A DNA stretch of 64,000 bases, taken from assembly GCA_963803805.1 (NCBI GenBank), contig CAWDOD010000001.1, positions 1 through 64,000 of the forward strand. Direction: 5' to 3'. The translations under genes were made by a program, and so were the position numbers. Below the pieces are notes generated by a model. That model saw only the letters and a list, made by a program, of their open reading frames with translations, was not told where the DNA came from and searched no databases. How positions within the stretch are numbered: the stretch's first letter is position 1; each line of letters begins with the position of its first letter. Source of the stretch: an uncultured cyanobacterium. Its GTDB lineage: Bacteria > Cyanobacteriota > Cyanobacteriia > Cyanobacteriales > CAWCAG01. Below are positions 1 through 64,000 of the stretch, piece by piece.

Positions 1-353
1 AGGGTTTTTTAAAAGAATTAACTGATTTATCTTTTGTCTTGCAAAAGGACTATTTATCGGTAAATGTTGTGTTGATTTTAAAAAATCAAGAAAGTCAATC
101 TCTGTTATCACTAGGTTTAGAAGTTTTTTGAGTTTAGCTAAAAAGCTATTCTAATTGTCATTTAAGCCCGAAAGTTCATCGCCTCGGAGATTCGCTGAAA
201 CCCTCATTGTTTCGTGGAGGTGATGAATCCCTTGTTCTACAGAGCTTAGAAGTGCTTTCTCTCTGTTGTTTTTATCGTCAACATGAGTGTTTTAGGGAGG
301 TGATGAAAAACCGCTTCTAGACACCAGGCAGAGCAAGGGTTTAAAATGAGAGG

Positions 354-742
354 GTTGCGACTTCCATTAGGAAGTAAAGAAGTTGAAACACCACCAATGC
401 CAGATTTGCCATTTCCGCACTTTTTCGTTGCGACTTCCATTAGGAAGTAAAGAAGTTGAAACAATTTAAAGTTGGTAGAGTTCCTTCTAAATCAGACAAG
501 TTGCGACTTCCATTAGGAAGTAAAGAAGTTGAAACGAATACGTTACTATCTAGTCCGATTTTATATGTGAAGGGTTGCGACTTCCATTAGGAAGTAAAGA
601 AGTTGAAACGGTTTTACCCATTTTGTTTCTCCTTGATTAATCTAGTTGCGACTTCCATTAGGAAGGAATCAAGTTGAAACTCTTTATAAGCTAGTTTATC
701 AGTCTGGAAATAGAGCTGTTGCGACTTCCATTAGGAAGTAAA
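354..742 (+). CRISPR. Mirror copy of array 26461-26850
   Basis: Repeat GTTGCGACTTCCATTAGGAAGTAAAGAAGTTGAAAC; same spacers as the main-arm array. Confidence 0.93.
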
Positions 743-995
743 ACTGAATACTGTACTCTTTTTGAGTATGGAATAACTAAGTTAGGTGACAATAAGTATT
801 TGGAAGCTATTTAATTTAGGTAGTTAGCAAAGGAGGTAGTCAAAGGGAATTGCCCTTTTTCCAGACTAATAATAGTTAGTATTTTGGGCATTTTGCACCT
901 GAAGCCCGTAAGTCATAGCACGATTTTACCAGCAAGTATTGACATTTTTGTCACCGTGTATTTAATAAAAATGTCACAGAAACCAAGAAGTAAAA

Positions 996-1711
996 GTGAA
1001 TACTCAATATCAAACATCAATAGAAAAATTACCGGCTCACGTAAGCCAAAAACTGGTAGAAAAAGGGATGAATTTTATCCAGTCTTTAGGACTAGAACCT
1101 GAGAAAGGTATACCTGTATTGATGATATGTAATCCAGATGAAACCGCAATTTTTTTCAACCCAGACGGCGAACCTGCTCACGTAGAACTTTTAGTTATTA
1201 AGGTTGAGTTCTGATCTAGAAGATGGGAAAGGAAAGTTCTCGTCAGGGTTTATAGCTTAAAATTGCCACTTACAATGAGGTGATTGCTTATTACTTTAGA
1301 ATGGGTAGGCAAGTCTTTACACAAAGGGTTTCTACTAAAAGAGTATACAGAAGAAAGAAAGAAAATTTTACCTAAAAAAATCTACATTAATGTGGAAACA
1401 GGACAAGAGTTTTGTACAAAGTCAACACCTAGCAAAGAACTTTTAATCGAGGCCAATAGTTTTCTGCGAGAAACGGCTAAAAAGCTTCCTTCTGGAAGCT
1501 TTAGAAGCATTCTTTAGGATAGATTATGAGAATGGATATTGCTATGAAGGCAATATCCTTGACCTATGTTCTAATTATAAATCCTCAATAAAAGAGCATT
1601 GTAAATGTTACACAGATTGGTGCGGAAAGAATTATAAGGCTACCGGTATGAGAAGAGTACCTCAAAGATCATTAGAGTAAAATCGAATTTCTTAAGAAAT
1701 ACGCAGCGTAG
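996..1711 (+). pseudogene. Mirror copy (frameshifted) of hypothetical protein 25497..26207
   Basis: Fragments 996..1214 and 1284..1517 match the 236-aa ORF. Confidence 0.75.
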
Positions 1712-2250
1712 CATCAATACCTTTAGCTGTATTATTGTTCAGCTAAAGGTATGGTTCTTGTCACAGAAACCACAAGCATTTTACCATGACAACTCCTGAC
1801 CCTCAAAAAAAATACAATCACTCCGAAAAAGGACGTAGCAGCCGCAGGAAGTACAACAAAAAAAACAGGCAGAAGTTAGAAGAGAAAAGAGGCGACCGCA
1901 AAGGAATGTGCGGTCTTTGCAAAAGAATAAGATGGCTTGTCAGAAAAAAACCTCCTATATGTTGACTTGCTTCCGCAAGGCAAATAAAGCAGCAATCCCT
2001 GATACTAGCAGCCATGTCAATTAAAATTAGGCTAGCTTCAACTAGCCTAATTTGTAGAGGCAAGAAATGTGGACAATTTGTCCACACCATAAGCTACTGA
2101 GATTGTAGTTACAAAATCATCAGTAGCTTTCTTGTAACCATCCATAAGTACTTAGACAAAATTAATTGAACATTTTGCTGAGATCGGGAACGGGGAACGG
2201 GGAACGGATGTATAACTAAATGGTAAATATACAAAGAATTTTGTACGACT

Positions 2251-2989
2251 ACTTACTTCCTCAAAAAAAAGTCAACAGTTCAAACAACATCATGAATATC
2301 AAAGGATCTGGTCATCGATTATCGCCAAAACTTCAGACAAAGGAGAACAAAACATAGCCATAGACAGGCGAACAAACAAACGTTACAACCGTATCATCGA
2401 CAAAGAATTTCAAAGCATACTAACCCCTAGACCCAACGACCATGGAGAAAACGACCTCAACTCTGCCACAGACTTAAGAAGTGCTTACCTATGCTTAGCT
2501 GTAGCCCGTGACGTTCAAGGTAGCATGACAGCCAAAACAATAGCCGCAGCTAAATTAGCAGGGCATCTAATCGAAGGAGAAAATGGTCAAGCCTTAACAG
2601 ACGCAGACCTAAGCAAACTAACCTACTCAATAGGCTACGGAGCTTACTATGTACCAGATGGAGTAGAAGTTCCCTTACTTGAGCTTCCCTTTTTCATCAG
2701 AAGCAAATATTGAACAACTACAACCAGAAGAAGATAAAGAAGAAAAAACTGAAATAGAACAGCTAAGACAGCAGTTGGAAAGTTACCAGAAAAGTAGTCA
2801 AGAAAGAATCAACCAGTTAGAAGAAAAAGTTAACCAGTTAGAAACATCACTTAAGCAGCAGAAACTTCAAGCTGAATCTCAACCGAAAACAGTCCAAATA
2901 AAGAGCAAAACTCAAACCAGGGACTGGGAGAGTATCAGCAGAAAAACCAACTTTTTGGTTTAGGGAAACATGAACACCCGGTCAGAGGA
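2251..2989 (+). pseudogene. Mirror copy of the internal protelomerase fragment
   Basis: Reverse complement of about 24222-24955. Confidence 0.75.
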
Positions 2990-3879
2990 AAGCTTCAACA
3001 AATCCAACTCCTCAGCCTGTAAAACCTTAGCCTCCATCGCCTGCAAATCTGCTGCCACAGGCTCCACATCCGCAAAATCAAAATACTCTGTTAGTTTGCC
3101 TAAAGGATAATTGTCATCCTTGTAACGGTGTTTAAAGTAAAGTTCTACATTACCCCTATGAGCCAAGTGCCTAATACTTCTATGTGAAGCTTGCCTAAAT
3201 GCTTTCTGACATCTCTAGTCACCTCAGCTACTCGTTCCTCAATAGTGCGTTTAGTAACACCAATTTTGTAAATGGTTTTTGCGGAGGTAGACACCCTTAA
3301 AAAGTAGAGTTGGAGTTCTAAAATACGCCGCAATTGGGCGCAATACATTTGCCAGTCGGCTTGTTTCACAGCTAAAGAAGCTGAATTAGTGAGCTTAGCT
3401 ATGTTAAAGGCAGAGTGAAATTGCTGCAACTTCTCCAGGAGTAAAGGTTCCTGAACTTGGTTAAACTCTTGGAGAGACAAGGCATTGACAGGAATCTTAC
3501 CCAAGTTAGTGAAGCCATAGCCAGGGGGTTGTAGTTGATTATTCCAAGCAAAAAGCTTCTTCAAAACCAGACTAAAAGGGACATGGACAGGAGAATAGTT
3601 CGTATGACCATATTCTCGCCATAGTTGTTGATGTTGTAGCAATTCCTGGGGAGAAAGATGGAGGTGAAAATTGTCGTAAAGGGGTAAAGAAGGGACTTTG
3701 CGGCGGGCCACTAGTTTACAAGTAGCATGGCTATGTGCAAAGTGATGAACTTTAACCTTACCTTTCTTAGCAGTTAAAGTATCGCCACAGTAAAGGCAAA
3801 TCAAATTAGTTTTACCTTTGGGTACATCTTCGACAGGAATGAGGTTGCCATCTTCGGCCAGACCATATTTGAGCCACAT
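2960..3879 (-). CDS. Mirror copy of CoiA-like Zn finger / GIY-YIG-like protein (frameshifted near the C-terminus)
   Basis: N-terminus is intact here (MWLKYGL...CLYCG...HHFAH); the main-arm copy has an intact C-terminus. Confidence 0.7.
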
Positions 3880-4035
3880 AAAACAGGAACTAATAGAACA
3901 AAAGTACTTATTCTAACAGCTACTGCTAAGCTGAGTAACTGTGGTGATGCTTCCTGATTTTTGATTTGATGCTAAAAAGTGCAAGTTAGTATGGAAGTTA
4001 TTGCGTATAAAGTGACTAAAAGAAATCAGACTAGT

Positions 4036-4682
4036 GTTTCAACTTCTTTACTTCCTGATGGAAGTCGTGACTCAAATAGAGAAGAAATAAGACTAGAAAG
4101 ATGGAAGAGTTTCAACTTCTTTACTTCCTAATGGAAGTCGTGACTGCGGAAATTAAAATAGCCCAAGTGGGCTATCCATGCGTTTCAACTTCTTTACTTC
4201 CTAATGGAAGTCGTGACACCCAGGCGATGAGGAAAGTTCCTCCCGCTGACCCCTACCCGTTTCAACTTCTTTACTTCCTAATGGAAGTCGTGACTTGTAG
4301 TGACAAGAACGCCCGCAGAAAAAATATTTGGGTTTCAACTTCTTTACTTCCTAATGGAAGTCGTGACATACAGAAGACACTTTCTTCTGGGCAGAATGAT
4401 AAAAAATATGTTTCAACTTCTTTACTTCCTAACGGAAGTCACGACGAGGCTGATATTCATGACAAGTGTCAGAAGAGATTCATTCGTTTCAACTTCTTTA
4501 CTTCCTAACGGAAGTCACGACAACATAGTCTAATGACTTTAAAGTGTACGAAAAACTTAGAGAAGTTTCAACTTCTTTACTTCCTAACGGAAGTCACGAC
4601 CTTTCTAGCGTACTTATCGATTATGAGGAACAATCACAATCAGTGCGTTTCAACTTCTTTACTTCCTAACGGAAGTCGTGAC
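4036..4682 (-). CRISPR. Mirror copy of array 22542-23171
   Basis: 9 repeats GTTTCAACTTCTTTACTTCCTAAYGGAAGTCRYGAC (one with a CCTGATGG loop); same spacers with errors. Confidence 0.93.
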
Positions 4683-5582
4683 CCCCTCATTTTAAACCCT
4701 TACCCTGCATAGTGTCTAGAAGCGGTTTTGGGCCATCCCCTAAAAACATCTATGTTGACGAATAAAACAATAAGAAAAAAGCACCTCAAATCCTTACAGA
4801 GTAATGGATGGGCCATCTCAACGAAAGAATGGGGGTTTCAGAGATTTTCTGAACATGCCCGCAACTAGACTTAAATGACAGTTGAACCATGATCTTTCGT
4901 AATAGGAAGACCACCCCAAACCTCTACCCTATCTAAGTTATGCCCTGAGATAGGATAAAATCTCAAACTATCTTCCTTTATATCTATCCTATCTTTAAGG
5001 CGAAAACGTAATTCAGCGTATTTTTCATCTTGAGCATTAATTTCTGTCTTATTAATCAACCTCAAAACTAAAGAATCTACCAGACTCCTTCACTTATTAC
5101 CAATGAGCAATAGGCAAGGAGGTTGAAGCCTTTTTGTTTAACTTTTATCAGGCTCATCCGCTAAAGCGTAGCAAGGCGATCGCAAAGAAAGGATTTCGTA
5201 AAATCGTATTCAGGCAGATGCTTCAGCTACCAAGGAAACAACTTCCTAGTTTTCTTAGCTGAATCACTAACACTAGTAACTATTTTGCTCATTGCGCTGC
5301 TGTTGCGTACCAGAAATAGGCTTTCTCTTCAGGTCATGGGTAGCAACGATTTCACCTGTCATCAAAGCTTCCTGGGACCTCTCCGGGAAAGTAGAGCGAT
5401 CACCTAGCTTTGCCCTTGTCTCTTGGTAAAGACTTATCGTATTGCAACCTAAAACTTCTTGAGTTAAAGCTTCTGTAGATTTCTTGTAACAGCTAGCATC
5501 CCCGCCTTTGTCTTTAATAGTTTTAGTAAAGTTTTTGCGAACTGTAGCTCCATCAACTCTAAACTGCTCTAGAGAGGGCTGT

Positions 5583-6903
5583 GACCTGATTGACTGACAA
5601 AAAATATTAGGTAGAGAGGAAATACCAAAGAGGAGAAAGAGATTGACGGAGTTGACAAACAGGAGGGGAGTCTCCGATTGTGAAAGAAAGAAACCACTCA
5701 AATCTTTCGCAATACGATGAAAAAAAACTCCCCTCTTTTACAATGCCTTGAATTCATGGCTAGGTCAAGGCAGCAATTGGAAACATCAAACACATCTGGT
5801 AACTTGCATCTGGATAATATTTGCCCTAATTCATACAGGTAGCGTCAATCTAACTAAATGGTCTGTTTATATACCTTGCCGAGGGCTATATGCTCAAAGC
5901 AAGCAAAGGCGTATTCAAAGGTGGTTGAATAATCCTCGAATCAATATACACAGACTCTATCAACATCTAATTAAAGCAGCACTAGACACTTGGCAAGAGC
6001 CGAGCATCTATTTAGGATTGGATACATCGATGTTTTGGGAAGAATATTGCTTGGTACGCTTATGTGTAATCCATAGAAGGAGGGCATTACCTGTAGTGTG
6101 GCGAGTGATGAGACACAAAAGTGCGAGTGTGTGTTTCAGAGATTATCAACAAATGCTTCAACAAGCACAGAGGAGATTACCAACAGGAGTAAAGGTAATA
6201 CTCTTGGCAGATAGAGGATTTATTCATAGTGAGTTGATGGAAATGTTAACCAAGCAACTGGGATGGCACTATCGCATTCGGCTCAAAAGTAATAGCTGGA
6301 TATTTCGAGGAGGTAAGGGCTGGTGTCTAATTAAGGATTTCCACTTCAATCGGGGAGAGGCAATTTGTTTACATCATGTCATGCTCCATAACAATCTCCT
6401 TATCTCAATTAGTCCATGTAGTTGTGTGTCGTACAACGTAAACGGTGAATTTTGGGCTATTGTCAGTGATGAAAAAACTACTCTACAGACTTTTTGCTGA
6501 ATATGGGTTACGCTTTGACATTGAAGAAAACTTTCTTGATGACCAGTCCCAAGCCTGGAATATACAACGCTCTTCGATAAGAAATGTCTGTGCCTTGTCT
6601 AGGTTGTTTTTTATTAGCTGTTCGGCTACCCTCAGCCCCCAAGGGGTCGAAGTTGTCGAGTTGCGAAGGCGGAAGATGGGTTTATGCTCATTGGTTTCGT
6701 GGCAAAGCTATCTTCGTATTGGTTGGGATTGGGTCAAGGGAGCCTTAATTCAAGGATGGAAACTTATTGATAGGGTTTGCTTTAGGAGACAGCCAAGACC
6801 CCTCACCTGCTATGGCTTCACGAAAGCAGCACCAAAAACGACTCTATCAATTTGAGTTCCAGGCCCAGTATATGCAACAACATAAGTTTTGTCAGTCAAC
6901 CAG
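5583..6903 (+). mobile_element. IS4-superfamily DDE element (mirror copy, more complete than the main-arm copy)
   Basis: TIR CCTG(A/G)TTGACTGACAAAA; motifs LADRGF and RFDIEENFLDDQS. Confidence 0.8.
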
Positions 6904-8048
6904 GGGGAAGCCTTTCATCAAGACTGCAAAGGTCCCATAAGGGTTGATGTGATTCCAAATGAGTGGAGTCAAGGCGCGAAAATCATCAGCTTGCATTTTG
7001 CTCATCCATGCAGAATCAGACAAAACCTCCTGTATCATCAAAGTATTAATGTAAACCAAAATAGACTGCAAAAGGTGCAAAGACAAAGCAGCATCTCTGG
7101 TTGTAAACGATTAGTAGTAATCTCTCAGCCTTAAACTTTCCAACTCTCAACAACATTAAGCCCCTCATTAACCTCCGACGCAGAGACTCAGAATGAGTGA
7201 CAAGAAAATAGTCTTAAGAGCCTTACCCAACTCTGCCAAAGCCCGATAAGTAGGATGAGTCAAATTAGAACGAGTAAAACGCTTCAGAATAGCCTCAGTC
7301 TCAGCAGTACCCAACCTCAGAGCAGTAGCATACTTAATCATTTGGCTATGCCTTAGTCGAACAAACCTCAATAGCTTAGAAAAGGGAGAATTTGAGAGAA
7401 ATTAAGAGAAAAGTTGAAGCTCTAAAAGGAAGTCAATACAAGTAAAAAGAAAGCAACAAAAAAGTTAAAAATAATCAAAAAACAATTAGAGTAATAAAGA
7501 TAGATGTAGAAGTGCTTAAAAGAAGTAAAAGAAAGTACAAAAAAGCCAGAAAGCAGACAGAGAAAGAAAAAGAAATCACGAATTTACAGAAAGTAAAATA
7601 AGTCAACAGAAAGTGGTAAAAACGCGAGTAAATAGTCTCGTAAAAGTGAAGATAAAAAAGAGAAAAGAGAAAAAGAAAACTAACGACTAGAAAAAAAAGG
7701 TCAATAAATAAAAGAAAAAACCTGAAAACTTTGTTTGACAAGGCATAGAAGAGAAAAAATAAGTAAAAATAAAGGAAAGAGATAATATAATATAAACAAT
7801 AGAAGCAAATTGTCAAACTAGACAATAAAGTAAAATGTGAGTAAAGCACAAAGACAGCTAAAAAAATAGAAAAATAACTTCATAAATCGAAAATAAAACA
7901 ACCTTTACTTCTTAACTAGTTTAAGAGATAAAATAGACTGAAGCAACGCACGTAGAAATAAGAGACGTTAGTAATAAATAAAAAGAAAATGTGAGTAGGC
8001 AGGCAAGAAGCATCAATATTCTTCAAATAGCATCAGGGAGGAAGAAAG

Positions 8049-9412
8049 ATGAATTGGGTAACTGAAGAACTTAAGTATGCAGACTTAGGAGATACAAGGA
8101 GAAACAAACGATTAGTAAAAATAGTAGAAGACTTAGCAGGTAGCCAAGCGCCAGCGTCACTCAAGCAGCAAGAGATGATGCAGCACTTCAAGGGTTGTAT
8201 GACTTTTGGTCTCAAACAGACGGATAAAACTAGGAAAGATTATCAAAGCACATACAGCCAAAACAAGTGAGCGAATCTCCGAGCTAAACTATGTAATCTC
8301 TTAATCCAAGACACAAGCAGAATCAGTATTATAGCCATGCAGTGGAGCTCAGTGGAGACAGGCAAGGATTAAAAGTCCACTATGTGCGAATACATCGGGG
8401 AGGACCGATGGACCAATAGGACAGAAAGTATGGGCTAGAGAGAAAAAGCATCGTAGCTCAGAACAAGAAGAAAAGAAAAAGACATAGAAAGTGGAGTCTC
8501 AACGCTGGATAGAAAGCCTAGAAAAGAGTCAAGAAGCATTACCATCAGGAGTAAGAGGAATAACAGTAGCCGACAGAGAAGCAGATATCCACAAGCTTCT
8601 GGTCGAATTACACAAACAGCTAGAAACGGCATTCATCATTAGAGCTTGCCAGAATAGGACGAAGCATAGAGTTAATTGAACAGAAGAGGAAGAAAAACAA
8701 CCACTATGGGATGCAGTGCGAGAGTTGCCCAGAAAAGGAAAAATAACTATCAAACTACAGAGAACACCGAAAAGGAAAAAAGTGGGCTACAGCTCTTCCT
8801 GTCTATAAGGTATGGAACAGTACCATTAAGACCACCGAACAGCAGAAGAAAAAAAAGGAAAGCTACAAATCAAAGAATACTGGCAGAAGAAGAAAATCCA
8901 CCACCAGGAGGAAGAGCCAGTAGTGTGGCTATTACTAACAAGTTTAGAAGTAAACAGCTTAAAGCAAAGCGAAAAAATTCTTGAGACCGTAACTTACTCG
9001 TTGGTTGATAAGAGGATCATTACACCTTAAGAGTGGCTGTAACCTAGAAAAACTGCAAACTAAGAAAAGCAGAGCGTATAGAAAGAGCCTTAGAAACCTA
9101 CAGCATAGTAGCCTGGAGTACTGCTATGGTTAATCTACTCTTCAAGGGAACACCCAGAGCAACCAGCAACAGTAGCCTTGAGTGAAGAAGAATGGCTGCC
9201 TCTGTACTTCACCATTCATCAAGACACCATCGGAAAAACGACACCAATACCTAGAAGCCACCAACAATCTATCAATGTGTAAGATGGATAGCCAGTTTAG
9301 GAGGATTTTTAGGGAGAAAATGTGATGGAGAGCCAGGAGTAAAAACATTGTGGCGAGGGATGCAAAGATGAAAGATATTGTGAGGAACCTGGACAATGCT
9401 CTGGTCGAGTAT
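8049..9412 (+). mobile_element. IS4 (IS50/Tn5-like) transposase, mirror copy, heavily frameshifted
   Basis: Matches 18034..19421. Confidence 0.8.
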
Positions 9413-9585
9413 AATAGAGCCGCTAATGGAGCAGTTGGGAGAGCTTCAACAAAGCTCACGGCCTACGTTACTAAAGCTTATAATATTTGTAAGAGAATCG
9501 AATTAGGTTTAATAACCAGTTAGAGAACTTGTACATTTAACCAGTTATTATAAACTATAACCAGTTAAGTAAAGAGAACTGAGGA

Positions 9586-11240
9586 ATGAAATCTCAACAG
9601 ATATATGAGGAAGCAAAAAAACAAAGTAACCTCAAAGAGCGTGCCAAGCTAGTAGTTGAGGCAATACGCCCCTTAATGAGCGAAGATGAGATTGCTCAAA
9701 TAGCCTCTCAAGAAGACAAATATCTGAGAAATCGTTTTTCCGTCTCCTCCTTGGGGAGCAAAATGAGCAGCGCAGGCTACAACAAACTCATCAAAAGCAT
9801 ACTTCTAGTAGAAGGAAAAAACGCCCAAAAAACCACCAAACTAGACGGACGCAACATTAGAGCCTACGAACTAAAACATTACTTCTTCAAATACTGTGGT
9901 CTAAGTAAATCAAAATTCTACCCAGACGGCAAAATTCCAGACGAGTGGGAAAAACGTAACAAAACCACCCGCATCTTAGAAAGAGCCAAAAACGCTCAAA
10001 GCTACCCTCTAAAGCCAGACCAACACATAGAAAAAACCTACCAACTACTAGAAAACCCCGACTTTGCTCACTTGGGAGCAGGACTAATCGCCGCCTCTGG
10101 AAGAAGACCCCACGAACTATTCAGAGGAGAATTCTAGTCCCATCGAAGGTGAGAAATGGGCAGTCATGTTCTCAGGGCAAGGCAAAAAAAGAGAAAACAC
10201 TGTCATACCAGAATTTGCGATCGCCACATTAGTAGAAGCAAAATACTTCCTCAAAAAAAGTCAACAGTTCAAACAACATCATGAATATCAAAGGATCTGG
10301 TCATCAATCGTTGCCAAAACTTCAGACAAAGCAGAACAAAACATAGCCATAGACAGGCGAACAAACAAACGTTACAACCGTATCATCGACAAAGAATTTC
10401 AAAGCATACTAACCCACAGACCCAACGACCATGGAGAAAACGACCTCAACTCTGCCACAGACCTAAGAAGTGCTTACCTATGTTTAGCTGTAGCCCGTGA
10501 CATTCAAGGTAGCATGACAGCCAAAACAATACCCGCAGCTAAATAGCAGGGCATCTAATCGAAGGAGAAAATGGTCAAGCCTTAACAGACGCAGACCTAA
10601 GCAAACTAACCTACTCAATAGGCTACGGAGCATACTATGTACCAGATGGAGTAAAAGTTCCTTTCAGAAAGGCTCCCTCTAGTCTTCGAAAGCACCAGAC
10701 CACAAGAAACCAGACAAGAACAACAAAACTGAAATAGAACAGCTAAAACAGCAGTTAGAAAACTACCAGAAAGTAGTCAAGAAAGAATCAACCAGTTAGA
10801 AGAAAAAGTGAACGCAGTTAGAAACATTACTTCAGCAGCAGAAACTTCAAGCTGAATCTCAAAATAGTCCAAAAGAGCAAACTCAAACTAAGGACTGGGA
10901 GAAGAAGACCAACTTTTTGGTCTAGGGAACATGAAGAGCCAGCCAGGGGGAAGGTTCAGCAGAAGAGAGAATCAGGCGTTCAGTAGACGAAATGGAACAA
11001 CCAGTTCTCTCCACAAGCAGACAAGAAAAAAAGTAATTCCCAACACCCAGTTAATCCGTTCAATATCAGGCAGTAATGCCCAGTTATCAGAAAATGGTTT
11101 GATGCCCATAACCACTACATCCTCGACCATATCAACAGTCTATGGCTTAACAAAAATGGTCTAACCTGAAACTATCACAACAGCAGACATAAGCCAGAAC
11201 CTCATAGGAATCCGGAAATGCTCATCGAACTAATAGTTTG
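9586..11240 (+). CDS. Protelomerase / telomere resolvase, mirror copy (frameshifted)
   Basis: Motifs ASGRRPHEL, FSGQGKKR, DLRSAY. Confidence 0.8.
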
Positions 11241-11305
11241 AGCTGTATAAACCAGACAATCAGTTAAGTAAATAATAACCAGTTGAGCAAATCAACTCTT
11301 CCTGA

Positions 11306-11930
11306 ACTAGCTGCCCAGAGTAAAGAAACTTCGTATTGATTAAAAGTTGAATCCTGCACCTCACAAGCGTCATATCTTCTAACTGAGCTTGTGCAATGAG
11401 CATTCTGTCAAAGGGATCACTGATGATGTAACAACGAGAAGCCCACTTGAAAGCATGACTAGCAAATCTCTACATTTTAGCACCTAGTCTCCTCATTTGA
11501 GTAGAGACATAATCATCTATTGGCTCTGGTAGTGGTAACTTACCAATAGAAACCTTAATTCCCATCTCCCAATACAACGGAAAACCTAAACTTATTGGTT
11601 TCATCAGCAATTTGTTCAATTACCTTCTCACTTAACTTTCTGGTTGAGCAAACCACCATAACCAGCATTGTGTATATCTAATAAAAGTTTTCAACTGCAC
11701 ATGGCCTCAGACGCCTTGAGAATATCTTCTGGTAAAGAAGCATTAAAATCATCCGCACAGTAACCATCCCGGTCTTGCCCCAGACTAGAACGTCGGTTCA
11801 AAAGTGTCCGAAAGGGAACAAGTTTAGTAATGGGAAGACTGGTTAGAAATAAGACTTCCTCGCCGAGTTCGACACGAGACAGTAGGTGAGAAAGGTTTGT
11901 TTTAGCCTGATGAATATTAATAGCTTCCAT
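11306..11930 (-). pseudogene. Mirror copy of the Phd-VapC toxin-antitoxin pair (error-ridden)
   Basis: Reverse complement of 15442-16079. Confidence 0.8.
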
Positions 11931-13060
11931 AAGAAGAGTCTATAAACTTAGTCTAGTCATACCAGACAAGGTGGACTAAAGTAATCAAGTTCAAGTCAGG
12001 TTAAGTAGTGGTGGGTATTTGGAGCCTATTTAATCTTGGTAGTCAGCAAGGGAGGTAGTCAAAGAGAGGGGATTATATATTATTGAGTTTGCTGACTACC
12101 GAGTAATGCAGATGTTAGTACAAGAGTGTAAAAGCTAGCACAGGTAAGTTATTTTAGCTTACGATTGCGATCGCACCAGGACTGTAGGCGATCGCAATTC
12201 GTAACCAAGAGGAGAAAAATGAGCGGATTTAGCTCTCAAGCCAAATCAAGAAATGGCAGGTATTTGGGTCGTGTCCGATTTCGGTGGTCAGCAAGAAAAT
12301 AGTCAGTAAGGAGTAGTCATAGGGAGGGGGATATATGTAATTGAGTTTGCTGACTACGGGTAATGCGTTGTAAGTACAAAAGTGTAGAAGTAAAGTAGAT
12401 ATAGGTTAGAAGCAGTGCGTGCACTGTCAAGATGGGCAATACAAGGGCAGGGCATTCGTGTCGTAGTAGTCAGGAAAAGGCTAGATTAGCCAAATCAAGG
12501 AACAGTAGTTGTTCGGGGCGAGTTCAATTGTGGTAGTCACCAAGAAATCGCTAGTAAGGGAGGTTGTCATGGGGAGGGGAGTGTATATAATTGAGTTTGC
12601 TGACTACGAGTGATGCTTATGGTAGTACAAGGGCATAGAAGCTAGCAAAAGCGAGTATTTGAGGTAAATTTGATTCTGGTAGTCAGCAAAGATATCTAGC
12701 GAAAGGCGATTACATCTCAAATTGCTGCTGCAACGAGTAGTCAGTAAGAGGAGAGAAATAATTTATTGTTAAGTTTGATGACTATTGGGTACTGGCAGTG
12801 AAATTTGTGGTAGGAACAGATACTTAATAAGTCTGCTCGGAAGCAAACTTGGGAAAGTTGGGACTGGACAGTTTAAAGGTAAGCTATTGAACTAGTTAAC
12901 TAAAAGACGAGACTGGTTATCAAATTAATTAACTAATTGTTTGTAACTCAAGGTAGCAGAACCATGAAAACCAAAGTAAGAGTTGTGGGAGCAAGAGTAA
13001 AGTCATTCTCTGACAGCCTTAAAAGGTAATTCAGGAATGGTTGGTGGTGCAAAAAGTAAC

Positions 13061-13280
13061 ATATCCCTCTTTGATCACGATTTTCTCCGAAAACATTTGC
13101 CATTGCTGAATCCTAGAAAAGCTTCGATATGTTATGCGATTGTAAGGATTTTTGTGAAGAAAAAGCTGGTGAGCAGTAAAATGGCCGAATCTGATTATCA
13201 GATTCTGTACCCTTTAGTATAGCGTTTGTCCCGAAAGTTCAAATAATAGGAGAAGCCGGAGTCTAACAGAAGAGGGATAT
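13061..13280. mobile_element. MITE-like ~220-bp insertion present only in the mirror arm
   Basis: Ends ATATCCCTCTT ... AAGAGGGATAT are inverted repeats with flanking TA. The matching main-arm site near 14290 (CTGATATATTG) is empty. Confidence 0.7.
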
Positions 13281-13759
13281 CAGTAAGCAAAGCTGTTGTG
13301 ATTAAGTTTTAGGAGTTAGACTTACAACCAGTTACGTCTCCTGTACTGGTTATAAAAAGTTGTAACTAGTAAATCATAACCAGTACAATAAAGCAGTGCC
13401 TTATTCTCTGAAAGTATTCACGCCTGCAAAGCCTCTACTGTAAGAGGTTGCATCTTGAACCCTGTATTGTAGAGGTTCAGAAATCGACTATTTAAAAGCC
13501 TAATTCAACAACTAGTTATGGAAAATCGTAACCACATGAGAATAAATAGCGAGTTTTAGAGCATATAATACCCAAAAGACGTGGAGAATGTATAGTTCAA
13601 GAGAAAACAGAGTATGCAGGCAGTAACAAGCTAAACCTGCAAACCGTTACAGGACAAGGGATTGCAGCAAGCTGCAACCATACAATGCAACGCATATATG
13701 CAAGAAATAGTCACTTAAATCTCCAAAAGACCGACATTCAAGCACTAAGACCCCAGATT

Positions 13760-13807
13760 ATATGTACTTAGTGTCCGTTAATCTGATTAACGGACATAAG
13801 TACATAT
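13760..13807. other. Putative hairpin telomere / protelomerase target (fold-back axis at 13784)
   Basis: Perfect core TGTCCGTTAATC-T-GATTAACGGACA (13772-13796), extended by ATATGTACTTA/TAAGTACATAT. It is the symmetry centre of the 27-kb inverted repeat, with a protelomerase gene nearby. Confidence 0.8.
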
Positions 13808-14649
13808 GATTTCTGGGGTTTTGGTGCTTGAATCTCTGTTTTTGGAGGTTTGAGTTACTATTTATTGCATATATGCGTTGCATTGTATGGTTGCGTTGCT
13901 GCAATCCCTTGTCCCGTGTAGGTTTGCAGGTTTAGCTTGTTATTGCCTGCATACTCTGTTGTCTCTTGAACTATGGCATTCTCCATATCTTTTGGGTATT
14001 ATATGCTCTAAAACTCGCTATTTATTCTCATGTGGTTACGATTTTCCATAACTAGTTCTTGAATTAGGCTTTTAAATAGTCGGTTTCTGAACCTCTACAA
14101 GTATGGGTTGCAAATGCAATCCTTTACAGGTAGAGGCTTTGCAGGCGTGAATACTTTTAGGGAATAAGGCACTGCTTTATTGTACTGGTTATGATTTACT
14201 GGTTACAATTTTTATATAACTAGTATAGAGACATAACTGGTTGTATGTCTAACTCCTAAAACTAGATCACAACAGCTTTGCTTACTGATATATTGCTTTT
14301 AGCTTCACCAACTATCCCTGAATTACCTTTTTAAGGGTGGCAGAGAATGACTTTACTTTTGCTCCCACAACTCTTACTTTTGGTTTTCATGGTTCTGCTA
14401 CTTTGAGTTACAAACAGTTGGTTAAGTAGTTTGATAACCAGTCTCGTTTTTAGTTAACTAGTTCAATCTTACCTTTAAACTATCCAGTCCAACTTTCCCA
14501 AGTTTGTTCAGCAAGACTATTAATATCTTGTTACTACAAATTTTACTACCAGTAGTTAATAGTCATCAAACTTAACAACAAAGTATTTCCTTCTCTTACT
14601 GGCTACTGTAGCAGCAGCAATTTGAGATGTGATCGCCTTTCGCTAGATA

Positions 14650-15340
14650 TCTTTGCTGACTACCAGAATCAAATTTACCTCAAATACTCGCTTTGTCTAG
14701 CTTCTATGCCCTTGTACTAACATAAGCATTACTCGGTAGTCAGCAAACTCAATTATATATACTCCCCTCCCCATGACTACCTCCTTTACTGGCTATTTCT
14801 TGCTGACTACCAAAATTGAACTTGCCCCAAACAACTACTGTTCCTTGATTTGGCTAATCTAGCCTTTCCCTGACTACTACGACGGCTGAATGCGCTGCCC
14901 TTATATTCCCAGTCTTGAGGTGCGATCGCATTTCTTCTAACCTATGATTTACTTTACTTCTACACTTCTGTATTTACAACTGCATTACCCCGTAGTCAGC
15001 AAACTCAATTACATATATCCCCCTCCCTATGACTACTCCCTTACTGACTATTTTCTTGCTGACTACCGAAATCGGACATGACCCAAATACCTGCCATTTC
15101 TTGATTTGGCTTGATTGCTAAATGCGCTGCCCCAATTTTCTCCTCTTGGTTACGATTGCGATCGCCTACAGTCCAGGTGCGATCGCAATCGTAAGCTGAA
15201 ATAACTTACCCTGTCTAGCTTTTACACTCTTGTACTAACATCTGCATTACTCGGTAGTCAGCAAACTCAATAATATATAATCCCCTCTCTTTGACTACCT
15301 CCCTTGCTGACTACCAAGATTAAATAGGCTCCAAATACCC
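14650..15340. repeat. Three ~258-bp degenerate tandem units with GTAGTCAGCAA/TTGCTGACTAC motifs
   Basis: TAGTCAGCAAACTCAAT at 14737, 14993 and 15255, each followed by GACTAC copies and inverted TTGCTGACTAC. Confidence 0.85.
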
Positions 15341-15441
15341 ACCACTACTTAACCTGACTTGAACTTGATTACTTTAGTAGGCCCTTGCACAATTGTGGTT
15401 AGATAACTAGACTAAGTTTATAGACTTAGTTTTTTGTTCTT

Positions 15442-15687
15442 ATGGAAGCTATTAATATTCATCAGGCTAAAACAAACCTTTCTCGCCTACTGTCTCGTGT
15501 CGAACTCGGCGAGGAAATCATTATTTCTAACCGAGGTATTCCCATTGCTAAACTTGTTCCCTTTCGGACATCTTTAGACCGACGTTCTAGTCTGGGGCAA
15601 GACCGGGGGATGTTTACTGTGCCAGATGATTTTAATGCTTCTTTACCAGAAGATATTCTCAAGGCATTTGAGGGCGGTGCTGAGTGA
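15442..15687 (+). CDS. Phd/YefM-family antitoxin
   Basis: INIHQAKTNLSRLLSRVELGEEIIISNRGIPIAKLVP signature; overlaps the toxin start (GTGA). Confidence 0.93.
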   Translation: MEAINIHQAKTNLSRLLSRVELGEEIIISNRGIPIAKLVPFRTSLDRRSSLGQDRGMFTVPDDFNASLPEDILKAFEGGAE

Positions 15688-16079
15688 AACTTTTACTAGA
15701 TACACAATGCTGGTTATGGTGGTTTGCTCAACCAGAAAAGTTAAGTGAGAAGGTGATTGAACAAATTGCTGATGAAACCAATGAAGTTTGGTTTTCCGTT
15801 GCTAGCGTTTGGGAGATGGGAATTAAGGTTTCTATTGGTAAGTTACCACTACCAGAGCCAATAGATGATTATGTCTCTACTCGAATGAGGAGACTAGGTG
15901 CTAGATCCTTAGAGATTACTGCTAGTCATGCTTTGCGAGTGGCTGCGTTGCCTTTACATCATCGTGATCCTTTTGACAGAATGCTCATTGCACAAGCTCA
16001 GTTAGAAGATATGACGCTTGTGAGTGCAGATTCAACTTTTAATCAATACGAAGTTTCTTTACTCTGGGCAGCTAGTTAA
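15684..16079 (+). CDS. vapC: PIN-domain toxin VapC
   Basis: LLLDTQ, SVASVWEMGIK, HRDPFDRMLIAQA, LVSAD motifs. Confidence 0.95.
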   Translation: MKLLLDTQCWLWWFAQPEKLSEKVIEQIADETNEVWFSVASVWEMGIKVSIGKLPLPEPIDDYVSTRMRRLGARSLEITASHALRVAALPLHHRDPFDRMLIAQAQLEDMTLVSADSTFNQYEVSLLWAAS

Positions 16080-16140
16080 GGAAGAGTTGATTTGCTCAAC
16101 TGGTTATTATTTACTTAACTGATTGTCTGGTTTATACAGA

Positions 16141-17848
16141 TTACGCTATTAGTTCGATGAGCATTTCCGGATTCCTATGAGGTTCTGGCTTATGTCTGCT
16201 GTTGTGATAGTTGTCAGGTTGACCATCTTTGGTTAAGCCATGCTTGTTGATATGGTCGAGGATGTAGTGGTTATGGGCATCAAACCATTTTCTGATTAAC
16301 TGGGCGTTACTGCCTGATATTGAACGGATTAACTGGGTGTTGGGAATTACTTTTTTTTCTTTGCTCTGCTTGTGGAGAGAACTGGTTGTTCCATTTCATT
16401 ACTGCTTCTACTGAACGCCTGATTCTCTCTTCTGCTGAACCTCTCCCCCTAGCTGGCTTTTCATGTTCCCCTAGACCAAAAAGTTCGTCTTTGCTGATAC
16501 TCTCCCAGTCCCTGGTTTGAGGTTTGCTCTTTATTTGGACTAATTTCGGTTGAGATTCAGCTTGAAGTTTCTGCTGCTGAAGTATGTCTTCTAACTGGTT
16601 AACTTTTTGCTTCTAACTGGTTGATTCTCTCTTGACTACTTTTCTGGTAGCTTTCTAGTTGCTGTTTTAGTTGTTCTATTTCAGTTTGTTGTTGCTGTTC
16701 TGGTTTGCTCTGACTCTGGTTGGATGTTTTGATGAGGAGGGGAAGGGAGCCTTTCTGATTAAGGGTACTTTTATTCCATCTGGTACATAGTAGGCTCCAT
16801 AGCCTATTGAGTAGGTTAGTTTACTGAGGTCTGCGTCTGTTAAGGCTTGACCATTTTCACCTTCGATTAGATGCCCTGCTAGTTTGGCTGCGGCTATTGA
16901 TTTGGCTGTCATGCTACCTTGAACGTCACGGGCTACTGCTAGAGCACAGGTAAGCACTTCTGAGGTCGGTGGCAGAGTTGAGGTCGTTTTCTCCATGTTC
17001 GTTGGGTCTGGGGGTTAGTATGCTTTGGAAGTGTTTGTCGATGATACGGTTGTAACGTTTGTTTGTTCGCCTGTCTATGGCTCTGTTTTGTTCAGCTTTG
17101 TCTGAGTACCTATTTGGCAACGATTGATGACCAGATCCTTTGATATTCATGATGTTGTTTGAACTGTTGACTTTTTTTGAGGAAGTATTTTGCTTCTACT
17201 AATGCGGCGATCGCAAATTCTGGTATGACAGTGTTTTCTCTTTTTTTGCCTTGCCCTGAGAACATGACTGCCCATTTCTCACCTTCGATGGGACTAAATT
17301 CTCCTCTGAATAGTTCGTGGGGTCTTCTTCCAGAGGCGGCTATTAGTCCTGCTCCCAGGTGAGCAAAGTCGGGGTTTTCTAGTAGTTGGTAGGTTTTTTC
17401 TATGTGTTGAGTCTGGTTTTAGATGGTAGCTTTGAGCGTTTTTGGCTCTTTCTAAGATGCGGGTGGTTTTGTTACGTTTTTCCCACTCGTCGGGAATTTT
17501 ACCGTCTGGGTAGAATTTTGATTTACTTAGACCACAGTATTTGAAGAAGTAATGTTTTAGTTCGTAGGCTCTAATGTTGCCATTGCCGTCTAGTTTGGTG
17601 GTTTTTTGGGCGTTTTTTCCTTCTACTAGAAGTATGCTTTTGATGAGTTTGTTGTAGCCTGCGCTGCTCATTTTGCTCCCCAAGGAGGAGACGGAAAAAC
17701 GATTTCTCAGATATTTGTCTTCTTGAGAGGCTATTTGAGCAATCTCATCTTCGCTCATTAAGGGACGTATTGCCTCAACTACTAGCTTGGCTCGTTCTTT
17801 GAGGTTACTTTGTTTTTTTGCTTCCTCGTATATCTGTTGAGATTTCAT
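16141..17848 (-). CDS. Protelomerase / telomere resolvase, about 570 aa if indels are corrected
   Basis: Across frames: GLIAASGRRPHEL (catalytic R), FSGQGKKR (K), DLRSAY (RxxY), KLAGH (H), YSIGYGAYY (Tyr nucleophile region). Followed by a coiled coil and a C-terminal domain ending MLIELIA*. Motif order resembles TelN/TelK/TelA. Confidence 0.85.
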
Positions 17849-17865
17849 TCCTCAATTGCTCTTTA

Positions 17866-17926
17866 CTTAACTAGTTACAGTTTATATTAACTAGTTAATC
17901 TAGGCAAGTTTCTCTAACTGGTTATT
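17866..17926. promoter_or_regulatory. Three TAACT(A/G)GTTA palindromic boxes upstream of the protelomerase gene
   Basis: TAACTAGTTA twice and TAACTGGTTA once within 60 bp of the start codon region. Confidence 0.45.
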
Positions 17927-18033
17927 AAACCTGATTCGATTCTCTTACAAATATTATAAGCTTTAGTAACGTAGGCAGTAAGCTGTTTTTAACATTTCCC
18001 AAAGCTCTCCCAACTGCTCCATTAGCGGCTCTA

Positions 18034-19421
18034 TTATACTCGACCAGAGCATTGTCCAGGCCCAGCAATATCTTTCAGTCTTTGCATCCCTCGCCACAAT
18101 GTTTTTACTCCTGGCTCTCCATCACATTTTCTCCCTAAAAATCCTCCTAAACTGGCTATCCATCTTACACATTGATAGATTGTTGGTGGCTTTTCTGGTA
18201 TTGGTGTCGTTTTTCCGATGGTGTCTTGATGAATGGTGAAGTACAGAGGCAGCCATTCTTCTTCACTCAAGGCTACTGTTGCTGGTTGCTCTGGGTTTTC
18301 CCTTGAAGAGTAGATTAACCATAGCAGTCTCCAGGCTACTATGCTGTAGGTTTCTAAGGCTCTTTCTATACGCTCTGCTTTCTTTAGTTGCAGTTTTTCT
18401 AGGTTACAGCCACTCTTTAAGGTGTAATGATACCGCTCTATCAACCAACGGTAAGAGTACAGTTCTAGAATTTTTTCGCTTTGCTTTAAGCTGTTTACTT
18501 CTAAACTTGTTAGTAATAGCCACACTACTGGCTCTTCTCCTGGTGGTGGATTTTCTTCTTCTGCCAGTATTACTTGAGTTGTTAGCTTTTCCTTTTTTTC
18601 TTCTGCTGATGCTGACTCCGGTGGTCTTAATGGTACTGTTCCATACCTTATAGACAGAAGAGCTGTCCTCACTTTTTTCCTTTTCGGTGTTCTCTGTAGT
18701 TTGATAGTTATTTTTCCTTTTCTGGGCAACTCTCGCACTGCATCCCATAGTGGTTGTTTTCTTCCCTTCTGTTGATTAACTCTATGCTTCGTCTATTCTG
18801 GCAAGCTCTAATGATGAAGTCCGTTTCTAGCTGTTTGTGCCTGACCAGAAGCTTGTGGATATCTGCTTCTCTGTCGGCTACTGTTATTCCTCTTACTCCT
18901 GATGGTAATGCTTCTTGACTCTTTTCTAGGCTTTCTATCCAGCGTTGAGACTCCCGCTTTTCTATGTCTTTTTTCTTTTCTTCTTGTTCTGAGCTACGAT
19001 GCTTTTTCTCTCTAGCCCATACTTTCTGTCCTATTAGTCCCATCGGTACTCCCGATGTATTCGCACATAGGGTTGAGTGGACTTTTAATCCTTGCCTGCC
19101 TTCTCCACTGAGCCTTCCCATGCCTTGTTTGTGCTGATGGCTATAATCTAGTTCTGTTGTGTCTTGGATTAAGAGTACATAGTTTAGCTCGGAGATTCGC
19201 TCACTTGTTTTGGCTGTATGTGCTTTGATAATCTTTCCTAGTTTTATCCGTCTGTTAGACCAAAAGTCATACAACCCTTGAAGTGCTGCATCATCTCTTG
19301 CTGCTTGAGTGACGCTGGCGTTAGGTTGCTCTGCTAAGTCTTCTACTATTTTTACTAATCGTTTGTTTCTCCTTGTATCCCCTAAGTCTGCATACTTAAG
19401 TTCTTCAGTTACCCAATTCAT
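18034..19421 (-). mobile_element. IS4 family (IS50/Tn5-like) transposase, one frameshift near 18740-18770
   Basis: LGDTRRNKRL, IQDTTELDY, VADREAD, YSYRWLIERYHYTLKSGC, LGGFLGRKCDGEPGVKTLWRG. Confidence 0.92.
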
Positions 19422-20103
19422 CTTTCTTCCTCCCTGATGCTATTTGAAGAATATTGATGTTCTTATTGCACTCTCACATTTTCTTTTTATTTATTACTAA
19501 CGTCTCTTGTTTATACATCGTTACTAGTTATTTTATCTCTAAACTAGTTAAGAAATAAAGGTTGTTTTATTTTCGATTTATGAAGTTATTTTTCTATTTT
19601 TTTAGCTGTCTTTGTGCTTTACTCACATTTTACTTTATTGTCTAGTTTGACAATTTGCTTCTATTGCTATATTATATGTCTCTGTTATTATTTCTCTTTA
19701 CTTATTTTTTCTCTTTAATCCTTCTATGCCTTATCAAACAAAAGTTTTCAGGTTTTCTTTTATTTATTGACTTTTTTTTCTAGTCGTTAGTTTTCTTTCT
19801 CTTTTCTCTTTTTTATCTTCACTTTTACGAGACTATTTACTCGCATTTTTACCACTTTCTGTTGACTTATTTTACTTTCTGTAAATTCGTGATTTCTTTT
19901 TCTTTCTCTGTCTGCTTTCTGGCTTTTTTGTACTTTCTTTTACTTCTTTTAAGCACTTCTACATCTATCTTTATTACTCTAATTGTTTTTTGATTATTTT
20001 TAACTTTTTTGTTGCTTTCTTTTTACTTGTATTGACTTCCTTTTAGAGCTAAACTTTACCTCTTAATTTCTCTCAAATTCTCCCTTTTTCTGAGACTTTT
20101 CTA

Positions 20104-20619
20104 TTGAGGTTTGTTCGACTAAGGCATAGCCAAATGATTAAGTATGCTACTGCTCTGAGGTTGGGTACTGCTGAGACTGAGGCTATTCTGAAGCGTTTTA
20201 CTCGTTCTAATTTGACTCATCCTACTTATCGGGCTTTGGCAGAGTTGGGTAAGGCTCTTAAGACTATTTTCCTTTGTCAGTATCTTCATTCTGAGTCTCT
20301 GCGTCGGGAGGTTAATGAGGGGCTTAATGTTGTTGAGAGTTGGAACCGTGCTAATGGCTTTATTTTCTTTGGTAAGGCTAGAGAGATTACTACTAATCGT
20401 TTACAAGACCAGGAGATTGCTGCTTTGTCTTTGCACCTTTTGCAGTCTTGTTTGGTTTACATTAATACTTTGATGATACAGGAGGTTTTGTCTGATTCTG
20501 CATGGATGAGCAAAATGCAAGCTGATGATTTTCGCGCTTTGACTCCACTCATTTGGAATCACATCAACCCTTATGGTACTTTCCGTCTTAATCTTGATGA
20601 AAGGCTTCCCCCTGGTTGA
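20104..20619 (+). pseudogene. Tn3-family transposase C-terminal fragment
   Basis: [48 protein letters not shown]; abuts the IS end at 20611. Confidence 0.9.
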
Positions 20620-21641
20620 CTGACAAAACTTATGTTGGATGATAAGAGTAAGTTTGCACCTGGAACTCAAATTGATAAAGTCGTTGTTGATGTTGCTTGC
20701 GTGATGCCATAGCCGGTGAAGGGTCTTGATTAGTCCTAAAGCAAACTCTATCAATGAGCTTCCATCCCTGAATGAAGGCTCCTTTGACCCAGTCCCAACC
20801 AATACGCAGATAACTGTTACCACGAAACCAATGAGTATCAACCCATCTTCTCTTCTGGGACTCGACAACCTCAACCCCTTGGGCGCTCAGGTAGAGGGTA
20901 GCCACAGCCAAGATAAAGAACAATCTCGACAAGGCACAAACATCTCTAATGGATGAACGTTGAATATTCCAGGCTTGGGACTGGTCATCAAGGAAATTCT
21001 CTTCAATGTCGAAACGTAAACCATATTCAGAAAAAGTTTGTAGAGTGGTTTTTTCATCACTGACAATAGCCCAGAACTCTCCATTGACATTGTCACGCCC
21101 CACAATGACATTGACTAACCGAGACTCAGTCTGTTTATGTAGTCCCACATGATGTAAACAAAGTGCCTCTCCTCGATTAAAGTGGAAATCTTGGAGTTGA
21201 CACCAGCCTTTTCCTCCTCGTTTTATCCAGCTACTCTTTTTCAACCGAATACGATAATGCCATCCTAATTGAGTGGTCAACATCTCCATCAACTCACTAT
21301 GAGCAAACCCTCTATCTGCCAATAGTATTACTTTTACCCTTGCTGGTAATCTTTTGTCTGCTTGTTGGAGCATTTGTTGATAATCTCGGAAAGATACACT
21401 AGGGCTACTATTATCCAGATACAGGTTGTTAGATGCCCAAGATGTTTCCAATCGCTGCCTTGACCTAGCCATGAATTCAAGGCATTGTAAAGAGGGGAGC
21501 TTTTTTTCATCGTATTGCGAAAGATTTGAGTGGTTTCTTTCTTTCACAATCGGCGGCTCCCCCCCTTTTGTCAACTCCGTCAATCTCTTTCTCCTCTTTG
21601 GTATTTCCTCTCTACCTAATATTTTTTGTCAGTCAATCAGG
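20611..21641 (-). mobile_element. IS4-superfamily element with internal deletion
   Basis: TIRs CCTGGTTGACTGACAAAA / TTTTGTCAGTCAATCAGG. Transposase lacks about 300 bp present in the mirror copy. No target duplication visible. Confidence 0.85.
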
Positions 21642-21998
21642 TCACAGCCCTCTCTAGAGCAGTTTAGAGTTGATGGAGCTACAGTTCGCAAAAACTTTAC
21701 TAAAACTATTAAAGACAAAGGCGGGGATGCTAGCTGTTACAAGAAATCTACAGAAGCTTTAACTCAAGAAGTTTTAGGTTGCAATACGATAAGTCTTTAC
21801 CAAGAGACAAGGGCAAAGCTAGGTGATCGCTCTACTTTGCCGGAGAGGGACCAGGAAGCTTTGATGACAGGTGAAATCGTTGCTACCCATGACCTGAAGA
21901 GAAAGCCTATTTCTGGTACGCAACAGCAGCGCAATGAGCAAATAGTTACTAGTGTTAGTGATTCAGCTAAGAAAACTAGGAAGTTGTTTCCTTGGTAG
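21642..21998 (+). pseudogene. 5'-truncated hypothetical gene (weak DinD-like resemblance)
   Basis: Open frame begins at the IS boundary; the family guess is by eye only. Confidence 0.4.
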
Positions 21999-22196
21999 CT
22001 GAAGCATCTGCCTGAATACGATTTTACGAAATCCTTTCTTTGCGATCGCCTTGCTACGCTTTAGCGGATGAGCCTGATAAAAGTTAAACAAAAAGGCTTC
22101 AACCTCCTTGCCTATTGCTCATTGGTAATAAGTGAAGGAGTCTGGTAGATTCTTTAGTTTTGAGGTTGATTAATAAGACAGAAATTAATGCTCAAG

Positions 22197-22354
22197 ATGA
22201 AAAATACGCTGAATTACGTTTTCGCCTTAAAGATAGGATAGATATAAAGGAAGATAGTTTGAGATTTTATCCTATCTCAGGGCATAACTTAGATAGGGTA
22301 GAGGTTTGGGGTGGTCTTCCTATTACGAAAGATCATGGTTCAACTGTCATTTAA
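22197..22354 (+). pseudogene. cas2: cas2 3' half
   Basis: YAELRFRLKDRIDIKEDSLRFYPIS...RVEVWGG...STVI* matches the Cas2 C-terminus. The N-terminal YD motif is absent. It directly precedes a leader. Confidence 0.8.
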
Positions 22355-22541
22355 GTCTAGTTGCGGGCAGTCTCAGAAAATCTCTGAAACCCCCATTCTT
22401 TCGTTGAGATGGCCCATCCATTACTCTGTAAGGATTTGAGGTGCTTTTTTCTTATTGTTTTATTCGTCAACATAGATGTTTTTAGGGGATGAGCCAAACC
22501 GCTTCTAGACACTATGCAGGGTAAGGGTTTAAAATGAGGGG
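22355..22541 (+). promoter_or_regulatory. CRISPR leader (type A)
   Basis: Ends CCGCTTCTAGACACTATGCAGGGTAAGGGTTTAAAATGAGGGG; near-identical to 41309-41496. Confidence 0.85.
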
Positions 22542-23171
22542 GTCACGACTTCCATTAGGAAGTAAAGAAGTTGAAACGACTGATTTTGATTGTTACTCAT
22601 AATGATAAGTACCTAGAGGTCACGACTTCCATTAGGAAGTAAAGAAGTTGAAACTTCTCTATTTTTGTACACTTTAAAATCCTTAGAATTCGTCACGACT
22701 TCCATTAGGAAGTAAAGAAGTTGAAACGAAGAATTTTCTGGACTTGTCATAAAATCAGACCTCGTCACGACTTCCATTAGGAAGTAAAGAAGTTGAAACA
22801 TATTTTTTATATTCTGCCCAGAAGAAAGTGTCTTCTGTATGTCACGACTTCCATTAGGAAGTAAAGAAGTTGAAACCCAAATATTTTTTCTGCGGGCGTT
22901 CTTGTCACTACAAGTCACGACTTCCATTAGGAAGTAAAGAAGTTGAAACGGGTAGGGGTCAGCGGGAGGAACTTCCTCATCGCCTGGGTGTCACGACTTC
23001 CATTAGGAAGTAAAGAAGTTGAAACCATGGATAGCCCACTTGGGCTATTTTAATTTCCGCAGTCACGACTTCCATTAGGAAGTAAAGAAGTTGAAACTCT
23101 TCCCATCTTTCTAGTCTTATTTCTTCTCTATTTGAGTCACGACTTCCATCAGGAAGTAAAGAAGTTGAAAC
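22542..23171 (+). CRISPR. CRISPR array, 9 repeats / 8 spacers
   Basis: 36-bp GTCACGACTTCCATTAGGAAGTAAAGAAGTTGAAAC at 22542, 22619, 22692, 22764, 22841, 22914, 22990, 23062 and 23136. Orientation from the leader and the GAAAC 3' end. Confidence 0.98.
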
Positions 23172-23327
23172 ACTAGTCTGATTTCTTTTAGTCACTTTAT
23201 ACGCAATAACTTCCATACTAACTTGCACTTTTTAGCATCAAATCAAAAATCAGGAAGCATCACCACAGTTACTCAGCTTAGCAGTAGCTGTTAGAATAAG
23301 TACTTTTGTTCTATTAGTTCCTGTTTT

Positions 23328-24229
23328 ATGTGGCTCAAATATGGTCTGAGCCGAAGATGGCAACCTCATTCCTGTCGAAGATGTACCCAAAGGTAAAACT
23401 AATTTGATTTGCCTTTACTGTGGCGATACTTTAACTGCTAAGAAAGGTAAGGTTAAAGTTCATCACTTTGCACATAGCCATGCTACTTGTAAACTCAGTG
23501 GCCCGCCGCAAAGTCCCTTCTTTACCCCTTTACGACAATTTTCACCTCCATCTTTCTCCCCAGGAATTGCTACAACATCAACAACTATGGCGAGAATATG
23601 GTCATACGAACTATTCTCCTGTCCATGTCCCTTTTAGTCTGGTTTTGAAGAAGCTTTTTGCTTGGAATAATCAACTACAACCCCCTGGCTATGGCTTCAC
23701 TAACTTGGGTAAGATTCCTGTCAATGCCTTGTCTCTCCAAGAGTTTAACCAAGTTCAGGAACCTTTACTCCTGGAGAAGTTGCAGCAATTTCACTCTGCC
23801 TTTAACATAGCTAAGCTCACTAATTCAGCTTCTTTAGCTGTGAAACAAGCCGACTGGCAAATGTATTGCGCCCAATTGCGGCGTATTTTAGAACTCCAAC
23901 TCTACTTTTTAAGGGTGTCTACCTCCGCAAAAACCATTTACAAAATTGGTGTTACTAAACGCACTATTGAGGAACGAGTAGCTGAGGTGACTAGAGATGT
24001 CAGAAAGCATTTAGGCAAGCTTCACATAGAAGTATTAGGCACTTGGCCTCATAGGGGTAATGTAGAACTTTACTTTAAACACCGTTACAAGGATGACAAT
24101 TATCCTTTAGGCAAACTAACAGAGTATTTTGATTTTGCGGATGTGGAGCCTGTGGCAGCAGATTTGCAGGCGATGGAGGCTAAGGTTTTACAGGCTGAGG
24201 AGTTGGATTTGTTGAAGCTTTTCCTCTGA
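23328..24229 (+). CDS. CoiA-like Zn-finger plus GIY-YIG/T5orf172-like nuclease domain protein
   Basis: CLYCG...KVHHFAH; LYFLRV...IYKIGVTKRTIEERV. Indels differ between arms, so the gene is probably intact. Confidence 0.7.
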
Positions 24230-24955
24230 CCGGGTGTTCATGTTTCCCTAAACCAAAAAGTTCGTTTCTGCTGATACTCTCCCAGTCCCTGGTTTGAGTT
24301 TTGCTCTTTATTTGGACTGTTTTCGGTTGAGATTCAGCTTGAAGTTTCTGCTGCTTAAGTGATGTTTCTAACTGGTTAACTTTTTCTTCTAACTGGTTGA
24401 TTCTTTCTTGACTACTTTTCTGGTAACTTTCCAACTGCTGTCTTAGCTGTTCTATTTCAGTTTTTTCTTCTTTATCTTCTTCTGGTTGTAGTTGTTCAAT
24501 ATTTGCTTCTGATGAAGAGGGAAGCTCAAGTAAGGGAACTTCTACTCCATCTGGTACATAGTAAGCTCCGTAGCCTATTGAGTAGGTTAGTTTGCTTAGG
24601 TCTGCGTCTGTTAAGGCTTGACCATTTTCTCCTTCGATTAGATGCCCTGCTAATTTAGCTGCGGCTATTGTTTTGGCTGTCATGCTACCTTGAACGTCAC
24701 GGGCTACAGCTAAGCATAGGTAAGCACTTCTTAAGTCTGTGGCAGAGTTGAGGTCGTTTTCTCCATGGTCGTTGGGTCTAGGGGTTAGTATGCTTTGAAA
24801 TTCTTTGTCGATGATACGGTTGTAACGTTTGTTTGTTCGCCTGTCTATGGCTATGTTTTGTTCTCCTTTGTCTGAAGTTTTGGCGATAATCGATGACCAG
24901 ATCCTTTGATATTCATGATGTTGTTTGAACTGTTGACTTTTTTTGAGGAAGTAAG
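24222..24955 (-). pseudogene. Second, internal fragment of the protelomerase gene
   Basis: Close copy of about 16445-17190 (DLRSAY, LAGH, coiled coil); lacks the N-terminal GRR/K motifs and the C-terminus. Confidence 0.85.
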
Positions 24956-25182
24956 TAGTCGTACAAAATTCTTTGTATATTTACCATTTAGTTATACATC
25001 CGTTCCCCGTTCCCCGTTCCCGATCTCAGCAAAATGTTCAATTAATTTTGTCTAAGTACTTATGGATGGTTACAAGAAAGCTACTGATGATTTTGTAACT
25101 ACAATCTCAGTAGCTTATGGTGTGGACAAATTGTCCACATTTCTTGCCTCTACAAATTAGGCTAGTTGAAGCTAGCCTAATT

Positions 25183-25422
25183 TTAATTGACATGGCTGCT
25201 AGTATCAGGGATTGCTGCTTTATTTGCCTTGCGGAAGCAAGTTCGACATATTGGAGGTTTTTTTCTGACAAGCCATCTTATTCTTTTGCAAAGACCGCAC
25301 ATTCCTTTGCGGTCGCCTCTTTTCTCTTCTAACTTCTGCCTGTTTTTTTTGTTGTACTTCCTGCGGCTGCTACGTCCTTTTTCGGAGTGATTGTATTTTT
25401 TTTGAGGGTCAGGAGTTGTCAT
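25183..25422 (-). CDS. Small basic hypothetical protein (CxxC ... CxxC)
   Basis: MCGLC...PICRTC suggests a Zn finger; follows the 236-aa gene on the same strand. Confidence 0.45.
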   Translation of the reverse strand: MTTPDPQKKYNHSEKGRSSRRKYNKKNRQKLEEKRGDRKGMCGLCKRIRWLVRKKPPICRTCFRKANKAAIPDTSSHVN

Positions 25423-25455
25423 GGTAAAATGCTTGTGGTTTCTGTGACAAGAACC

Positions 25456-25491
25456 ATACCTTTAGCTGAACAATAATACAGCTAAAGGTAT
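25456..25491. terminator. Stem-loop downstream of 25497..26207
   Basis: ATACCTTTAGCTG ... CAGCTAAAGGTAT inverted repeat. Confidence 0.6.
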
Positions 25492-25496
25492 TGATG

Positions 25497-26207
25497 CTAC
25501 GCTGCGTATTTCTTAAGAAATTCGATTTTACTTAAATGATCTTTGAGGTACTCTTCAATACCTGTAGCCTTATAATTCTTTCCGCACCAATCTGTGTAAC
25601 ATTTACAATGCTCTTTTATTGAGGATTTATAATTAGAACATAGGTCAAGGATATTGCCTTCATAGCAATATCCATTCTCATAATCTATCCTAAAGAATGC
25701 TTTGAAAAAGCTTCCAGAAGGAAGCTTTTTAGCCGTTTCTCGCAGAAAACTATTGGCCTCGATTAAAAGTTCTTTGCTAGGTGTTGACTTTGTACAAAAC
25801 TCTTGTCCTGTTTCCACATTAATGTAGATTTTTTTAGGTAAAATTTTCTTTCTTTCTTCTGTATACTCTTTTAGTAGAAACCCTTTGTGTAAAGACTTGC
25901 CTACCCATTCTAAGTAATAAGCAATCACCTCATTGTAAGTGGCAATTTTAGTCATAAACCCTGACGAGAACTTTCCTTTCCCATCTTCTAATAACTCAAC
26001 CTTAATAACTAAAAGTTCTACGTGAGCAGGTTCGCCGTCTGGGTTGAAAAAAATTGCGGTTTCATCTGGATTACATATCATCAATACAGGTATACCTTTC
26101 TCAGGTTCTAGTCCTAAAGACTGGATAAAATTCATCCCTTTTTCTACCAGTTTTTGGCTTACGTGAGCCGGTAATTTTTCTATTGATGTTTGATATTGAG
26201 TATTCAC
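25497..26207 (-). CDS. Hypothetical protein
   Basis: 236-aa ORF, no recognised motif. Confidence 0.7.
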   Translation of the reverse strand: MNTQYQTSIEKLPAHVSQKLVEKGMNFIQSLGLEPEKGIPVLMICNPDETAIFFNPDGEPAHVELLVIKVELLEDGKGKFSSGFMTKIATYNEVIAYYLEWVGKSLHKGFLLKEYTEERKKILPKKIYINVETGQEFCTKSTPSKELLIEANSFLRETAKKLPSGSFFKAFFRIDYENGYCYEGNILDLCSNYKSSIKEHCKCYTDWCGKNYKATGIEEYLKDHLSKIEFLKKYAA

Positions 26208-26460
26208 TTTTACTTCTTGGTTTCTGTGACATTTTTATTATAATACACGGTGACAAAAATGTCAATACTTGCTGGTAAAATCGTGCTATGACTTACGGGC
26301 TTCAGGTGCAAAATGCCCAAAATACTAACGATCATTAGTCTGGAAAAAGGGCAATTCCCTTTGACTACCTCCTTTGCTAACTACCAAAATTAAATAGCTT
26401 CCAAATACTTATTGTCACCTAACTTAGTTATTCCATACTCAAAAAGAGTACAGTATTCAG

Positions 26461-26850
26461 TTTTACTTCCTAATGGAAGTCGCAACAGCTCTATTTCCAG
26501 ACTGATAAACTAGCTTATAAAGAGTTTCAACTTCTTTACTTCCTAATGGAAGTCGCAACTAGATTAATCAAGGAGAAACAAAATGGGTAAAACCGTTTCA
26601 ACTTCTTTACTTCCTAATGGAAGTCGCAACCCTTCACATATAAAATCGGACTAGATAGTAACGTATTCGTTTCAACTTCTTTACTTCCTAATGGAAGTCG
26701 CAACTTGTCTGATTTAGAAGGAACTCTACCAACTTTAAATTGTTTCAACTTCTTTACTTCCTAATGGAAGTCGCAACGAAAAAGTGCGGAAATGGCAAAT
26801 CTGGCATTGGTGGTGTTTCAACTTCTTTACTTCCTAATGGAAGTCGCAAC
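26461..26850 (-). CRISPR. CRISPR array, 5 full repeats plus 1 truncated, GTTGCGAC repeat variant
   Basis: Repeats at 26524, 26595, 26669, 26742 and 26815; leader 26851-27045 lies downstream of the cmr operon. Confidence 0.97.
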
Positions 26851-27215
26851 CCTCTCATTTTAAACCCTTGCTCTGCCTGGTGTCTAGAAGCGGTTTTTCA
26901 TCACCTCCCTAAAACACTCATGTTGACGATAAAAACAACAGAGAGAAAGCACTTCTAAGCTCTGTAGAACAAGGGATTCATCACCTCAACGAAACAATGA
27001 GGGTTTCAGAGAATCTCCGAGGTGATGAACTTTCAGGCTTAAATGACAATTAGAATAGCTTTTTAGCTAAACTCAAAAAACTTCTAAACCTAGTGATAAC
27101 AGAGATTGACTTTCTTGATTTTTTAAAATCAACACAACATTTACCGATAAATAGTCCTTTTGCAAGACAAAAGATAAATCAGTTAATTCTTTTAAAAAAC
27201 CCTATTCAAACAACC

Positions 27216-28854
27216 TTAACCAGACCAAACCTTCTCAAACCCCTTACTTCCTAAACTCCTCTCCACCTCTCTATCAAAAACAGAAAGCAAACAGAAATCA
27301 AGATATTCCCTCACTGCATAACCAGAAGTACGCTTGTTTGTACTACCACACCAACCAGGTTTATCTGGGTTATTGCTAGTACGACAAACCCCATGGACAA
27401 TATCTCTCCATTGCTCTTTGTTCCCTTGCCAAATACTCACCAAACTACCCTTATCAGTAGATTGAGAAGGACGAGGGAGAGCTTTTTGAGGACGACGGGG
27501 AGGTGCTTTTAAACCTGGAGCTAACTTAGTAGTTGTTGACTTTGGTTTACTAGGTTGAGGTAACAGACTCAAACCATTCTCCTCTGCCAATACCTTCAAT
27601 AAACTTAGTAAATGGGTAAGTAAATCAGATAGGGGCAAATCAGAATTACTGGGACTAAAGGAAAACTGGCTACCCCTGAAAACCCGATGGTTCATCTCAT
27701 GGGGCGGTCTACGCCAACCAGGGCCTAATCCCCCTAAACGACTGGATAACTCTAGTAAATGGTTAATTAAATCCTCAAACTTGTTACTGCAATCAACATT
27801 AATCAACCAAACCTCATGAGGATCTCTTTTTGGCATATTACTATAACCGTTATCCGGAACTGTGCTAAATTTCGGCTGCTGTATTTTCTTCAAATAGCTA
27901 GTCAACACCAACTGCCCCGGACAACTCAACCCCCCAAAGATAATGTCAGTCAGCTTTTGGCTATCTTTTTTATTTAAAATTCGCAAAGCTAAACGGGTAA
28001 AATAGCCCCGTAAATTAGCCCGCAAAACCTGGGGACTCCAACGATACTTACCCACTTGGTTAGACCTGTTGTCATGGGTCTGATAACAAGGCTTCATCCC
28101 CTCTAACCTAATTTGCCATTTCCCCTCCGGAATCTTCTCAGCCAAACGCCCAAAACCACTCCTAGTTCCCCTACCAATACCTTGCTGCTGCAACATAGCT
28201 AGCAGAGCCTGCTGCAACCACTTTTTTTCGTCGTCTGTAGAATCATTCTTAAGTAACACCTGCAAAGTAAACTTATCTGCACTGTAAGGATTGGGAGGAT
28301 GTTTAGGAGGTACTTGCCACTGTACCCCCAGTTTCCCTGGATCTTTCATCAAAAATCTGCCATTCCTGCTGTGGATTAAGAGGGAAAGGTTTAAGATTTT
28401 TCAACAACACACTCTCAAAGCGAATCTTCCTCGGCAACCAAGCCTGCCTATCTGGACTCATCAAACGTGACCAAAAACCCTGTTGTTGCTGGTCTAAACT
28501 TGACCACTGCTTACGCAACCAACTTAACAAAGCTCCCTTAACACTAGAACCAGGAATCCAAGGTACACCATTCACCTGAGCAGGTAAAGTACCCCCTTCA
28601 AAGAAGCTGTCGCCCCCAACTTGAATAGGACTAATCACCTTTAACCCTGACAATTTCACCGTATGCAACTTAGCTGGCTGGGGTGAACAACTACCATTCC
28701 AAGCATTAACAACTTCATAATTATTAGACTTCTCAACAATATCCCCAGTTTCCGGTGTCCAACCTTTATATTTGTATTCTTCCGTCTCGTCTCCAATCGG
28801 TTTAACCCTATACCAATCCGGCATCTCTGTCGGCAAAGCTAATCTCTTACTCAC
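27216..28854 (-). CDS. Two-RAMP protein, Cmr6-Cmr1-like fusion (frameshift near 28340)
   Basis: PWIPGSSVKGAL and GIGRGTRSGFG; second RAMP LRANLRGYF...IFGG...LGGLGPGWRR. Confidence 0.8.
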
Positions 28855-28970
28855 AATTAAATCCTCTTAAATTACAAAAACGGCATCAGTAAATGTAGGT
28901 ACGATTTCTGCTCCCACATAAAATCTAACTAGCCTCTCCAAAGCCAAAAGCTAAAAGCTAAAAGCTAAAA

Positions 28971-29396
28971 TCAAACCTCCCTATTCCCAACATCTTTAAG
29001 ACGCATCGTCCAAAACTGAATGGTGGCAGAAATCTCGATTAACAAATCTGCTAACAAAACCTGCTCATTAAAATTTAGCTCCATTAACTTGTTTTGAAAT
29101 TCCTGAGTAGTCATATCCTGCCTAATTCCCAACTCACCTACTACTTCACACAAAACTAACCTAGCCACAGCCCAAGCAAAGTAACGTCTTTCCTCATCCT
29201 TTCCGGAATCAGCTTCAGGAATTCCCCCTTCTCTAAGCACAGGCGATCGCGACATAGCCCAAAATCTCTCCAATCCCCAACTAGCAACATAATCAGCAAT
29301 GCCACTAGCAGCACCCTGCCAATTATCTAAGCTTTGCTTACCTTCTTTTAGTTTCTCAAATACCTTCTTGTCTAACTCGTAGTGAATAACTCCCAT
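28971..29396 (-). CDS. cmr5: Cmr5-like small subunit
   Basis: 141-aa helical protein between cmr4 and cmr6; YVASWGLERFWA. Confidence 0.7.
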   Translation of the reverse strand: MGVIHYELDKKVFEKLKEGKQSLDNWQGAASGIADYVASWGLERFWAMSRSPVLREGGIPEADSGKDEERRYFAWAVARLVLCEVVGELGIRQDMTTQEFQNKLMELNFNEQVLLADLLIEISATIQFWTMRLKDVGNREV

Positions 29397-30182
29397 TACT
29401 TTTCCTTCTCCACAGCCACAACTTTAATACGCCCATAACCTACACTCCACAAACCACCAAGGAAATGCTCACTATGCAAAAATTTCGACCATTTTGATAA
29501 ATGGTCAACCTTGCCCCTAGTAGTCCAAGAAAGGCTAAAAACTGCACCAGGGGGAAATCCTTCCACAGCAAAGAGATTCTCCACCAAGGAACCCTTTTCA
29601 TTAGGTTCATCCCGTAAACTTACCCTTGGCTGCCGCACAATTCCCATATCTACCAGAAGGTTAATACTTTCATCAGGTACAACAATACGGCGATTCTCTG
29701 TTACATCACCAGGGGCTGGTAAGCTTTTACCGTCTGAATATATTAACGTTAGCAAGCTTCAACCACCGTAGGAAAACCGTCTTATTTTCCAATGCAGGTT
29801 CTGTAACATAAACCTGATCAGGCTTCAAATTGCTAGGAGTCTGCCCTGATAATTGTTGAAAACGCTTCAACCAACTTACACAACTAACCCACCAAGTCCC
29901 ATAACCCAGAACATGAACAGGCCACCACACAGGCCAACCCCAACCTAATGAGATGTAGCCTGGAGAAATGTTATCTCCCTCTCCTCCAAACCAATTATTC
30001 ACATATCCCTTATAGTCCTCATCTCCATTAGCGTGTTCCCGCAAAGCCCCTCGTAAAGAGCTTCCTGGAATAGCAGGACTACGGTCGGGTAAACGAAACA
30101 CAGGGTTATTATTCCCCCTAGAGCTACTATCAGCCCCACCAATATGCACTGGCTCTTGACAAACTAACCATTCTACAGACAT
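29396..30182 (-). CDS. cmr4: Cmr4 backbone RAMP (frameshift near 29740)
   Basis: PVHIGG, PAIPGSSLRGALR, LFAVE, LGGLWSVGYG. Confidence 0.85.
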
Positions 30183-30194
30183 TAATATTAATCC

Positions 30195-31222
30195 TCAAAA
30201 TAACCACAAATGACCGTAACCCAAAGCATCCCGATGATAATCATCAGGTAAAGGCCCTGATTGCTGTATAGGTGCATCCTGCCAAAGATAAACTGCTCCA
30301 GCCGGAGTTAACCATTCCCCTGGTGTCAAAACCTTAACTTTCTTGTTGTTACTACTATCGTTCGACCCTGAAGACTTTTTGCGAGGAGGAACTTTCTTCC
30401 AAGATTGCCAAGGAATAGCTTCTTCTGCGGCATAAGCTTTTACTTTGCAGTCAGGGTAGGGTAAAGAAACAGGAAGTCGTCCTTTTTGCCACAAAGCCCC
30501 AGTCAACAGAATAGCTTCTGTTGACCTTTTCTGGAGCTTCACCAATCTGTTCCCAAGACTTGAGAGGCTTCTCTACCTTCTTAATAGCTACAGGTGTGCC
30601 CCCAGCCCCAAGGGTACTCAATCTTGGTGTCTCCTCATTATCCCCAATCACTTTCACCAAAATTGACCAACCAGGATGTAGGTAAGTAGCCATTTCTGCA
30701 AAGAATCCTCCCTCATCTTTGACCTGAAAATCTTCACGGCTATTGTGACTGAGAGTTAAAGTTTCCCAAGGCAGTTTTTGTAGGGGTAAAGGAGAACGAG
30801 GAAACTTACCTGATTGCCAAAAGCTCTTTAAAGCTTGAGTACTAATCAAATAGCGACCGCCAATAACTTCAATCTCCTGCTTCTCATGTTCCGGTTGCTT
30901 ACTCCACATCCCTGCGACATCATCCCAAAGTAAGCGATACATATTCTTTGGTATCTCATCGGTACTTTGTCTCCCCTTAACAAGGGTGTAAACGGGTAAG
31001 GGTAAAGGTACATAAAACTCATTACCACCTTGATACCAAAAAGGCCCCCAGAGTTTATGATGACGATGATTTTCCTTACGGTTATCTAGCTTTAAGCAAG
31101 CAGCTAAATGATGCCCATTAGGAGGCCAGCGACAACCAACTTGCCCACTGTTTTGTCCTACAGGAGTTAAATTACCGATGGCAATCAGGGCCAGAAGGAG
31201 TAAGAGAATACCAGTTTGTCAT
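30195..31222 (-). CDS. cmr3: Cmr3 (several frameshifts)
   Basis: Starts MTNWYSLTP..RWPP..LWGPFW..YVPLP (read manually, ATG at 31222); LGAGG, LLTGALW, PAGAVY, ALGYG. Confidence 0.8.
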
Positions 31223-31304
31223 AGTTAATGAAATGGAAAATTGTTCTAATGGTGAAGCCCTGTTTAATGGCTCTTTGGCTACTTTCTCAGCTAAAAGCTA
31301 ACAG

Positions 31305-33527
31305 CTAATCACTAATCACCCCCTCCAACCAAGTCTCACGCTCCCTATCCTGACGAGCTAAGAAACCGCGAAGAGCAAGCCAGTTTCTCCACCATTGCCA
31401 AGAGCCAATTTCTTGACGTAGGTTTTTCCCTGCCCCTAGCTGCTCAATTTGACTCCATTGCAAAGGTAGACCAACACTAGCCCAGAGAGTATCAAGAAGT
31501 TCTTTGACTGTTTGAGGAGAGTTGATTTCTAAGTTAGTAGTTTCTAAGTAAAACAGTAACTTCTCCCAAACATTCAACTCGGTTTTATCCTGCTGTTTAG
31601 CTTCTACCCCCATCAACAAATGCCACAACTTCCAGGGACAAGTCCATTGCAGAGATTGACCACTATTAAAAAGCACCTCCACACAAACACGCTCTCGCCC
31701 TGCTTCTTTAGCTTTTTTGTATGCAGCATTTAAAGTCCGATGCCAGAGAGATTGAGGAATGCGTCTTTGAGCAATCACCAAGCCAAGACTAAAAGTCATT
31801 TGCTTTCCTGGAACAGGATAGACTTGCTCCTCATAGTTGACCCAACCATCAAGAGACATAGCAGTAGTTAGAGGGTTTTCTTCACCTTGCCACAAACTAT
31901 GTAAATTACTGGTTAAAGAAACTGCATCAGTCAGGGGGCCAAGAAGCAAAAAGTCATCACCACCAGCGAAAATCACTTTACCATTGTGATGTTTCTCTGT
32001 GAGGGCATAGAGTAATTTATTCCATAGCCCAAACAAAACAGAAATATCTAACATATGAGGTAAATCTATTTTCCTAGCTTGGGATGGTACATTCGGTTGA
32101 GAAGTTACCAGATTTTCTTGGTTAATAATTTCTGGAGTAAGATGCCATTGTGACCAAAGCAATTTGAGAGCTTTGTACTTTTCTCCAGACAGCCACTCAC
32201 TAAACTTGTCTCCATCACCACGCCAACCCACAGTCCACTCAATAGTGCTTTCCCAACCTTTAGTAACATCACTATCCCAAATCTCTAGTAATTCGTGGTC
32301 ATCAACATTACGTCTTTCTAAAGCACGGGGATGGTCAAACTGTTTGTAACTATCTATTCTCGGCATTCCCCATTCCTTCTTTTTACTAGAAGAATCAGGA
32401 AAATAATCTTTTTCTAAAGCACTAATCTTTTGATTCCAAACTTGGGGGTCAACACCAGCATCACCTATCCAAGCCGCCGCCGCCGCAGTACGATCAGGAA
32501 ATCTCTCCCATGGGCAAAAGGGTAAGGAATCCCTATTAACCCATAACCTAGTCAGGGTGGGACGAATAATCTCTGGTATAGATGCTAAACGCTTCACCAT
32601 CTCCAAACTGTTCAGGCGATCGCTGCTAGAAAACAAACCCGCAAGATGAGTTTCTCGGCGTTGAGATAGTTTTTGCCACCAATTTTTGAGATTATCTTCT
32701 GGCAATCCCCAAGTACCACCTTTGTCGATAGGTTTTAAGCCAGGATGCCATACAGAAAGAGAACCAGCACTAGGACTAGTTTTTCCGGCCCACCACTGCT
32801 TTTGCCAGCTACGACCTATTTTTTGTGCCTCCAGATGTTGGTGGAGTTTGGCTAAGGTAGCTGTAATAGTTTCTGGATTACTGATATTGAGGGGGGCTTG
32901 ACTAATATAAACTGACCAAAGGTGTTGACAATCTCCACGAATTACTTGCCACCCTACCCCATTTAAAAGGGTACGTTCATAGGAGATTGCCGATTGTTCT
33001 AAACAGCGTACAAATTCGCTCCATTCCCTTTGCACTATATCCTTTATTTCTTCTAACCAGCCCTTTTCGTTAGGAAAAATGCCAGTAAAAATGTTGGGTA
33101 ATTCTGCTTGCCAAAAAGATTCGTCTTGGTGAAACGACTCTTTTTTTAACCATTGCACTAAAGGTACAGAGCGATGTAGAGGTAACAACACTTTGCCCCC
33201 TCTCCGTTCCCAGTGATAAATTACTACAGCACTGAGATAGTGACAAAGCCAAGAACTTACAGCCCAATCCCTCAACCTTTGCCCACCTCCTAAAAAAGTT
33301 TGCACTGGGCCAAAGGTTAATACTCCCAACTGGTTTAAATTAGGATCAACACCCTCTAACTGTGCTGCTGTTTCTTGAGTTGCTCCCCCTCCCCACCAGA
33401 GTTGCGATCGCAAGTAAGCAGATTCTTGCCATTGCCCACTAAGGGGATGAATAGAAAGAGTAGGATCTTCTTGAGATACTTGAGTATATAATTCCCTTTG
33501 GCGTTGTAACCAAGTTTCTATTTGCAT
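31305..33527 (-). CDS. cas10: Cas10/Cmr2, no HD domain, intact GGDD palm
   Basis: FGPVQTFLGGGQRLRDWAVSSWL; GDGD; IFAGGDDFL; FSLGLVIA. Confidence 0.93.
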   Translation of the reverse strand: MQIETWLQRQRELYTQVSQEDPTLSIHPLSGQWQESAYLRSQLWWGGGATQETAAQLEGVDPNLNQLGVLTFGPVQTFLGGGQRLRDWAVSSWLCHYLSAVVIYHWERRGGKVLLPLHRSVPLVQWLKKESFHQDESFWQAELPNIFTGIFPNEKGWLEEIKDIVQREWSEFVRCLEQSAISYERTLLNGVGWQVIRGDCQHLWSVYISQAPLNISNPETITATLAKLHQHLEAQKIGRSWQKQWWAGKTSPSAGSLSVWHPGLKPIDKGGTWGLPEDNLKNWWQKLSQRRETHLAGLFSSSDRLNSLEMVKRLASIPEIIRPTLTRLWVNRDSLPFCPWERFPDRTAAAAAWIGDAGVDPQVWNQKISALEKDYFPDSSSKKKEWGMPRIDSYKQFDHPRALERRNVDDHELLEIWDSDVTKGWESTIEWTVGWRGDGDKFSEWLSGEKYKALKLLWSQWHLTPEIINQENLVTSQPNVPSQARKIDLPHMLDISVLFGLWNKLLYALTEKHHNGKVIFAGGDDFLLLGPLTDAVSLTSNLHSLWQGEENPLTTAMSLDGWVNYEEQVYPVPGKQMTFSLGLVIAQRRIPQSLWHRTLNAAYKKAKEAGRERVCVEVLFNSGQSLQWTCPWKLWHLLMGVEAKQQDKTELNVWEKLLFYLETTNLEINSPQTVKELLDTLWASVGLPLQWSQIEQLGAGKNLRQEIGSWQWWRNWLALRGFLARQDRERETWLEGVISD

Positions 33528-34972
33528 TAAAGACTTTCCTGAACTTCCGAGGTTAAGTTGTGGTAATACTTAATTCTTTGATTGACTTCCGTAGCTGCAT
33601 CAGCTAGATAAATAATGTATTTCAACCATTGCACTGCTACTTCTGAAGGGTGATTTTTGTTAGTTACGGAATGATATTTTTCGGTTTTTTTATCTAAACT
33701 TTCATCAATAACATCCCCTAGTAAAGAGTGATAAAGATTATTACGAATGTGGGTAAAAGCCATCTTAAACTCTGAATCTATTTCCCAACACCGACAATAA
33801 AACTGTTTAAAGTCTCTCCATTCAGCAGTGTCGGCTATAGCATCAACCTTGTGACCATCAAAATAACCATCACTTAGTAACTTATTAACCACTTTGCCGA
33901 TACTTAGAAAACGTCTATCACTACCTGGCTCTTTGCATTGCAGCTTTCCCCCTTCCCTTTGCCAAATATACTTTCCGAAACTTTGCTTTTCTACCAAACA
34001 CCACAAAGCCAACTCTAAAGCCCCTGCTATCCTCATATACCAGTGCATCCATTGCCCCCGCTCCCGAAAAGCCTTTTCACTCCAAAGAGCGATCGCTATT
34101 CTTTCAATCACTTCTTGTCTGGGAGTTAAGCCTAGTTTTAAAGCTGCGACATTTAAAGAGACTGCATAATCAAGAGTTTTTAACTTCTGCTCAATTCCTT
34201 CTGTTAAATAATTCTCCGCAATAGTCAAGACACCGCTAAAATCCTGAATAGCTATTAACTGTTGAATTTGCGGCACTTTCAACCGCCAGCGCCAATGATT
34301 ACCTTCGTGACTGTAATAGCGGGAGTTTTCTTTGGAGATATAAACAAATTCTACTGGTTGTTTGGCTAGCTTCTGCTCAATTCCCCATAGATACAAAGCG
34401 CTACTTAATGCCGGAGTACCACTACTATGTTGAATAACAATCTTTTCTATTTCAACTTTCTCTTCTTTGGTAGTTTGAAAGAAAAGAGTATTCTTCTGAG
34501 CTAGAATTAGTTGATTAAAACGTTGATTAACCAACTCTGCCATTCCTTCCCAATCTGCTGCACCTTTATCGATATGGGAACTAATTTCTAAGGGAATAGG
34601 ATAATAATTAATCTGCTGTTGTTTACACCAATACTCAAGAATATTACGCCACCAATAACCATCAGAAGCAATAATTTCTTGTATCGCTTGACTTTCTAGA
34701 TTCTGGTGACTCGCTAGCCAGCTACTTTGTTGAGTTAAGATTACTCCCAAATAAACATCTTCTTGCTTCCCTTCCTTTGCATATTCCTGCCAAACTTGGC
34801 GAATCTGCGGGAAATCTACCCTTTCTATTTCCTCTAACAATTCCTCATCATTTATCTGTGCTACCTCCTCAGCATCTTCTACTGTATAAGCTGTTTGCAA
34901 TCTTGCTGCCCCTTCATCGGAATCTACGAGAACATCACTGTTTCCCAAGACTTGCAGGATTAAAGTTTTCAT
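33527..34972 (-). CDS. CARF-HEPN ancillary RNase (Csx1/Csm6-like)
   Basis: N-terminal LQVLGNSD, CARF-like HSSGTPALSSAL, HEPN RxxxxH (RNNLYH). Stop overlaps the cas10 start. Confidence 0.75.
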   Translation of the reverse strand: MKTLILQVLGNSDVLVDSDEGAARLQTAYTVEDAEEVAQINDEELLEEIERVDFPQIRQVWQEYAKEGKQEDVYLGVILTQQSSWLASHQNLESQAIQEIIASDGYWWRNILEYWCKQQQINYYPIPLEISSHIDKGAADWEGMAELVNQRFNQLILAQKNTLFFQTTKEEKVEIEKIVIQHSSGTPALSSALYLWGIEQKLAKQPVEFVYISKENSRYYSHEGNHWRWRLKVPQIQQLIAIQDFSGVLTIAENYLTEGIEQKLKTLDYAVSLNVAALKLGLTPRQEVIERIAIALWSEKAFRERGQWMHWYMRIAGALELALWCLVEKQSFGKYIWQREGGKLQCKEPGSDRRFLSIGKVVNKLLSDGYFDGHKVDAIADTAEWRDFKQFYCRCWEIDSEFKMAFTHIRNNLYHSLLGDVIDESLDKKTEKYHSVTNKNHPSEVAVQWLKYIIYLADAATEVNQRIKYYHNLTSEVQESL

Positions 34973-35186
34973 CTTCTAGGTTTGTAAGTTGTTTTCCTCG
35001 CTCAGAAACTATAGCTACACCACTTTTTGCTTTATTCAACTTAGATACTATCAGAAGTAGTAGAGAAAACCTAGAGTTTGATAATACTTTCTCCAATTGT
35101 TTAAATGCTTATGTCTTATTCTCCGACTAGCTTTTAAAGATTAAGCTTAAATATAATCAATATTATCTTTATCTTGACAGTCTCTT

Positions 35187-36344
35187 ATGACCAAAAAAAA
35201 TATCTACCACCGCTATAGTGACTTACTAGCTTTTGAGAGATTGATGATTTTGGTGGCTACCTTAGCCCGTTATCCAGGGGTAGGTAGCAGAGATAATCCT
35301 TTGTTGAAAAACCAAGACCCTTTGGAACAGTTATTAGCTATGATGCAGGAGGTAGCCACCGAAGTTGAAGTAGACTTACCTAACTATTCAATTCATACTC
35401 TCCGTAAAGATTTGGCCACACTACGCAACTATGGAATTTTGCAACAGCATATGTATCGCTGGGGCTATTATTTAGGTACTGGGGCTTTAGACAAGGTAGA
35501 GTTACGTTTTGCCCTCAATGCCTTGCGATCGCAGGTGGAATATCAAGAAGATCCTTTGGTTAGACAAACTTATAGCAAACTGAAACGGCGTTTACGGCAA
35601 TTTGATTTAGAAGAAGAGTTTAGTTATCCCCTAAGAACACAACTGAGTAAGGTTATTGTCTACACTAGTCCTGAAGAGATGATGCAAGAAGGTAAATATA
35701 GAGGGACTTTGTTTGAGAAGTTGGGGGAAATTGAGGAAGCAATTTTACAAGGACAAGCTATAGAAATAAAGCGAGTTCGTAATCCTCATCAAAAAGGTAA
35801 GGGACTCTTTTTACAAAGTATCTGGCCCTTACAGTTAATCTACCATGATATTGCCTGGTATCTTCTCCATGAGAACTATGAGAATGGTCATTTAGCTATA
35901 TCCCGTTTAGACCGTTTCAATGGTTATTATCAAGCTTTGGATGTACCCGCTAGGGGAATTCAAGCACAGCTAGAGAGTTTGCAAACGGCTAAGGAGTTGT
36001 TGAGAAATGGTTGGGGATTGTATTTAGGTAAGTTTGAGGAACAGTTAGAAGAGAAGGAAGGTAAGGGAAATTTAGTTGAGGTTAAGGTACGCTTTTTTGG
36101 TGATGCGATTGCTTTTGTTTTAGAAGGGGAGAAGCGTCATCATTCTCAAAGGATTAAGAAAGGGGCTATAGATGCAGAAGGTTGGCTTACTTGTATAGAT
36201 TATGAAATTAAGTTACCTCGGCGTTCCCTAAAAGAGTTTAGTTATTGGGTTAATCGTTTTTTTGGTAAAGCTGTTTTCAAGCAACCTAGCTTTATGGCAG
36301 AAGAGCAAGTTTCGCAGGCTAAGGCTTTGTTGGAAAGAGGGTAA
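35187..36344 (+). CDS. HTH-WYL transcriptional regulator, divergent from the cas operon
   Basis: TLRKDLATLRNYGIL HTH; PLQLIYHDIAWYLL; RLDRF. Confidence 0.9.
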   Translation: MTKKNIYHRYSDLLAFERLMILVATLARYPGVGSRDNPLLKNQDPLEQLLAMMQEVATEVEVDLPNYSIHTLRKDLATLRNYGILQQHMYRWGYYLGTGALDKVELRFALNALRSQVEYQEDPLVRQTYSKLKRRLRQFDLEEEFSYPLRTQLSKVIVYTSPEEMMQEGKYRGTLFEKLGEIEEAILQGQAIEIKRVRNPHQKGKGLFLQSIWPLQLIYHDIAWYLLHENYENGHLAISRLDRFNGYYQALDVPARGIQAQLESLQTAKELLRNGWGLYLGKFEEQLEEKEGKGNLVEVKVRFFGDAIAFVLEGEKRHHSQRIKKGAIDAEGWLTCIDYEIKLPRRSLKEFSYWVNRFFGKAVFKQPSFMAEEQVSQAKALLERG

Positions 36345-36552
36345 GGGATTTTACTGTCATTTAATGCCAGCTTGCGGCCACCTACCGGAATGGGCTGAAA
36401 CCACCATTTTACGTGGAGGCGGCCGACCTTTGATGGGGAGAGGGTTATAGCCGTTTTTGTTTCCCTTTTTCTTCTAGAGTTTGCTTAAGAAAAGGTAGGT
36501 GGCCGCAAAGCGCTTCTAGACACCAGGCAGGGTAAGGGTTTAAAATGAGGGG

Positions 36553-36660
36553 GTCACGACTTCCTTTTGGAAGTAAAGAAGTTGAAACATTACAGTGTAA
36601 GAGACACGATTTTTATCAAAATCCGTCACGACTTCCATTAGGAAGTAAAGAAGTTAAACA
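36553..36660 (+). CRISPR. Mini-array, 2 repeats / 1 spacer, leader type B at 36355-36552
   Basis: Repeats at 36553 (TTTT loop) and 36625 (degenerate end). Confidence 0.88.
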
Positions 36661-36804
36661 CCCTGATGCGATCGCAAAATATGTATCAAACTGCGATCGC
36701 CTCTAGCAGTATTTAGAGTGAGATAGTTTTGCTGTACTGTAAAAGCTTAATATTAAGAAAGCACTGCTTATCTTTGTGTTTTTGTTACAATCGACTCTTT
36801 AATC

Positions 36805-37228
36805 ATGCCTGCAAAAGATATCTACCACGATACTGTTAGGACAGCTTTGCTCAAAGACCAGTGGACTATCACTCACGACCCTTTGAGAATTCGTCTTACT
36901 CGTGGAAAAAATCTTTTCGTTGATTTAGGCGCAGAGCGACTATTAGCAGCCCAACGCGGAGTTGAAAAAATAGCAGTAGAAGTCAAGAGTTTTGTCAGTC
37001 CTTCAGACATGAGAAGCTTGGAGGAAGCAGTAGGTCAGTTTGTCGTTTATGCTGAATTACTGAAGCGCTACTACCTGTGAGCATACACTATACCTAGCTG
37101 TTAGCGAGAAAGTTCGCAAAAATGTTTTTGAAGAGGAAGCTGGTCTAACTATGATTGAAAATGGCATCATTCGTATAGTTACCTTTGACCAAACTAAGGA
37201 GGAAATTGTGCAATGGATTCATCCTTAA
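36805..37228 (+). CDS. xisH: XisH-family protein (frameshift/stop near 37078)
   Basis: MPAKDIYHDTVRTALLKDQWTITHDP, DLGAE, AVEVKSF; continues in another frame to EEIVQWI. Confidence 0.85.
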
Positions 37229-37551
37229 CCGAGTACCGCAACATCATCGAAAAAGTTCTACAGGACTATGCTAACTTTTTAGGGGGAGAACCAGAAGTTC
37301 AAATTGAATTAGTCTGCGATAGAGAAGGTAATCGCTACCTTTTAGTAGAGACAGGTTGGCAAAATGACTATCGCATTTATGGCAACGTGCTACACCTAGA
37401 CATTATTAATGGTAAGGTTTGGATTCAGCATGATGGAACAGAAGAAGGAGTTGCTAATGAGTTAATAGCAGCAGGTATCCCTAAAGAGTCTATAGTACTC
37501 GCTTTCCGCCATCCTCAAGTAAGAGAACATACAGGATTTGCTGTAGCTTAA
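37213..37551 (+). CDS. xisI: XisI-family protein
   Basis: GKVWIQHDGTEEGVANELIAAGIPKESIVLAF. Confidence 0.92.
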   Translation: MDSSLTEYRNIIEKVLQDYANFLGGEPEVQIELVCDREGNRYLLVETGWQNDYRIYGNVLHLDIINGKVWIQHDGTEEGVANELIAAGIPKESIVLAFRHPQVREHTGFAVA

Positions 37552-37906
37552 TCTTGCTTAAGTTGGTTTTTGAAATGATTTACCTTTTTGCTTTGAAAAT
37601 GGTTTGAGGTGAGGAATAATTAGCTAAGATTTGAGCGAATTTTAAGCTATAAGTCAGATAAAATAAAGCTTAGAGAGGATATTGCTATTACTAAAAAAGT
37701 TATTCCAACTGTCATTTAATACCAGCTTGCGGCCACCTGCCGAGATGGGCTGAAACCACCATTTTGCGTCGAGGCGGCCGACCTTTGATGGGGAGAGGGT
37801 TACAGCCGTTTTTGCTCCCTTTTTCTTCCAGAGGTTGCTTAAGAAAAGGTAGGTGGCCGCAAACCGCTTCTAGACACCAGGCAGGGTAAGGGTTTAAAAT
37901 GAGGGG

Positions 37907-38086
37907 GTCACGACTTCCGTCAGGAAGTAAAGAAGTTGAAACACTCTCTTGGCTAATTCCCTAGAAGCGCCATTTTTGTCGTCACGACTTCCTCTTGGAA
38001 GTAAAGAAGTTGAAACCCATGACAAAAAAAGTCAACTTTCGAGCTTCTGATGTCACGACTTCCACTAAGAAGTAAAGAAGTTAAAT
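37907..38086 (+). CRISPR. Mini-array, 3 repeats / 2 spacers, leader type B at 37709-37906
   Basis: Repeats at 37907, 37981 and 38052 with loop variants GTCA, TCTT, ACTA. Confidence 0.9.
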
Positions 38087-38250
38087 AACTTTATGCGATC
38101 GCAAAATATGTATCAAACTGCGATCGCATCGTTACACCTGGAGGGTATCGCTAAACATCTTGGTATAGAAGTAGGACGAAATCACAATATGCTAAGATGT
38201 TTTCCTAACAAAATATCAATAATAACTTATCTTCGAGACTTAACTTCTTT

Positions 38251-39961
38251 GTGCCAGCAAGAGACATTTATCATGACACCGTAAAACGTGCTTTAGAAAA
38301 GGATAACTGGACAATCACCAACGATCCTTTCCCCCTAAAAATCGGTAAGAAGCGCCTGTCTGCTGACTTAGGGGCAGAACGCCTGATTAGTGCGGAAAAG
38401 GGTATTAAAAAGATTGTTGTGGAAATCAAAAGTTTTGTTGGCCCCTCTAATGTCAAAGACTTAGAACAGGCTTTAGGACAATATATCTTGTACCTAGCAG
38501 GGGGACATAAAGTCTAAAAAGTAGACAGAGCAAGTTCGACAGCACGTTGCCCTTTTTTGTAATGAAAAATCCAACGGCGATTAATTTGCAAAAGTTCTGA
38601 CAAAGTTTTTTGGCACAATTGCTGTAAGCGAAGCCAGTTATGAAGATGTTGACCAACATAAAAAGAGCTATGTTTGCGCTGTGCTTGATGAGCATTTTCT
38701 GGTCGTGCTACATATTTTTGGATACCCATACGCTTAATTTTTTGCCCTTGTAGTAGAGCGCTGGTATAAGCAATAGCTACAACAATTAGTAGTTTATTAA
38801 GCTGTTGTGAGTGAAGTTTGGAACCTTCAAGATTATATCCTCCTGCTTTAAAATCACGAAACATTTCTTCAATATCAAAGCGCTTCTGATAAGCTCGAAT
38901 TGCTGTGTCTACATCAGACAAATTAGTCAAGATATACCAAGGTTCTTTTGTTTTCAATCCTTGGTAGTTTCTTTTCCATTTCCCAGCAATATTGAAAGTG
39001 CCAAATCCTTTTTTCTTCGTCACCTGTTGGTTGCTCAGAAATAGCTTTGTACCAGGAGCTAAATCAAGTTCTCTTAGTTCTTGATATAAGCCGTTTTCAC
39101 ACTCAATCTTTGTGTCACATTTCTGTCTCAAACAAAAATATGTATCCTTCTGTCTCAGCCAGCTTGCCAGTTTTGGCGAACAAAATTCTCTGTCTCCTAA
39201 TATGACTAGTTTATTCTCCTGCCTATTCTCTGATAATAACTCTATACTTTTGCTTAATACTTCTTGCTGTTCTATGAGATTGCTACTTCCTTTTTTTGAC
39301 AAGAAACTCCAATATACTGGCCATGCTCTGTTGTCGTAGATTACACTCACCATCAAAATATTTATTATTCCCCAGCTCGTTCTGTCTATTGCCAAATATA
39401 TTGTCTCCTTTGGCTTTAACATCAGAGTTAATAAACACTTTACGCATTCAAACCATACACCCTCTATGCTTAATTGTTCCTTTCTTAAAAAACGCCGCAT
39501 TTTCTTGCGCCTGCTTTCAAATAATATCGGTATTGGTAGAGCTTCTGCTAATACCTCTAACTTCACTTGCTTGAGCATTTGAAGAGCTTCTACCACTAAC
39601 ATTAATAATAGACAAGTACTTTTACCCAATTCTTTTTCAATTATTTTCTGGTATTCTTTTGCTATCATTTTCTTTTACTAGGTCAGAGCTACTGTATCTG
39701 ACCTATCTTTTTTTTACCAGCACCACCGTTTCTTTGGCTACATCTAGCTCTTACTTCTCTGTGTACCCCTGCCAGATCTTGTACCAACAAATTCTTGACA
39801 AGATGGGTATAGAAAGAAGCCTTTACTTAGCTATTTCTCAACCAACCTTTAACAGTGTATTCAATATAGAATTAGGACAGATGTTACTAGAAAATCAAGT
39901 AGTCAAGTTGATTATCTTTGATGAGCAAAGTGAGGCAATAGTAGAATGGATACCCGATTAA
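38251..39961 (+). pseudogene. xisH: Second xisH, interrupted by an IS
   Basis: ...LEQALGQYILY|QQILDKMGIERSLYLAI... restored when 38494-39784 is removed. Confidence 0.88.
38494..39775 (-). mobile_element. IS4-family element with intact transposase (38514..39668)
   Basis: TIRs CTAGCAGGGG / CCCCTGCCAG; 9-bp TSD ATCTTGTAC at 38485 and 39776; motifs IDRT, GDREF, YQKRFDIEEMFRDFK. Confidence 0.95.
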
Positions 39962-40284
39962 ACTACCAAAAGATTATTCAAACTGTTCTTCAAGATCATG
40001 CTGACTATCGTAATAGCTTCTTAGATGGTTACAATTGTCAGCTTCTTTTTGATCAACAACGAGGTCAATACTTAATTTTAGATATTGGCTGGCAAGGAGA
40101 TCAATATCTTCATGCAACTCCTATTCATCTTAGTTTAATTGATGATAAAGTCTGGATTCAGTCTGATGATACAGAAGAAGGAGTTGCTAATGATTTGATG
40201 GCAGCAGGTATCCCTAAAGAGTCTATAGTACTCGGTTTCCGCCATCCTAGAATAAGAGAACATACAGGATTTGCTGTAGCTTAA
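39946..40284 (+). CDS. xisI: XisI-family protein (second paralog)
   Basis: KVWIQSDDTEEGVANDLMAAGIPKESIVLGF. Confidence 0.92.
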   Translation: MDTRLNYQKIIQTVLQDHADYRNSFLDGYNCQLLFDQQRGQYLILDIGWQGDQYLHATPIHLSLIDDKVWIQSDDTEEGVANDLMAAGIPKESIVLGFRHPRIREHTGFAVA

Positions 40285-40639
40285 TCTTATTTAAGTTGCT
40301 TTTTGAAATGATTTACCTTTTTGCTTTGAAGATAGGGTTGGTGAGGAAAGATTAGCTAAGATTTGAGCAGATTTTGAGTTATAAGTCAGATGAAATAAAG
40401 CTTAGAGAGGATATTGCTATTGCTGAAAAAGTTAGTTCAACTGTCATTTAACACTAGCTTGCGGCCACCTGCCGAGATGGGCTGAAACCACCATTTTACG
40501 TGGAGGCAGCCGACCTTTGATGGGGAGAGGGTTACAGCCGTTTTTGTTCCCCTTTTTCTTCCAGAGGTTGCTTAAGAAAAGGTAGGTGGCCGCAAACCGC
40601 TTCTAGACACCAGGCAGGGTAAGGGTTTAAAATGAGGGG

Positions 40640-40823
40640 GTCACGACTTCCTTTTGGAAGTAAAGAAGTTGAAACATCTTTAATGGCTGAGATTATCCAG
40701 CGTTCTTATTTTGAAGTCACGACTTCCTTTTGGAAGTAAAGAAGTTGAAACACCTCACACATCGCTTTGCTGAAGCGTCCATCTCCTCCGCCGTCGTGAC
40801 TTCCATTAAGAAATAAAAAAGTT
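40640..40823 (+). CRISPR. Mini-array, 3 repeats / 2 spacers, leader type B at 40441-40639
   Basis: Repeats at 40640, 40716 and 40793 (last one degenerate). Confidence 0.9.
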
Positions 40824-41496
40824 GGGTTCTGTAGAACCAGTTTTTGGGCAACCAAAGCAGTAATTACCGGAACTGCTTTTGTATTAGACTTTATCGGAAA
40901 TAGTGGAGAAAGTGATTGAGGCGATCGCATCTTCCTCTAACTTTTACTGGTTATGCAACTTGCAACACTTCACTACCTCTTTTGGAGCGGTGAGTAAGGC
41001 GGAAATTATGCAACCCACAGGCTGTTTCCATCACATCATCACCTAAAGTGAGCTAACCAATTGCGGAACTTTTGTACCACAATCTGACACCTCTTGATAC
41101 CTCCTATTTGAGAAAGTTTGGTCTGGTTAGAGTTATTTTAATGGGGCTTTTTAAGAAAATCAACTGATTTACCTTTTGGCTTAAAGATAAATTAGTTATG
41201 GGTAAGTATGATGTTGATTTTGGGAAGTTAATGGCAGTTAATGCCTATGGATATTACCTCTAGGAGTTTATTTTAGTTAGCTAAAAAGCTGTTTTATTTA
41301 TCATTTAAGTCTAGTTGCGGGCCATCTCAGAAAATCTCTGAAACCCCCATTCTTTCGTTGAGATGGCCCATCCATTGCTCTGTAAGGATTTGAGGCACTT
41401 TTTTCCTGTTGCTTTATTCGTCAACATAGATGTTTTTAGGGGATGGCCCGAAACCGCTTCTAGACACTATGCAGGGTAAGGGTTTAAAATGAGGGG

Positions 41497-41824
41497 GTCG
41501 TGACTTCCATTAGGAAGTAAAGAAGTTGAAACCGCATAAAGCCAGGTTGCGCTGTTTTGTATCATACAGTCGTGACTTCCATTAGGAAGTAAAGAAGTTG
41601 AAACGAGGGTTATTTGCAGAAGCTAGTTCGTTGCTTTGTGTGTCGTGACTTCCATTAGGAAGTAAAGAAGTTGAAACAACTAGTTCCTCCAACAGGTAGG
41701 TCGAGGAGATATTCGTCGTGACTTCCATTAGGAAGTAAAGAAGTTGAAACAATATCATAGCGCGTGGTGCGGCGTGATCCATCATCACGTCGTGACTTCC
41801 ATTAGGAAGTAAAGAAGTTGAAAC
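41497..41824 (+). CRISPR. CRISPR array, 5 repeats / 4 spacers, GTCGTGAC variant, leader type A
   Basis: Repeats at 41497, 41569, 41642, 41715 and 41789. Confidence 0.97.
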
Positions 41825-41965
41825 CTCTCAACTATGAAAAGTGCGATCGCGAAATATTAGTCATACCAAATATTGCGATCGCAATATTTGCAGCATAAAA
41901 ATCCTCAAACTCTGCTGCGGTGTAGCCTACCCTCACCAACAACCTACGCTATTACCAGATCGAAT

Positions 41966-44900
41966 ATGACCAGAAAAAACAAGCAAACACCAGAAAAAGA
42001 TCATCAAACCTTCGCCGCAGAAAACAAGATTGCTCGTCAACTTATCACCAAATTTTCCCAAGCTTTCATAAGTTGGTTTCCCTTCGGAAGTAGTGGCTTT
42101 GCCTTAGTTTCCTTACTTCTCAAACAAGAATGGTTCATCACCTTTCTGGTTTTCCCCCTCATGATCATCAGCATCGCTTGGGGAGCTTTCACCACCAGCT
42201 TTTTGAAGCAAATCCAACACCATGCCCAAGAAATTGGTCAAGAAAGTGCAAACGCTTTTGTTAGGTGGCTAAGAGCTATTGCCACCGCCCTCAAATGGCA
42301 ACTGGCAGGGGTAGAGGATAAATACTTGCAATGCCAAGGAAACGCTTGCCTTTATTACACCACAGAAGGTTATCAAACCACCTTCAAACCCTTGCTCCAA
42401 GATGTCTTTGTCCCTTTAGAATTAAGCCCTAACTTTTTCCGGGCTGCTACTGGAGAGTATGTCCCGATGGTTGGTGGTTATGGAGGAGAAATGCAAGGGG
42501 AAGAGGGGTTTACTATTTGGGATGTTTTACAAAGGACGAAAACTAATCCTACCTACCGCAACCTGGTGATTTTAGCTTTAGGAGGTTATGGCAAAACCAC
42601 TTTGTTGCGACATATCACCTATACCTACAGTCAGAAAAAACTATTAAGAGGTGTTCCCAAACTCTTGCCAGTGTTGCTACTACTCCGCAAGTGGCAAGCC
42701 TTGATAGTTAAGGAAAAACCTGACCTTGTTACTCTGATTGAGAAATATCATCTTCCTTCCCTGCCTCAAGGAAAAGATTTATCAATACCTAATAAGGGAG
42801 TAGCAAAGAAAAGAGATACCATGTAGGAAGAGTAGAGGAAGAGAAGTAGAGAGAAAACAATGGCACGGACAAAGATAGAACTACCAGCTAAAGTGCAAGC
42901 AAGTCTCAAAGATGCCTCAAGGAAACTAACAGGAGTAAAGAAAAGAGCGTTTATAGCGAAGGTAACATTGGACTACTTTAATGGTAGCCCAAGACAAGCC
43001 GAAAGCTATATGGGTTGGTCAAGAAAAGCAGTAGCTAAGGGGTTAGAAGAATTAGAAACAGGAAGAATCTACCAGGACAATCATCATGACAAAGGAAGAA
43101 AGAAAACAGAACAAAAGAATCCTCTCCTAGAAGAAGATATACGTTCTCTGGTAGAAAACGATGCTCAAGCAGACCCAAAATTTCAGACAGTATTTTGTTA
43201 TGCCAGAAAAAGTGCCAGAGCAGTGAGGGAGGCATTAGTAGAAGAAAAAGGCTACCAGAGTGAAGAATTACCTTCTCGACAAACCGTAGGAGCAATCTTG
43301 AATCGGATGGGATATCGTTTAAAAAAACACAAAAAGTCAAACCCCTAAAAAAAATCGAGGAAACTGATGCGATCTTTGAGAATGTAGCTCAAAGGAAGAA
43401 CGAATCAGACTGTAACCCCAAATCGTTGAGAATATCGATAGATTCCAAAGCCAAGGTGAAAATAGGAGATTTATCAAGGGGAGGATACGACAGAAATATT
43501 GAAGCCCCCAAAGCCTTAGACCATGATTACCAATCCCAAGCTACTTTAGTACCCTTTGGTATTCTTGATGTGCTAGGGGAGCAACTGTGGATTTATTTCG
43601 GACAGAGCAAGGAAACAACGGATTTTGTCGTTGATTGTTTAGAACAGTGGTGGAAAGATAACGGTGATGGTTACGAAGGTATAGAAGAATTAATGATTGA
43701 GTTAGATGGAGCCGGTCAAATTCGTAGTAATCGCACTCAATTCATCCAGAGAATTGTCGCCTTTTCTCAACAGAACAACTTGAAAATTAGGTTAATTTAT
43801 CACCCTCCTTATCACAGTAAATATAACACTATTGAGAGGTGTTGGGCTTGTTTAGAAAACTACTGGCGTGGAGCCGTATTAGATTCGAGAGAAGCAGCCA
43901 TTGCTTGGGCCAAAAATATGACCTGGAAGGGAGTTAAACCAATAGTAGAATTAGTGGAGAAGACTTATCAATCAGGTATAGTCCCAAGTGTAGAAGAGTT
44001 AGAAACGAGCAAACAGAGTTGGCATCCTTGCCCAAAGTTACCATGCTGGGATATCAGCATTATGCCCCAGGTCTAAGTGGTACTTTATTTCTTTGCTAGC
44101 CCCTAACTGGGTAAAAAATCTCCTCCATCAAAATAAGATGCTTATTATGTTAGATGGATTTGATGAGGTTAAACAGGAGTGGCGACAAGAAGTGGGACAA
44201 TGGATTGCTGAGGTGATGCACCACTACCCTGGTGCTTGTTTTATTCTCACTTCCCGACCTACAGGCTACCAAGCTTTTCCCTGTGAGAATCAACCTAATC
44301 GTTTACGAATCAAGGCTTTTAATCAAGGACAAAGGGAGAGGTTTATTCAAAGTTGGTATTTGAGTCGGGAAAAGCAAGTGAGTGCTAAACCCTACAATCC
44401 TGTAGTTAAGGAGGTTGCTAAACAAAAAGCAGCTAATCTGATTCAGCAGTTACAAGCTAGGACAGAGTTAAATGATTTGGCTCAAAATCCTTTGTTACTG
44501 AATATGATTGTTAACCTCCATAGCGTTGCACCCACAGACCACAGTGATTTGTCTCGCCCTATTCAATTGCCTCAAAGGAGAAAGGAACTTTATCGAGATA
44601 TTTTCCGTTTGCAGTTAGGGGACAGACCTACGGTTAAGCAGGTTGATATGTATTTAGAGGCGGAAGAGTCGCAACAAGTGCTACAAAGTCTCGCTTTGTC
44701 TATGATAAGAAATAATCAATCTACCCTTCCCTATGAACTCTTGCTTCAGCAAATTAAAGAGAGTTTGCAGAATTACAACTTCTCTGTCACTCCCCAGCAA
44801 TTTCTGCAACAGATGGTTGATGTCAGTGAACTTTTGGTTAAACGGGATGAAGATTATGAGTTTGCCCATTTGAGTTTCCAGGGTTATTTAGCTGCCCAAG

Positions 44901-45586
44901 AAGTTCACCGCACCCATCAGGAAGATTTGTTGATTGAGCATTGGCAAAATCCTTGGTGGCGAGAAACTATCCTCCTCTATGCAGCACAGTTTAACCCTAA
45001 CCAGTTACTCAAACAGTTGATGAAGTTGGGAACCCAAGAAGCAGTGGCTTTAGCACTCACCTGTATTAAAGAAACTCTGCGGCAAGTTGACCCAGATATA
45101 GAACAGGAGCTTAAAAGTTTAGAGTTAGAAATTCAAAAACTACTCTACAACCCTTTGAAAAGTTATTTAGCTAACGGGCAATGGCAAAAGGCGAATCAAG
45201 AAACTAATCGCGTTATGGTTCAAGTGGCTAAGAAAGAGCCAGGAGAACTTTTGGAGCTAGAAGATATAGAGAGGTTTCCTTGTCAGGATTTAGGGATTAT
45301 TGATGATTTGTGGGTTCAATATAGTGGAGAGAAGTTCGGTTTTACTGTGCAAAGGGATATTTGGTTAAGCTGCGGTGGTCAAGTAGGAATATACGAACCA
45401 GATGTTTATGAAAACTTTGCTACCCAAGTTAGATGGTATGACCGGAAGCAGCAGCAATGGTACAAGGAAATAGAGTTTAATCTTGATACTACTCCCCCAG
45501 GTCATTTACCAACCCTTTACTCTATCGCTTCTACCCATAAAGTCCATCTTTTTTCCCGTAGTCATTGTAGTAAGCTTTCAATCTGA
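41966..45586 (+). pseudogene. TM-NACHT NTPase with C-terminal GUN4 domain, split by ISAzo13-like element
   Basis: Walker A GGYGKTT, LDGFDE, NPLLL, FAHLSFQGY; GUN4 FPCQDL..IDDLWVQYS..KFGFTVQ..PPGHLP. Removing the IS and one TAA restores GKDLSIPNNWVKN. Confidence 0.88.
42796..44103 (+). mobile_element. ISAzo13-family element (ORFs 42860..43348 and 43426..44076, frameshift in A-run)
   Basis: TIRs GGGAGTAGCAAAGAAA / TTTCTTTGCTAGCCCC; TAA duplication; RISIDSKAKVKIG, PPYHSKYNTIERCW. Confidence 0.9.
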
Positions 45587-46482
45587 CTTAGCAGTTTTTC
45601 TATTTTCTTTTGCTTCTTGGGATCATTCCAACAATTGGAAGAATTAAGCCGACGGTAAGCTCTCCCTAGTCTATCTTTCAAAGAAGAAGACTCTACTTGG
45701 GGTACAATAGCCCTAATTTTTGCTTTGATTTGGGAAAGAGAAAGATTATTCTCAATTGCTTCTGCTAATAACTCTTTCCTAACCTCCAAATCCTTAACTT
45801 TGGCAATTGCAGTAGCTTTTGTATAAGCTATTTGTCCCTTCCTTAGAACCTCAAGAATTTCTTCTGGCAACTTTCTTAAAGGAAGACGGCTTTTAACAAA
45901 TGACTCCCAAGTTATTGTTCCAAGAGAATTAAATAACTCCTTGATAGCTTCTCCTTGAGAGCTACCCAAAACGTTTTGGGTAGCTTTTCCCTTGACCTCA
46001 TTTTCCATTCGATAGAGCAAAGAAGTAGCTTCAGGTAAGGTTTTATTTAAACGTAGGGCCAACAGTTGTAAAATCCCTTCTGTTTCTTCTATAGCATTAA
46101 GATCCACTCGTTGGAGATTTTCAACTAAGGCCAACTGCTGTGCCTCTTCATCATTAAGCTCTTTAATAACAACAGGCACTTCTTCAAGTTCTGCTTCAAT
46201 AGCTGCACGGTAACGCCTCTCTCCAGCAACCAACTCATACTCTCCCACATTCAGAGGTCTAACTAGCAGGGGTTCAAGAATGCCATGTTGCCTCACGGAA
46301 GCTATTAACTGCTCCATTTTTTCTGGGTCAAAGTAGCGTCTAGGCTGTTGACGGGGCTTTTGAATTAAACTGATAGCGACTGATTGAGTAGCCGCTTCTG
46401 TAGCAGGTTGGTCAAGAAGTCCTGCTATACCCTTAAGTTGACTGGTATAAGGTTCATCTTTTTTTTTACGTGTAGTTGCCAT
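45562..46482 (-). CDS. parB: ParB partition protein
   Basis: QPRRYFD, GILEPLLVRP, LVAGERRYRAA, ENLQRVDLNAIEE. Confidence 0.95.
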   Translation of the reverse strand: MATTRKKKDEPYTSQLKGIAGLLDQPATEAATQSVAISLIQKPRQQPRRYFDPEKMEQLIASVRQHGILEPLLVRPLNVGEYELVAGERRYRAAIEAELEEVPVVIKELNDEEAQQLALVENLQRVDLNAIEETEGILQLLALRLNKTLPEATSLLYRMENEVKGKATQNVLGSSQGEAIKELFNSLGTITWESFVKSRLPLRKLPEEILEVLRKGQIAYTKATAIAKVKDLEVRKELLAEAIENNLSLSQIKAKIRAIVPQVESSSLKDRLGRAYRRLNSSNCWNDPKKQKKIEKLLSQIESLLQ

Positions 46483-46491
46483 ACAGAAAAG

Positions 46492-47259
46492 TTAAGGTAG
46501 TTTTTCCAAGTCTCTAACGATTTTTTGAAGTAGTTTGACCGCAGGATGCTTTGGTTTATAGATAGCCAAAGGAACTCTCTTTTCGCTAGCATCAGCAAAA
46601 GCAACGGAACGAGGGACAGGATCGTAAACTGTAGCTAAGGCAGAAAGTTGTTCTTTGATAGCTTTATAAGTCCTTGTTTCTTGCGCTGTACGACTATCGT
46701 ACATGGTGGGAATAAACCCAGCAAACTTAAGTTTAGGATTAGCTGATTTCCGTAATCTGGCTACGGTATTTAACAACAAATCTGTCCCCTTAAAAGCTTT
46801 GAACTGAGTTTGAATCGGTACTAAAACGTGAGTAGATGCTACCAAACTAATCATAGTCAGAATACCTAAGCTAGGAGGACAATCGATAAGGATAAAGTCG
46901 TAGTCCTTAGTTGCCTGGGCCAAAGCATTTTTGAGACGCATCTCTCGCATGAGAGCAGAAACTAACTCCAATTCCGCAGCGCACAAATTTATGTTAGAAG
47001 GAGCTAAGTCCATATTATGGATTCCTTTATGAATAGTCAAAGGTTCCTCTCCAACAACTGCTTGATAAACTGTAGCTTCCAAATTAGCTGGCTCAACTCC
47101 CATGAAAGTGGTTAGCGAGGCTTGAGGATCTATATCTACCAATAGAACTCGATTCTTGCGCTCGGCTAAATGGTAGCCTAGATTCATAGTTAAACTAGTT
47201 TTCCCAACACCACCACATTGGTTGAACAGGGCGATAATATAATTCGACTTCTTAGGCAT
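46492..47259 (-). CDS. parA: ParA partition ATPase
   Basis: NQCGGVGKT, DIDPQASLT, IDCPPSLG. Confidence 0.96.
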   Translation of the reverse strand: MPKKSNYIIALFNQCGGVGKTSLTMNLGYHLAERKNRVLLVDIDPQASLTTFMGVEPANLEATVYQAVVGEEPLTIHKGIHNMDLAPSNINLCAAELELVSALMREMRLKNALAQATKDYDFILIDCPPSLGILTMISLVASTHVLVPIQTQFKAFKGTDLLLNTVARLRKSANPKLKFAGFIPTMYDSRTAQETRTYKAIKEQLSALATVYDPVPRSVAFADASEKRVPLAIYKPKHPAVKLLQKIVRDLEKLP

Positions 47260-47359
47260 CTACTTCTCAACATCATAGGTCAAAAGATTTTCATTGCGTA
47301 CAATCATATTTCTAATCCTTTTACTTGTAGTTTAAAACGATAGTATTCTGTACTTCAAC

Positions 47360-47704
47360 TCATATAATAAAGCTTCCGCCTCCTATTTCCACTACCTCAA
47401 TCTTCTCATCTTCCCTGCTAGCCATAAAAGCTAGCAACTCTTGTTTTCTTTTACGAGTACTATACCCCTTAAATTTTTTATCACTCCTACAAATATCTCG
47501 AAGCTTTTCAATACTTAATCCTTCCCACTCAATTAGATGATTGGGTTGAGGTGGTTTAAGCTCGAAGTAAGTTTCCAGGGCTGTGGGAAGTAACTCTAAG
47601 GCATATTTCAAAGTTACTTCTCTTTTTTCAGCAACCTCTCCAACTAATTCCATTTTCTCAAAGAAATAGGCAATGTTTTTAGGCAAGGAGCCTTGTTTCA
47701 TCAA
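47360..47704 (-). CDS. Hypothetical protein, C-terminal Rho-N/HeH-like motif
   Basis: LSIEKLRDICR..KGYS..RKQELL. Confidence 0.5.
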   Translation of the reverse strand: MMKQGSLPKNIAYFFEKMELVGEVAEKREVTLKYALELLPTALETYFELKPPQPNHLIEWEGLSIEKLRDICRSDKKFKGYSTRKRKQELLAFMASREDEKIEVVEIGGGSFII

Positions 47705-47719
47705 AATAACTAAATAAAT

Positions 47720-48766
47720 CTATCTTGAAATAAAACTTGTTCTTTTTTCTGGTTTCTCTACTTGAACTTGGAATTGTTGTAGTTTAGACTGGACTTCCCC
47801 CTCAAAATACTTAGCATCATCTTCAGTTAAATTACTTCCTTTATCGACCCATGTTTTACCATCCCATTTAGCATACATGATAGTCCTTTTGGCTTCTTCA
47901 GGCTCACTTTTATCTAAGGTAAGCAAACTATCTTTCTCGTCCCATCTAGCACTGTGAAAACTACCTTCAGCCTTATAACCATCAGGATCTACAGTATTGA
48001 TCCACAAGGCAACTATAGGAGCAGTACGATCAACAAATTCTTGCTGTTTTGTCTTCTCATTTGTCTCACGTTCATCATTTGCGATCGCAGATTTAGCAAG
48101 CCCATCTTCTTTACCAACTGATTTGTTCTCTAGTGGCTCTAATTCCTCTACCTCTTGTTTAACCTCTTTGGCAGTATCTGCAACCTTTTGAGTAGCTTTC
48201 TCAACAAACCTGCTCAACCATTTCTTAGTACCACCAATATCTGATACTTGTTCAATTTGCTTTTTCAAATTATCAAAGAAGCTTCTACCCAGAGAAGCTT
48301 TCTCCTCTTCAGCCAAGACAGAGGAAGACTCACTTCCCTTTGTTAAGGTACTCGATATAGCTTCGCCAAGAGAAATCTCTCCATCATTCACCTGTTGAGA
48401 AGTTGCAGCTAGTCCTTTTAGTCCTTTTATCTCAAGAAGACTAACTAACGAAGGTTGTACCTGATTATGAACCACAGAACCATCACCATCTTGTCTGAAC
48501 AGCAACTCACCTTGGGAGTCATTATTTCTAATTTCTATAACACCAGATACATCTGGCTGTTCGTTAGGGGAGTTTTCCAAGAAGTCTGAAGCCCTGGTAG
48601 TAGCTTCAAAAATAATTTCAGCTTTAGGATTATCTAATTCATCTCTAAATTCTTTAGCAGTTTGCCCATAGACAACTCGATTGCCCATTTGGATGCAAAG
48701 ATTTTCAGATTCTGTATTTGCTTGCTGGGACAAACTCTCAAGAAGTTTCGCTTTATTCATACCCAT
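47720..48766 (-). CDS. Hypothetical protein, short paralog of 48859-51610
   Basis: Shares the N-terminus with 50840..51610 and the C-terminal domain with 48859..50796. Confidence 0.8.
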   Translation of the reverse strand: MGMNKAKLLESLSQQANTESENLCIQMGNRVVYGQTAKEFRDELDNPKAEIIFEATTRASDFLENSPNEQPDVSGVIEIRNNDSQGELLFRQDGDGSVVHNQVQPSLVSLLEIKGLKGLAATSQQVNDGEISLGEAISSTLTKGSESSSVLAEEEKASLGRSFFDNLKKQIEQVSDIGGTKKWLSRFVEKATQKVADTAKEVKQEVEELEPLENKSVGKEDGLAKSAIANDERETNEKTKQQEFVDRTAPIVALWINTVDPDGYKAEGSFHSARWDEKDSLLTLDKSEPEEAKRTIMYAKWDGKTWVDKGSNLTEDDAKYFEGEVQSKLQQFQVQVEKPEKRTSFISR

Positions 48767-48858
48767 CCTTTCTCATTCTATATTGCTGTTTAAATTCAAA
48801 AAAGGACTACTAAACCAAACAATTTAATAGTCCAAACACTAACCCGAAAGTTTGAATA

Positions 48859-51610
48859 TTATCTAGTAACAGCTTCTGATTCTTTCTGCCTAGTTTCAGT
48901 AGCTTCTTGCTTATGGAGACTCTGACTAACCAAATCTGCAACCTCCCCCTCAAAATATTGAGCTTTTTCTTCGGTGAGTTCACTTCCTTTATCTACCCAA
49001 CTGTTTGTGCCTTCATCCCATCCAGCCCGCATGATAGTTTTTGATTCTCCCCCTTCCTCTATCTCATTTAGGGTAAGCTCTTCGTTCTCAAAGTCCCATT
49101 CAGCACTATGTTTATTACCTTCTGCTCTGTAATCATCTCTGCCTTCAGCATGAATCCAAGATGAAACGGCAGGAGCAGTACGATCAACTAAGTTTTGTTG
49201 CCCTTCAGAAGCATCTTCTAATTCCTGCTGTTCATCTTCTTCAAAGTCTTCATCGAACAATTCATCTAGTTCATCATACTCATCACTAAATCTTTCATCT
49301 AATTCATTTTCATTTTCATATTCATCTTGGAGATCAAACTCCAAATTTTGAAGTGAATCTGTTACTTCTTCGACACCTTGTTCTTCTTTGACAGCATCTT
49401 TTAAAATGTTTCGTACTTCGTCAATAGGAAGATGGTCATTGCTTCCCTCAATCTTTATGTGCTTGCCATTGCTTATTTCTTCAAGACTTTCCTTAATTTC
49501 TTCAGAAAACTCAGTTTTATCTGCTAGAAGAAGTTCTTCAGCCTTAATTTCTATAAGTTCCTCTTCCTCTTCGGCTTCACTATAAGCCCTGATCCTATCT
49601 TCATCATAAGGATCTTCAAGAGTTGCATTTAATCTCCCATCCCTACTATTTTCTATCCTCCCAGACGCTATATTTTGGAAAGATTTTTCAACTTCGCTAG
49701 GAAAATTAAAATCACGGTTGCTCTCAAGTATTTCCTGTGCTTTATTTCTGGATTTTTCAGATACCACTTCCTCTTCTAAAGAAGCTAAGTTCTCTTGAGC
49801 TTCAGCCATAGTCTCAGCTATGTTTTGGGGAACTTTATCAAGTTCATCTTGAGATGAAGTCATTAACTCGCCTTGGCTCTGGTAATCAGCGACAATACCT
49901 CTGTTGGTGCGATTATTTTCCTCAATAGCACTTGCCATGTCGCTTTGTACTTGGCGTGATTTATACTTGTCGCCGTCGTAGTCACCTTCGCTTAATTTTC
50001 CAAGTTCTTCTTGTACTTCTTCAGGAAGCTCTACCTGCATTTCTTCAGCAGTTTCAAGAACCTCTCCAGCTTTAGACTCAACTTCGTCTTCCAAGTTTGC
50101 TAAGGTCTTCAGACGTTCTTTTTTTTGGGTTTTAATCCGTTCATCAGCTTCCCTACTTCTTATTTCATCTAACTCTTCATGAGCCTCAGTCATAGTCTCA
50201 GCTATGTTTTGGGGAACTTTATCAAGTTCATCTTCAGGTAAAGTAACCAACTCATCTCGATTCTGATAATCAGTAATTATGTCCTCAGTGTTCGTATCGT
50301 TCTCAATGGCACTTGCCATATCACTTTGTACTTGGCGTGACTTAGATTTGTCCTCTTCGTATTCGTCTGGCTCATAATCACTCTCAACTTTTTGTACTGC
50401 TTCTTCGGGAAGCTCTAAACCCATTTCAGCAGCAGTTTCAAGAACCTCTTCCCTATCCGCCATGTAGCTTTCTGGTTCAGGTAATTTATGTTTTTCACCT
50501 GTATAGTCACCTTCACTTAATTTCTCAAGTTCCTCTCGTGCTTCTTCAGGAAGCTCTAAACCCATTTCAGCAGCAGTTTCAAGAACTTCTCCAGCTTTGA
50601 ACTCAACTTCATCTTCCAAGTTTGCTAACCTCTGAAGACGTTGTTTTGTTTTATCAACTTCAGATGTTTTTTCATTAGACTCCTCAGTTGACTCTTCAGA
50701 AATTTCGTTACCTTCAGACTCGGCTGAAATTGATTCTTCAGGAAAATAATCAACTGATTCTTCCTGTTGCTTATCAGCACCAAATGCAGACTGCATGACC
50801 TCCTTGCGAGATTTCAGCCAATTCCCAGTAGTTTCAATATCAGATTCGAACTTTATCCCCGACCTTACTACGAAGCGCTTGCGCCTCTTCGCTTTGGGCT
50901 ACCTCTTTAGTTTTTTCAACAACTTTATTGATAGCAGGCTTAGCTACATCAACTAATTCTCCAACCTCTTGCTGAACCTCTTTGGCAGTATCTGCAACCT
51001 TTTGAGTAACTTTCTCTGCTTGCTGATACAATTCATTAGCATTCTCTGCGAATTTACCTAACCATTTTTTAGTGCTGCCGATACTATCTGGTACTTGGTC
51101 AATTTGCTTTTTCAGACTATCAAAGAAACTTCTCTGGGTAGAAGCTTCTTGTTGTTGTTGAACTTCTACTTGTGGCATTTCTAGAGAAGCTTCTTGTTGT
51201 TGGGCTTCCACTTCTGGCTCTTCTGGAGTAGATAAATCTTGGGACATCTCTTGTTCCTGTTGGGCTTCCACTTCTGGCTCTTCTGGAGTAGATAAATCTT
51301 GGGACATCTCTTGCTGTTGAAGCTGATTGTGTCCAATAGAACCATCGCTGTTTTGCCTAAATAGTTTGTCATCACCGTTGGTTATTTCTATGACCCCAGA
51401 AACCTGTTCCTCCTCAGATACATTCTCTGAAGCCTCAGAGCTTCTACTAATAGCTTCAGAAATAATTTCAGCTTTAGGATCATCTAATTCATCTCTAAAT
51501 TCTTTAGAAGTTTGGCCATAGACAACTCGATTACCCATCTTAATACGCAAATTTTCAGATTCTGTATTCGCTTGCTGGGATAAACTTTCAAGAAGTTCTG
51601 CTTTATTCAC
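48859..51610 (-). CDS. Large acidic repeat protein, probably one gene frameshifted near 50850
   Basis: Downstream frame is open upstream of its Met (ESDIETTGNWLKSRKEVMQS). Internal repeats LANLEDEV..AGEVLETA, KSRQVQSDMASAIE and DELDKVPQNIAETM; 60-bp tandem near 51195-51315. Confidence 0.75.
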
Positions 51611-51652
51611 TGTATTTTCCTCTTACAACTAGGTTTTTAATTGATAACAAAA

Positions 51653-52048
51653 CTAAGCTGGCTGCTTCTCATCAAGCCAACCGACTATTCTGTCTAGTTC
51701 AGCCATATCAGCTATACGGTTGACAACAATATCACTTTTAGATTGAAAGAAAGCACAGTCCCCATCGAATTTCCATTCACTAAACAAAGGGTCAAAGTCT
51801 TCAGGGCAAGGACGACAAAAGGTTACTTCACCTGCTTCTATTTCATACCTAAAAAAGATTATATCTTCATAAAAAATTTCAATAGTAGAAGGAGTATAAT
51901 TTGCAGGAAAATTGTCTAAACTACGCTGCGATCGCAAATATTCAACTGTCTCTGGTCTGTCTTCAAATCTTTGAGTGAATTCTTGAGACATACCCCAACT
52001 TTTCAGTAAAGATTTGATTGCATCTGTAGATAAAGCTTGTCCATTCAT
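51653..52048 (-). CDS. Hypothetical protein
   Basis: 131-aa ORF in the co-oriented run. Confidence 0.65.
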   Translation of the reverse strand: MNGQALSTDAIKSLLKSWGMSQEFTQRFEDRPETVEYLRSQRSLDNFPANYTPSTIEIFYEDIIFFRYEIEAGEVTFCRPCPEDFDPLFSEWKFDGDCAFFQSKSDIVVNRIADMAELDRIVGWLDEKQPA

Positions 52049-52081
52049 AGTTAATTTTGGTAAGTAAACAAAGTGTAAAAA

Positions 52082-55000
52082 CTATCGTGCCATTGCAGCT
52101 TCTTTTTGAGAAGACTGTCTTTTGTTTTTGCTAGCTGAATGTTGAGACATTTGCTGCTGCTTAGATTTTTCCAGAGCCTCTTTAACTTTTGGCCCAACTC
52201 TTTCGGTGAAGTAATCTGCTCTCTTATCGCTCAAGTTGGAGCCTAAATCTTTCCATTCTCCCCCATCATATTTAGCTTTCATTACTATCTCTTCAGTCTG
52301 ACTATCAGTTAAAGTTATCGATAAATCGTCATAATCGTACTCACAGGTGTGTTTACTACCACGTTTACTAAGCTTTCCATTCGCATCAATTTCACCCGCA
52401 ACTTTCAAATAAGATGAGACTACAGGAGCGACTTTGCTTACTTTTTCTTGCTGTTCGTTGCTATTGTTATCAGCAAGTATTGGTTTTTCAACCTTTTTAC
52501 TATCACTTTCGCTAGCTAATATAGGTTTTTCAACTTTCTCTTGAGAGAGTTTTTCCTGTTCTCTTTTTTGTAAAGCCTTTTTAACTTTTGGCCCAACTCT
52601 TTTGGTAAAGTAGTCTGTTCTCTTATCACTCAAATTAGAACCTAAATCTTGCCATTTTTCCCCATCATATTTAGCTTTCATTACTGTTTCTTTAGTCTTA
52701 TTGTCAACTAAAGCGACAGTTCGAGATTCTTCATTTAAACTACTAGTATGGCGCTTACCTTCTACCTTGCTTTTACCTTTAAGCTTTAAATAATCAGCAA
52801 CCACAGGAGCAACTTGCTCTACTTTGTTTTGTTGCTCTGAATTATTAGTAAGTGTTGGTTTCTCAACCTTATCATCAGCTAGTATCGGTTTCTCTGTACC
52901 GTTGTCATAGGTTTCAACTTCATGATTGTCACTGGCCAGTGTAGATTCTTCAACTTCTTCCTCAACCACCTCTGAACCAACAATCTCATTTGAATCAACT
53001 ACCTCAACAACTTCATAACCTTCATTACTTACTTCTTCTTCGTTATGAGTTGCTGGTTGAGGCTGACTCCCATCGCCAATTTCATTTAGGTTAACTACTT
53101 CATGCAGTTTTTCTTCAACCTGATTTTCAGACTCTTCTGAGTTATTGGTAAGTATAGGCTCCTCAACTTCTTCATTTTGAGTCACTGGTTGAGAGTCAGT
53201 CTCAACCTCATCATCAGCCAATATCGGCTTCTCTGTACCATTTTCGTAAGTTTCAACTTCATCATCAGCAAGTACAGGCTCCTCAACTTCTTCATTGTCG
53301 TCAGCTAGCACAGGTTTCTCTGTACCATTCTCGTAAACCTTAACTTTAGGATCATCATTCATATTCATTTTGCTACCTAAAATCACATCACTACTATCAG
53401 GGCCAACACCAACTCTCCCTGACGAAGCTCTACTAATTTGCTGTTCAAGCTCCTCCTCAGCCTCATCTGCTTTTTGCTGCAAACTCTCTGTATCAGGCAA
53501 TTCAAGCCCTACAATCTCACGAGCTAAATAGTTATCTTCTTCTTTTGCGTACAAACCATTATTCTCATTAAGATAATCGACAACTTTACCTAAGTTCTCT
53601 TCAGTAACATAAGCTTCCATGCGATTACCAACTGAAACAAACTCATCATCAGCCGCCGCCAGCAAGTCTTGATCCAAGAAATATTGACCTCCTTTAGACT
53701 TAGATTTAGGAGTAGATAATAAGTAAGTTCTATCAAGATCAGTATAGGAAGGGTGGTGTTCAATAGTTAAGTTTTTGTCTTTAGTACTAACCTCTTTTTT
53801 GTATTCCTTAGTGAGCTTTTTCACAGACTCTACATCAGGTATGCGTATGGGCATTTTCTCCAGATGCTCCTCAATGGAGAATCCTTTCTTCATCAAGATA
53901 CCCTGCTCAATTTCCCCCTCACTATTGGTAAAAATAGAAACCTTACCCTCCTTTAAGTATTTCTCAGAAGCCCGAAGTAAGTTACCTTTAATCATGCCTC
54001 TCTGTTCACGGCCGGAGGTTTGACGCTCATCAAACAACCTATAAACTGGTGTTTGATCAAAATCATCTACTTTCTGAGGCTTCATTTTGTAGTCGCGATA
54101 ACTATTCATTTCTCCCATCTTGGAGTGAGGAATTTTTAATTCCCTAGCCTGATCTGCTACTGCCACTGTTGTTTTCCAACTACTAGGAGCTACAGGATTT
54201 GCATTTTCACTTCCTTTATAGCTATGCCCTTGAATAACTCCATACATAACCATATTGTTGGGAGTTTGTACCTTTACTGTTTCTCCCACAGGGTAATTTT
54301 GAATTACCTCTTTCAGTTTTTCAGCTTGCCCATCTATTTTGTTATTAAAATTTTCTTTCTGTCCATCAGTTTTAAACAGTGACTCTTTTTTCTTTTTGTA
54401 ATCCAATACAGATTGAACTACTTCCTCTATCTGCCCTTGGGAATGCTTTTGACTAAGAGCTTTTACTTCATCTAATGCAGAGACATGATCCTCAACTTCA
54501 TCGACTTCCGCTAACCCTAGTTTCTCCCTAACCCCATTAACAACATCCAGAGTCTTAGGAGGTTGGCGATTGTTTTTAATCGAGACAATCTGAAAATCAA
54601 CTCCTTGAGTAAAGGGAGAATCACTTCCAGGATCAGAAGGTTGTAACTCTGCTGATGCCAATGTTACAGCATCAAGGTCTTCCGCTTCTGCATCTAGCTC
54701 ATAAGCACCAATAGATTTTAGCTCTCTAACTCTATCTTGATAGTCTGTTTCCAACCTCCCAATCAACTCTTCCTGTTCTTCTAGATCCAACATTGGCATA
54801 CGTCCAGTGACGCGACGCATATTCCCCTCATACGGTTTTATCGGATGTGATAATTTCTGACTTAACTCCGGATCTTCTTCTACTATATCTGCTGCTACCT
54901 CATCACCAATTTCATTAAACATATCAATGGCATCGCCAAAATTGACTTGAGATTCAGCATTAGCTGTAGTGTTGGCGGCTAACGAGGACATTTTATTCAT

Positions 55001-58000
55001 CAGAATAGCTGTCTGTCGCTTTTCATGGGGAATGTCCCCAGAAACAATAGTGATATGAGGTGCTTTTGTTTGCCCAGTACGATGCACTCGCCCAAAAAAC
55101 TGCTTAGCTACATTTACGTCTCCCTCCGGTTGTACCAACAAAAATCTCCTACGGCGTTGGTCTTGAGCCTTTTCTGAAGCATGGAGAGATATTCCAGTAG
55201 ACGCAACCTGATTACCGATTGCTCCATCAATCTCCCCGCTTTGAAACTGGTCAACGGTTTTACCTAAAGCAGCTTTACCTGTGTCTCTAGAACTACGTTT
55301 TTGATATACAGGCAAATAGTTCCCATCTTCTTGCTTCTGATAATCTATATAGGATGAGCGTCCCGTCATTTCACCGATACTATAACCAGCTTCTTCCATT
55401 TTGCATTTGTACCAGTCGATAGGAGAAGCAGGTACAGACGTAAAATCCGTTTCATCTATTAGTCGTTCAATCTCATCCCAAGCATCTAATGCTTCTGTAC
55501 TTAACTCCTCGTCACTTAGCCTCCGCCTTGTAGTTTCTCCATAAGCATCTCTAGTAATAACTTCCCGTGACCTCTCAGCATAATGCCTAAGCATATCTCC
55601 CAAGTTAGCGTCAATAGGATCACCAGGCTTAATGTCATTCTCTTCTGCGTAGCGTCCAAAAAATGATTCAGAAGTACGTGAAATCGCAACAAAAGGTTTC
55701 TCCCCTTTGTCAAGAGCCTCCAGGGATTTATCAATCGTACCGTCAATTTTTTTAGCTAAAGTTGATGCGTTAAGATAATTGTGCATCAAAGAAGCAAAGT
55801 TCTGGCTATCTGCCCCAGCTTTCCCTGTAGCGTTATCTCCCAAAACCTCTTTAGCTTCTGCTTTTAAAAGATTATCAACACTTTTAAGAGTACTTTGTTT
55901 ACAATCATCAAAGTCACGAATAGCAGCCATAACATTAGCTTCTGCATTCGTTAACTCCCGGCTAGCTTCAACAACCTCTGCATCAAAGTCAACCCCTTCA
56001 AAACTTCTTTCCCTACGAACATACTGACCAGCTTCTGTAAGTTCATTGGCTAGAACCTGCTGCATAGGCAAACCACCATCGGTAGTTATTCTAATCAGCG
56101 AATTGATATCCTCTACCGCAGCGCCCATACCAGTACGGGAATAGAAATCCATCATATTCGGATCTTTTGCATAGGTAGCACTGGCAGAAAAAGTACGCTT
56201 ACTTTTCTTCTTCAACTCCCTAGCAAATTCTGCTGCATTAAGAGGATCTTTTGACCAAGGATTTCTATCCGGAGCAGCCCCAGCCGAGTGAGATTCATCT
56301 AAGGCTAAAAATGAGGAAGGAGCAAAGGTACGCAAAAGATCCCTACGACGTGGCTCTTCTCCCCTAACAGTTTGCATCTGAGAGTAGGTGGTAAAAATAG
56401 CATTGTAATCCCCTTTTAAATCTCCACTAGCTATCATTTCCTCCATCTCTTTATCATGGCTATCTTTGCCGTACTTAATCCTCTCCCCATTGTGGAGACG
56501 TAAGTTGAGGTTAGAGTCAGTGCAAAAAGGTTTTACATCCTCAACTCCAATCTCTTCAAACCCTTCAACAACATCTCTGTAAAGGTTATTATCTTTAGTA
56601 ACAACGATGGGTGTACTACCTTGTTGTCGAGCATATTGAGTGATTGCTGCTAACTGTCTAGATTTGCCAAAACCTGTATCATCTCCTAAGACAACTTCTC
56701 CATCTTTATCGTAGTTATCTATGCCTAAAGCTACTCCTTCAATCTGTTCTGCACTCAAAGCTTCATAGAGTCTATCTTTATCCCACTCTCCAGAACCAGC
56801 CACAGAGCTAGCACCTGCGACATAAGAATTCATTTTCCCTACTACCCAATCGTCTAGATCCTCATAGCCTTCCTGTTGGGCATTCTTCTCTAATTTTAGT
56901 AAACGCTTACGCAAAGCTTTGTGCATATTAGAAGGAACCAGGGCATTAAATGACTTCCCTTTTGAAATTGGCTCCCAAGGTGTTTGTAAGTCTTGTGTAT
57001 TTTCCATGATTCCTCCTAAGTTTAAGCTTGGTTGGTCACGCTGGTTCTCACTAGTTCCAGCCATTCCCGTAGTTGAATGTCTTTTATTGCCGTCTGAGCC
57101 TGCTGAATCTCCTCCTTTCTCTCCACTATCTTCAGGGGATAATCCACCAGCAGATGAAGGTTCAGGCTCTCCCTGAGCAACTCGTTCTCCTCCGTTAAGT
57201 CTCTGGCTATCACGTAAGCTCCCAAAGTTGGAGTATTGATCAGATTCTGCAAATTCTCCTCGGTTTTCCCCTCTATAGGTGCTACCATCTGTTCCGGTAG
57301 ACTCTGCCGGATCATATCCACTGCCCACTTCATATTGTTGTGTTGGAGAATCAGATACTCTACCCTCTTCAATAGCAAGTTCAGGTAAGAATCCTGAGTC
57401 TTTATTTTCTGAAGGACTTTGGGAACTTCTATTGCTGTCCACTGAGCGATTACCGCCAGGGATGCGGACTCTATTTGTTCCTCTGTTGGTATCCAATAGT
57501 TGGGATGATCTAGATACATATTTAGTTAATACCTCCTTTTCAATTTCTGCAAAACTACTATGAACGGGGGGAACATCAACCGCCGGATAGGGGAGTGCTG
57601 ATTTTCCTTTCCCATCTATGGCAATAACATCTATGGGATAATTAGCCCCTTGACGGTTATATAAGGAACCATCAAGGGAAAAATGTTCAGTAACGTTGTA
57701 ATCATCGTAAAGACTTTTGAAAAAAGCCCTGTTTTGGCGAGAGTTGTAAGACCTACCCCTAGCTTCAGGATCTAAACCCTTCACTCCTCCAATAATCAAA
57801 ACTGCTCTCCCATCATCTTTCAATGAAGAGAGTGCGTTCAAAGAGATTGCATGGTCAATTTCTTTAGTATGATACTTGCCAGTATCCCAAGTTTTATTAC
57901 TTCCATCTTTCTCCTTAACCCTACCAAAGGGAGGGTTAGCAACAACCACATCTACTTTTTGGTCAGGGCGGTAAGTGGTTGCATCAAAGGTAGTAGTTTT

Positions 58001-58468
58001 ATAGCCTTGCCTTTGCAATGCCTTGGCTCTATCAAAGTCTAACTCGTTAGCCTGCACATTTTGAGGATCAGCTTCTAGCAACAAAGCCCCATTCCCTGCT
58101 GAAGGTTCAAAAACAGAATCCTCTTGACCAATTCCAGCTAAACGATTAGCTAAATAAGCAATGGGTAAAGGAGTTGAGTAAGCCTGGTTAGCAACACTAC
58201 TACTAGTGCGAGTACCCAATCGAGGCTGACGCTGATACAAATCTACAAGACTATGGTAAGCAGAAATTTCATCTTCACTTTCAATTATCTCCTTAGCTAC
58301 CTCTATCAAAGATTCTTCAATAGTTTCTTCTAACTCCTTAGCTTGTGGAGTACCAAAGTTTATCTTTTCCCCTAACTTATCTCCAGCCCAAGACCTAGCT
58401 TGGGTAATTGTTCTAAAACTATTACCCTGACGGAAATATTCAGCTAGTTCTTGAGTTAATTCAGCCAT
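52082..58468 (-). CDS. Polyvalent N6-adenine methyltransferase plus strawberry-notch-type SF2 helicase
   Basis: EPSAGNG and NPPFG (MTase); GDDTGFGKSRQ, LDESH, ASATYAK, STGISLHA, QFFGRVHRTGQ (helicase); acidic repeats and a duplicated C-terminal domain. Confidence 0.92.
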   Translation of the reverse strand: MAELTQELAEYFRQGNSFRTITQARSWAGDKLGEKINFGTPQAKELEETIEESLIEVAKEIIESEDEISAYHSLVDLYQRQPRLGTRTSSSVANQAYSTPLPIAYLANRLAGIGQEDSVFEPSAGNGALLLEADPQNVQANELDFDRAKALQRQGYKTTTFDATTYRPDQKVDVVVANPPFGRVKEKDGSNKTWDTGKYHTKEIDHAISLNALSSLKDDGRAVLIIGGVKGLDPEARGRSYNSRQNRAFFKSLYDDYNVTEHFSLDGSLYNRQGANYPIDVIAIDGKGKSALPYPAVDVPPVHSSFAEIEKEVLTKYVSRSSQLLDTNRGTNRVRIPGGNRSVDSNRSSQSPSENKDSGFLPELAIEEGRVSDSPTQQYEVGSGYDPAESTGTDGSTYRGENRGEFAESDQYSNFGSLRDSQRLNGGERVAQGEPEPSSAGGLSPEDSGEKGGDSAGSDGNKRHSTTGMAGTSENQRDQPSLNLGGIMENTQDLQTPWEPISKGKSFNALVPSNMHKALRKRLLKLEKNAQQEGYEDLDDWVVGKMNSYVAGASSVAGSGEWDKDRLYEALSAEQIEGVALGIDNYDKDGEVVLGDDTGFGKSRQLAAITQYARQQGSTPIVVTKDNNLYRDVVEGFEEIGVEDVKPFCTDSNLNLRLHNGERIKYGKDSHDKEMEEMIASGDLKGDYNAIFTTYSQMQTVRGEEPRRRDLLRTFAPSSFLALDESHSAGAAPDRNPWSKDPLNAAEFARELKKKSKRTFSASATYAKDPNMMDFYSRTGMGAAVEDINSLIRITTDGGLPMQQVLANELTEAGQYVRRERSFEGVDFDAEVVEASRELTNAEANVMAAIRDFDDCKQSTLKSVDNLLKAEAKEVLGDNATGKAGADSQNFASLMHNYLNASTLAKKIDGTIDKSLEALDKGEKPFVAISRTSESFFGRYAEENDIKPGDPIDANLGDMLRHYAERSREVITRDAYGETTRRRLSDEELSTEALDAWDEIERLIDETDFTSVPASPIDWYKCKMEEAGYSIGEMTGRSSYIDYQKQEDGNYLPVYQKRSSRDTGKAALGKTVDQFQSGEIDGAIGNQVASTGISLHASEKAQDQRRRRFLLVQPEGDVNVAKQFFGRVHRTGQTKAPHITIVSGDIPHEKRQTAILMNKMSSLAANTTANAESQVNFGDAIDMFNEIGDEVAADIVEEDPELSQKLSHPIKPYEGNMRRVTGRMPMLDLEEQEELIGRLETDYQDRVRELKSIGAYELDAEAEDLDAVTLASAELQPSDPGSDSPFTQGVDFQIVSIKNNRQPPKTLDVVNGVREKLGLAEVDEVEDHVSALDEVKALSQKHSQGQIEEVVQSVLDYKKKKESLFKTDGQKENFNNKIDGQAEKLKEVIQNYPVGETVKVQTPNNMVMYGVIQGHSYKGSENANPVAPSSWKTTVAVADQARELKIPHSKMGEMNSYRDYKMKPQKVDDFDQTPVYRLFDERQTSGREQRGMIKGNLLRASEKYLKEGKVSIFTNSEGEIEQGILMKKGFSIEEHLEKMPIRIPDVESVKKLTKEYKKEVSTKDKNLTIEHHPSYTDLDRTYLLSTPKSKSKGGQYFLDQDLLAAADDEFVSVGNRMEAYVTEENLGKVVDYLNENNGLYAKEEDNYLAREIVGLELPDTESLQQKADEAEEELEQQISRASSGRVGVGPDSSDVILGSKMNMNDDPKVKVYENGTEKPVLADDNEEVEEPVLADDEVETYENGTEKPILADDEVETDSQPVTQNEEVEEPILTNNSEESENQVEEKLHEVVNLNEIGDGSQPQPATHNEEEVSNEGYEVVEVVDSNEIVGSEVVEEEVEESTLASDNHEVETYDNGTEKPILADDKVEKPTLTNNSEQQNKVEQVAPVVADYLKLKGKSKVEGKRHTSSLNEESRTVALVDNKTKETVMKAKYDGEKWQDLGSNLSDKRTDYFTKRVGPKVKKALQKREQEKLSQEKVEKPILASESDSKKVEKPILADNNSNEQQEKVSKVAPVVSSYLKVAGEIDANGKLSKRGSKHTCEYDYDDLSITLTDSQTEEIVMKAKYDGGEWKDLGSNLSDKRADYFTERVGPKVKEALEKSKQQQMSQHSASKNKRQSSQKEAAMAR
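57022..57519 (-). CDS. Nested (overprinted) gene, paralog of 58477..58941
   Basis: AGGAGG upstream of the ATG; collinear similarity to the upstream 154-aa protein (see findings). Confidence 0.8.
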   Translation of the reverse strand: MYLDHPNYWIPTEEQIESASLAVIAQWTAIEVPKVLQKIKTQDSYLNLLLKRVEYLILQHNNMKWAVDMIRQSLPEQMVAPIEGKTEENLQNLINTPTLGAYVIARDLTEENELLRESLNLHLLVDYPLKIVERKEEIQQAQTAIKDIQLREWLELVRTSVTNQA

Positions 58469-58476
58469 TTATCTAA

Positions 58477-58941
58477 TCAAATTTCTGCCAAAGTTAAATT
58501 TACTAACCAATCTTTGAAAGCTGTCTGCCCGATAATTTTTTCAGCTAATTCATCGTCGCCAGCTTGTAAGGGGAAAACGAATTCTACATATTCATTTAAT
58601 AGCTCTATTAAAGCTAAATTAGTTAAAGTTAATCCTTCTGCGATCGCAGTGGATAAACTAACAGGAGATTTCCCATTAGATTGAAAGTTAATAATAGACT
58701 CTAAAGGAATTTCTTCTAACATTTTATCAGGCAAAACATTTTTGATTAACCCAATTAAACAATCTTTATCTTTTTCTTTTTCAATCATACCTTTAACTCT
58801 CACACCCAAAAAGTTAAGATACTCTTCAGGATTTTCAACTGAAAGTTGAGGCTTAGGTAGCTCAATAGTACTGATAATTTGAATAGAGTCTGTGCTTTTG
58901 GGAAGCCAAAAGTTAGAATTACCATAATATGACATACTCAT
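58477..58941 (-). CDS. Hypothetical protein
   Basis: 154-aa ORF coupled to its neighbours; paralog of the nested ORF. Confidence 0.75.
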   Translation of the reverse strand: MSMSYYGNSNFWLPKSTDSIQIISTIELPKPQLSVENPEEYLNFLGVRVKGMIEKEKDKDCLIGLIKNVLPDKMLEEIPLESIINFQSNGKSPVSLSTAIAEGLTLTNLALIELLNEYVEFVFPLQAGDDELAEKIIGQTAFKDWLVNLTLAEI

Positions 58942-59312
58942 AACTCCATACCTTCATCTGGTTGCTGAAGTTCTTGTTGCTCCTGCTTAAACTGCCTAGC
59001 TTTTTGGGTTATTCTTTCAGAGAAATTTCTTGTCCTTTCAGAGGAAAGATTAGAACCTTGATCTTGCCAAGTCTCACCATCAAACTTAGCTCTAGCAAAA
59101 GTTTCTCCTGTCTTGCTATCACTGATGTCTAAGCTTTGCTCTTCATCATTGTAAACAAGAGTATTATTACTTCCAATAATTTCGCTAGTACCAGCCAAAG
59201 ACAAAACTGTAGCAGCCATAGAAGCGACTTGTTCCACTTGTTTTTGCTGGTCAAATTCATGCAAACTTTGACCTAGTGGTTTTTTACTTTTACTAACCGT
59301 TAGTCCTGGCAT
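58938..59312 (-). CDS. Stand-alone copy of the recurring ~80-aa domain
   Basis: VEQVASMAA...ARAKFDGETWQDQGSNLSSER. Confidence 0.75.
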   Translation of the reverse strand: MPGLTVSKSKKPLGQSLHEFDQQKQVEQVASMAATVLSLAGTSEIIGSNNTLVYNDEEQSLDISDSKTGETFARAKFDGETWQDQGSNLSSERTRNFSERITQKARQFKQEQQELQQPDEGMEL

Positions 59313-59313
59313 T

Positions 59314-60423
59314 TTAGTTACCCACCCTAGCTATTTTCTCAAAGTTTAAAACTGGAACAAGTCTAACTGACAAATCTGTAGGCTTTTTAAGCTTTAGATT
59401 AAGCTTTTTTTGTAAACTATTAACTTGCTCTTCAGTAATTTTCTCAGATGTTTTAACTTCTAAACTAACTATAAGATGTTCAGTTTTTTTGTGAGGTATT
59501 TTTGTAGGGACAAAGCCTAAAATTTTAGTCTTGCTTGGTCTTTCTTTACGAAATATTTTACGGACAGTAACTTCTGCTGCCTCATCACGTTCTTTAGAAT
59601 CGAAAGGGTCAGTACGCATTATAGAACCAACACTACGACTCAAACGTTGCTCAAATAATAAATCCCCTAACGAAACCGTTAAGGGAATGGCACTAACTAT
59701 TAGTAAGAGTAACACAAGAATAAGCCCTTTTTGAGTGGCACTTTCTTTAAATGAACCATACCCTAATAAAGTAAAAACCACTAAAGCACTAAACAACATC
59801 CCGGCTAAATTAGAAGCAAATAACAACCCAGCACCAGTACTAAGTTGCCAACTCCTTAAAGCAATACCAATACCAATTACACTCAAAGGAGGTACTAAAG
59901 CAACTGCAATCGCAACACCTGCTAAAGAGTCAGCAATATCTTCATGAGACATGACAAAAGACCCTGCTGCCCCTGCTGCGATCGCAACTCCCAAATCAAT
60001 TAAAGTAGGATTAATTCTAGCGTTAATTTGAGCAGTCAGAGTCTCAATCCCTAACGACAAAGTTATGGCAACAGAAACAACAACCACAATCAATATACCC
60101 ATTACCAAAGTGAAAGTAGCCCTGGTAATCAGTTTACGATTATCAATTAATGCCCCAAATGAAACAGCTAGTACTGCCCCCATCATAGGAGCAAGCAACA
60201 TAGAGCCAACAATAGCCGCCGCCGAATTAGCAAGTAAACCAAGAGTGGAGATAATACCAGCAACAGACATCAAAAAATAATATCCCAAGGAGGGCAAACT
60301 AGCCTTAAGATACTGCTGTTGCATTTTAGCAAGTGAAAGCTGGGGGGAATTTAGCCATTTCCACTTCCCTCTATTGTAGCTACTAATAATCGTCCAAACT
60401 TTCTGTATCATCTTGCTTTCCAT
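59314..60423 (-). CDS. DUF389/TIGR00341-like membrane protein
   Basis: GLLANSAAAIVGSMLLAPMMG, PTLIDLGVAIAAGAAG, LAGVAIAVALVPPL. Confidence 0.88.
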   Translation of the reverse strand: MESKMIQKVWTIISSYNRGKWKWLNSPQLSLAKMQQQYLKASLPSLGYYFLMSVAGIISTLGLLANSAAAIVGSMLLAPMMGAVLAVSFGALIDNRKLITRATFTLVMGILIVVVVSVAITLSLGIETLTAQINARINPTLIDLGVAIAAGAAGSFVMSHEDIADSLAGVAIAVALVPPLSVIGIGIALRSWQLSTGAGLLFASNLAGMLFSALVVFTLLGYGSFKESATQKGLILVLLLLIVSAIPLTVSLGDLLFEQRLSRSVGSIMRTDPFDSKERDEAAEVTVRKIFRKERPSKTKILGFVPTKIPHKKTEHLIVSLEVKTSEKITEEQVNSLQKKLNLKLKKPTDLSVRLVPVLNFEKIARVGN

Positions 60424-60441
60424 AGCTTGTAATTTAATTCT

Positions 60442-62325
60442 TCAAATATCATACAAACCTCCAGGAGGAGGTTTCTTGCCTCCTCCTGTACTTACAGTGT
60501 TGGTATTTTCTTTCTCATCATCAGGCAAAGGTAACAACCGATCTGCTTCCTCTTGTCGCTTTTTTAGTTCCTGCTGCAACCAAGTACTTTGTTCTACTTC
60601 ACTTTGACCATAAATCCCTCTAGCCTTTTGCTCTAGCTTGATTAAATTAGGTAAAATCTGCTCGTCCCAAAGCTCAAGACATTCTTTCCTCCTTTTAATA
60701 TATTCTTTGGGAATAGGAACCCGATCAATATGCCAAGGAACGCCACCCCCCATAGTCGGGTTCATATAAATACATTCCCCTACGCCCATACTGTTGATAG
60801 AATCTGCACTCATAAGAGGACGAATATGAGTTTGATCTGAAGTACTTACTGACCCCCCAGATGAACCACGGTTACGGCTTCTCGATTTATTTTGGGTTAT
60901 AATTTCGGTATCTCCCAAGTACTGAGAATACTGCGATGCAGTTTCTTGATCTCCAGGGTTAAACCAAAATTTTGTAGCTAAACCAGAACTAAGAAATTGA
61001 GCTTTATCTTTGCCATAAGCTTCTCTCATCTGGGGAGAGTTTTGATAAGCAAACATAAAAACTGCCCCCTTAGACCGATGGAGGTTAGCCCAGTTAGGTG
61101 CATCAGTAATTGTAAACGTAGATGCTTCATCAAAAGAACAGACTATGGGAACCTTACGCTGTTCAGAGCAATTGTAGTTGACATATGTTTGTATAATTGC
61201 CGCTAAGAAGGGGTTAATTGTATCGCTACGAAAAATGTCAGATTGAAAGAAAATCATCTGCTTCTTTCCAAGCATAGAAGGAGCAGTACTTTGACCCATC
61301 ATGCAGCCTAATAAATCTGGCTGAATAAAGTCAGTCAAAACATCAATTGCTCCAGCTTCAATACTCCCAGCCGTCTTTTCTACATCAGCAACCTTAATAA
61401 GCTGGTCAAACTGAACCCTAACCCATTCTGGTAATACCTCACTTCCTTCCTCTGCTGCTTTAGCTAACCGTTTAGGAAACTCAGATAATTGTAAAAAGCT
61501 AAAAGCCATCCCTAAATCAGGGTATTTTGTACCCTTAGCTAACATAAATAATGCTTGTACTAACCTTGCACCAGCAGGGCCAAAGAAAGCATCTCCTTTA
61601 CCCTGATCTCCTTTTACATTTGCATGGAAAGTACTAGCTAGGTTTGCAGCAGTGGTAGTATCATTATTATCTTGCAGAAAATCTAAAGGATTAATCACAC
61701 AGGTATAATCCCTACCAGGAGCAAAAATACTAACTTCATACCCACACCTAATAGCATGGGTACAAAGATAGTCTATTTGTCCTCCATGCCCCTTGTCATC
61801 TGCCTTGTAATCGTAGACAATGCCTGAAAATCCTTGATCAATAGCTGAGGCACAAAGAGGATCTATAACTGAGAAAGTTTTACCAGAACCAGGGCCACCA
61901 GTTACCTCAATACTTCGGTTTGCTTTAGGTAAAGATAGTATAGGTGGTTTACCACCGAACAAGGTTGATAGTTCAGGTAGTATACGCTTTGTATGCCAAG
62001 GTTTTTTAATACCAATGTAAAGAGCAACATCATCAACAGCATCAGACTCAAGAAGTTTTTTGGTATTACGAACTAGTTCTACCTTATCTTTCCTATCAGC
62101 CCATTTAGCCGTTGTTAGTTTATTTTTCTTACCCCTACCGAAAATGAGAGCAACAACTCCCAGTACACCTCCCAAGCCCAAGAGCATGAGGATATCTGGT
62201 GAAGCAAAAGTATCTCTAAATGCTCCAATGAAACTACTAGCAATGCCAGAGCTACCGTCGCTACTTGAGCTTTGAGCTATTACGGGATTAGTGTAATAAA
62301 TAGGATGCTGTTGTCGAGTTTTCAT
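60442..62325 (-). CDS. VirD4/TraD-like type IV coupling protein
   Basis: N-terminal TM, Walker A GGPGSGKT, YDYK, INPLD, FDEA, QNSPQMREAYG, YLGDTEI, RPLMSADSI. Confidence 0.9.
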   Translation of the reverse strand: MKTRQQHPIYYTNPVIAQSSSSDGSSGIASSFIGAFRDTFASPDILMLLGLGGVLGVVALIFGRGKKNKLTTAKWADRKDKVELVRNTKKLLESDAVDDVALYIGIKKPWHTKRILPELSTLFGGKPPILSLPKANRSIEVTGGPGSGKTFSVIDPLCASAIDQGFSGIVYDYKADDKGHGGQIDYLCTHAIRCGYEVSIFAPGRDYTCVINPLDFLQDNNDTTTAANLASTFHANVKGDQGKGDAFFGPAGARLVQALFMLAKGTKYPDLGMAFSFLQLSEFPKRLAKAAEEGSEVLPEWVRVQFDQLIKVADVEKTAGSIEAGAIDVLTDFIQPDLLGCMMGQSTAPSMLGKKQMIFFQSDIFRSDTINPFLAAIIQTYVNYNCSEQRKVPIVCSFDEASTFTITDAPNWANLHRSKGAVFMFAYQNSPQMREAYGKDKAQFLSSGLATKFWFNPGDQETASQYSQYLGDTEIITQNKSRSRNRGSSGGSVSTSDQTHIRPLMSADSINSMGVGECIYMNPTMGGGVPWHIDRVPIPKEYIKRRKECLELWDEQILPNLIKLEQKARGIYGQSEVEQSTWLQQELKKRQEEADRLLPLPDDEKENTNTVSTGGGKKPPPGGLYDI

Positions 62326-62364
62326 CTTCTTCTCTACTTTTATTCGACAATGAAAAGAACTACT

Positions 62365-63129
62365 TTACAGGTCAAAGTCATCAAAACTGGTACTACCAGC
62401 CGCACTAACTCTGACGATAGTTCCCTGGTCTATTTCCTCTGTCCCATCAATTTGGATATCAAAAGGTAGTTCTTTACCTGCTAGCAAAGCATCCAAACTG
62501 CTGTTAGAAATAACATGAAGCTCTTCTTCATTTTCATCTTCTACTTTGTATATGGTAGAGCCGTATTCAGAAGTTCCAGTTTCTGCAACAACAGTATATT
62601 TTTGCTCCTCCTCCAAAGCTTTTAGAGGCACAGGGGCATTACCTGGAATCAAACGCACCATATCAAGAGGTGGTGTTCCTTCTCCCGTTTCCCCATCATG
62701 TTGCTTAAAGGTAGCGTAGAACTTATTGCTTGTACGAATGTCAATCTGTATAAGTTGTCCAGCAACTTTTATTTCCTGATAAGCATTGTAGCCAAGCCTG
62801 TATTTAACATACTCAATATCCAATGCTTTTAAAGAATTGAGGGCAGCATCGGTAACGATAAAAGTATTATCATCCTGTCTAAACAAAGTTAGTGTATTAG
62901 CGTAAAAACGGTCTTTTTTCTCACTATAAACAACCTGAACTGCAATTGCATCTTCAGGTAAAACTTCTAATTCTGATATTTTTTTAACTAAACTACCAAC
63001 GGGAATTTCAACTTTTTCTTCCTGCTTTGCTCTTTCTCTAATTTTTCTCGATTGTACTCCTATTTTTTGAGCAACTTTATATAAGTTTGTTACTTGTTTT
63101 GTTTCTTTTGTTTCTGTTGAAACTACCAT
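62365..63129 (-). CDS. Hypothetical protein with acidic-aromatic tail
   Basis: 254-aa ORF ending SFDDFDL. Confidence 0.7.
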   Translation of the reverse strand: MVVSTETKETKQVTNLYKVAQKIGVQSRKIRERAKQEEKVEIPVGSLVKKISELEVLPEDAIAVQVVYSEKKDRFYANTLTLFRQDDNTFIVTDAALNSLKALDIEYVKYRLGYNAYQEIKVAGQLIQIDIRTSNKFYATFKQHDGETGEGTPPLDMVRLIPGNAPVPLKALEEEQKYTVVAETGTSEYGSTIYKVEDENEEELHVISNSSLDALLAGKELPFDIQIDGTEEIDQGTIVRVSAAGSTSFDDFDL

Positions 63130-63831
63130 TTATACTTCCTCTTTATTAATAACGAATACTTTACTACTAACTACTTTAAATTCGACTCCATCAAAACAAG
63201 TTCTACTTCGTCGAATGTTTTCTCCTTCTACTTGATTGATTCTCAAGCAAGGTAAACCATTTTGCTCTGCTTCTAAAACTTTAAAGAGTTTCTCATCTTT
63301 AGGAAGTCTAGGGTCTAAATAACGACTAAAAACAGGAGTTAATTCTTCCGTTTCTTCATCAGTTATATATACCCTGTAAAGCTTTCCTAATGAACCTTGA
63401 AGCTCATTAGAGTTAAGATCAACTAGAGTAGTTTGCGGTTCTTCAGCTATTTGGAAAGCTTCAGCTTTCTTAGCTATTTTGCTAATTGCTTTATCATCTA
63501 AAGAATCATCCACACTAGTTGTTACAATTGTTTCTAACTGAGATTTAGAAAAATAGCTATTAGCATCTTTCCAATTACTTGAATTACTATTGCTACAACC
63601 AGATAACAAACTACAAAGAACTGTTAGTAGTAAAAAGATACCTATCCCTAATCGCATGAAGTGAGTGAAAGATATTATCTTTAATGTGGGTGGTTCTAGT
63701 TCTTTGTCTGATATTGACTTGAGTTCGGAAAAAGTAGGTAGTTTAATTCTTCTTTCTCTTTTTTCAAAGTTAGGAACTTCGCCATCAAAAAAAGAATTAT
63801 CAAAGTCGTTATCTGTTATTTCTGTTTTCAT
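63130..63831 (-). CDS. Membrane-anchored / lipoprotein-like protein
   Basis: Hydrophobic segment followed by LLSGC. Confidence 0.65.
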   Translation of the reverse strand: MKTEITDNDFDNSFFDGEVPNFEKRERRIKLPTFSELKSISDKELEPPTLKIISFTHFMRLGIGIFLLLTVLCSLLSGCSNSNSSNWKDANSYFSKSQLETIVTTSVDDSLDDKAISKIAKKAEAFQIAEEPQTTLVDLNSNELQGSLGKLYRVYITDEETEELTPVFSRYLDPRLPKDEKLFKVLEAEQNGLPCLRINQVEGENIRRSRTCFDGVEFKVVSSKVFVINKEEV

Positions 63832-64000
63832 CTTGTAACCTCAATAGCTACATTACTAGGAATAGTTATATTCAACTTTTTAAGCGCTGTAACATCATCC
63901 TTACGCCAAATGACTTGGCTATCTTTTTGCCCAGCAACTTCTTCAGCTTTCTGCTGTAATCCCTCTTTACCTAAACGCTCTAAGTCTCTTTCATAAAGAG

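Follow-up and report, generated by a model that had tools for sequence, protein, structure and literature searches.

A putative hairpin telomere next to a protelomerase gene at one end of a plasmid-like cyanobacterial replicon

Contig C1 (159,974 bp) of a cyanobacterial genome of 5.3 Mb in 11 contigs begins with sequence that folds back on itself, and a gene with protelomerase motifs lies close to the fold. Is the fold the physical end of a linear replicon, made by the replicon's own enzyme, or is it a palindrome inside a longer molecule, or a product of assembly? The first 64 kb of C1, here called the window, were analysed with this question in mind.

The fold-back and its two arms

Self-alignment bore out the 27-kb fold-back described in an earlier note on this DNA. 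Arm 1 reverse-complements arm 2 about an axis at 13784, where the alignment crosses its own diagonal, and the mirror extends exactly to the contig start. The centre reads TGTCCGTTAATC-T-GATTAACGGACA, precisely as had been reported. The features of the fold-back are:

1–13784, no strand: arm 1, interpreted as a mirror copy from reading or assembling round a hairpin, not additional unique DNA (self-alignment)
13785–27203, + strand: arm 2, the genuine sub-telomeric DNA, which runs on into the remainder of C1 (self-alignment; match to a contig of run X1)
13772–13796, no strand: putative telomere tip, centre of the fold-back (self-alignment; comparison with genomes G281 and G161)
13065–13277, no strand: MITE-like element of 212 nt with short terminal inverted repeats, in arm 1 only (arm comparison)
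20606–21641, − strand: IS copy of arm 2, lacking 296 internal nt that the two copies on C11 have (arm comparison)

Identity between the arms is 98.2% for 1–5828 against 27203–21400, 90.5% for 6126–13065 against 21400–14287, and 90.9% for 13277–13783 against 14291–13785. The sequence is noisy on both sides of the axis, with about 10% assembly error in the flanks; the differences in the inner 7.6 kb are mostly small indels, and in arm 1 the deletion type predominates. In run X1, an independent short contig agrees with 13963–14614 without mismatch and with one gap. As a mirror, the fold-back of the earlier note is real but inexact: arm 1 contains two stretches without counterpart in arm 2, of 212 nt and 298 nt. 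The MITE-like element is flanked by ATAT, whereas arm 2 has a single ATAT at this place, and diverged copies of the element occur on C2, C3, C4 and C5. At the mirrored position of the arm 2 IS copy, arm 1 holds a full-length copy (5585–6909) with about 10% substitutions. Because of the MITE-like insertion, the 296-nt indel and the IS substitutions, the two arms cannot stem from one molecule read on both strands.

Fold-back tails were found at three of the 22 contig ends of this assembly, namely those of C1, C4 and C8. Contigs C4 (at 6568) and C8 (at 9806) start with such tails in chromosomal context and with unrelated centres; the fold of C8 lies inside a gene, and the remaining 290 residues, present in the orthologue of G001, a genome of the same genus, are absent from the assembly. 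These two tails are artefacts, and thus a fold-back proves nothing by itself in this assembly. A palindromic centre is moreover automatic in any fold-back and therefore no independent evidence for a telomere, so that the evidence put forward in the earlier note is weaker than it had appeared. With such precedents, and with noisy sequence on either side of the axis, a chimeric long read could be thought to have extended the end of C1 arbitrarily, with no relation to a telomere. This explanation would appear most improbable: the fold is no more than 2.4 kb away from the only protelomerase gene in the 5.3-Mb genome, and its centre motif is that of the terminal palindromes of two other protelomerase replicons, with no other exact match in 400 genomes, while the motif is absent from the centres of the C4 and C8 fold-backs.

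The protelomerase gene

The genes around the tip, all in arm 2 except for the mirror copy, are:

15430–15687, + strand: Phd/YefM antitoxin, intact, between tip and protelomerase gene
15684–16079, + strand: PIN-domain toxin, intact, between tip and protelomerase gene
16144–17848, − strand: gene for the protelomerase (telomere resolvase), read in the direction of the tip, in at least five frames as assembled (PF16684, catalytic motifs)
9586–11235, + strand: arm 1 mirror copy of this gene, frameshifted at other places
18034–19439, − strand: IS4/Tn5-type transposase, in two overlapping frames
20053–20619, + strand: Tn3-family transposase fragment
24210–24953, − strand: partial second protelomerase copy in a single frame, corresponding to residues 221–457 of the G001 orthologue with 68% identity (mirror at 2264–2989)

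The search with a telomere-resolvase model that the earlier note had proposed was positive. The PF16684 catalytic domain was matched at 17047–17418 (− strand) with 57.1 bits (E 4.7e-15) and in the mirror at 10145–10516 (+ strand) with 40.1 bits, the curated cut-off being 27 bits; the gene fragments gave 55 and 35.9 bits. Beyond the gene and its mirror, PF16684 had no other match anywhere in the 5.3-Mb genome. The 3' end of the gene is 2.36 kb from the axis, in agreement with the distance of about 2.4 kb noted before, and the motifs GRRPHE, GQGKK, DLRSAY, AGH and SIGYGAY are all readable in arm 2, in different frames.

A family profile was built from 11 cyanobacterial protelomerase homologues. 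It matches TelA (E 8e-24), TelK (E 1.8e-23) and ResT (E 1e-11), and its residues R175, K201, R295, H324 and Y348, which are invariant in 11 of 11 sequences, align with R255, K286, R366, H394 and Y405 of TelA, listed as active-site residues in the legend to figure S2 of PMC3558466. Membership of the gene in the TelA/TelK/ResT-type family, with all five catalytic residues, is thereby confirmed on the level of sequence; telomere resolution is its predicted activity.

The reading frame changes at least four times in the arm 2 copy and at least twice in the arm 1 copy, at different places, and many of these frameshifts are non-homopolymer indels of the raw-read type. Since the frameshifts differ between the arms, they are expected of sequencing noise rather than of a fixed pseudogene. 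The orthologue in G001 is intact (553 amino acids), and the gene would presumably be intact in the cell as well.

Both copies are nevertheless frameshifted as assembled, and the arms differ in structure (MITE-like element, IS). Hence the palindrome might be real internal DNA, that is, a replicated telomere junction or an inverted duplication, left unresolved by a pseudogene protelomerase and with arms that have since diverged. We consider this rather improbable. Apart from the placement and type of the frameshifts, the mirror ends exactly at the contig start, like a read-through tail, and the tip is conserved with replicons which end there. Long palindromes with a perfect centre are, furthermore, unstable in bacteria.

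The tip and its reading as a hairpin telomere

A 24-nt tip pattern with 20 fixed bases was run against 400 other genomes sampled from the phylum. It matched exactly at only three contig ends, one being the left end of G281:C2 and the other two those of G161:C53, and both contigs carry protelomerase genes; the other 398 genomes of this phylum-wide sample had no exact counterpart, and two further matches, with two mismatches each, occurred in other genomes of the sample. G281 and G161 are two of only four sampled genomes with a close protelomerase homologue. The motif TGTCCG(T/G)TAAT is nearly identical in these two genomes, and, counted from the tip, the window shares 11 of 12 bases with G281:C2 and 12 of 13 with G161:C53. 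Read inward from the tip, the sequences are GATTAACGGACA in the window, (A)GATTACCGGACA at the left end of G281:C2 and (A)AATTAACGGACA at both ends of G161:C53; the core CGGACA, preceded by ATTA(A/C), is common to all. The left tip of G281:C2 and both tips of G161:C53 are the exact centres of perfect terminal palindromes, with arms of 49, 53 and 53 nt. Beyond about 13 nt the flanks diverge, and further short blocks are common only to the window and G281.

Besides the fold-back tails of C4 and C8, the unequal arms, the frameshifted gene copies and the missing second telomere, two further observations count against a telomere. In a resolved junction one expects an even palindrome, and the window has an odd centre, a single T, where both relatives have TA; judging from G281 and G161, the assembly has probably lost one base of a TA here, and the core would then be TCTAGA. 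Secondly, the orthologue in G001 is situated in mid-contig, without such a tip.

Taking together the fold, the enzyme family with its catalytic residues, and the tip conserved at the ends of two protelomerase replicons, we hold it to be highly probable that 13784/13785 is the covalently closed hairpin tip at one end of a linear, plasmid-like cyanobacterial replicon with its own protelomerase. It is the conservation of the tip in two relatives that decides for a very probable true hairpin telomere, with arm 1 not being extra DNA. Replication through the hairpin would yield two copies of the end, head to head, as the palindrome ...TGTCCGTTAATCTA|GATTAACGGACA.... A dimer of the protelomerase would cleave the two strands near the axis, a few bases from each other, presumably with a 6-bp stagger around TCTAGA, via a phosphotyrosine intermediate, and each strand would be rejoined to its own complement, giving two hairpins and a covalently closed end. 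Long reads, the assembler, or both would have run round the hairpin, which would account for the 27-kb mirror and again for arm 1 not being additional DNA.

The genes of the remaining window fit a plasmid:

27216–34972, − strand: type III-B (Cmr) CRISPR-Cas, RAMP proteins and Cas10/Cmr2 (31305–33527) (Pfam)
45562–47259, − strand: partition genes parB (45562–46482) and parA (46492–47259) (Pfam)
60442–62325, − strand: type IV secretion coupling protein, TraG/VirD4/TrwB-like (Pfam)

The parAB genes, the VirD4-like ATPase and the type III CRISPR-Cas system named in the earlier note are thus all present, although several Cmr RAMP genes are split in two; parAB and the coupling protein count in favour of a plasmid end. 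The proposal of a probably conjugative plasmid finds partial support in the coupling protein. Among the Pfam hits between 21 and 64 kb, which comprised only plasmid, CRISPR and transposon genes, phage structural genes were not found. TniQ (PF06527) was not found in the genome, Mu-transposase_C (PF09299) was not found in a genome search run without a positive control, and the transposases are of the IS4/Tn5 and Tn3 types; the replicon would therefore not be classed as a protelomerase-associated transposon (PAST).

None of the 11 contigs holds a second telomere or another copy of the sub-telomeric DNA, and C1 finishes at its 3' side in ordinary sequence. The earlier suggestion that 13784 is the physical end of a linear replicon is supported at the tip, which is shared with the ends of G281:C2 and G161:C53; linearity is judged from this one end. 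The assembly is fragmented, and the absence of a second telomere applies to the assembly only.

A variant of the telomere interpretation, rather than a denial of it, is that one replicon, or a pair, has inverted repeats of 13 kb or more at its ends, so that arm 2 is one end, arm 1 consists mostly of reads from the other end, and the assembler joined the two through their shared hairpin tip, with a protelomerase copy at both. The differences between the arms beyond noise would be explained in this way, i.e., the ATAT-flanked MITE-like insertion in arm 1 only and the different IS version at the mirrored site. Also in its favour are the comparable numbers of private substitutions in the protelomerase gene (48 in arm 1, 35 in arm 2); the good polish of the outer 5.8 kb of arm 1, where each kb mostly agrees with arm 2 at 97–99.7%, in contrast to 86–97% in the single-read tails of C4 and C8; and, in the related G161:C53, a perfect terminal inverted repeat of 636 nt. 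On the other hand, the small indels and copy-specific frameshifts of the inner 7.6 kb resemble raw-read noise, and no contig of the assembly continues from the outer end of arm 1. The differences would be explained just as well by a mixed population in which the MITE and the IS vary, and the one run which holds part of this stretch is filed as a metagenome. On this evidence such long repeats appear unlikely.

One could go further and propose three things jointly, a combination which we offer tentatively and regard as doubtful. The window, G281:C2 and G161:C53 might form a distinct cyanobacterial telomere family with its own protelomerase clade, with the predicted tip TGTCCG(T/G)TAAT(C/T)TA| and cleavage core T(C/T)TA(G/A)A. 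The replicon might be a transfer-capable linear plasmid of at least 146 kb with type III-B CRISPR-Cas. Finally, both ends might carry inverted repeats of at least 13 kb with one protelomerase copy each, in a poxvirus-like arrangement, under remodelling by insertions of MITE, IS and toxin-antitoxin elements.

Significance and comparison with known systems

Replicons with protelomerase-made hairpin ends are already described in cyanobacteria, and no new kind of system is opened here. What is gained is the pairing of an enzyme with a concrete candidate target, the terminal 30–40 bp around TGTCCGTTAATCTA; since two natural variants of the site occur in other genomes, specificity determinants should be readable by swaps of half-sites. 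The short list of hairpin-ended cyanobacterial replicons would gain a large plasmid that carries genes for partition and transfer as well as CRISPR genes. For long-read assemblies, the lesson is that the first 13.8 kb of the contig are mirror and should be removed, and that look-alike tails such as those of C4 and C8 occur as artefacts.

Among the closest counterparts are G161:C53 and G281:C2, of the same order, whose protelomerases share 38% and 39% identity, respectively, with the query, the G001 orthologue. The gene of G161:C53 occupies 1641–3563 (− strand), 1.6 kb from the left tip, and that of G281:C2, a contig of 378 kb, stops 958 nt short of the right contig end; in these two as in the window, the distance to an end is 1–2.4 kb and the gene is directed toward that end. 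G161:C53, of 22.9 kb, is a complete small replicon which shows hairpin read-through at either end and encodes a DUF3854 replication-type protein; its second end bears the same tip, unlike the replicon of the window in this assembly. The mirrors of both relatives measure only 49–53 nt, on the scale of short reads.

For cyanobacterial protelomerase telomeres, a 2024 preprint describes contigs ending in inverted repeats, attributed to hairpin read-through, and for TelT of the LoPAST element of Leptolyngbya ohadii a telomere inverted repeat which is resolved into hairpins, half-sites of at least 28 bp being needed (10.1101/2024.11.13.623437). The replicon of the window resembles the LoPAST type in phylum, in the protelomerase gene near a contig end and in the contig ending in an inverted repeat; it differs in having no associated TnsB/TnsC/TniQ transposon.

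Outside the cyanobacteria, an enzyme gene adjoining its own palindromic site is likewise known for TelN/telRL of phage N15 and TelK of phiKO2 (PDB 2V6E); these are phage-plasmids of enterobacteria, whereas the window has the plasmid genes parAB, coupling protein and CRISPR-Cas. TelA of Agrobacterium is the best structural relative of the family profile, with R, K, R, H and Y aligned and a palindromic target whose 6-bp core contains a central dinucleotide step; its Tyr363 is not conserved in the cyanobacterial family, identity is about 25% or less, and the target sequence is another one. In Agrobacterium telA is not known to adjoin a telomere, nor is the ResT gene in Borrelia. ResT (PDB 8VS5) belongs to the same enzyme superfamily as a distant relative and serves linear replicons in a genus with multiple hairpin-ended linear plasmids, where, according to two reports, long reads pass through the telomere (PMC13601366, 10.1101/2025.07.18.665644).

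The fold-back and its protelomerase gene

The study genome G000 consists of 11 contigs (5.3 Mb, 40% G+C), of which C1, with a length of 159,974 bp, begins with the window. The genome is cyanobacterial: the window encodes XisI and GUN4 domains, and every relative retrieved by genome search belongs to a single order of this phylum. Self-alignment of the window showed that positions 1–13784 (arm 1) are the reverse complement of 13785–27203 (arm 2), the alignment meeting its own diagonal at 13784; the 27-kb fold-back described in the earlier note, and its centre TGTCCGTTAATC-T-GATTAACGGACA, were correct as written. The arms are 98.2% identical between 1–5828 and 27203–21400, 90.5% between 6126–13065 and 21400–14287, and 90.9% across the final 507 nt next to the axis. 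Since a fold-back of any kind has a palindromic centre by construction, the fold on its own is not evidence of a telomere. Logan contigs of X1, a public metagenome run, contained 41% of the sampled words from 22000–31900; 217 short contigs matched 13735–31000, with a strand change at the fold in 0 of the 13 joints listed, and are uninformative on the fold. One X1 contig of 653 nt matched 13963–14614 with no mismatches and one gap. BLAST of the 316 nt of putative sub-telomeric sequence against five relatives yielded nothing significant (best E value 0.03).

Features of the replicon, from the tip inward
about 1.6 kb without long frames
Phd/PIN toxin-antitoxin pair, intact
17848 to about 16144, minus strand: protelomerase
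IS4/Tn5-type transposase, Tn3 fragment and IS
24210–24953: partial second protelomerase copy
Cmr-type CRISPR-Cas genes
two XisI genes and more transposases
NACHT-GUN4 protein
parB and parA
2128-aa methylase-helicase
T4SS coupling protein

The parAB genes, VirD4-like ATPase and type III CRISPR-Cas reported earlier were thus recovered as parB and parA, the T4SS coupling protein and the Cmr genes. The Cmr/RAMP genes at 27216–30942 are split into overlapping frame pairs (378 + 183, 119 + 151 and 116 + 163 aa), and their counterparts in the same-genus genome G001 are single (621, 302 and 371 aa); the splits are either residual assembly indel errors or real decay of the CRISPR-Cas system. A protelomerase gene lies near type III CRISPR-Cas in both genomes of the genus (window 16144–34972; G001:C8 7458–16773, locus L025); in G001 it directly adjoins cas10, with CRISPR arrays further along the contig.

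Within G000, the ResT/TelK catalytic domain (PF16684) was found on C1 only, at 17047–17418(-) (57 bits) and at the corresponding place in arm 1. The claim of a gene with protelomerase motifs near the axis therefore holds, and all five catalytic motifs can be read in its fragments. The extent of the gene was delimited by comparison with the intact 553-aa orthologue of G001. Frame changes number at least four in the arm 2 copy and at least two in the arm 1 copy. Both copies are noisy, because the indel sites differ between arms (many are non-homopolymer, 1–8 nt) and substitutions private to a single arm occur in each (48 in arm 1, 35 in arm 2); judged from these sequences, the actual gene could well have an open frame.

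In an alignment of 11 cyanobacterial homologues, R175, K201, R295, H324 and Y348 were invariant. Their profile matched TelA (E 8e-24), TelK (1.8e-23) and ResT (1e-11) in PDB profile alignments, and the five residues align with R255, K286, R366, H394 and the nucleophile Y405 of TelA, whose catalytic residues are listed in the legend of figure S2 of PMC3558466; Y363 of TelA is not conserved in the cyanobacterial homologues. The partial second copy (mirror 2264–2989) covers residues 221–457 in a single frame with 88% DNA identity to the main gene, and may be left over from an older telomere module or from recombination between ends.

Tips of other protelomerase replicons

PF16684 was present in 7 of 60 other relatives. 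In a phylum-wide sample of 400 other genomes, four (G161, G281, G259 and G299) had a close homologue (E ≤ 1e-10) of the protein from G001. Among the three contigs of G281, C2 (L052/L053; 378,280 bp) carries its complete protelomerase gene 958 nt from the right end, and its left end is a perfect 98-nt palindrome centred between ...ACTGTCCGGTAATCTA and GATTACCGGACAGT.... The right tip of this contig is missing from the assembly, and a 119-aa protelomerase fragment lies near the palindromic end (7842–8129). Contig C53 of G161 (L056 and L071; 22,857 nt) has its protelomerase gene 1.6 kb from the left tip, a 636-nt perfect terminal inverted repeat, and at both ends perfect 106-nt palindromes centred between GTCCGTTAATTTA and AATTAACGGAC. 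It has the appearance of a small linear plasmid assembled in full, with hairpin read-through at both ends; its genes encode the protelomerase, a 1297-aa DUF3854 protein, a tyrosine recombinase and a Gp49/HigB-like product.

Tip sequences, read inward
window tip: GATTAACGGACA
G281:C2, left tip: (A)GATTACCGGACA
G161:C53, both tips: (A)AATTAACGGACA

CAGAAAT and further short blocks, about 25–35 nt from the tip, are likewise common to the window and G281. A tip pattern of 24 nt with 20 fixed bases, searched in the 400 other genomes of the phylum, had exact matches only at these three contig ends (G281:C2 left and both of G161:C53), and at two mismatches it matched two unrelated palindromes. A CTAG-centred pattern, searched in 400 genomes of the order, matched both G161 ends and one asymmetric site with three mismatches. 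The window itself escapes both patterns, since its centre is a single base and that of its relatives is TA; the odd central T probably stands for TA through an error of one base, and the core would then be TCTAGA (in G161 this place reads TTTAAA). Each of the three replicons has its protelomerase gene 1–2.4 kb from an end, transcribed towards that end. Since a random chimeric fold would not hit the motif which marks the physical ends of two other replicons with homologous protelomerases, 13784/13785 is taken, from sequence comparison, as a genuine telomere tip.

A half-site with 19 fixed bases had no match in genome-contig or viral-contig collections. The 20-base central palindrome matched a Paludibacteraceae MAG, Sphingomonas and one metagenome contig; these matches were rejected as chance, because they are short local hairpins without a protelomerase (tblastn). 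The tip motif strings occurred in no telomere paper among searchable main texts, where only unrelated primers were hit. In G000, a second telomere, which would be recognised by the tip sequence ATTAACGGACA, was not found: the 12-mer at one mismatch gave 16 matches beyond the two half-sites of the tip, all away from contig ends and no more numerous than those of a reversed-pattern control. The tip motif was likewise not found in G001, where the protelomerase orthologue lies mid-contig. A candidate on G037:C32 was discarded, its 57-nt stem-loop near a protelomerase gene not being a telomere-like palindrome. On the 8.2-kb contig C11 of G019 (L026), perfect 105-nt inverted repeats (1–128 and 3805–3909) flank a distant protelomerase homologue; here too a structure related to telomeres may have been captured, in an assembly from short reads.

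Other fold-backs and the differences between the arms

A screen of the terminal 60 kb at either end of each of the 11 G000 contigs, for inverted self-matches 1 kb or more in length, found fold-back tails at 3 of 22 contig ends, namely on C1 and on two others:

C4 tail (L012): 1–13306, axis 6568, 90% identity
C8 tail (L013): 1–19781, axis 9806, 92% identity

The centres of the C4 and C8 folds are unlike that of C1 and unlike one another, the telomere motif is absent, and housekeeping genes surround both. The C8 fold falls within an open reading frame and truncates a fatty-acid-hydroxylase-like gene, of whose same-genus orthologue 290 further residues were not found in the G000 assembly (tblastn). 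Around the C4 fold, gene order is not conserved between G000 and G001. Outer and inner arms of both tails are 86–97% identical per kb, with mostly deletion-type differences, and genes disrupted in the outer arm have intact counterparts in the inner one. This pattern, in outer arms of raw-read quality, is characteristic of one raw chimeric read; these tails are probably chimeric long reads, and should be trimmed. The assembly thus produces artefactual fold-backs, and the random fold points named earlier as evidence against a telomere are partly borne out for the assembly as a whole, on C4 and C8; the tip of C1 itself is retained as genuine. The final 100 nt of C7 are a (CT)n/(CTT)n low-complexity run with poly-A flanks, a simple repeat at which the assembly probably broke off.

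A 212-nt element with short terminal inverted repeats (13065–13277) is present in arm 1 and absent from arm 2; it is flanked on both sides by ATAT, of which arm 2 has one copy. Diverged copies occur on C2, C3, C4 and C5. It represents a MITE-like insertion rather than a sequencing error; members of its family are about 200 nt long and bear the terminal inverted repeats ATATCCCTCTT...AAGAGGGATAT, and one copy is polymorphic between the arms. A 1.3-kb IS at mirrored sites is of full length in arm 1 and lacks 296 nt in arm 2. Compared with its copies on C11, arm 1 agrees with C11 against arm 2 at 90 sites, arm 2 agrees with C11 against arm 1 at 52, and both arms agree against C11 at 42. The outer 5.8 kb of arm 1 are far cleaner than the artefactual tails of C4 and C8. 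From the MITE, the IS and this clean outer part it follows that the arms were assembled from at least two versions of the DNA; the MITE and IS differences do not fit simple read-through. The two versions could come from a replicon whose two ends bear long terminal inverted repeats, or they could be variants in a mixed population; neither explanation removes the telomere.

Proposed resolution of the telomere, and known systems

The established enzymology of TelA, TelK and TelT served as a model for hairpin resolution. By analogy, replication through the hairpin would yield a head-to-head junction, at which a protelomerase dimer would bind two half-sites, cut both strands staggered about the axis via Y348, and then join each strand to its own complement. 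Long reads entering the sub-telomere would run round the closed end, with the result that the assembler appended arm 1. The earlier interpretation as a hairpin telomere, with the long-repeat variant counted in, is supported and very probable, the tip motif recurring at the G281 and G161 ends. An enzyme is thereby paired with a testable site, and a mirror arm is identified for removal from the assembly.

Neither TniQ nor Mu-transposase_C was found in the G000 genome; in this respect the replicon differs from protelomerase-associated transposons, and therefore it is not one of them. Passages of a 2024 preprint (10.1101/2024.11.13.623437) report many putative cyanobacterial protelomerases, contigs ending in inverted repeats which were put down to hairpin read-through, and one such cyanobacterial enzyme shown biochemically to resolve; the introduction of PMC3558466 names cyanobacteria among hairpin-telomere bacteria. 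Since cyanobacterial protelomerases and hairpin telomeres are covered in these parts of the two sources, the kind of system seen here has already been described.

Follow-up and report, generated by a model that had tools for sequence, protein, structure and literature searches.

Orphan CRISPR arrays beside a type III-B-like locus of an uncultured cyanobacterium probably multiplied as a leader-bearing module that includes the 3' end of cas2

Arrays, leaders and effector locus

The window, by which we mean the whole 64,000-nt stretch of uncultured cyanobacterial DNA that was analysed (GCA_963803805.1 CAWDOD010000001.1:1-64000), contains six small CRISPR arrays at 22.5-41.8 kb, each with its own complete leader. 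The arrays (A1 to A6), their leaders, the cas2 remnants that precede the leaders (tails) and the effector module are as follows.

22181..22354, plus strand: A1 cas2 tail, 5'-truncated cas2, C-terminal ~57 codons, frame still open (64 codons)
22355..22541, plus strand: A1 leader, 187 nt as assembled; promoter-like site 22506-22535
22542..23171, plus strand: array A1, 9 repeats and 8 spacers
26451..26850, minus strand: array A2, 6 repeats (the last degenerate) and 5 spacers
26851..27038, minus strand: A2 leader; promoter-like site 26886-26857
27039..27190, minus strand: A2 cas2 tail, heavily decayed, starting ~30 nt past the last effector gene's stop
27216..34972, minus strand: type III-B-like effector module with a CARF-like protein, Cas10/Cmr2 and RAMPs, lacking cas1/cas2; paralogue of the locus on contig C2
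36351..36364, plus strand: A3 cas2 tail, last ~14 nt only; an unrelated 385-aa ORF lies upstream, ending at 36344
36365..36552, plus strand: A3 leader; promoter-like site 36517-36546
36553..36660, plus strand: array A3, 2 repeats and 1 spacer
37575..37719, plus strand: A4 cas2 tail with an in-frame stop, starting 24 nt past the xisI stop
37720..37906, plus strand: A4 leader; promoter-like site 37871-37900
37907..38087, plus strand: array A4, 3 repeats, all different, and 2 spacers
40308..40451, plus strand: A5 cas2 tail with an in-frame stop
40452..40639, plus strand: A5 leader; promoter-like site 40604-40633
40640..40828, plus strand: array A5, 3 repeats (the third degenerate) and 2 spacers
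41164..41308, plus strand: A6 cas2 tail, decayed; nearest relative, the A2 tail
41309..41496, plus strand: A6 leader; promoter-like site 41461-41490
41497..41824, plus strand: array A6, 5 identical repeats and 4 spacers

All six are CRISPR arrays by their 36-nt repeats and their 22 spacers of 35-41 nt, every one of which is different, as the original prediction had stated. Its count of six arrays is right for this range; the window as a whole holds eight, and the additional two, at 0.3-4.7 kb, are mirror copies. The repeats are uniform within arrays (8/9 in A1, 5/6 in A2, 5/5 in A6 and 2/3 in A5) and those of most arrays differ from one another by 2-4 nt, a pattern that growth of each array by duplication of its first repeat would produce; the last repeat is degenerate in A2, A3, A4 and A5. 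From such variants, private to one array, at least four arrays seem to have grown independently, and we infer that the six may, plausibly, be separate acquisition points. No match was found for the A1 array among phage records or for 36300-41900 among plasmid records.

The leaders are 187-189 nt long in all eight copies measured and 70-96% identical. Inside each of the six, 6 nt 5' of repeat 1, lies a promoter-like TAGACA-18-TAAAAT, which is a consensus match and no proof of a promoter.

The effector module gives Pfam matches to Cmr2_N and Cas10 palm2 together with four RAMP matches, and its operon adjoins an array, which places it with type III-B; the subtype name is approximate, because the NCBIfam Cmr2 and Cmr4 matches fall below their cut-offs. 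There is no Cas1 match in 1-64000, in agreement with the original prediction, and the window has no cas1-cas2 adaptation module of its own. The search elsewhere in the genome that had been proposed located intact cas1-cas2 on C2 and at C1:130-134 kb, with intact cas2 only at C1:130335-130553 and C2:436852-437133. As assembled, the cas1 of the matching C2 adaptation module is broken across two frames, which could be a real frameshift, and in that case present-day acquisition would depend on other Cas1 genes.

Remnants of cas2 upstream of the leaders

The 10-nt word TRTCATTTAA, the end of cas2, occurs eight times in the window and each time directly 5' of a leader (0.46 matches are expected by chance, and eight were reached in none of 100 shuffles). 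Six of these copies stand at the arrays of 22.5-41.8 kb and two (156-165 and 4871-4880) at the mirror copies, so that the claim that each leader is preceded by the cas2 end is borne out; the strings originally quoted in its favor are present in the sequence. In front of five of the six leaders lie some 150 nt that run co-linear with the 3' end of cas2, and the sixth, that of A3 at 36.3 kb, keeps ~14 nt, the last few bases that had been described for it.

At A1, positions 22181-22351 match the genome's intact Cas2 on C2 with 47% identity (tblastn, E 3.4e-12), and a DNA profile of five intact cas2 genes recovers the tail with E 1.1e-23 over profile positions 128-284 (nhmmer). Against Pfam Cas2 (PF09827) it scores E 7.5e-4 and 20.1 bits, short of the 23.8-bit cut-off, since the tail covers only positions 38-72 of the 74 in the profile. 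A complete Cas2 domain with the N-terminal strand and the conserved acidic residue is lacking, and the stretch 22197-22354, previously taken for the cas2 gene, is only a 5'-truncated gene fragment and no Cas2 protein.

The other tails were compared in anchored fashion, without gaps over the 145 nt counted back from the stop codon, the 10-nt word being left out; global alignments with cheap gaps are uninformative for the tails (shuffles reach 64%). By this comparison the A4 tail (37575-37719) is 52% identical to that of A1 (p 7.5e-9) and 46% identical to intact cas2 (p 3.7e-5), and the A5 tail is 46% identical to A1 (p 2.1e-5), with p 5e-3 against the intact cas2 on C2, which confirms that the DNA before these two leaders still aligns with cas2. 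The more eroded versions foreseen at A6 and A2 are also found: the A6 tail is 43% identical to A1 (p 4.8e-4), and the A2 tail, only 40% identical to A1 (p 0.013), is connected through A4 and A5 (46%, p 3e-4) and through A6 (local alignment, z 40). The region upstream of A3 serves as an internal negative control, with 29-34% identity and every p at least 0.34. Local alignments evaluated with 1000 shuffles gave z 11.5 for A1-A4, 12.6 for A1-A5, 6.6 for A1-A6 and 0.1 for A1-A2.

Alignment to cas2, the check originally suggested, succeeds in pairwise form for A1, A4 and A5 and, by way of other tails, for A2 and A6, but profiles miss part of the set: the A2, A4, A5 and A6 tails went undetected in the search with the profile of five intact cas2 genes, and a second cas2 profile gave E 0.17 for A5 and 0.39 for A4, values that shuffles equal. 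The putative cas2 origin of the A2, A4, A5 and A6 tails rests on pairwise comparisons with A1, with the G001 relic and, for A4 and A5, with the intact C2 cas2; similarity to cas2 is seen in A4 and A5 by anchored DNA comparison only, and in A2 and A6 only through other tails.

It seems improbable to us that the tail has been kept for a function, be it as a promoter, as a 5' extension of the leader or by encoding a short protein. The A1 tail remains an open frame, but its copy in a sister species has two stop codons. Some 150 nt are kept in five of the six units, with 5' limits clustering at about -145 to -186 nt from the stop (a spread of ~40 nt), and this clustering counts against pure chance truncation, which does not predict it; yet in A3 both leader and array are complete although only ~14 nt of tail are left. 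Among the decayed copies the first ~20 nt are the best-conserved part of the tail (14-15/20), whereas the tail is, on the two comparisons available, diverging faster than the leader: between A4 and A5, 130/146 tail positions (89%) are identical against 181/188 leader positions (96%; Fisher p 0.015), and between A1 and the G001 relic 123/166 against 54/63 (p 0.08). The leader family was looked at in 81 genomes, and its orphan leaders in other genomes have a cas2 signal within 330 nt in 0 of 9 cases. Local alignments of those in G044, G052 and G075 with two intact cas2 genes were significant in 0 of 7 cases (largest z 2.1), and the ~16/20 matches seen by eye at the very end upstream of these leaders are not significant. 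The original suggestion that the dead tail persists as a promoter element meets the same objections, with the additional one that the promoter-like site lies in all six leaders and none common to the tails was found.

Copying of the module and alternative origins

At the C2 locus the order is effector genes, last RAMP, a 147-aa ORF, cas1, cas2, leader and array, while in the window the effector genes are followed, ~30 nt on, by tail, leader and A2. The paralogues are 78% identical in Cas10 and 66% in the last RAMP, which has the same C-terminal end. Since the C2 locus retains cas1-cas2 where the window has only the tail beside A2, with the same last effector gene on one side and the leader on the other, this tail is most readily read as the scar of a deletion. 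A further trace of the last effector gene lies next to A6.

41107..41133, plus strand: relic of the last ~24 nt and stop of the effector gene preceding A2, beside A6; 22/27 identical

Together with a derived word common to the 5' ends of the A2, A4, A5 and A6 tails (5 matches including one mirror copy, 0.13 expected), this relic upholds the original prediction that the arrays arose by repeated duplication. A6 is a mosaic, as its leader matches that of A1 at 94-95% identity, yet its tail falls with that of A2 (70%, gaps allowed) instead of that of A1. Between A4 and A5, identity is 89% over a stretch that runs from the final 147 nt of xisI to the end of the first repeat; their paired XisH proteins are only ~60% identical (by eye, from translations). 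A3-A5 are arranged in tandem with xisH/xisI and have common downstream flanks. These comparisons support the view that the six arrays are copies of one module consisting of cas2 tail, leader and repeats. The module does not resemble a self-mobile element: terminal inverted repeats and a transposase of its own are lacking, its 5'-terminal word has no inverted copy anywhere in the window, and the nearby transposase genes belong to separate IS elements.

We regard it as unlikely that each array is instead the remnant of a separate complete CRISPR-Cas locus whose cas genes were lost independently. The effector-gene end at A6, the derived changes common to A2, A4, A5 and A6, and the tandem arrangement of A3-A5 with its common flanks all speak against such separate losses, and A1 and A3-A6 are flanked by no fragments of other cas genes. 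What does favor them is that the A1 tail looks younger, with 65% identity to intact cas2 against 37-46% in the other tails, and that the tail of the C2a array is related to the C2 cas2 (58%, p 1.4e-12); more than one truncation is therefore likely. In any case the A1 tail, with its 65% identity to intact cas2, stands much further from the other tails (40-52%), which requires that truncation happened at least twice or that an intact cas2 later converted this tail.

The assembly itself contains duplicated DNA at the start of the contig.

1..5828, minus strand: inverted, lower-quality copy of 21400-27203, 98%; mirror A2 at 354-742, mirror A1 at 4036-4682

It is followed at 6126-13065 by a 90% inverted copy of 14287-21400, and the mirror arrays, which have the same spacers as A1 and A2 apart from many small indels, are probably the product of an assembly fold-back. 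Contigs of run X1, which are short, with depth 0-17, leave most arrays without cover and provide no joints, differ from the window by single-base indels. An artefactual origin of the array multiplicity fits only the two mirror arrays, outside 22197..41824, and is very unlikely overall, because the 22 different spacers, distinct repeat variants and diverged leaders and tails of A1-A6 exclude collapse or duplication by the assembler there.

We therefore favor, with a probability of about 0.8, the reading that leader-bearing orphan arrays of a type III-B-like system multiplied as a module including the cas2 3' end and spread by copying and conversion. Homology, synteny, mosaic structure and relative rates of change are the observations behind it, and from them we infer an order of events as well as transcription and spacer uptake at individual arrays. 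In this leader family the leader starts at the cas2 stop codon. A deletion at the A2 locus would have taken cas1 together with the 5' portion of cas2, so that ~150 nt of cas2 remained behind the last effector gene and ahead of the leader, and the truncated module (tail, ~188-nt leader and repeats) would then have been copied to other sites by segmental duplication, its copies trading segments through gene conversion. The tail is decaying as a pseudogene fragment, and the leader stays conserved. Each copy is probably transcribable and may be served in trans by Cas1-Cas2 encoded elsewhere in the genome, because it has kept a full leader with its own promoter-like site.

A cas2 fossil and a full leader at orphan arrays point to copying of a cas2-proximal module, not to splitting of one long array, and the fossil may thus be a useful marker of orphan-array origin in this cyanobacterium. 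Orphan arrays here would have arisen from the cas2-proximal end (leader and first repeats) after a type III-B locus lost its adaptation genes, and the copies would continue to exchange leader segments. This offers a testable explanation for the rise of "distributed" CRISPR memory among filamentous cyanobacteria, which are rich in orphan arrays. It is a fairly ordinary case of CRISPR array multiplication and does not reveal a new kind of system.

A putative leader helix and comparison with known systems

As a separate observation, the leader appears to contain a long-range helix with compensatory changes. S1, an 11-nt word just past the cas2 stop, is complementary to a word that occurs twice further downstream, as S2 (~35 nt on) and as S3 (just before the putative array promoter).

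22364-22374 (S1), 22406-22416 (S2) and 22486-22496 (S3), plus strand: helix words within the A1 leader

The word varies between leaders, even inside this genome, and its three copies change together; words that differ per leader yet co-change suggest base pairing or another identity constraint. G-U and A-C mismatches are unbiased (6 vs 8; 9 vs 4), and sense RNA, antisense RNA and DNA are therefore indistinguishable as the helix strand. An Rfam scan of the whole window gave no matches at gathering scores.

Only tentatively, and with clear doubt, can these observations be joined in one reading, in which the item copied and kept would be a structured leader that acts as single-stranded DNA or folded RNA, its two helix strands would correspond to the acquisition-stimulating motifs I and III of the Synechocystis I-D leader, and the clustered tail limits might mark a preferred breakpoint of the module. 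Such a fold could form a stalk for processing or insulation where the cas transcript meets the pre-crRNA, or could guide Cas1-Cas2 to the first repeat. If this were true, with the helix covarying across families of the order, leaders of a widespread class would work via a nucleic-acid fold and not via protein-binding motifs alone.

Filamentous cyanobacteria typically have orphan arrays, and all 11 arrays of Anabaena are transcribed (Reimann et al., 10.1101/2020.04.14.041012). The window resembles the orphan ("fragmented") arrays of Anabaena sp. PCC 7120, with many small arrays without adjacent cas genes and few cas cassettes acting in trans. The Anabaena arrays are reported to be transcribed and processed (10.1101/2020.04.14.041012). 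In contrast to that report, the arrays in the window carry a full leader and a cas2 fossil; no mention of cas2 remnants was found in its accessible text (10.1101/2020.04.14.041012).

In Escherichia coli type I-E, the leader moves with cas genes and array as a unit, and cas deletions can leave leader and array behind (Almendros et al. 2014, PMC3903273). E. coli has one or two fixed loci, whereas a truncated module was multiplied at least five times within 20 kb in the window (PMC3903273).

The type I-D system of Synechocystis sp. PCC 6803 has a ~212-bp leader directly 3' of cas2, in which repeat-distal motifs stimulate acquisition (Kieper et al. 2019, PMC6607411). The leaders described here are similar in their ~200 bp abutting cas2, and they may share its conserved repeat-distal motifs and a short motif that lies ~50 bp ahead of repeat 1 (PMC6607411). 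Unlike PCC 6803, the window system is type III-B-like, and its cognate Cas1 scores 156 bits against the 385-bit cut-off of the I-D Cas1 model. As printed, I-D motifs I and III are mutual reverse complements, which fits the window helix, a relation that the accessible text was not seen to state (PMC6607411). The motif I hexamer occurs only in the A1 leader as assembled, where run X1 reads one extra base.

The type I-F leader has distal and proximal inverted-repeat motifs bound by a Cas2 dimer (10.1101/2023.05.26.542337). Our leaders likewise hold repeated words far apart, which in I-F are needed for integration at the first repeat (10.1101/2023.05.26.542337). In I-F, however, the words are conserved and read by shape, whereas in the window they vary per leader and change together (10.1101/2023.05.26.542337).

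Organization and probable growth of the arrays

The 160-kb contig C1, of which the window is the initial 64 kb, belongs to a 5.3-Mb genome that we read as that of a filamentous-type cyanobacterium from its HIP1-type palindromes, its xisH/xisI genes, and the families to which its relatives belong. Ten arrays genome-wide are built from one 36-nt repeat ending GTTGAAAC; the window holds eight of them, and the other two are on contig C2, which carries a paralogous type III-B locus. A leader precedes every one of the ten, and all 10 genomic copies of a 39-nt leader core are found there; the leaders of A1 to A6 are 187 to 189 nt long.

Arrays and effector module
22542-23171, + strand: array A1, 9 repeats
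26451-26850, minus strand: array A2, 6 repeats
36553-36660, + strand: array A3, 2 repeats
37907-38087, + strand: array A4, 3 repeats
40640-40828, + strand: array A5, 3 repeats
41497-41824, + strand: array A6, 5 repeats
27216-34972, minus strand: effector module paralogous to that of C2 (Cas10 78% and last RAMP 66% identical)
C2:425122-426112: array C2a, 14 repeats, upstream of the C2 effector genes

As originally predicted, the 22 spacers of A1 to A6 all differ, and none of them recurs among the 29 spacers found in the C2 arrays. Majority repeat variants lie 2 to 4 nt apart between arrays, except that A3 equals A5, while repeats within an array are largely uniform (A1, 8/9; A2, 5/6; A6, 5/5; A5, 2/3). 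During Cas1-Cas2 integration, each new spacer arrives with a duplicate of the first repeat, and this uniformity therefore suggests that A1, A2, and A6 grew after separating from one another. A5 probably did likewise, while A4, whose three repeats are all different, looks inactive. We infer that there may be several acquisition points among the arrays.

The contig starts with an inverted duplication of about 13 kb (1-13065 versus 14287-27203), in which 1-5828 is a 98% copy of 21400-27203 and 6126-13065 is a 90% copy of 14287-21400 with many indels. The first arm has mirror A2 and A1 arrays with identical spacer sets, the A1 mirror spacers contain many small insertions (length up to 46 nt versus 41 nt), and some open reading frames (ORFs) broken in this arm are intact in the second. 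The inverted copies are probably a contig-end fold-back artifact, a real inverted duplication being the less likely reading. Internal repeat blocks of about 90 to 350 nt (72 to 86% identical) flank the center at 12040-12645 and 14694-15313, within a 5-kb stretch that has no ORFs of at least 80 aa. Short contigs from DNA sequencing run X1 show single-base indels relative to the window, among other places at 28347 and 30523, exactly at overlaps of neighboring effector ORFs, so frameshifts that seem to interrupt the type III genes of the window may be assembly errors; further differences fall within two leaders, at 22495 and 36461.

Decayed cas2 ends and the probable copying of units

The word TRTCATTTAA occurs eight times in the window, each time abutting a leader start (0.46 expected; 0 of 100 shuffles reach 8). 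The stretch initially used as the cas2 reference (22197-22354) is itself merely a fragment: the frame 22160-22354 encodes 64 residues, the final 57 of which match the intact 94-residue Cas2 of C2 at 47% identity (E value, 3.4e-12). This A1 tail covers only positions 38 to 72 of the 74 in the Pfam Cas2 profile (20.1 bits, under the cutoff of 23.8) and, at the DNA level, aligns to positions 128 to 284 of a profile made from five intact cas2 sequences (E value, 1.1e-23).

The remaining tails were put to two tests, both leaving out the 10-nt word: local alignment against 1,000 shuffles and an ungapped, stop codon-anchored comparison over 145 nt. Local alignment to A1 gave z scores of 11.5 for A4, 12.6 for A5, 6.6 for A6 (1/1,000), 0.1 for A2, and 0.0 for A3. 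In the anchored test, the tailless A3 sets a background of about 30% (29 to 34%, P ≥ 0.34 throughout). Identity to A1 was 52% for A4 (P = 7.5e-9), 46% for A5 (P = 2.1e-5), 43% for A6 (P = 4.8e-4), and 40% for A2 (P = 0.013); A4 was also 46% identical to intact cas2 (P = 3.7e-5), and A2 was 46% identical to A4/A5 (P = 3e-4). The A6 and A2 tails are 51% identical ungapped and 70% gapped (local z score of 40). The cas2 profile search did not detect the tails of A2, A4, A5, or A6, and the best E values of a second profile on decayed tails (0.17 to 0.39) were equaled by shuffles. The case for these four putative tails rests on A1 and on a relic of an A1-type tail in G001, a sister species of the same genus, and A4 and A5 additionally resemble the C2 cas2 directly, though less strongly. 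The original prediction that the leaders are preceded by cas2 3' remnants is confirmed, with A2 as the weakest case.

No Cas1 match was found within the window, as predicted, and cas1/cas2 sets lie at two other places in the genome. One, at C1:130-134 kb, comprises two cas1 genes and one cas2 gene with a different repeat; the other, at C2:435871-437133, runs from cas1 (two frames) through cas2 and a leader to a 17-repeat array of the window's repeat family. The cas1 at C2:435871-436714 (locus L051, 16863-17856) consists of two overlapping frames; the split is either genuine or, perhaps here too, an indel introduced during assembly. The full C2 order is a CARF-like gene, cas10, RAMP genes, a 529-aa RAMP, a 147-aa ORF, cas1, cas2, leader, and array. 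In the window module, the last RAMP has the same C-terminal end as its C2 counterpart, and the cas2 tail begins about 30 nt beyond its gene, with the leader and A2 behind it. On the simplest reading, the A2 tail would be what remained after a roughly 1.8-kb deletion took out the 147-aa ORF, cas1, and the initial 130 nt or so of cas2. C2a also carries a leader (92% identity to the C2 leader next to cas2) and a decayed cas2 tail 58% identical to the C2 cas2 in a stop-anchored comparison.

Upstream of the A6 tail lies a remnant of the A2-side RAMP gene, comprising its final 24 nt and its stop codon (22/27 identical), which indicates that A6 is a copy of an A2-type junction. A derived 19-nt word at the tail 5' end is common to A2, A4, A5, and A6 and absent from A1 and intact cas2 (five matches including one mirror copy; 0.13 expected). 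A3, A4, and A5 stand in tandem with xisH/xisI pairs in between (36805-37551 and 38251-40284; the second xisH is interrupted by an insertion sequence with a transposase at 38514-39668). The remnant, the shared word, and the tandem bear out in outline the proposed origin of the arrays by duplication.

The identities among units are mosaic. The A6 leader is 94 to 95% identical to that of A1, beginning at the cas2 stop, while the A6 tail is instead closest to that of A2. A4 and A5 share an 89% identical tract that takes in the final 147 nt of xisI, the tail, the leader, and the first repeat, the flanking xisH products being only about 60% identical (translations compared by eye). A3 and A4 share an array-downstream flank (repeat family D13, 91%), and A3 homology to A4/A5 begins at 36353, 12 nt ahead of the stop. 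This pattern argues that gene conversion or repeated partial copying between units continues.

The 5' limits of the tails are near one another (about -186 in G001, -160 in A1, -150 in A2/A6, and -145 in A4/A5), and the A1 tail, 65% identical to intact cas2, looks younger than the others. Either several truncations occurred near one place or one truncated module later had part of its sequence replaced from an intact cas2.

Tail function and a covarying helix in the leader

The evidence speaks against a function of the tail, including the proposed one as a promoter element. A promoter-like site (TAGACA-18-TAAAAT) is present in 6/6 leaders, ending 6 nt short of repeat 1; the tails have no such site in common, A4 alone having one of its own. 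Between A4 and A5, identity is 89% in the tail (130/146), 90% in the xisI end, 87% in the intergenic stretch, and 96% in the leader (181/188) (Fisher test: tail versus leader, P = 0.015; all nonleader DNA versus leader, P = 0.006). Between A1 and the G001 relic, it is 74% in the tail and 86% in the leader (P = 0.08). That relic (locus L008) has a longer cas2 tail with two in-frame stops and just the initial 63 nt of a leader, without an array; BLAST found no repeat of the window's family in G001. A3 is structurally complete without a tail. In other genomes of the order, same-family leaders without adjacent cas2 gave a cas2 profile signal within 330 nt in 0/9 cases, and 0/7 local alignments of orphan leaders to cas2 were significant.

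A BLAST search with the A1 unit as the query recovered the leader 5' part from 9/81 genomes of the order, this one included; at all loci inspected except the G001 relic, a different CRISPR repeat lies about 150 nt downstream. An 11-nt word, S1, 10 to 20 nt past the leader start, is complementary to S2, just behind a conserved loop, and to S3, a copy of the S2 word about 45 nt ahead of the first repeat. All leaders have equivalents of the A1 words, and other loci have an equivalent three-part word (L009 to L027, L041, and L049).

Helix words of the A1 leader
22364-22374, + strand: S1
22406-22416, + strand: S2
22486-22496, + strand: S3

We aligned 24 leaders from eight genomes (six window leaders, one C2 leader, and 17 leaders of seven other genomes). 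S1 and S3 pair in 91.6% of 263 cells, with compensatory changes in 11/11 pairs, against 31 to 46% in slid controls, and RNAalifold predicted this long-range helix unaided. The covariation score is 0.937 versus 0.235 shuffled (0/500 reach it), and row-by-row pairing is 236/264 for S1:S2 and 241/264 for S1:S3 (maxima over 2,000 partner permutations, 183 and 182), although the aligned leaders are kin, so that these shuffle figures inflate significance. Among the 24 leaders, there are 17 distinct S1 words, six of which occur within this single genome (in the leaders of A1 to A6 and of the second C2 array, C2b). A real constraint on the words is supported by the slid controls and by the variation among leaders of this genome. 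With no clear excess of either G-U or A-C mismatches, the pairing could lie on either strand. An Rfam scan of the whole window gave no match at gathering scores, and no description of such a helix was found in the portions of the literature consulted, which is not proof of its being unpublished. Motifs I and III as printed for the Synechocystis I-D leader (Kieper et al., PMC6607411) are mutual reverse complements, and their positions correspond to S3 and S1 here.

Overall, the locus is a well-documented instance of the orphan arrays already known from filamentous cyanobacteria, and its cas2 fossil informs on how the arrays originated.

Follow-up and report, generated by a model that had tools for sequence, protein, structure and literature searches.

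The locus considered here raises the question of whether an open reading frame lying wholly within a much longer gene of the same strand encodes a protein in its own right and, if so, how one stretch of DNA came to serve two frames. The window, which is the whole stretch of 64,000 nucleotides that was analysed, carries on its minus strand a gene for a 2128-aa polyvalent protein (52082..58468; defined by ORF, translation and Pfam) and, entirely inside it, on the same strand and in another frame, an ORF at 57022..57519. From the letters of the DNA and their translations, a sequence-only reading had proposed a real dual-coding region, in which the frame of the polyvalent protein runs across a conserved small gene, possibly for a partner or inhibitor of the enzyme.

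In the host protein, which at full length would measure ~235 kDa, a spacer separates an N6-adenine methylase from a Strawberry-notch-type SNF2-like helicase, and a long C-terminal region follows, with Pfam matches to N6_Mtase (residues 159-226, E 9e-7), AAA_34 (residues 570-839, E 5e-20) and Helicase_C_4 (residues 1031-1189, E 3e-23). In an alignment of 10 homologs, the methylase module comprises residues 1-316 (57520..58468, minus strand), with the motif NPPFG at residues 178-182 invariant, and conservation of the host frame stops near residue 315 to return at a ..Y.P.S.G.. motif; the helicase and C-terminal part, delimited by conservation and Pfam, covers residues 488-2128 (52082..57007, minus strand). 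Between them, host residues ~317-482 are read from the same DNA as the nested ORF and form the S/G/R-rich spacer that had been remarked upon before (S 28, G 24, E 15 and R 14 of ~165 residues). Fused homologs of the host gene measure 2000-2600 aa at 36-39% identity, those with a name are plasmid-borne, and ParA, ParB and a TraG/TraD-type (type IV) coupling protein are encoded near the host gene. The host gene combines in one polypeptide an N6-adenine methylase with an NPPF-type motif and a SNF2/Strawberry-notch-type ATPase, and its product is a DarB-like methylase-helicase, carried by what is probably a conjugative plasmid. A DNA methylase-helicase dyad has been described among DarB-like polyvalent proteins (Iyer et al. 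2017, PMC5512222), and in the article text it shares with the present gene the joining of an N6-adenine methylase to a SNF2/Strawberry-notch-type ATPase and, probably, the location on a conjugative element (PMC5512222).

The nested ORF starts with ATG, encodes 165 aa (P0001) and ends with a TAA at 57024..57022 of the minus strand; its start lies 949 nt from that of the host ORF, which places it in the +1 frame. No other alternative-frame stretch of the 2128-codon host gene stays open for nearly as long (167 codons against 79 for the next), and its length exceeds what chance would give; the +1 frame of the whole host gene contains 133 stops. The ORF has start signals of its own, since the ATG is preceded at 12 nt by the Shine-Dalgarno-like AGGAGG already noticed in the sequence-only reading (57537..57532, minus strand), which in the host frame forms part of the codons for ..EKEV... 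An ATG is found in 23/23 nested loci, and a purine-rich motif resembling a Shine-Dalgarno sequence, searched for by a simple pattern, is present in 16/23 and absent in 7/23. Sequence inspection showed a second pair of signals at the other end (57005..57017, minus strand), where an AGGAGG (57017..57012) is followed by a host-frame ATG (57007..57005) located 14 nt past the nested stop; such an ATG occurs within 32 nt of the nested stop in 15/23 loci, and none is that close in the remaining 8/23. This ATG may serve as an internal start of a free helicase (MENTQDLQ...), or be what is left of a helicase gene that formerly stood alone. A promoter and terminator scan detected no promoter-like site close to the nested ORF, a result which carries no weight either way. 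On a homologous locus (L013), RNA reads covered the DNA only thinly, were locally more frequent over the nested ORF and did not define a 5' end.

The predicted product of the nested frame is an acidic, mostly helical protein, for which AlphaFold2 predicted a fold with a pLDDT of 80.8 and a pTM of 0.80. Members of its family share invariant W, P, Y, R and P positions, with a pI of 4.1-4.9 and a net charge of -1 to -23. No family match for the small protein was found in Pfam, NCBIfam, PHROGs or PADLOC, and the protein is a member of an undescribed family. Among PDB sequences nothing usable was obtained (best E 0.12), Foldseek gave no match of the model against the PDB at E <= 0.001, and the best VIA-align score, Z 3.6, is under the meaningful level for helical models.

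The closest relative of the nested ORF within the window is the gene directly upstream of its host, a free-standing paralog of 154 aa (P0002) at 58477..58941 on the minus strand, which ends 8 nt ahead of the host-gene start. The end-to-end alignment of the two, already given in the sequence-only reading, proved significant by BLASTP (E 6e-14, 30% identity over 148 residues); moreover, the family profile matched the upstream protein with an hhalign probability of 96% (E 1.9e-9), and the upstream paralog matched the family profile with E 6e-12. A six-frame search of the whole genome showed these two to be the only copies. The paralog contains 19 stops in the frame equivalent to that of the host and has a GC3 of 0.24, against 0 stops and a GC3 of 0.55 in the nested copy. 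Of the two, 58477..58941 is the derived one, a duplicate of the nested gene that stands free.

More widely, of 24 homologous loci examined, 23 have the alternative frame open and homologous, with a nested ORF that the family profile recognises; this ORF lies always in the +1 frame (23/23) and always exactly between the methylase and helicase modules (23/23). These nested loci comprise 13/13 of the initial ones, 3 more distant ones, 2 named plasmids, 4 further cyanobacteria and Desulfovibrio piger, so that their hosts are cyanobacteria from several orders together with one D. piger contig. In the named record NC_010480.1 the nested ORF occupies 100519..101013. The loci are related and their counts are thus not independent events; their tree shows about ten deep lineages. 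The family profile gave 86 matches in a library of 1.84 billion proteins; the nearest protein homolog is P0004, with 71% identity and likewise 165 residues. Of 19 database representatives with a recorded contig, 17 come from contigs of less than 6 kb, which truncate the host ORF. No loci of the closest relatives P0004 and P0005 were found when a three-protein alignment was searched against genome, metagenome and viral contigs, and neither P0020 against metagenome contigs nor P0001 by tblastn against plasmids and 50,697 phage records gave a match. The small gene is absent from four proteobacterial plasmid homologs, in which methylase and helicase are fused; the enzyme is therefore able to exist without it.

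Selection on the two frames was inspected by the distribution of differences among loci. Within the overlap, these fall mainly on the third position of the nested codons (for example 42/30/70 and 55/36/78 differences at positions 1/2/3), while in the flanks most of them are carried by the third position of the host codons, and in windows of 40 codons the flip of the substitution phase coincides with the borders of the nested ORF. We also placed an equal number of substitutions randomly, with new stops forbidden, in 400 runs for each of five pairs; nested amino-acid changes as few as those observed were obtained in 0/400 runs for four pairs and in 8/400 for the fifth, while amino-acid changes in the host frame matched random placement. 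Nonetheless, the host frame is not free, as each of the 23 loci shows 0 T at its 32-54 stop-prone sites, compared with a T3 frequency of ~0.09-0.26 elsewhere, which requires selection for an open host frame. Taken together, the phase flip, the few nested changes and the avoidance of stops in the host frame demonstrate that selection keeps both frames. Purifying selection acts on the residues of the nested frame, and the host frame shows stop avoidance only; constraint thus lies on the small gene, across which the big protein simply runs with a sequence-unconstrained, stop-free, S/G/R-rich spacer that joins the methylase to the helicase module.

Hence 57022..57519 is very probably a real dual-coding region of one strand and two frames, whose +1 frame is a genuine selected gene. 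The sequence-only reading stands on this point, because the alignment with the upstream gene is significant and the alternative frame is open in 23/24 loci, with frame-specific selection besides. The probability that the frame is open by chance, or through an assembly error, is vanishingly small: this view has in its favour only that long genes embedded on the same strand are generally rare in bacteria, and it is refuted by the homology to the neighbouring gene (BLASTP E 6e-14), by the 86 profile matches in the protein library, and by conservation in 23 loci with frame-specific selection. A different view would be that the locus simply consists of three genes, and that the 2128-aa frame is open without a fused protein being made or needed, for example to avoid polarity. 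Shine-Dalgarno and ATG signals at both ends of the small gene do give it the look of an ordinary operon, the residues of the host frame evolve as if unconstrained, and in one relative (P0005) the gene called on a 24-kb contig is 97 aa long, a hint of a possible interruption of the host frame in its lineage. We nevertheless regard this view as very improbable: the methylase frame has no terminating stop in any of the 23 loci, the absence of T from the 32-54 stop-prone sites of each locus requires selection for an open frame, and Proteobacteria have fused homologs that lack a small gene altogether. With no stop and with stop avoidance in all 23 loci, ribosomes that start at the methylase ATG must continue into the helicase. 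Finally, the ORF could be a selfish insert, for instance an intein whose nuclease lies out of frame or a gene of the homing-endonuclease kind, tolerated as a loop of the host protein. This is extremely improbable, as neither frame of the overlap contains a nuclease, Hint or other Pfam domain, and the ORF occupies one fixed site in all loci, diverges together with the host gene and is not patchily distributed among close relatives.

If dual coding is accepted, then the origin of the arrangement may be sought in loci where the frames are still apart. In six loci of Flavobacteriia/Bacteroidia the methylase ORF stops, a gene of 140 aa follows, and the helicase ORF comes next; in one of them (L070) the stop of the methylase overlaps the start of the small gene as ATGA, and the helicase ATG overlaps the end of the small gene. 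This split order of three genes at the same place suggests fusion by read-through. The nested arrangement probably, though by no means certainly, arose from such a coupled operon of methylase, small gene and helicase, as still found in Flavobacteriia. The nested family and the flavobacterial small gene have position, size, acidity and an N-terminal motif in common, and their profiles are collinear over 126 columns; yet the comparison of the two by hhalign was not significant (probability 1.7%, E 0.029), and because of this low score the three-gene ancestor is drawn from position only. The Tannerellaceae provide a fused homolog whose spacer region contains a +1 ORF of 144 codons, with T at 0/52 risky sites; this nested ORF has no significant profile-profile link to the cyanobacterial or the flavobacterial family. 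The family profile likewise showed no significant profile-profile link to the host-frame big proteins, and the flavobacterial small protein had no match by tblastn in the 50,697 phage records or in viral contigs. Under the fusion scenario, the ancestral methylase frame would have come to read through the small gene and into the helicase. The former helicase start would, on this view, survive in the ATG and Shine-Dalgarno motif just past the nested stop, and may still yield free helicase by termination-reinitiation. This would be a route to multidomain fusion in which a gene that keeps its function also supplies, when read out of frame, the spacer of the fused enzyme.

What the small protein does may be approached from its position. 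It is plausible, if somewhat short of probable, that it is made by internal initiation from its own Shine-Dalgarno motif and ATG on the same mRNA and then serves the enzyme as its dedicated partner, be it an inhibitor in the donor cell (an off-switch) or a chaperone for its transfer; such a role as partner or regulator is what we infer for a small acidic protein at this site. Perhaps, in a broader and rather doubtful extension, DarB-like methylase-helicases of mobile elements might generally have an unseen third component, a small acidic off-switch or escort encoded between the modules, as a free coupled gene in Flavobacteriia or in the +1 frame of the spacer in cyanobacterial plasmids, Desulfovibrio and Tannerellaceae. 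If this is true, polyvalent proteins could be built by out-of-frame read-through of an intervening gene, with that gene retained.

It might be argued instead that the small protein, though real, is no binding partner of the enzyme and serves the plasmid independently as an early or establishment factor, such as an acidic anti-restriction or anti-defence protein that shares the transcript. Its acidity (pI and net charge in the ranges given above), the free-standing copy upstream and the link of the host-gene family to the protection of transferred DNA, as presented in the article text (PMC5512222), agree with this, and its nearest look-alikes in language-model space are small immunity-type proteins. 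The latter resemblance consists solely of a feature score of 0.91 to an Imm5 cluster and is a lead only; none of the 65 family members has a Pfam match to Imm5 or Imm6 (PF14423, PF14434) at E <= 1. As for a DNA mimic of the ArdA/Ocr type, which the protein could still be, there was no Pfam match, neither Foldseek nor VIA listed such a fold, and the net charge is only -1 to -23. All 23/23 nested loci keep the ORF at its site exactly between the two enzyme modules, and a small gene occupies the same place where the modules are separate genes, which argues for a tie to the methylase-helicase. An independent factor is thus unlikely. It is also conceivable that the nested ORF is mainly a translational device, in which ribosomes stop before the helicase ATG and restart to give free helicase, the peptide itself being unimportant. 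The Shine-Dalgarno motif and the host-frame ATG 14 nt past the nested stop, with an ATG within 32 nt in 15/23 loci, would suit such a device, which is however very improbable, given the strong purifying selection on a peptide with invariant W, P, Y, R and P, its confidently predicted fold, and the 8/23 loci that have no near ATG past the stop. A constrained, folded peptide and loci without a near ATG imply that coupling may be an added role, not the only one, and we retain the enzyme partner as the preferred reading.

Small genes placed out of frame within larger ones are known from other systems. In Bacillus subtilis, comS is a small regulatory gene lying out of frame inside the very large multidomain srfAB; its peptide has 46 residues and is known only from close relatives, unlike the present nested product, which is a 165-residue protein with a predicted fold that is conserved across orders and in two phyla. 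In phage lambda, one mRNA gives both Rz and Rz1, and the two proteins cooperate. A complete +1 gene lies there within a longer gene of the same strand (bioRxiv 10.64898/2025.12.20.695498), as in our case. These spanins differ from it in being unrelated lysis proteins with functional sequence in both frames, whereas here the host frame is a spacer in a plasmid methylase-helicase. The 'genes-in-genes' slr0489, slr1079 and slr1082 of Synechocystis, which are intragenic out-of-frame translons, are similarly long, nested and cyanobacterial; no methylase or helicase is involved, however, the words 'methyltransferase' and 'helicase' each having 0 occurrences in that account (bioRxiv 10.64898/2025.12.20.695498). 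The DarB-like dyad, for its part, is presented in the article text without a small third component, and a gene in another frame is not mentioned there, the word 'overlapping' having 0 occurrences (PMC5512222). No nested gene inside a methylase-helicase or polyvalent protein turned up in the main texts of the articles searched.

In the portion of the literature covered, long same-strand embedded genes of bacteria with clear selection on two frames are few, and most of the claimed cases are young antisense ORFs. The present case extends over ~500 nt, is conserved over several cyanobacterial orders and a second phylum, and its selection signature is clean. A further, so far unrecognised component is suggested by it for a widespread methylase-helicase system that has been linked to the protection of transferred DNA. 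Standard annotation is blind to the nested gene, and a whole protein family has thus been overlooked by the pipelines. In fact, all five named plasmid records that were matched annotate the big gene alone over the nested ORF (5/5), and the gene lies unannotated even in pAQ6 of the model strain Picosynechococcus sp. PCC 7002.

The nested gene and the enzyme that surrounds it are read from the same strand. The host ORF runs from 52082 to 58468 (minus strand, 2128 codons) and the nested ORF, 57022..57519 on the minus strand (165 codons, product P0001), opens at an ATG 949 nt past the host ATG, that is, in the +1 frame. The sequence-only reading had described an ORF in another frame of the 2128-aa gene with AGGAGG before its ATG, and both were found there, the Shine-Dalgarno-like AGGAGG lying 12 nt 5′ of the nested ATG; past the nested stop, likewise read from the sequence of this strand, come an AGGAGG and, at 14 nt, a host-frame ATG. 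No other alternative-frame stretch of the host gene stays open for as long as the nested ORF (167 codons versus 79 for the runner-up), and the +1 frame of the host gene holds 133 stops across 2128 codons. The end-to-end paralogy proposed with the gene immediately upstream of the host gene, the free-standing P0002 (58477..58941, minus strand), proved significant in BLASTP (30% identity over 148 residues, E 6e-14), and searching all six frames of the complete 5.3-Mb genome recovered no copies beyond these two. Read in the host frame, the overlap abounds in S, G, E, R and D, in agreement with the S/G/R-rich character first ascribed to it.

In the host protein, Pfam places an N6-adenine methylase domain at residues 159-226, AAA_34 at 570-839 and Helicase_C_4 at 1031-1189, the last two forming an SNF2-like ATPase of the Strawberry-notch type. 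Such a combination of methylase and SNF2-type ATPase has been published as the “DNA methylase-helicase dyad” of DarB-like polyvalent proteins, which are thought to guard transferred DNA (PMC5512222); no gene in another frame is described in that paper and the word “overlapping” is absent from it. Since ParA, ParB and a TraG/TraD-type coupling protein are among its same-strand neighbours, the context of the host gene appears to be that of a conjugative plasmid.

The sequence-only reading had suggested looking for a conserved alternate frame in homologous methylase-helicase genes, and such conservation was found. A search with the big protein in 201 genomes of the same order gave fused homologs 2000-2600 aa long (36-39% identity), and at all 13 of these loci a +1 ORF of 155-185 codons is open at about host residues 320-500, its products sharing an N-terminal W-x-P, YL.L...RVEW, FP and a WL near the C-terminus. 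Among 401 genomes of the phylum, a profile search picked up the small-protein family in 9, always nested +1 in a big ORF with the sole exception of the window's second copy, and the nested family also occurs on named plasmids of Leptolyngbya sp. NIES-3755 and Chroococcidiopsis sp. CCNUC1. Scanning species-representative genomes with an alignment of the big protein yielded 66 loci, among which the family profile matched in Almyronema, Sphaerothrix, Symploca, Tolypothrix, a broken Hydrococcus locus and a Desulfovibrio piger contig. Of the 24 loci examined for the final table, 23 carry a family member nested +1; the remaining one, a Tannerellaceae homolog, has a 144-codon +1 ORF in the same place, in which no similarity was detectable. 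The Hydrococcus rivularis NIES-593 locus (about 2465-4700 of its contig), where the methylase frame ends after 308 codons, the nested family is reduced to a 75-codon fragment (profile E 1.4e-5) and the helicase is broken over several frames, looks like a decaying copy. One genome holds two diverged whole big genes on separate contigs, and both contain a nested ORF; identity between the two is 63% for the nested proteins and 43% for the host spacers.

The substitution pattern tells which of the two frames bears the constraint. When related loci were compared in 11 pairs, nested codon position 3 (host position 1) took most of the differences within the overlap and host position 3 the fewest, and identity is higher in the nested frame than in the host frame (e.g. 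63% versus 43%). In the methylase and helicase flanks host position 3 is the most variable, as in ordinary genes, and the phase switches at the nested ORF borders (40-codon windows). When the observed number of substitutions was placed randomly with new stops barred in both frames (400 simulations per pair, five pairs), none of the 400 simulations gave as few nested amino-acid changes as observed for four of the pairs, and 8 of 400 did so for the fifth; changes in the host frame fitted random placement, 123-400 of 400 simulations lying at or below the observed value. A host-frame stop forms where a nested codon has T as its last base and the next codon opens with AA, AG or GA: T is found at none of the 32-54 such stop-prone sites of each locus, and about 9-26% of other codons end in T. 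The free-standing paralog serves as a natural control, having 19 stops in the equivalent frame and a GC3 of 0.24, against no stops and 0.55 in the nested copy. Taken together, these results show that amino-acid constraint rests on the nested gene, whose DNA becomes, in the frame of the big protein, a spacer that is free of stops and unconstrained. That this is a real dual-coding region, as originally claimed, is thus well supported.

The origin of this arrangement may be sought in relatives where the modules are apart. At six Flavobacteriia/Bacteroidia loci, the methylase and helicase homologs occupy an ORF each, and an acidic gene of 140 aa stands between the two; at one of these (L070), an ATGA stop/start overlap lies at the methylase end and the helicase ATG overlaps the end of the small gene. 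Profile comparison of the cyanobacterial and flavobacterial small proteins did not show homology (probability 1.7%), which is the weak point of the origin proposed below. In four homologs from proteobacterial plasmids the modules are fused and the small gene is absent, and in the Vogesella record the aligned pieces cover 570 query residues in 399 codons, which makes its spacer about 170 residues shorter. A host-frame ATG stands within 32 nt past the nested stop in 15 of 23 loci. Because the nested protein is structured and conserved, and its host-frame reading is low-complexity and unconstrained, we infer that, of the two readings, the small gene came first; the methylase frame would later have come to read through the pre-existing small gene into the helicase. 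P0002, with P0006, branches inside the nested-gene diversity on a long branch of uncertain placement, which fits a putative duplicate of a nested copy.

The AlphaFold2 model of P0001 (13-sequence alignment) is mainly helical with a small sheet (pLDDT 80.8, pTM 0.80), and nested-family proteins are acidic (pI 4.1-4.9, net charge -1 to -23). When 1.84 billion representative proteins were searched with the profile, 86 relatives were returned, all of 76-213 residues; those with a source name are all labelled “hypothetical protein”, and none of the 48 scanned has a Pfam family above threshold. As contigs below 6 kb carry 17 of the 19 representatives whose contig is on record, and database members are intermixed with known nested genes in the tree, many are probably nested genes that were predicted only at truncated host ORFs. 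Searches with Pfam, NCBIfam, PHROGs, PADLOC, PDB sequences, Foldseek and VIA-align gave no match to a family or fold; the sole lead, from a language model, is a likeness to clusters of immunity proteins of the Imm5/Imm6 type (score 0.91), which Pfam does not confirm. Neither tblastn of P0001 and of the flavobacterial small protein in 50,697 phage records nor two scans of viral contigs gave a sequence link to phages. Tryptophan is unusually frequent in the nested proteins at every locus (4-10 per about 165 residues; P0002 has only 2), which may be linked to the glycine-rich host spacer, nested TGG being host-frame xxT GGx. P0105 (2067 aa, P0017 cluster; one 64-kb metagenome contig) opens with nested-family sequence and then takes up the helicase frame near the ORF end, either a natural variant fusing small protein to helicase or an assembly error; its C-terminus has, by eye, a Toprim-like stretch.

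The small protein lies between the methylase and helicase modules in the nested form and, positionally, in the split form, and this fixed position, together with obligate co-transcription, makes a dedicated partner of the enzyme its most likely role. We propose this tentatively, with somewhat under even confidence: the protein would either inhibit the methylase-helicase in the donor cell or escort it for transfer. The main rival, an independent anti-defence factor, we hold to be unlikely beside such a putative partner.

Same-strand embedded genes are known, as in lambda Rz/Rz1 and comS in srfAB. For three Synechocystis “genes-in-genes”, translation and interaction have been demonstrated (bioRxiv 10.64898/2025.12.20.695498). 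None of these is known to involve a methylase-helicase. No account of this family or layout turned up in full-text literature searches. The nested gene is unannotated in the 5 named plasmid records matched by tblastn, the plasmid collection's gene tables being incomplete, and is missing from the feature table of NC_010480.1.

For one homologous locus, L013, 20 runs belonging to 8 studies yielded RNA-derived contigs that contain the stretch. Raw reads, taken from 4 runs (2 studies), are of low depth, with a local excess over the nested ORF in 4/4, partly on both strands and with no clear transcript start site; they show transcription only. Near the big gene's 5′ end, loose read ends with consistent foreign sequence occur in all 4 runs at L013:6172 and 6278, and two fixed base differences at 6220 and 6262; the RNA-sequenced strains seem to differ from the reference there, by a rearrangement or a second diverged copy.

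In the window, a 124-aa ORF directly upstream of P0002 (58938..59312, minus strand) resembles big-protein residues 1860-1976 (43% identity, E 4e-19), a domain repeated twice in the C-terminal region of the big protein. Each of the two genes that precede the big gene is thus a paralog of a different part of its locus, and the domain of the 124-aa ORF is also present in open frames of 236-515 aa in other genomes (G027, G036, G161).
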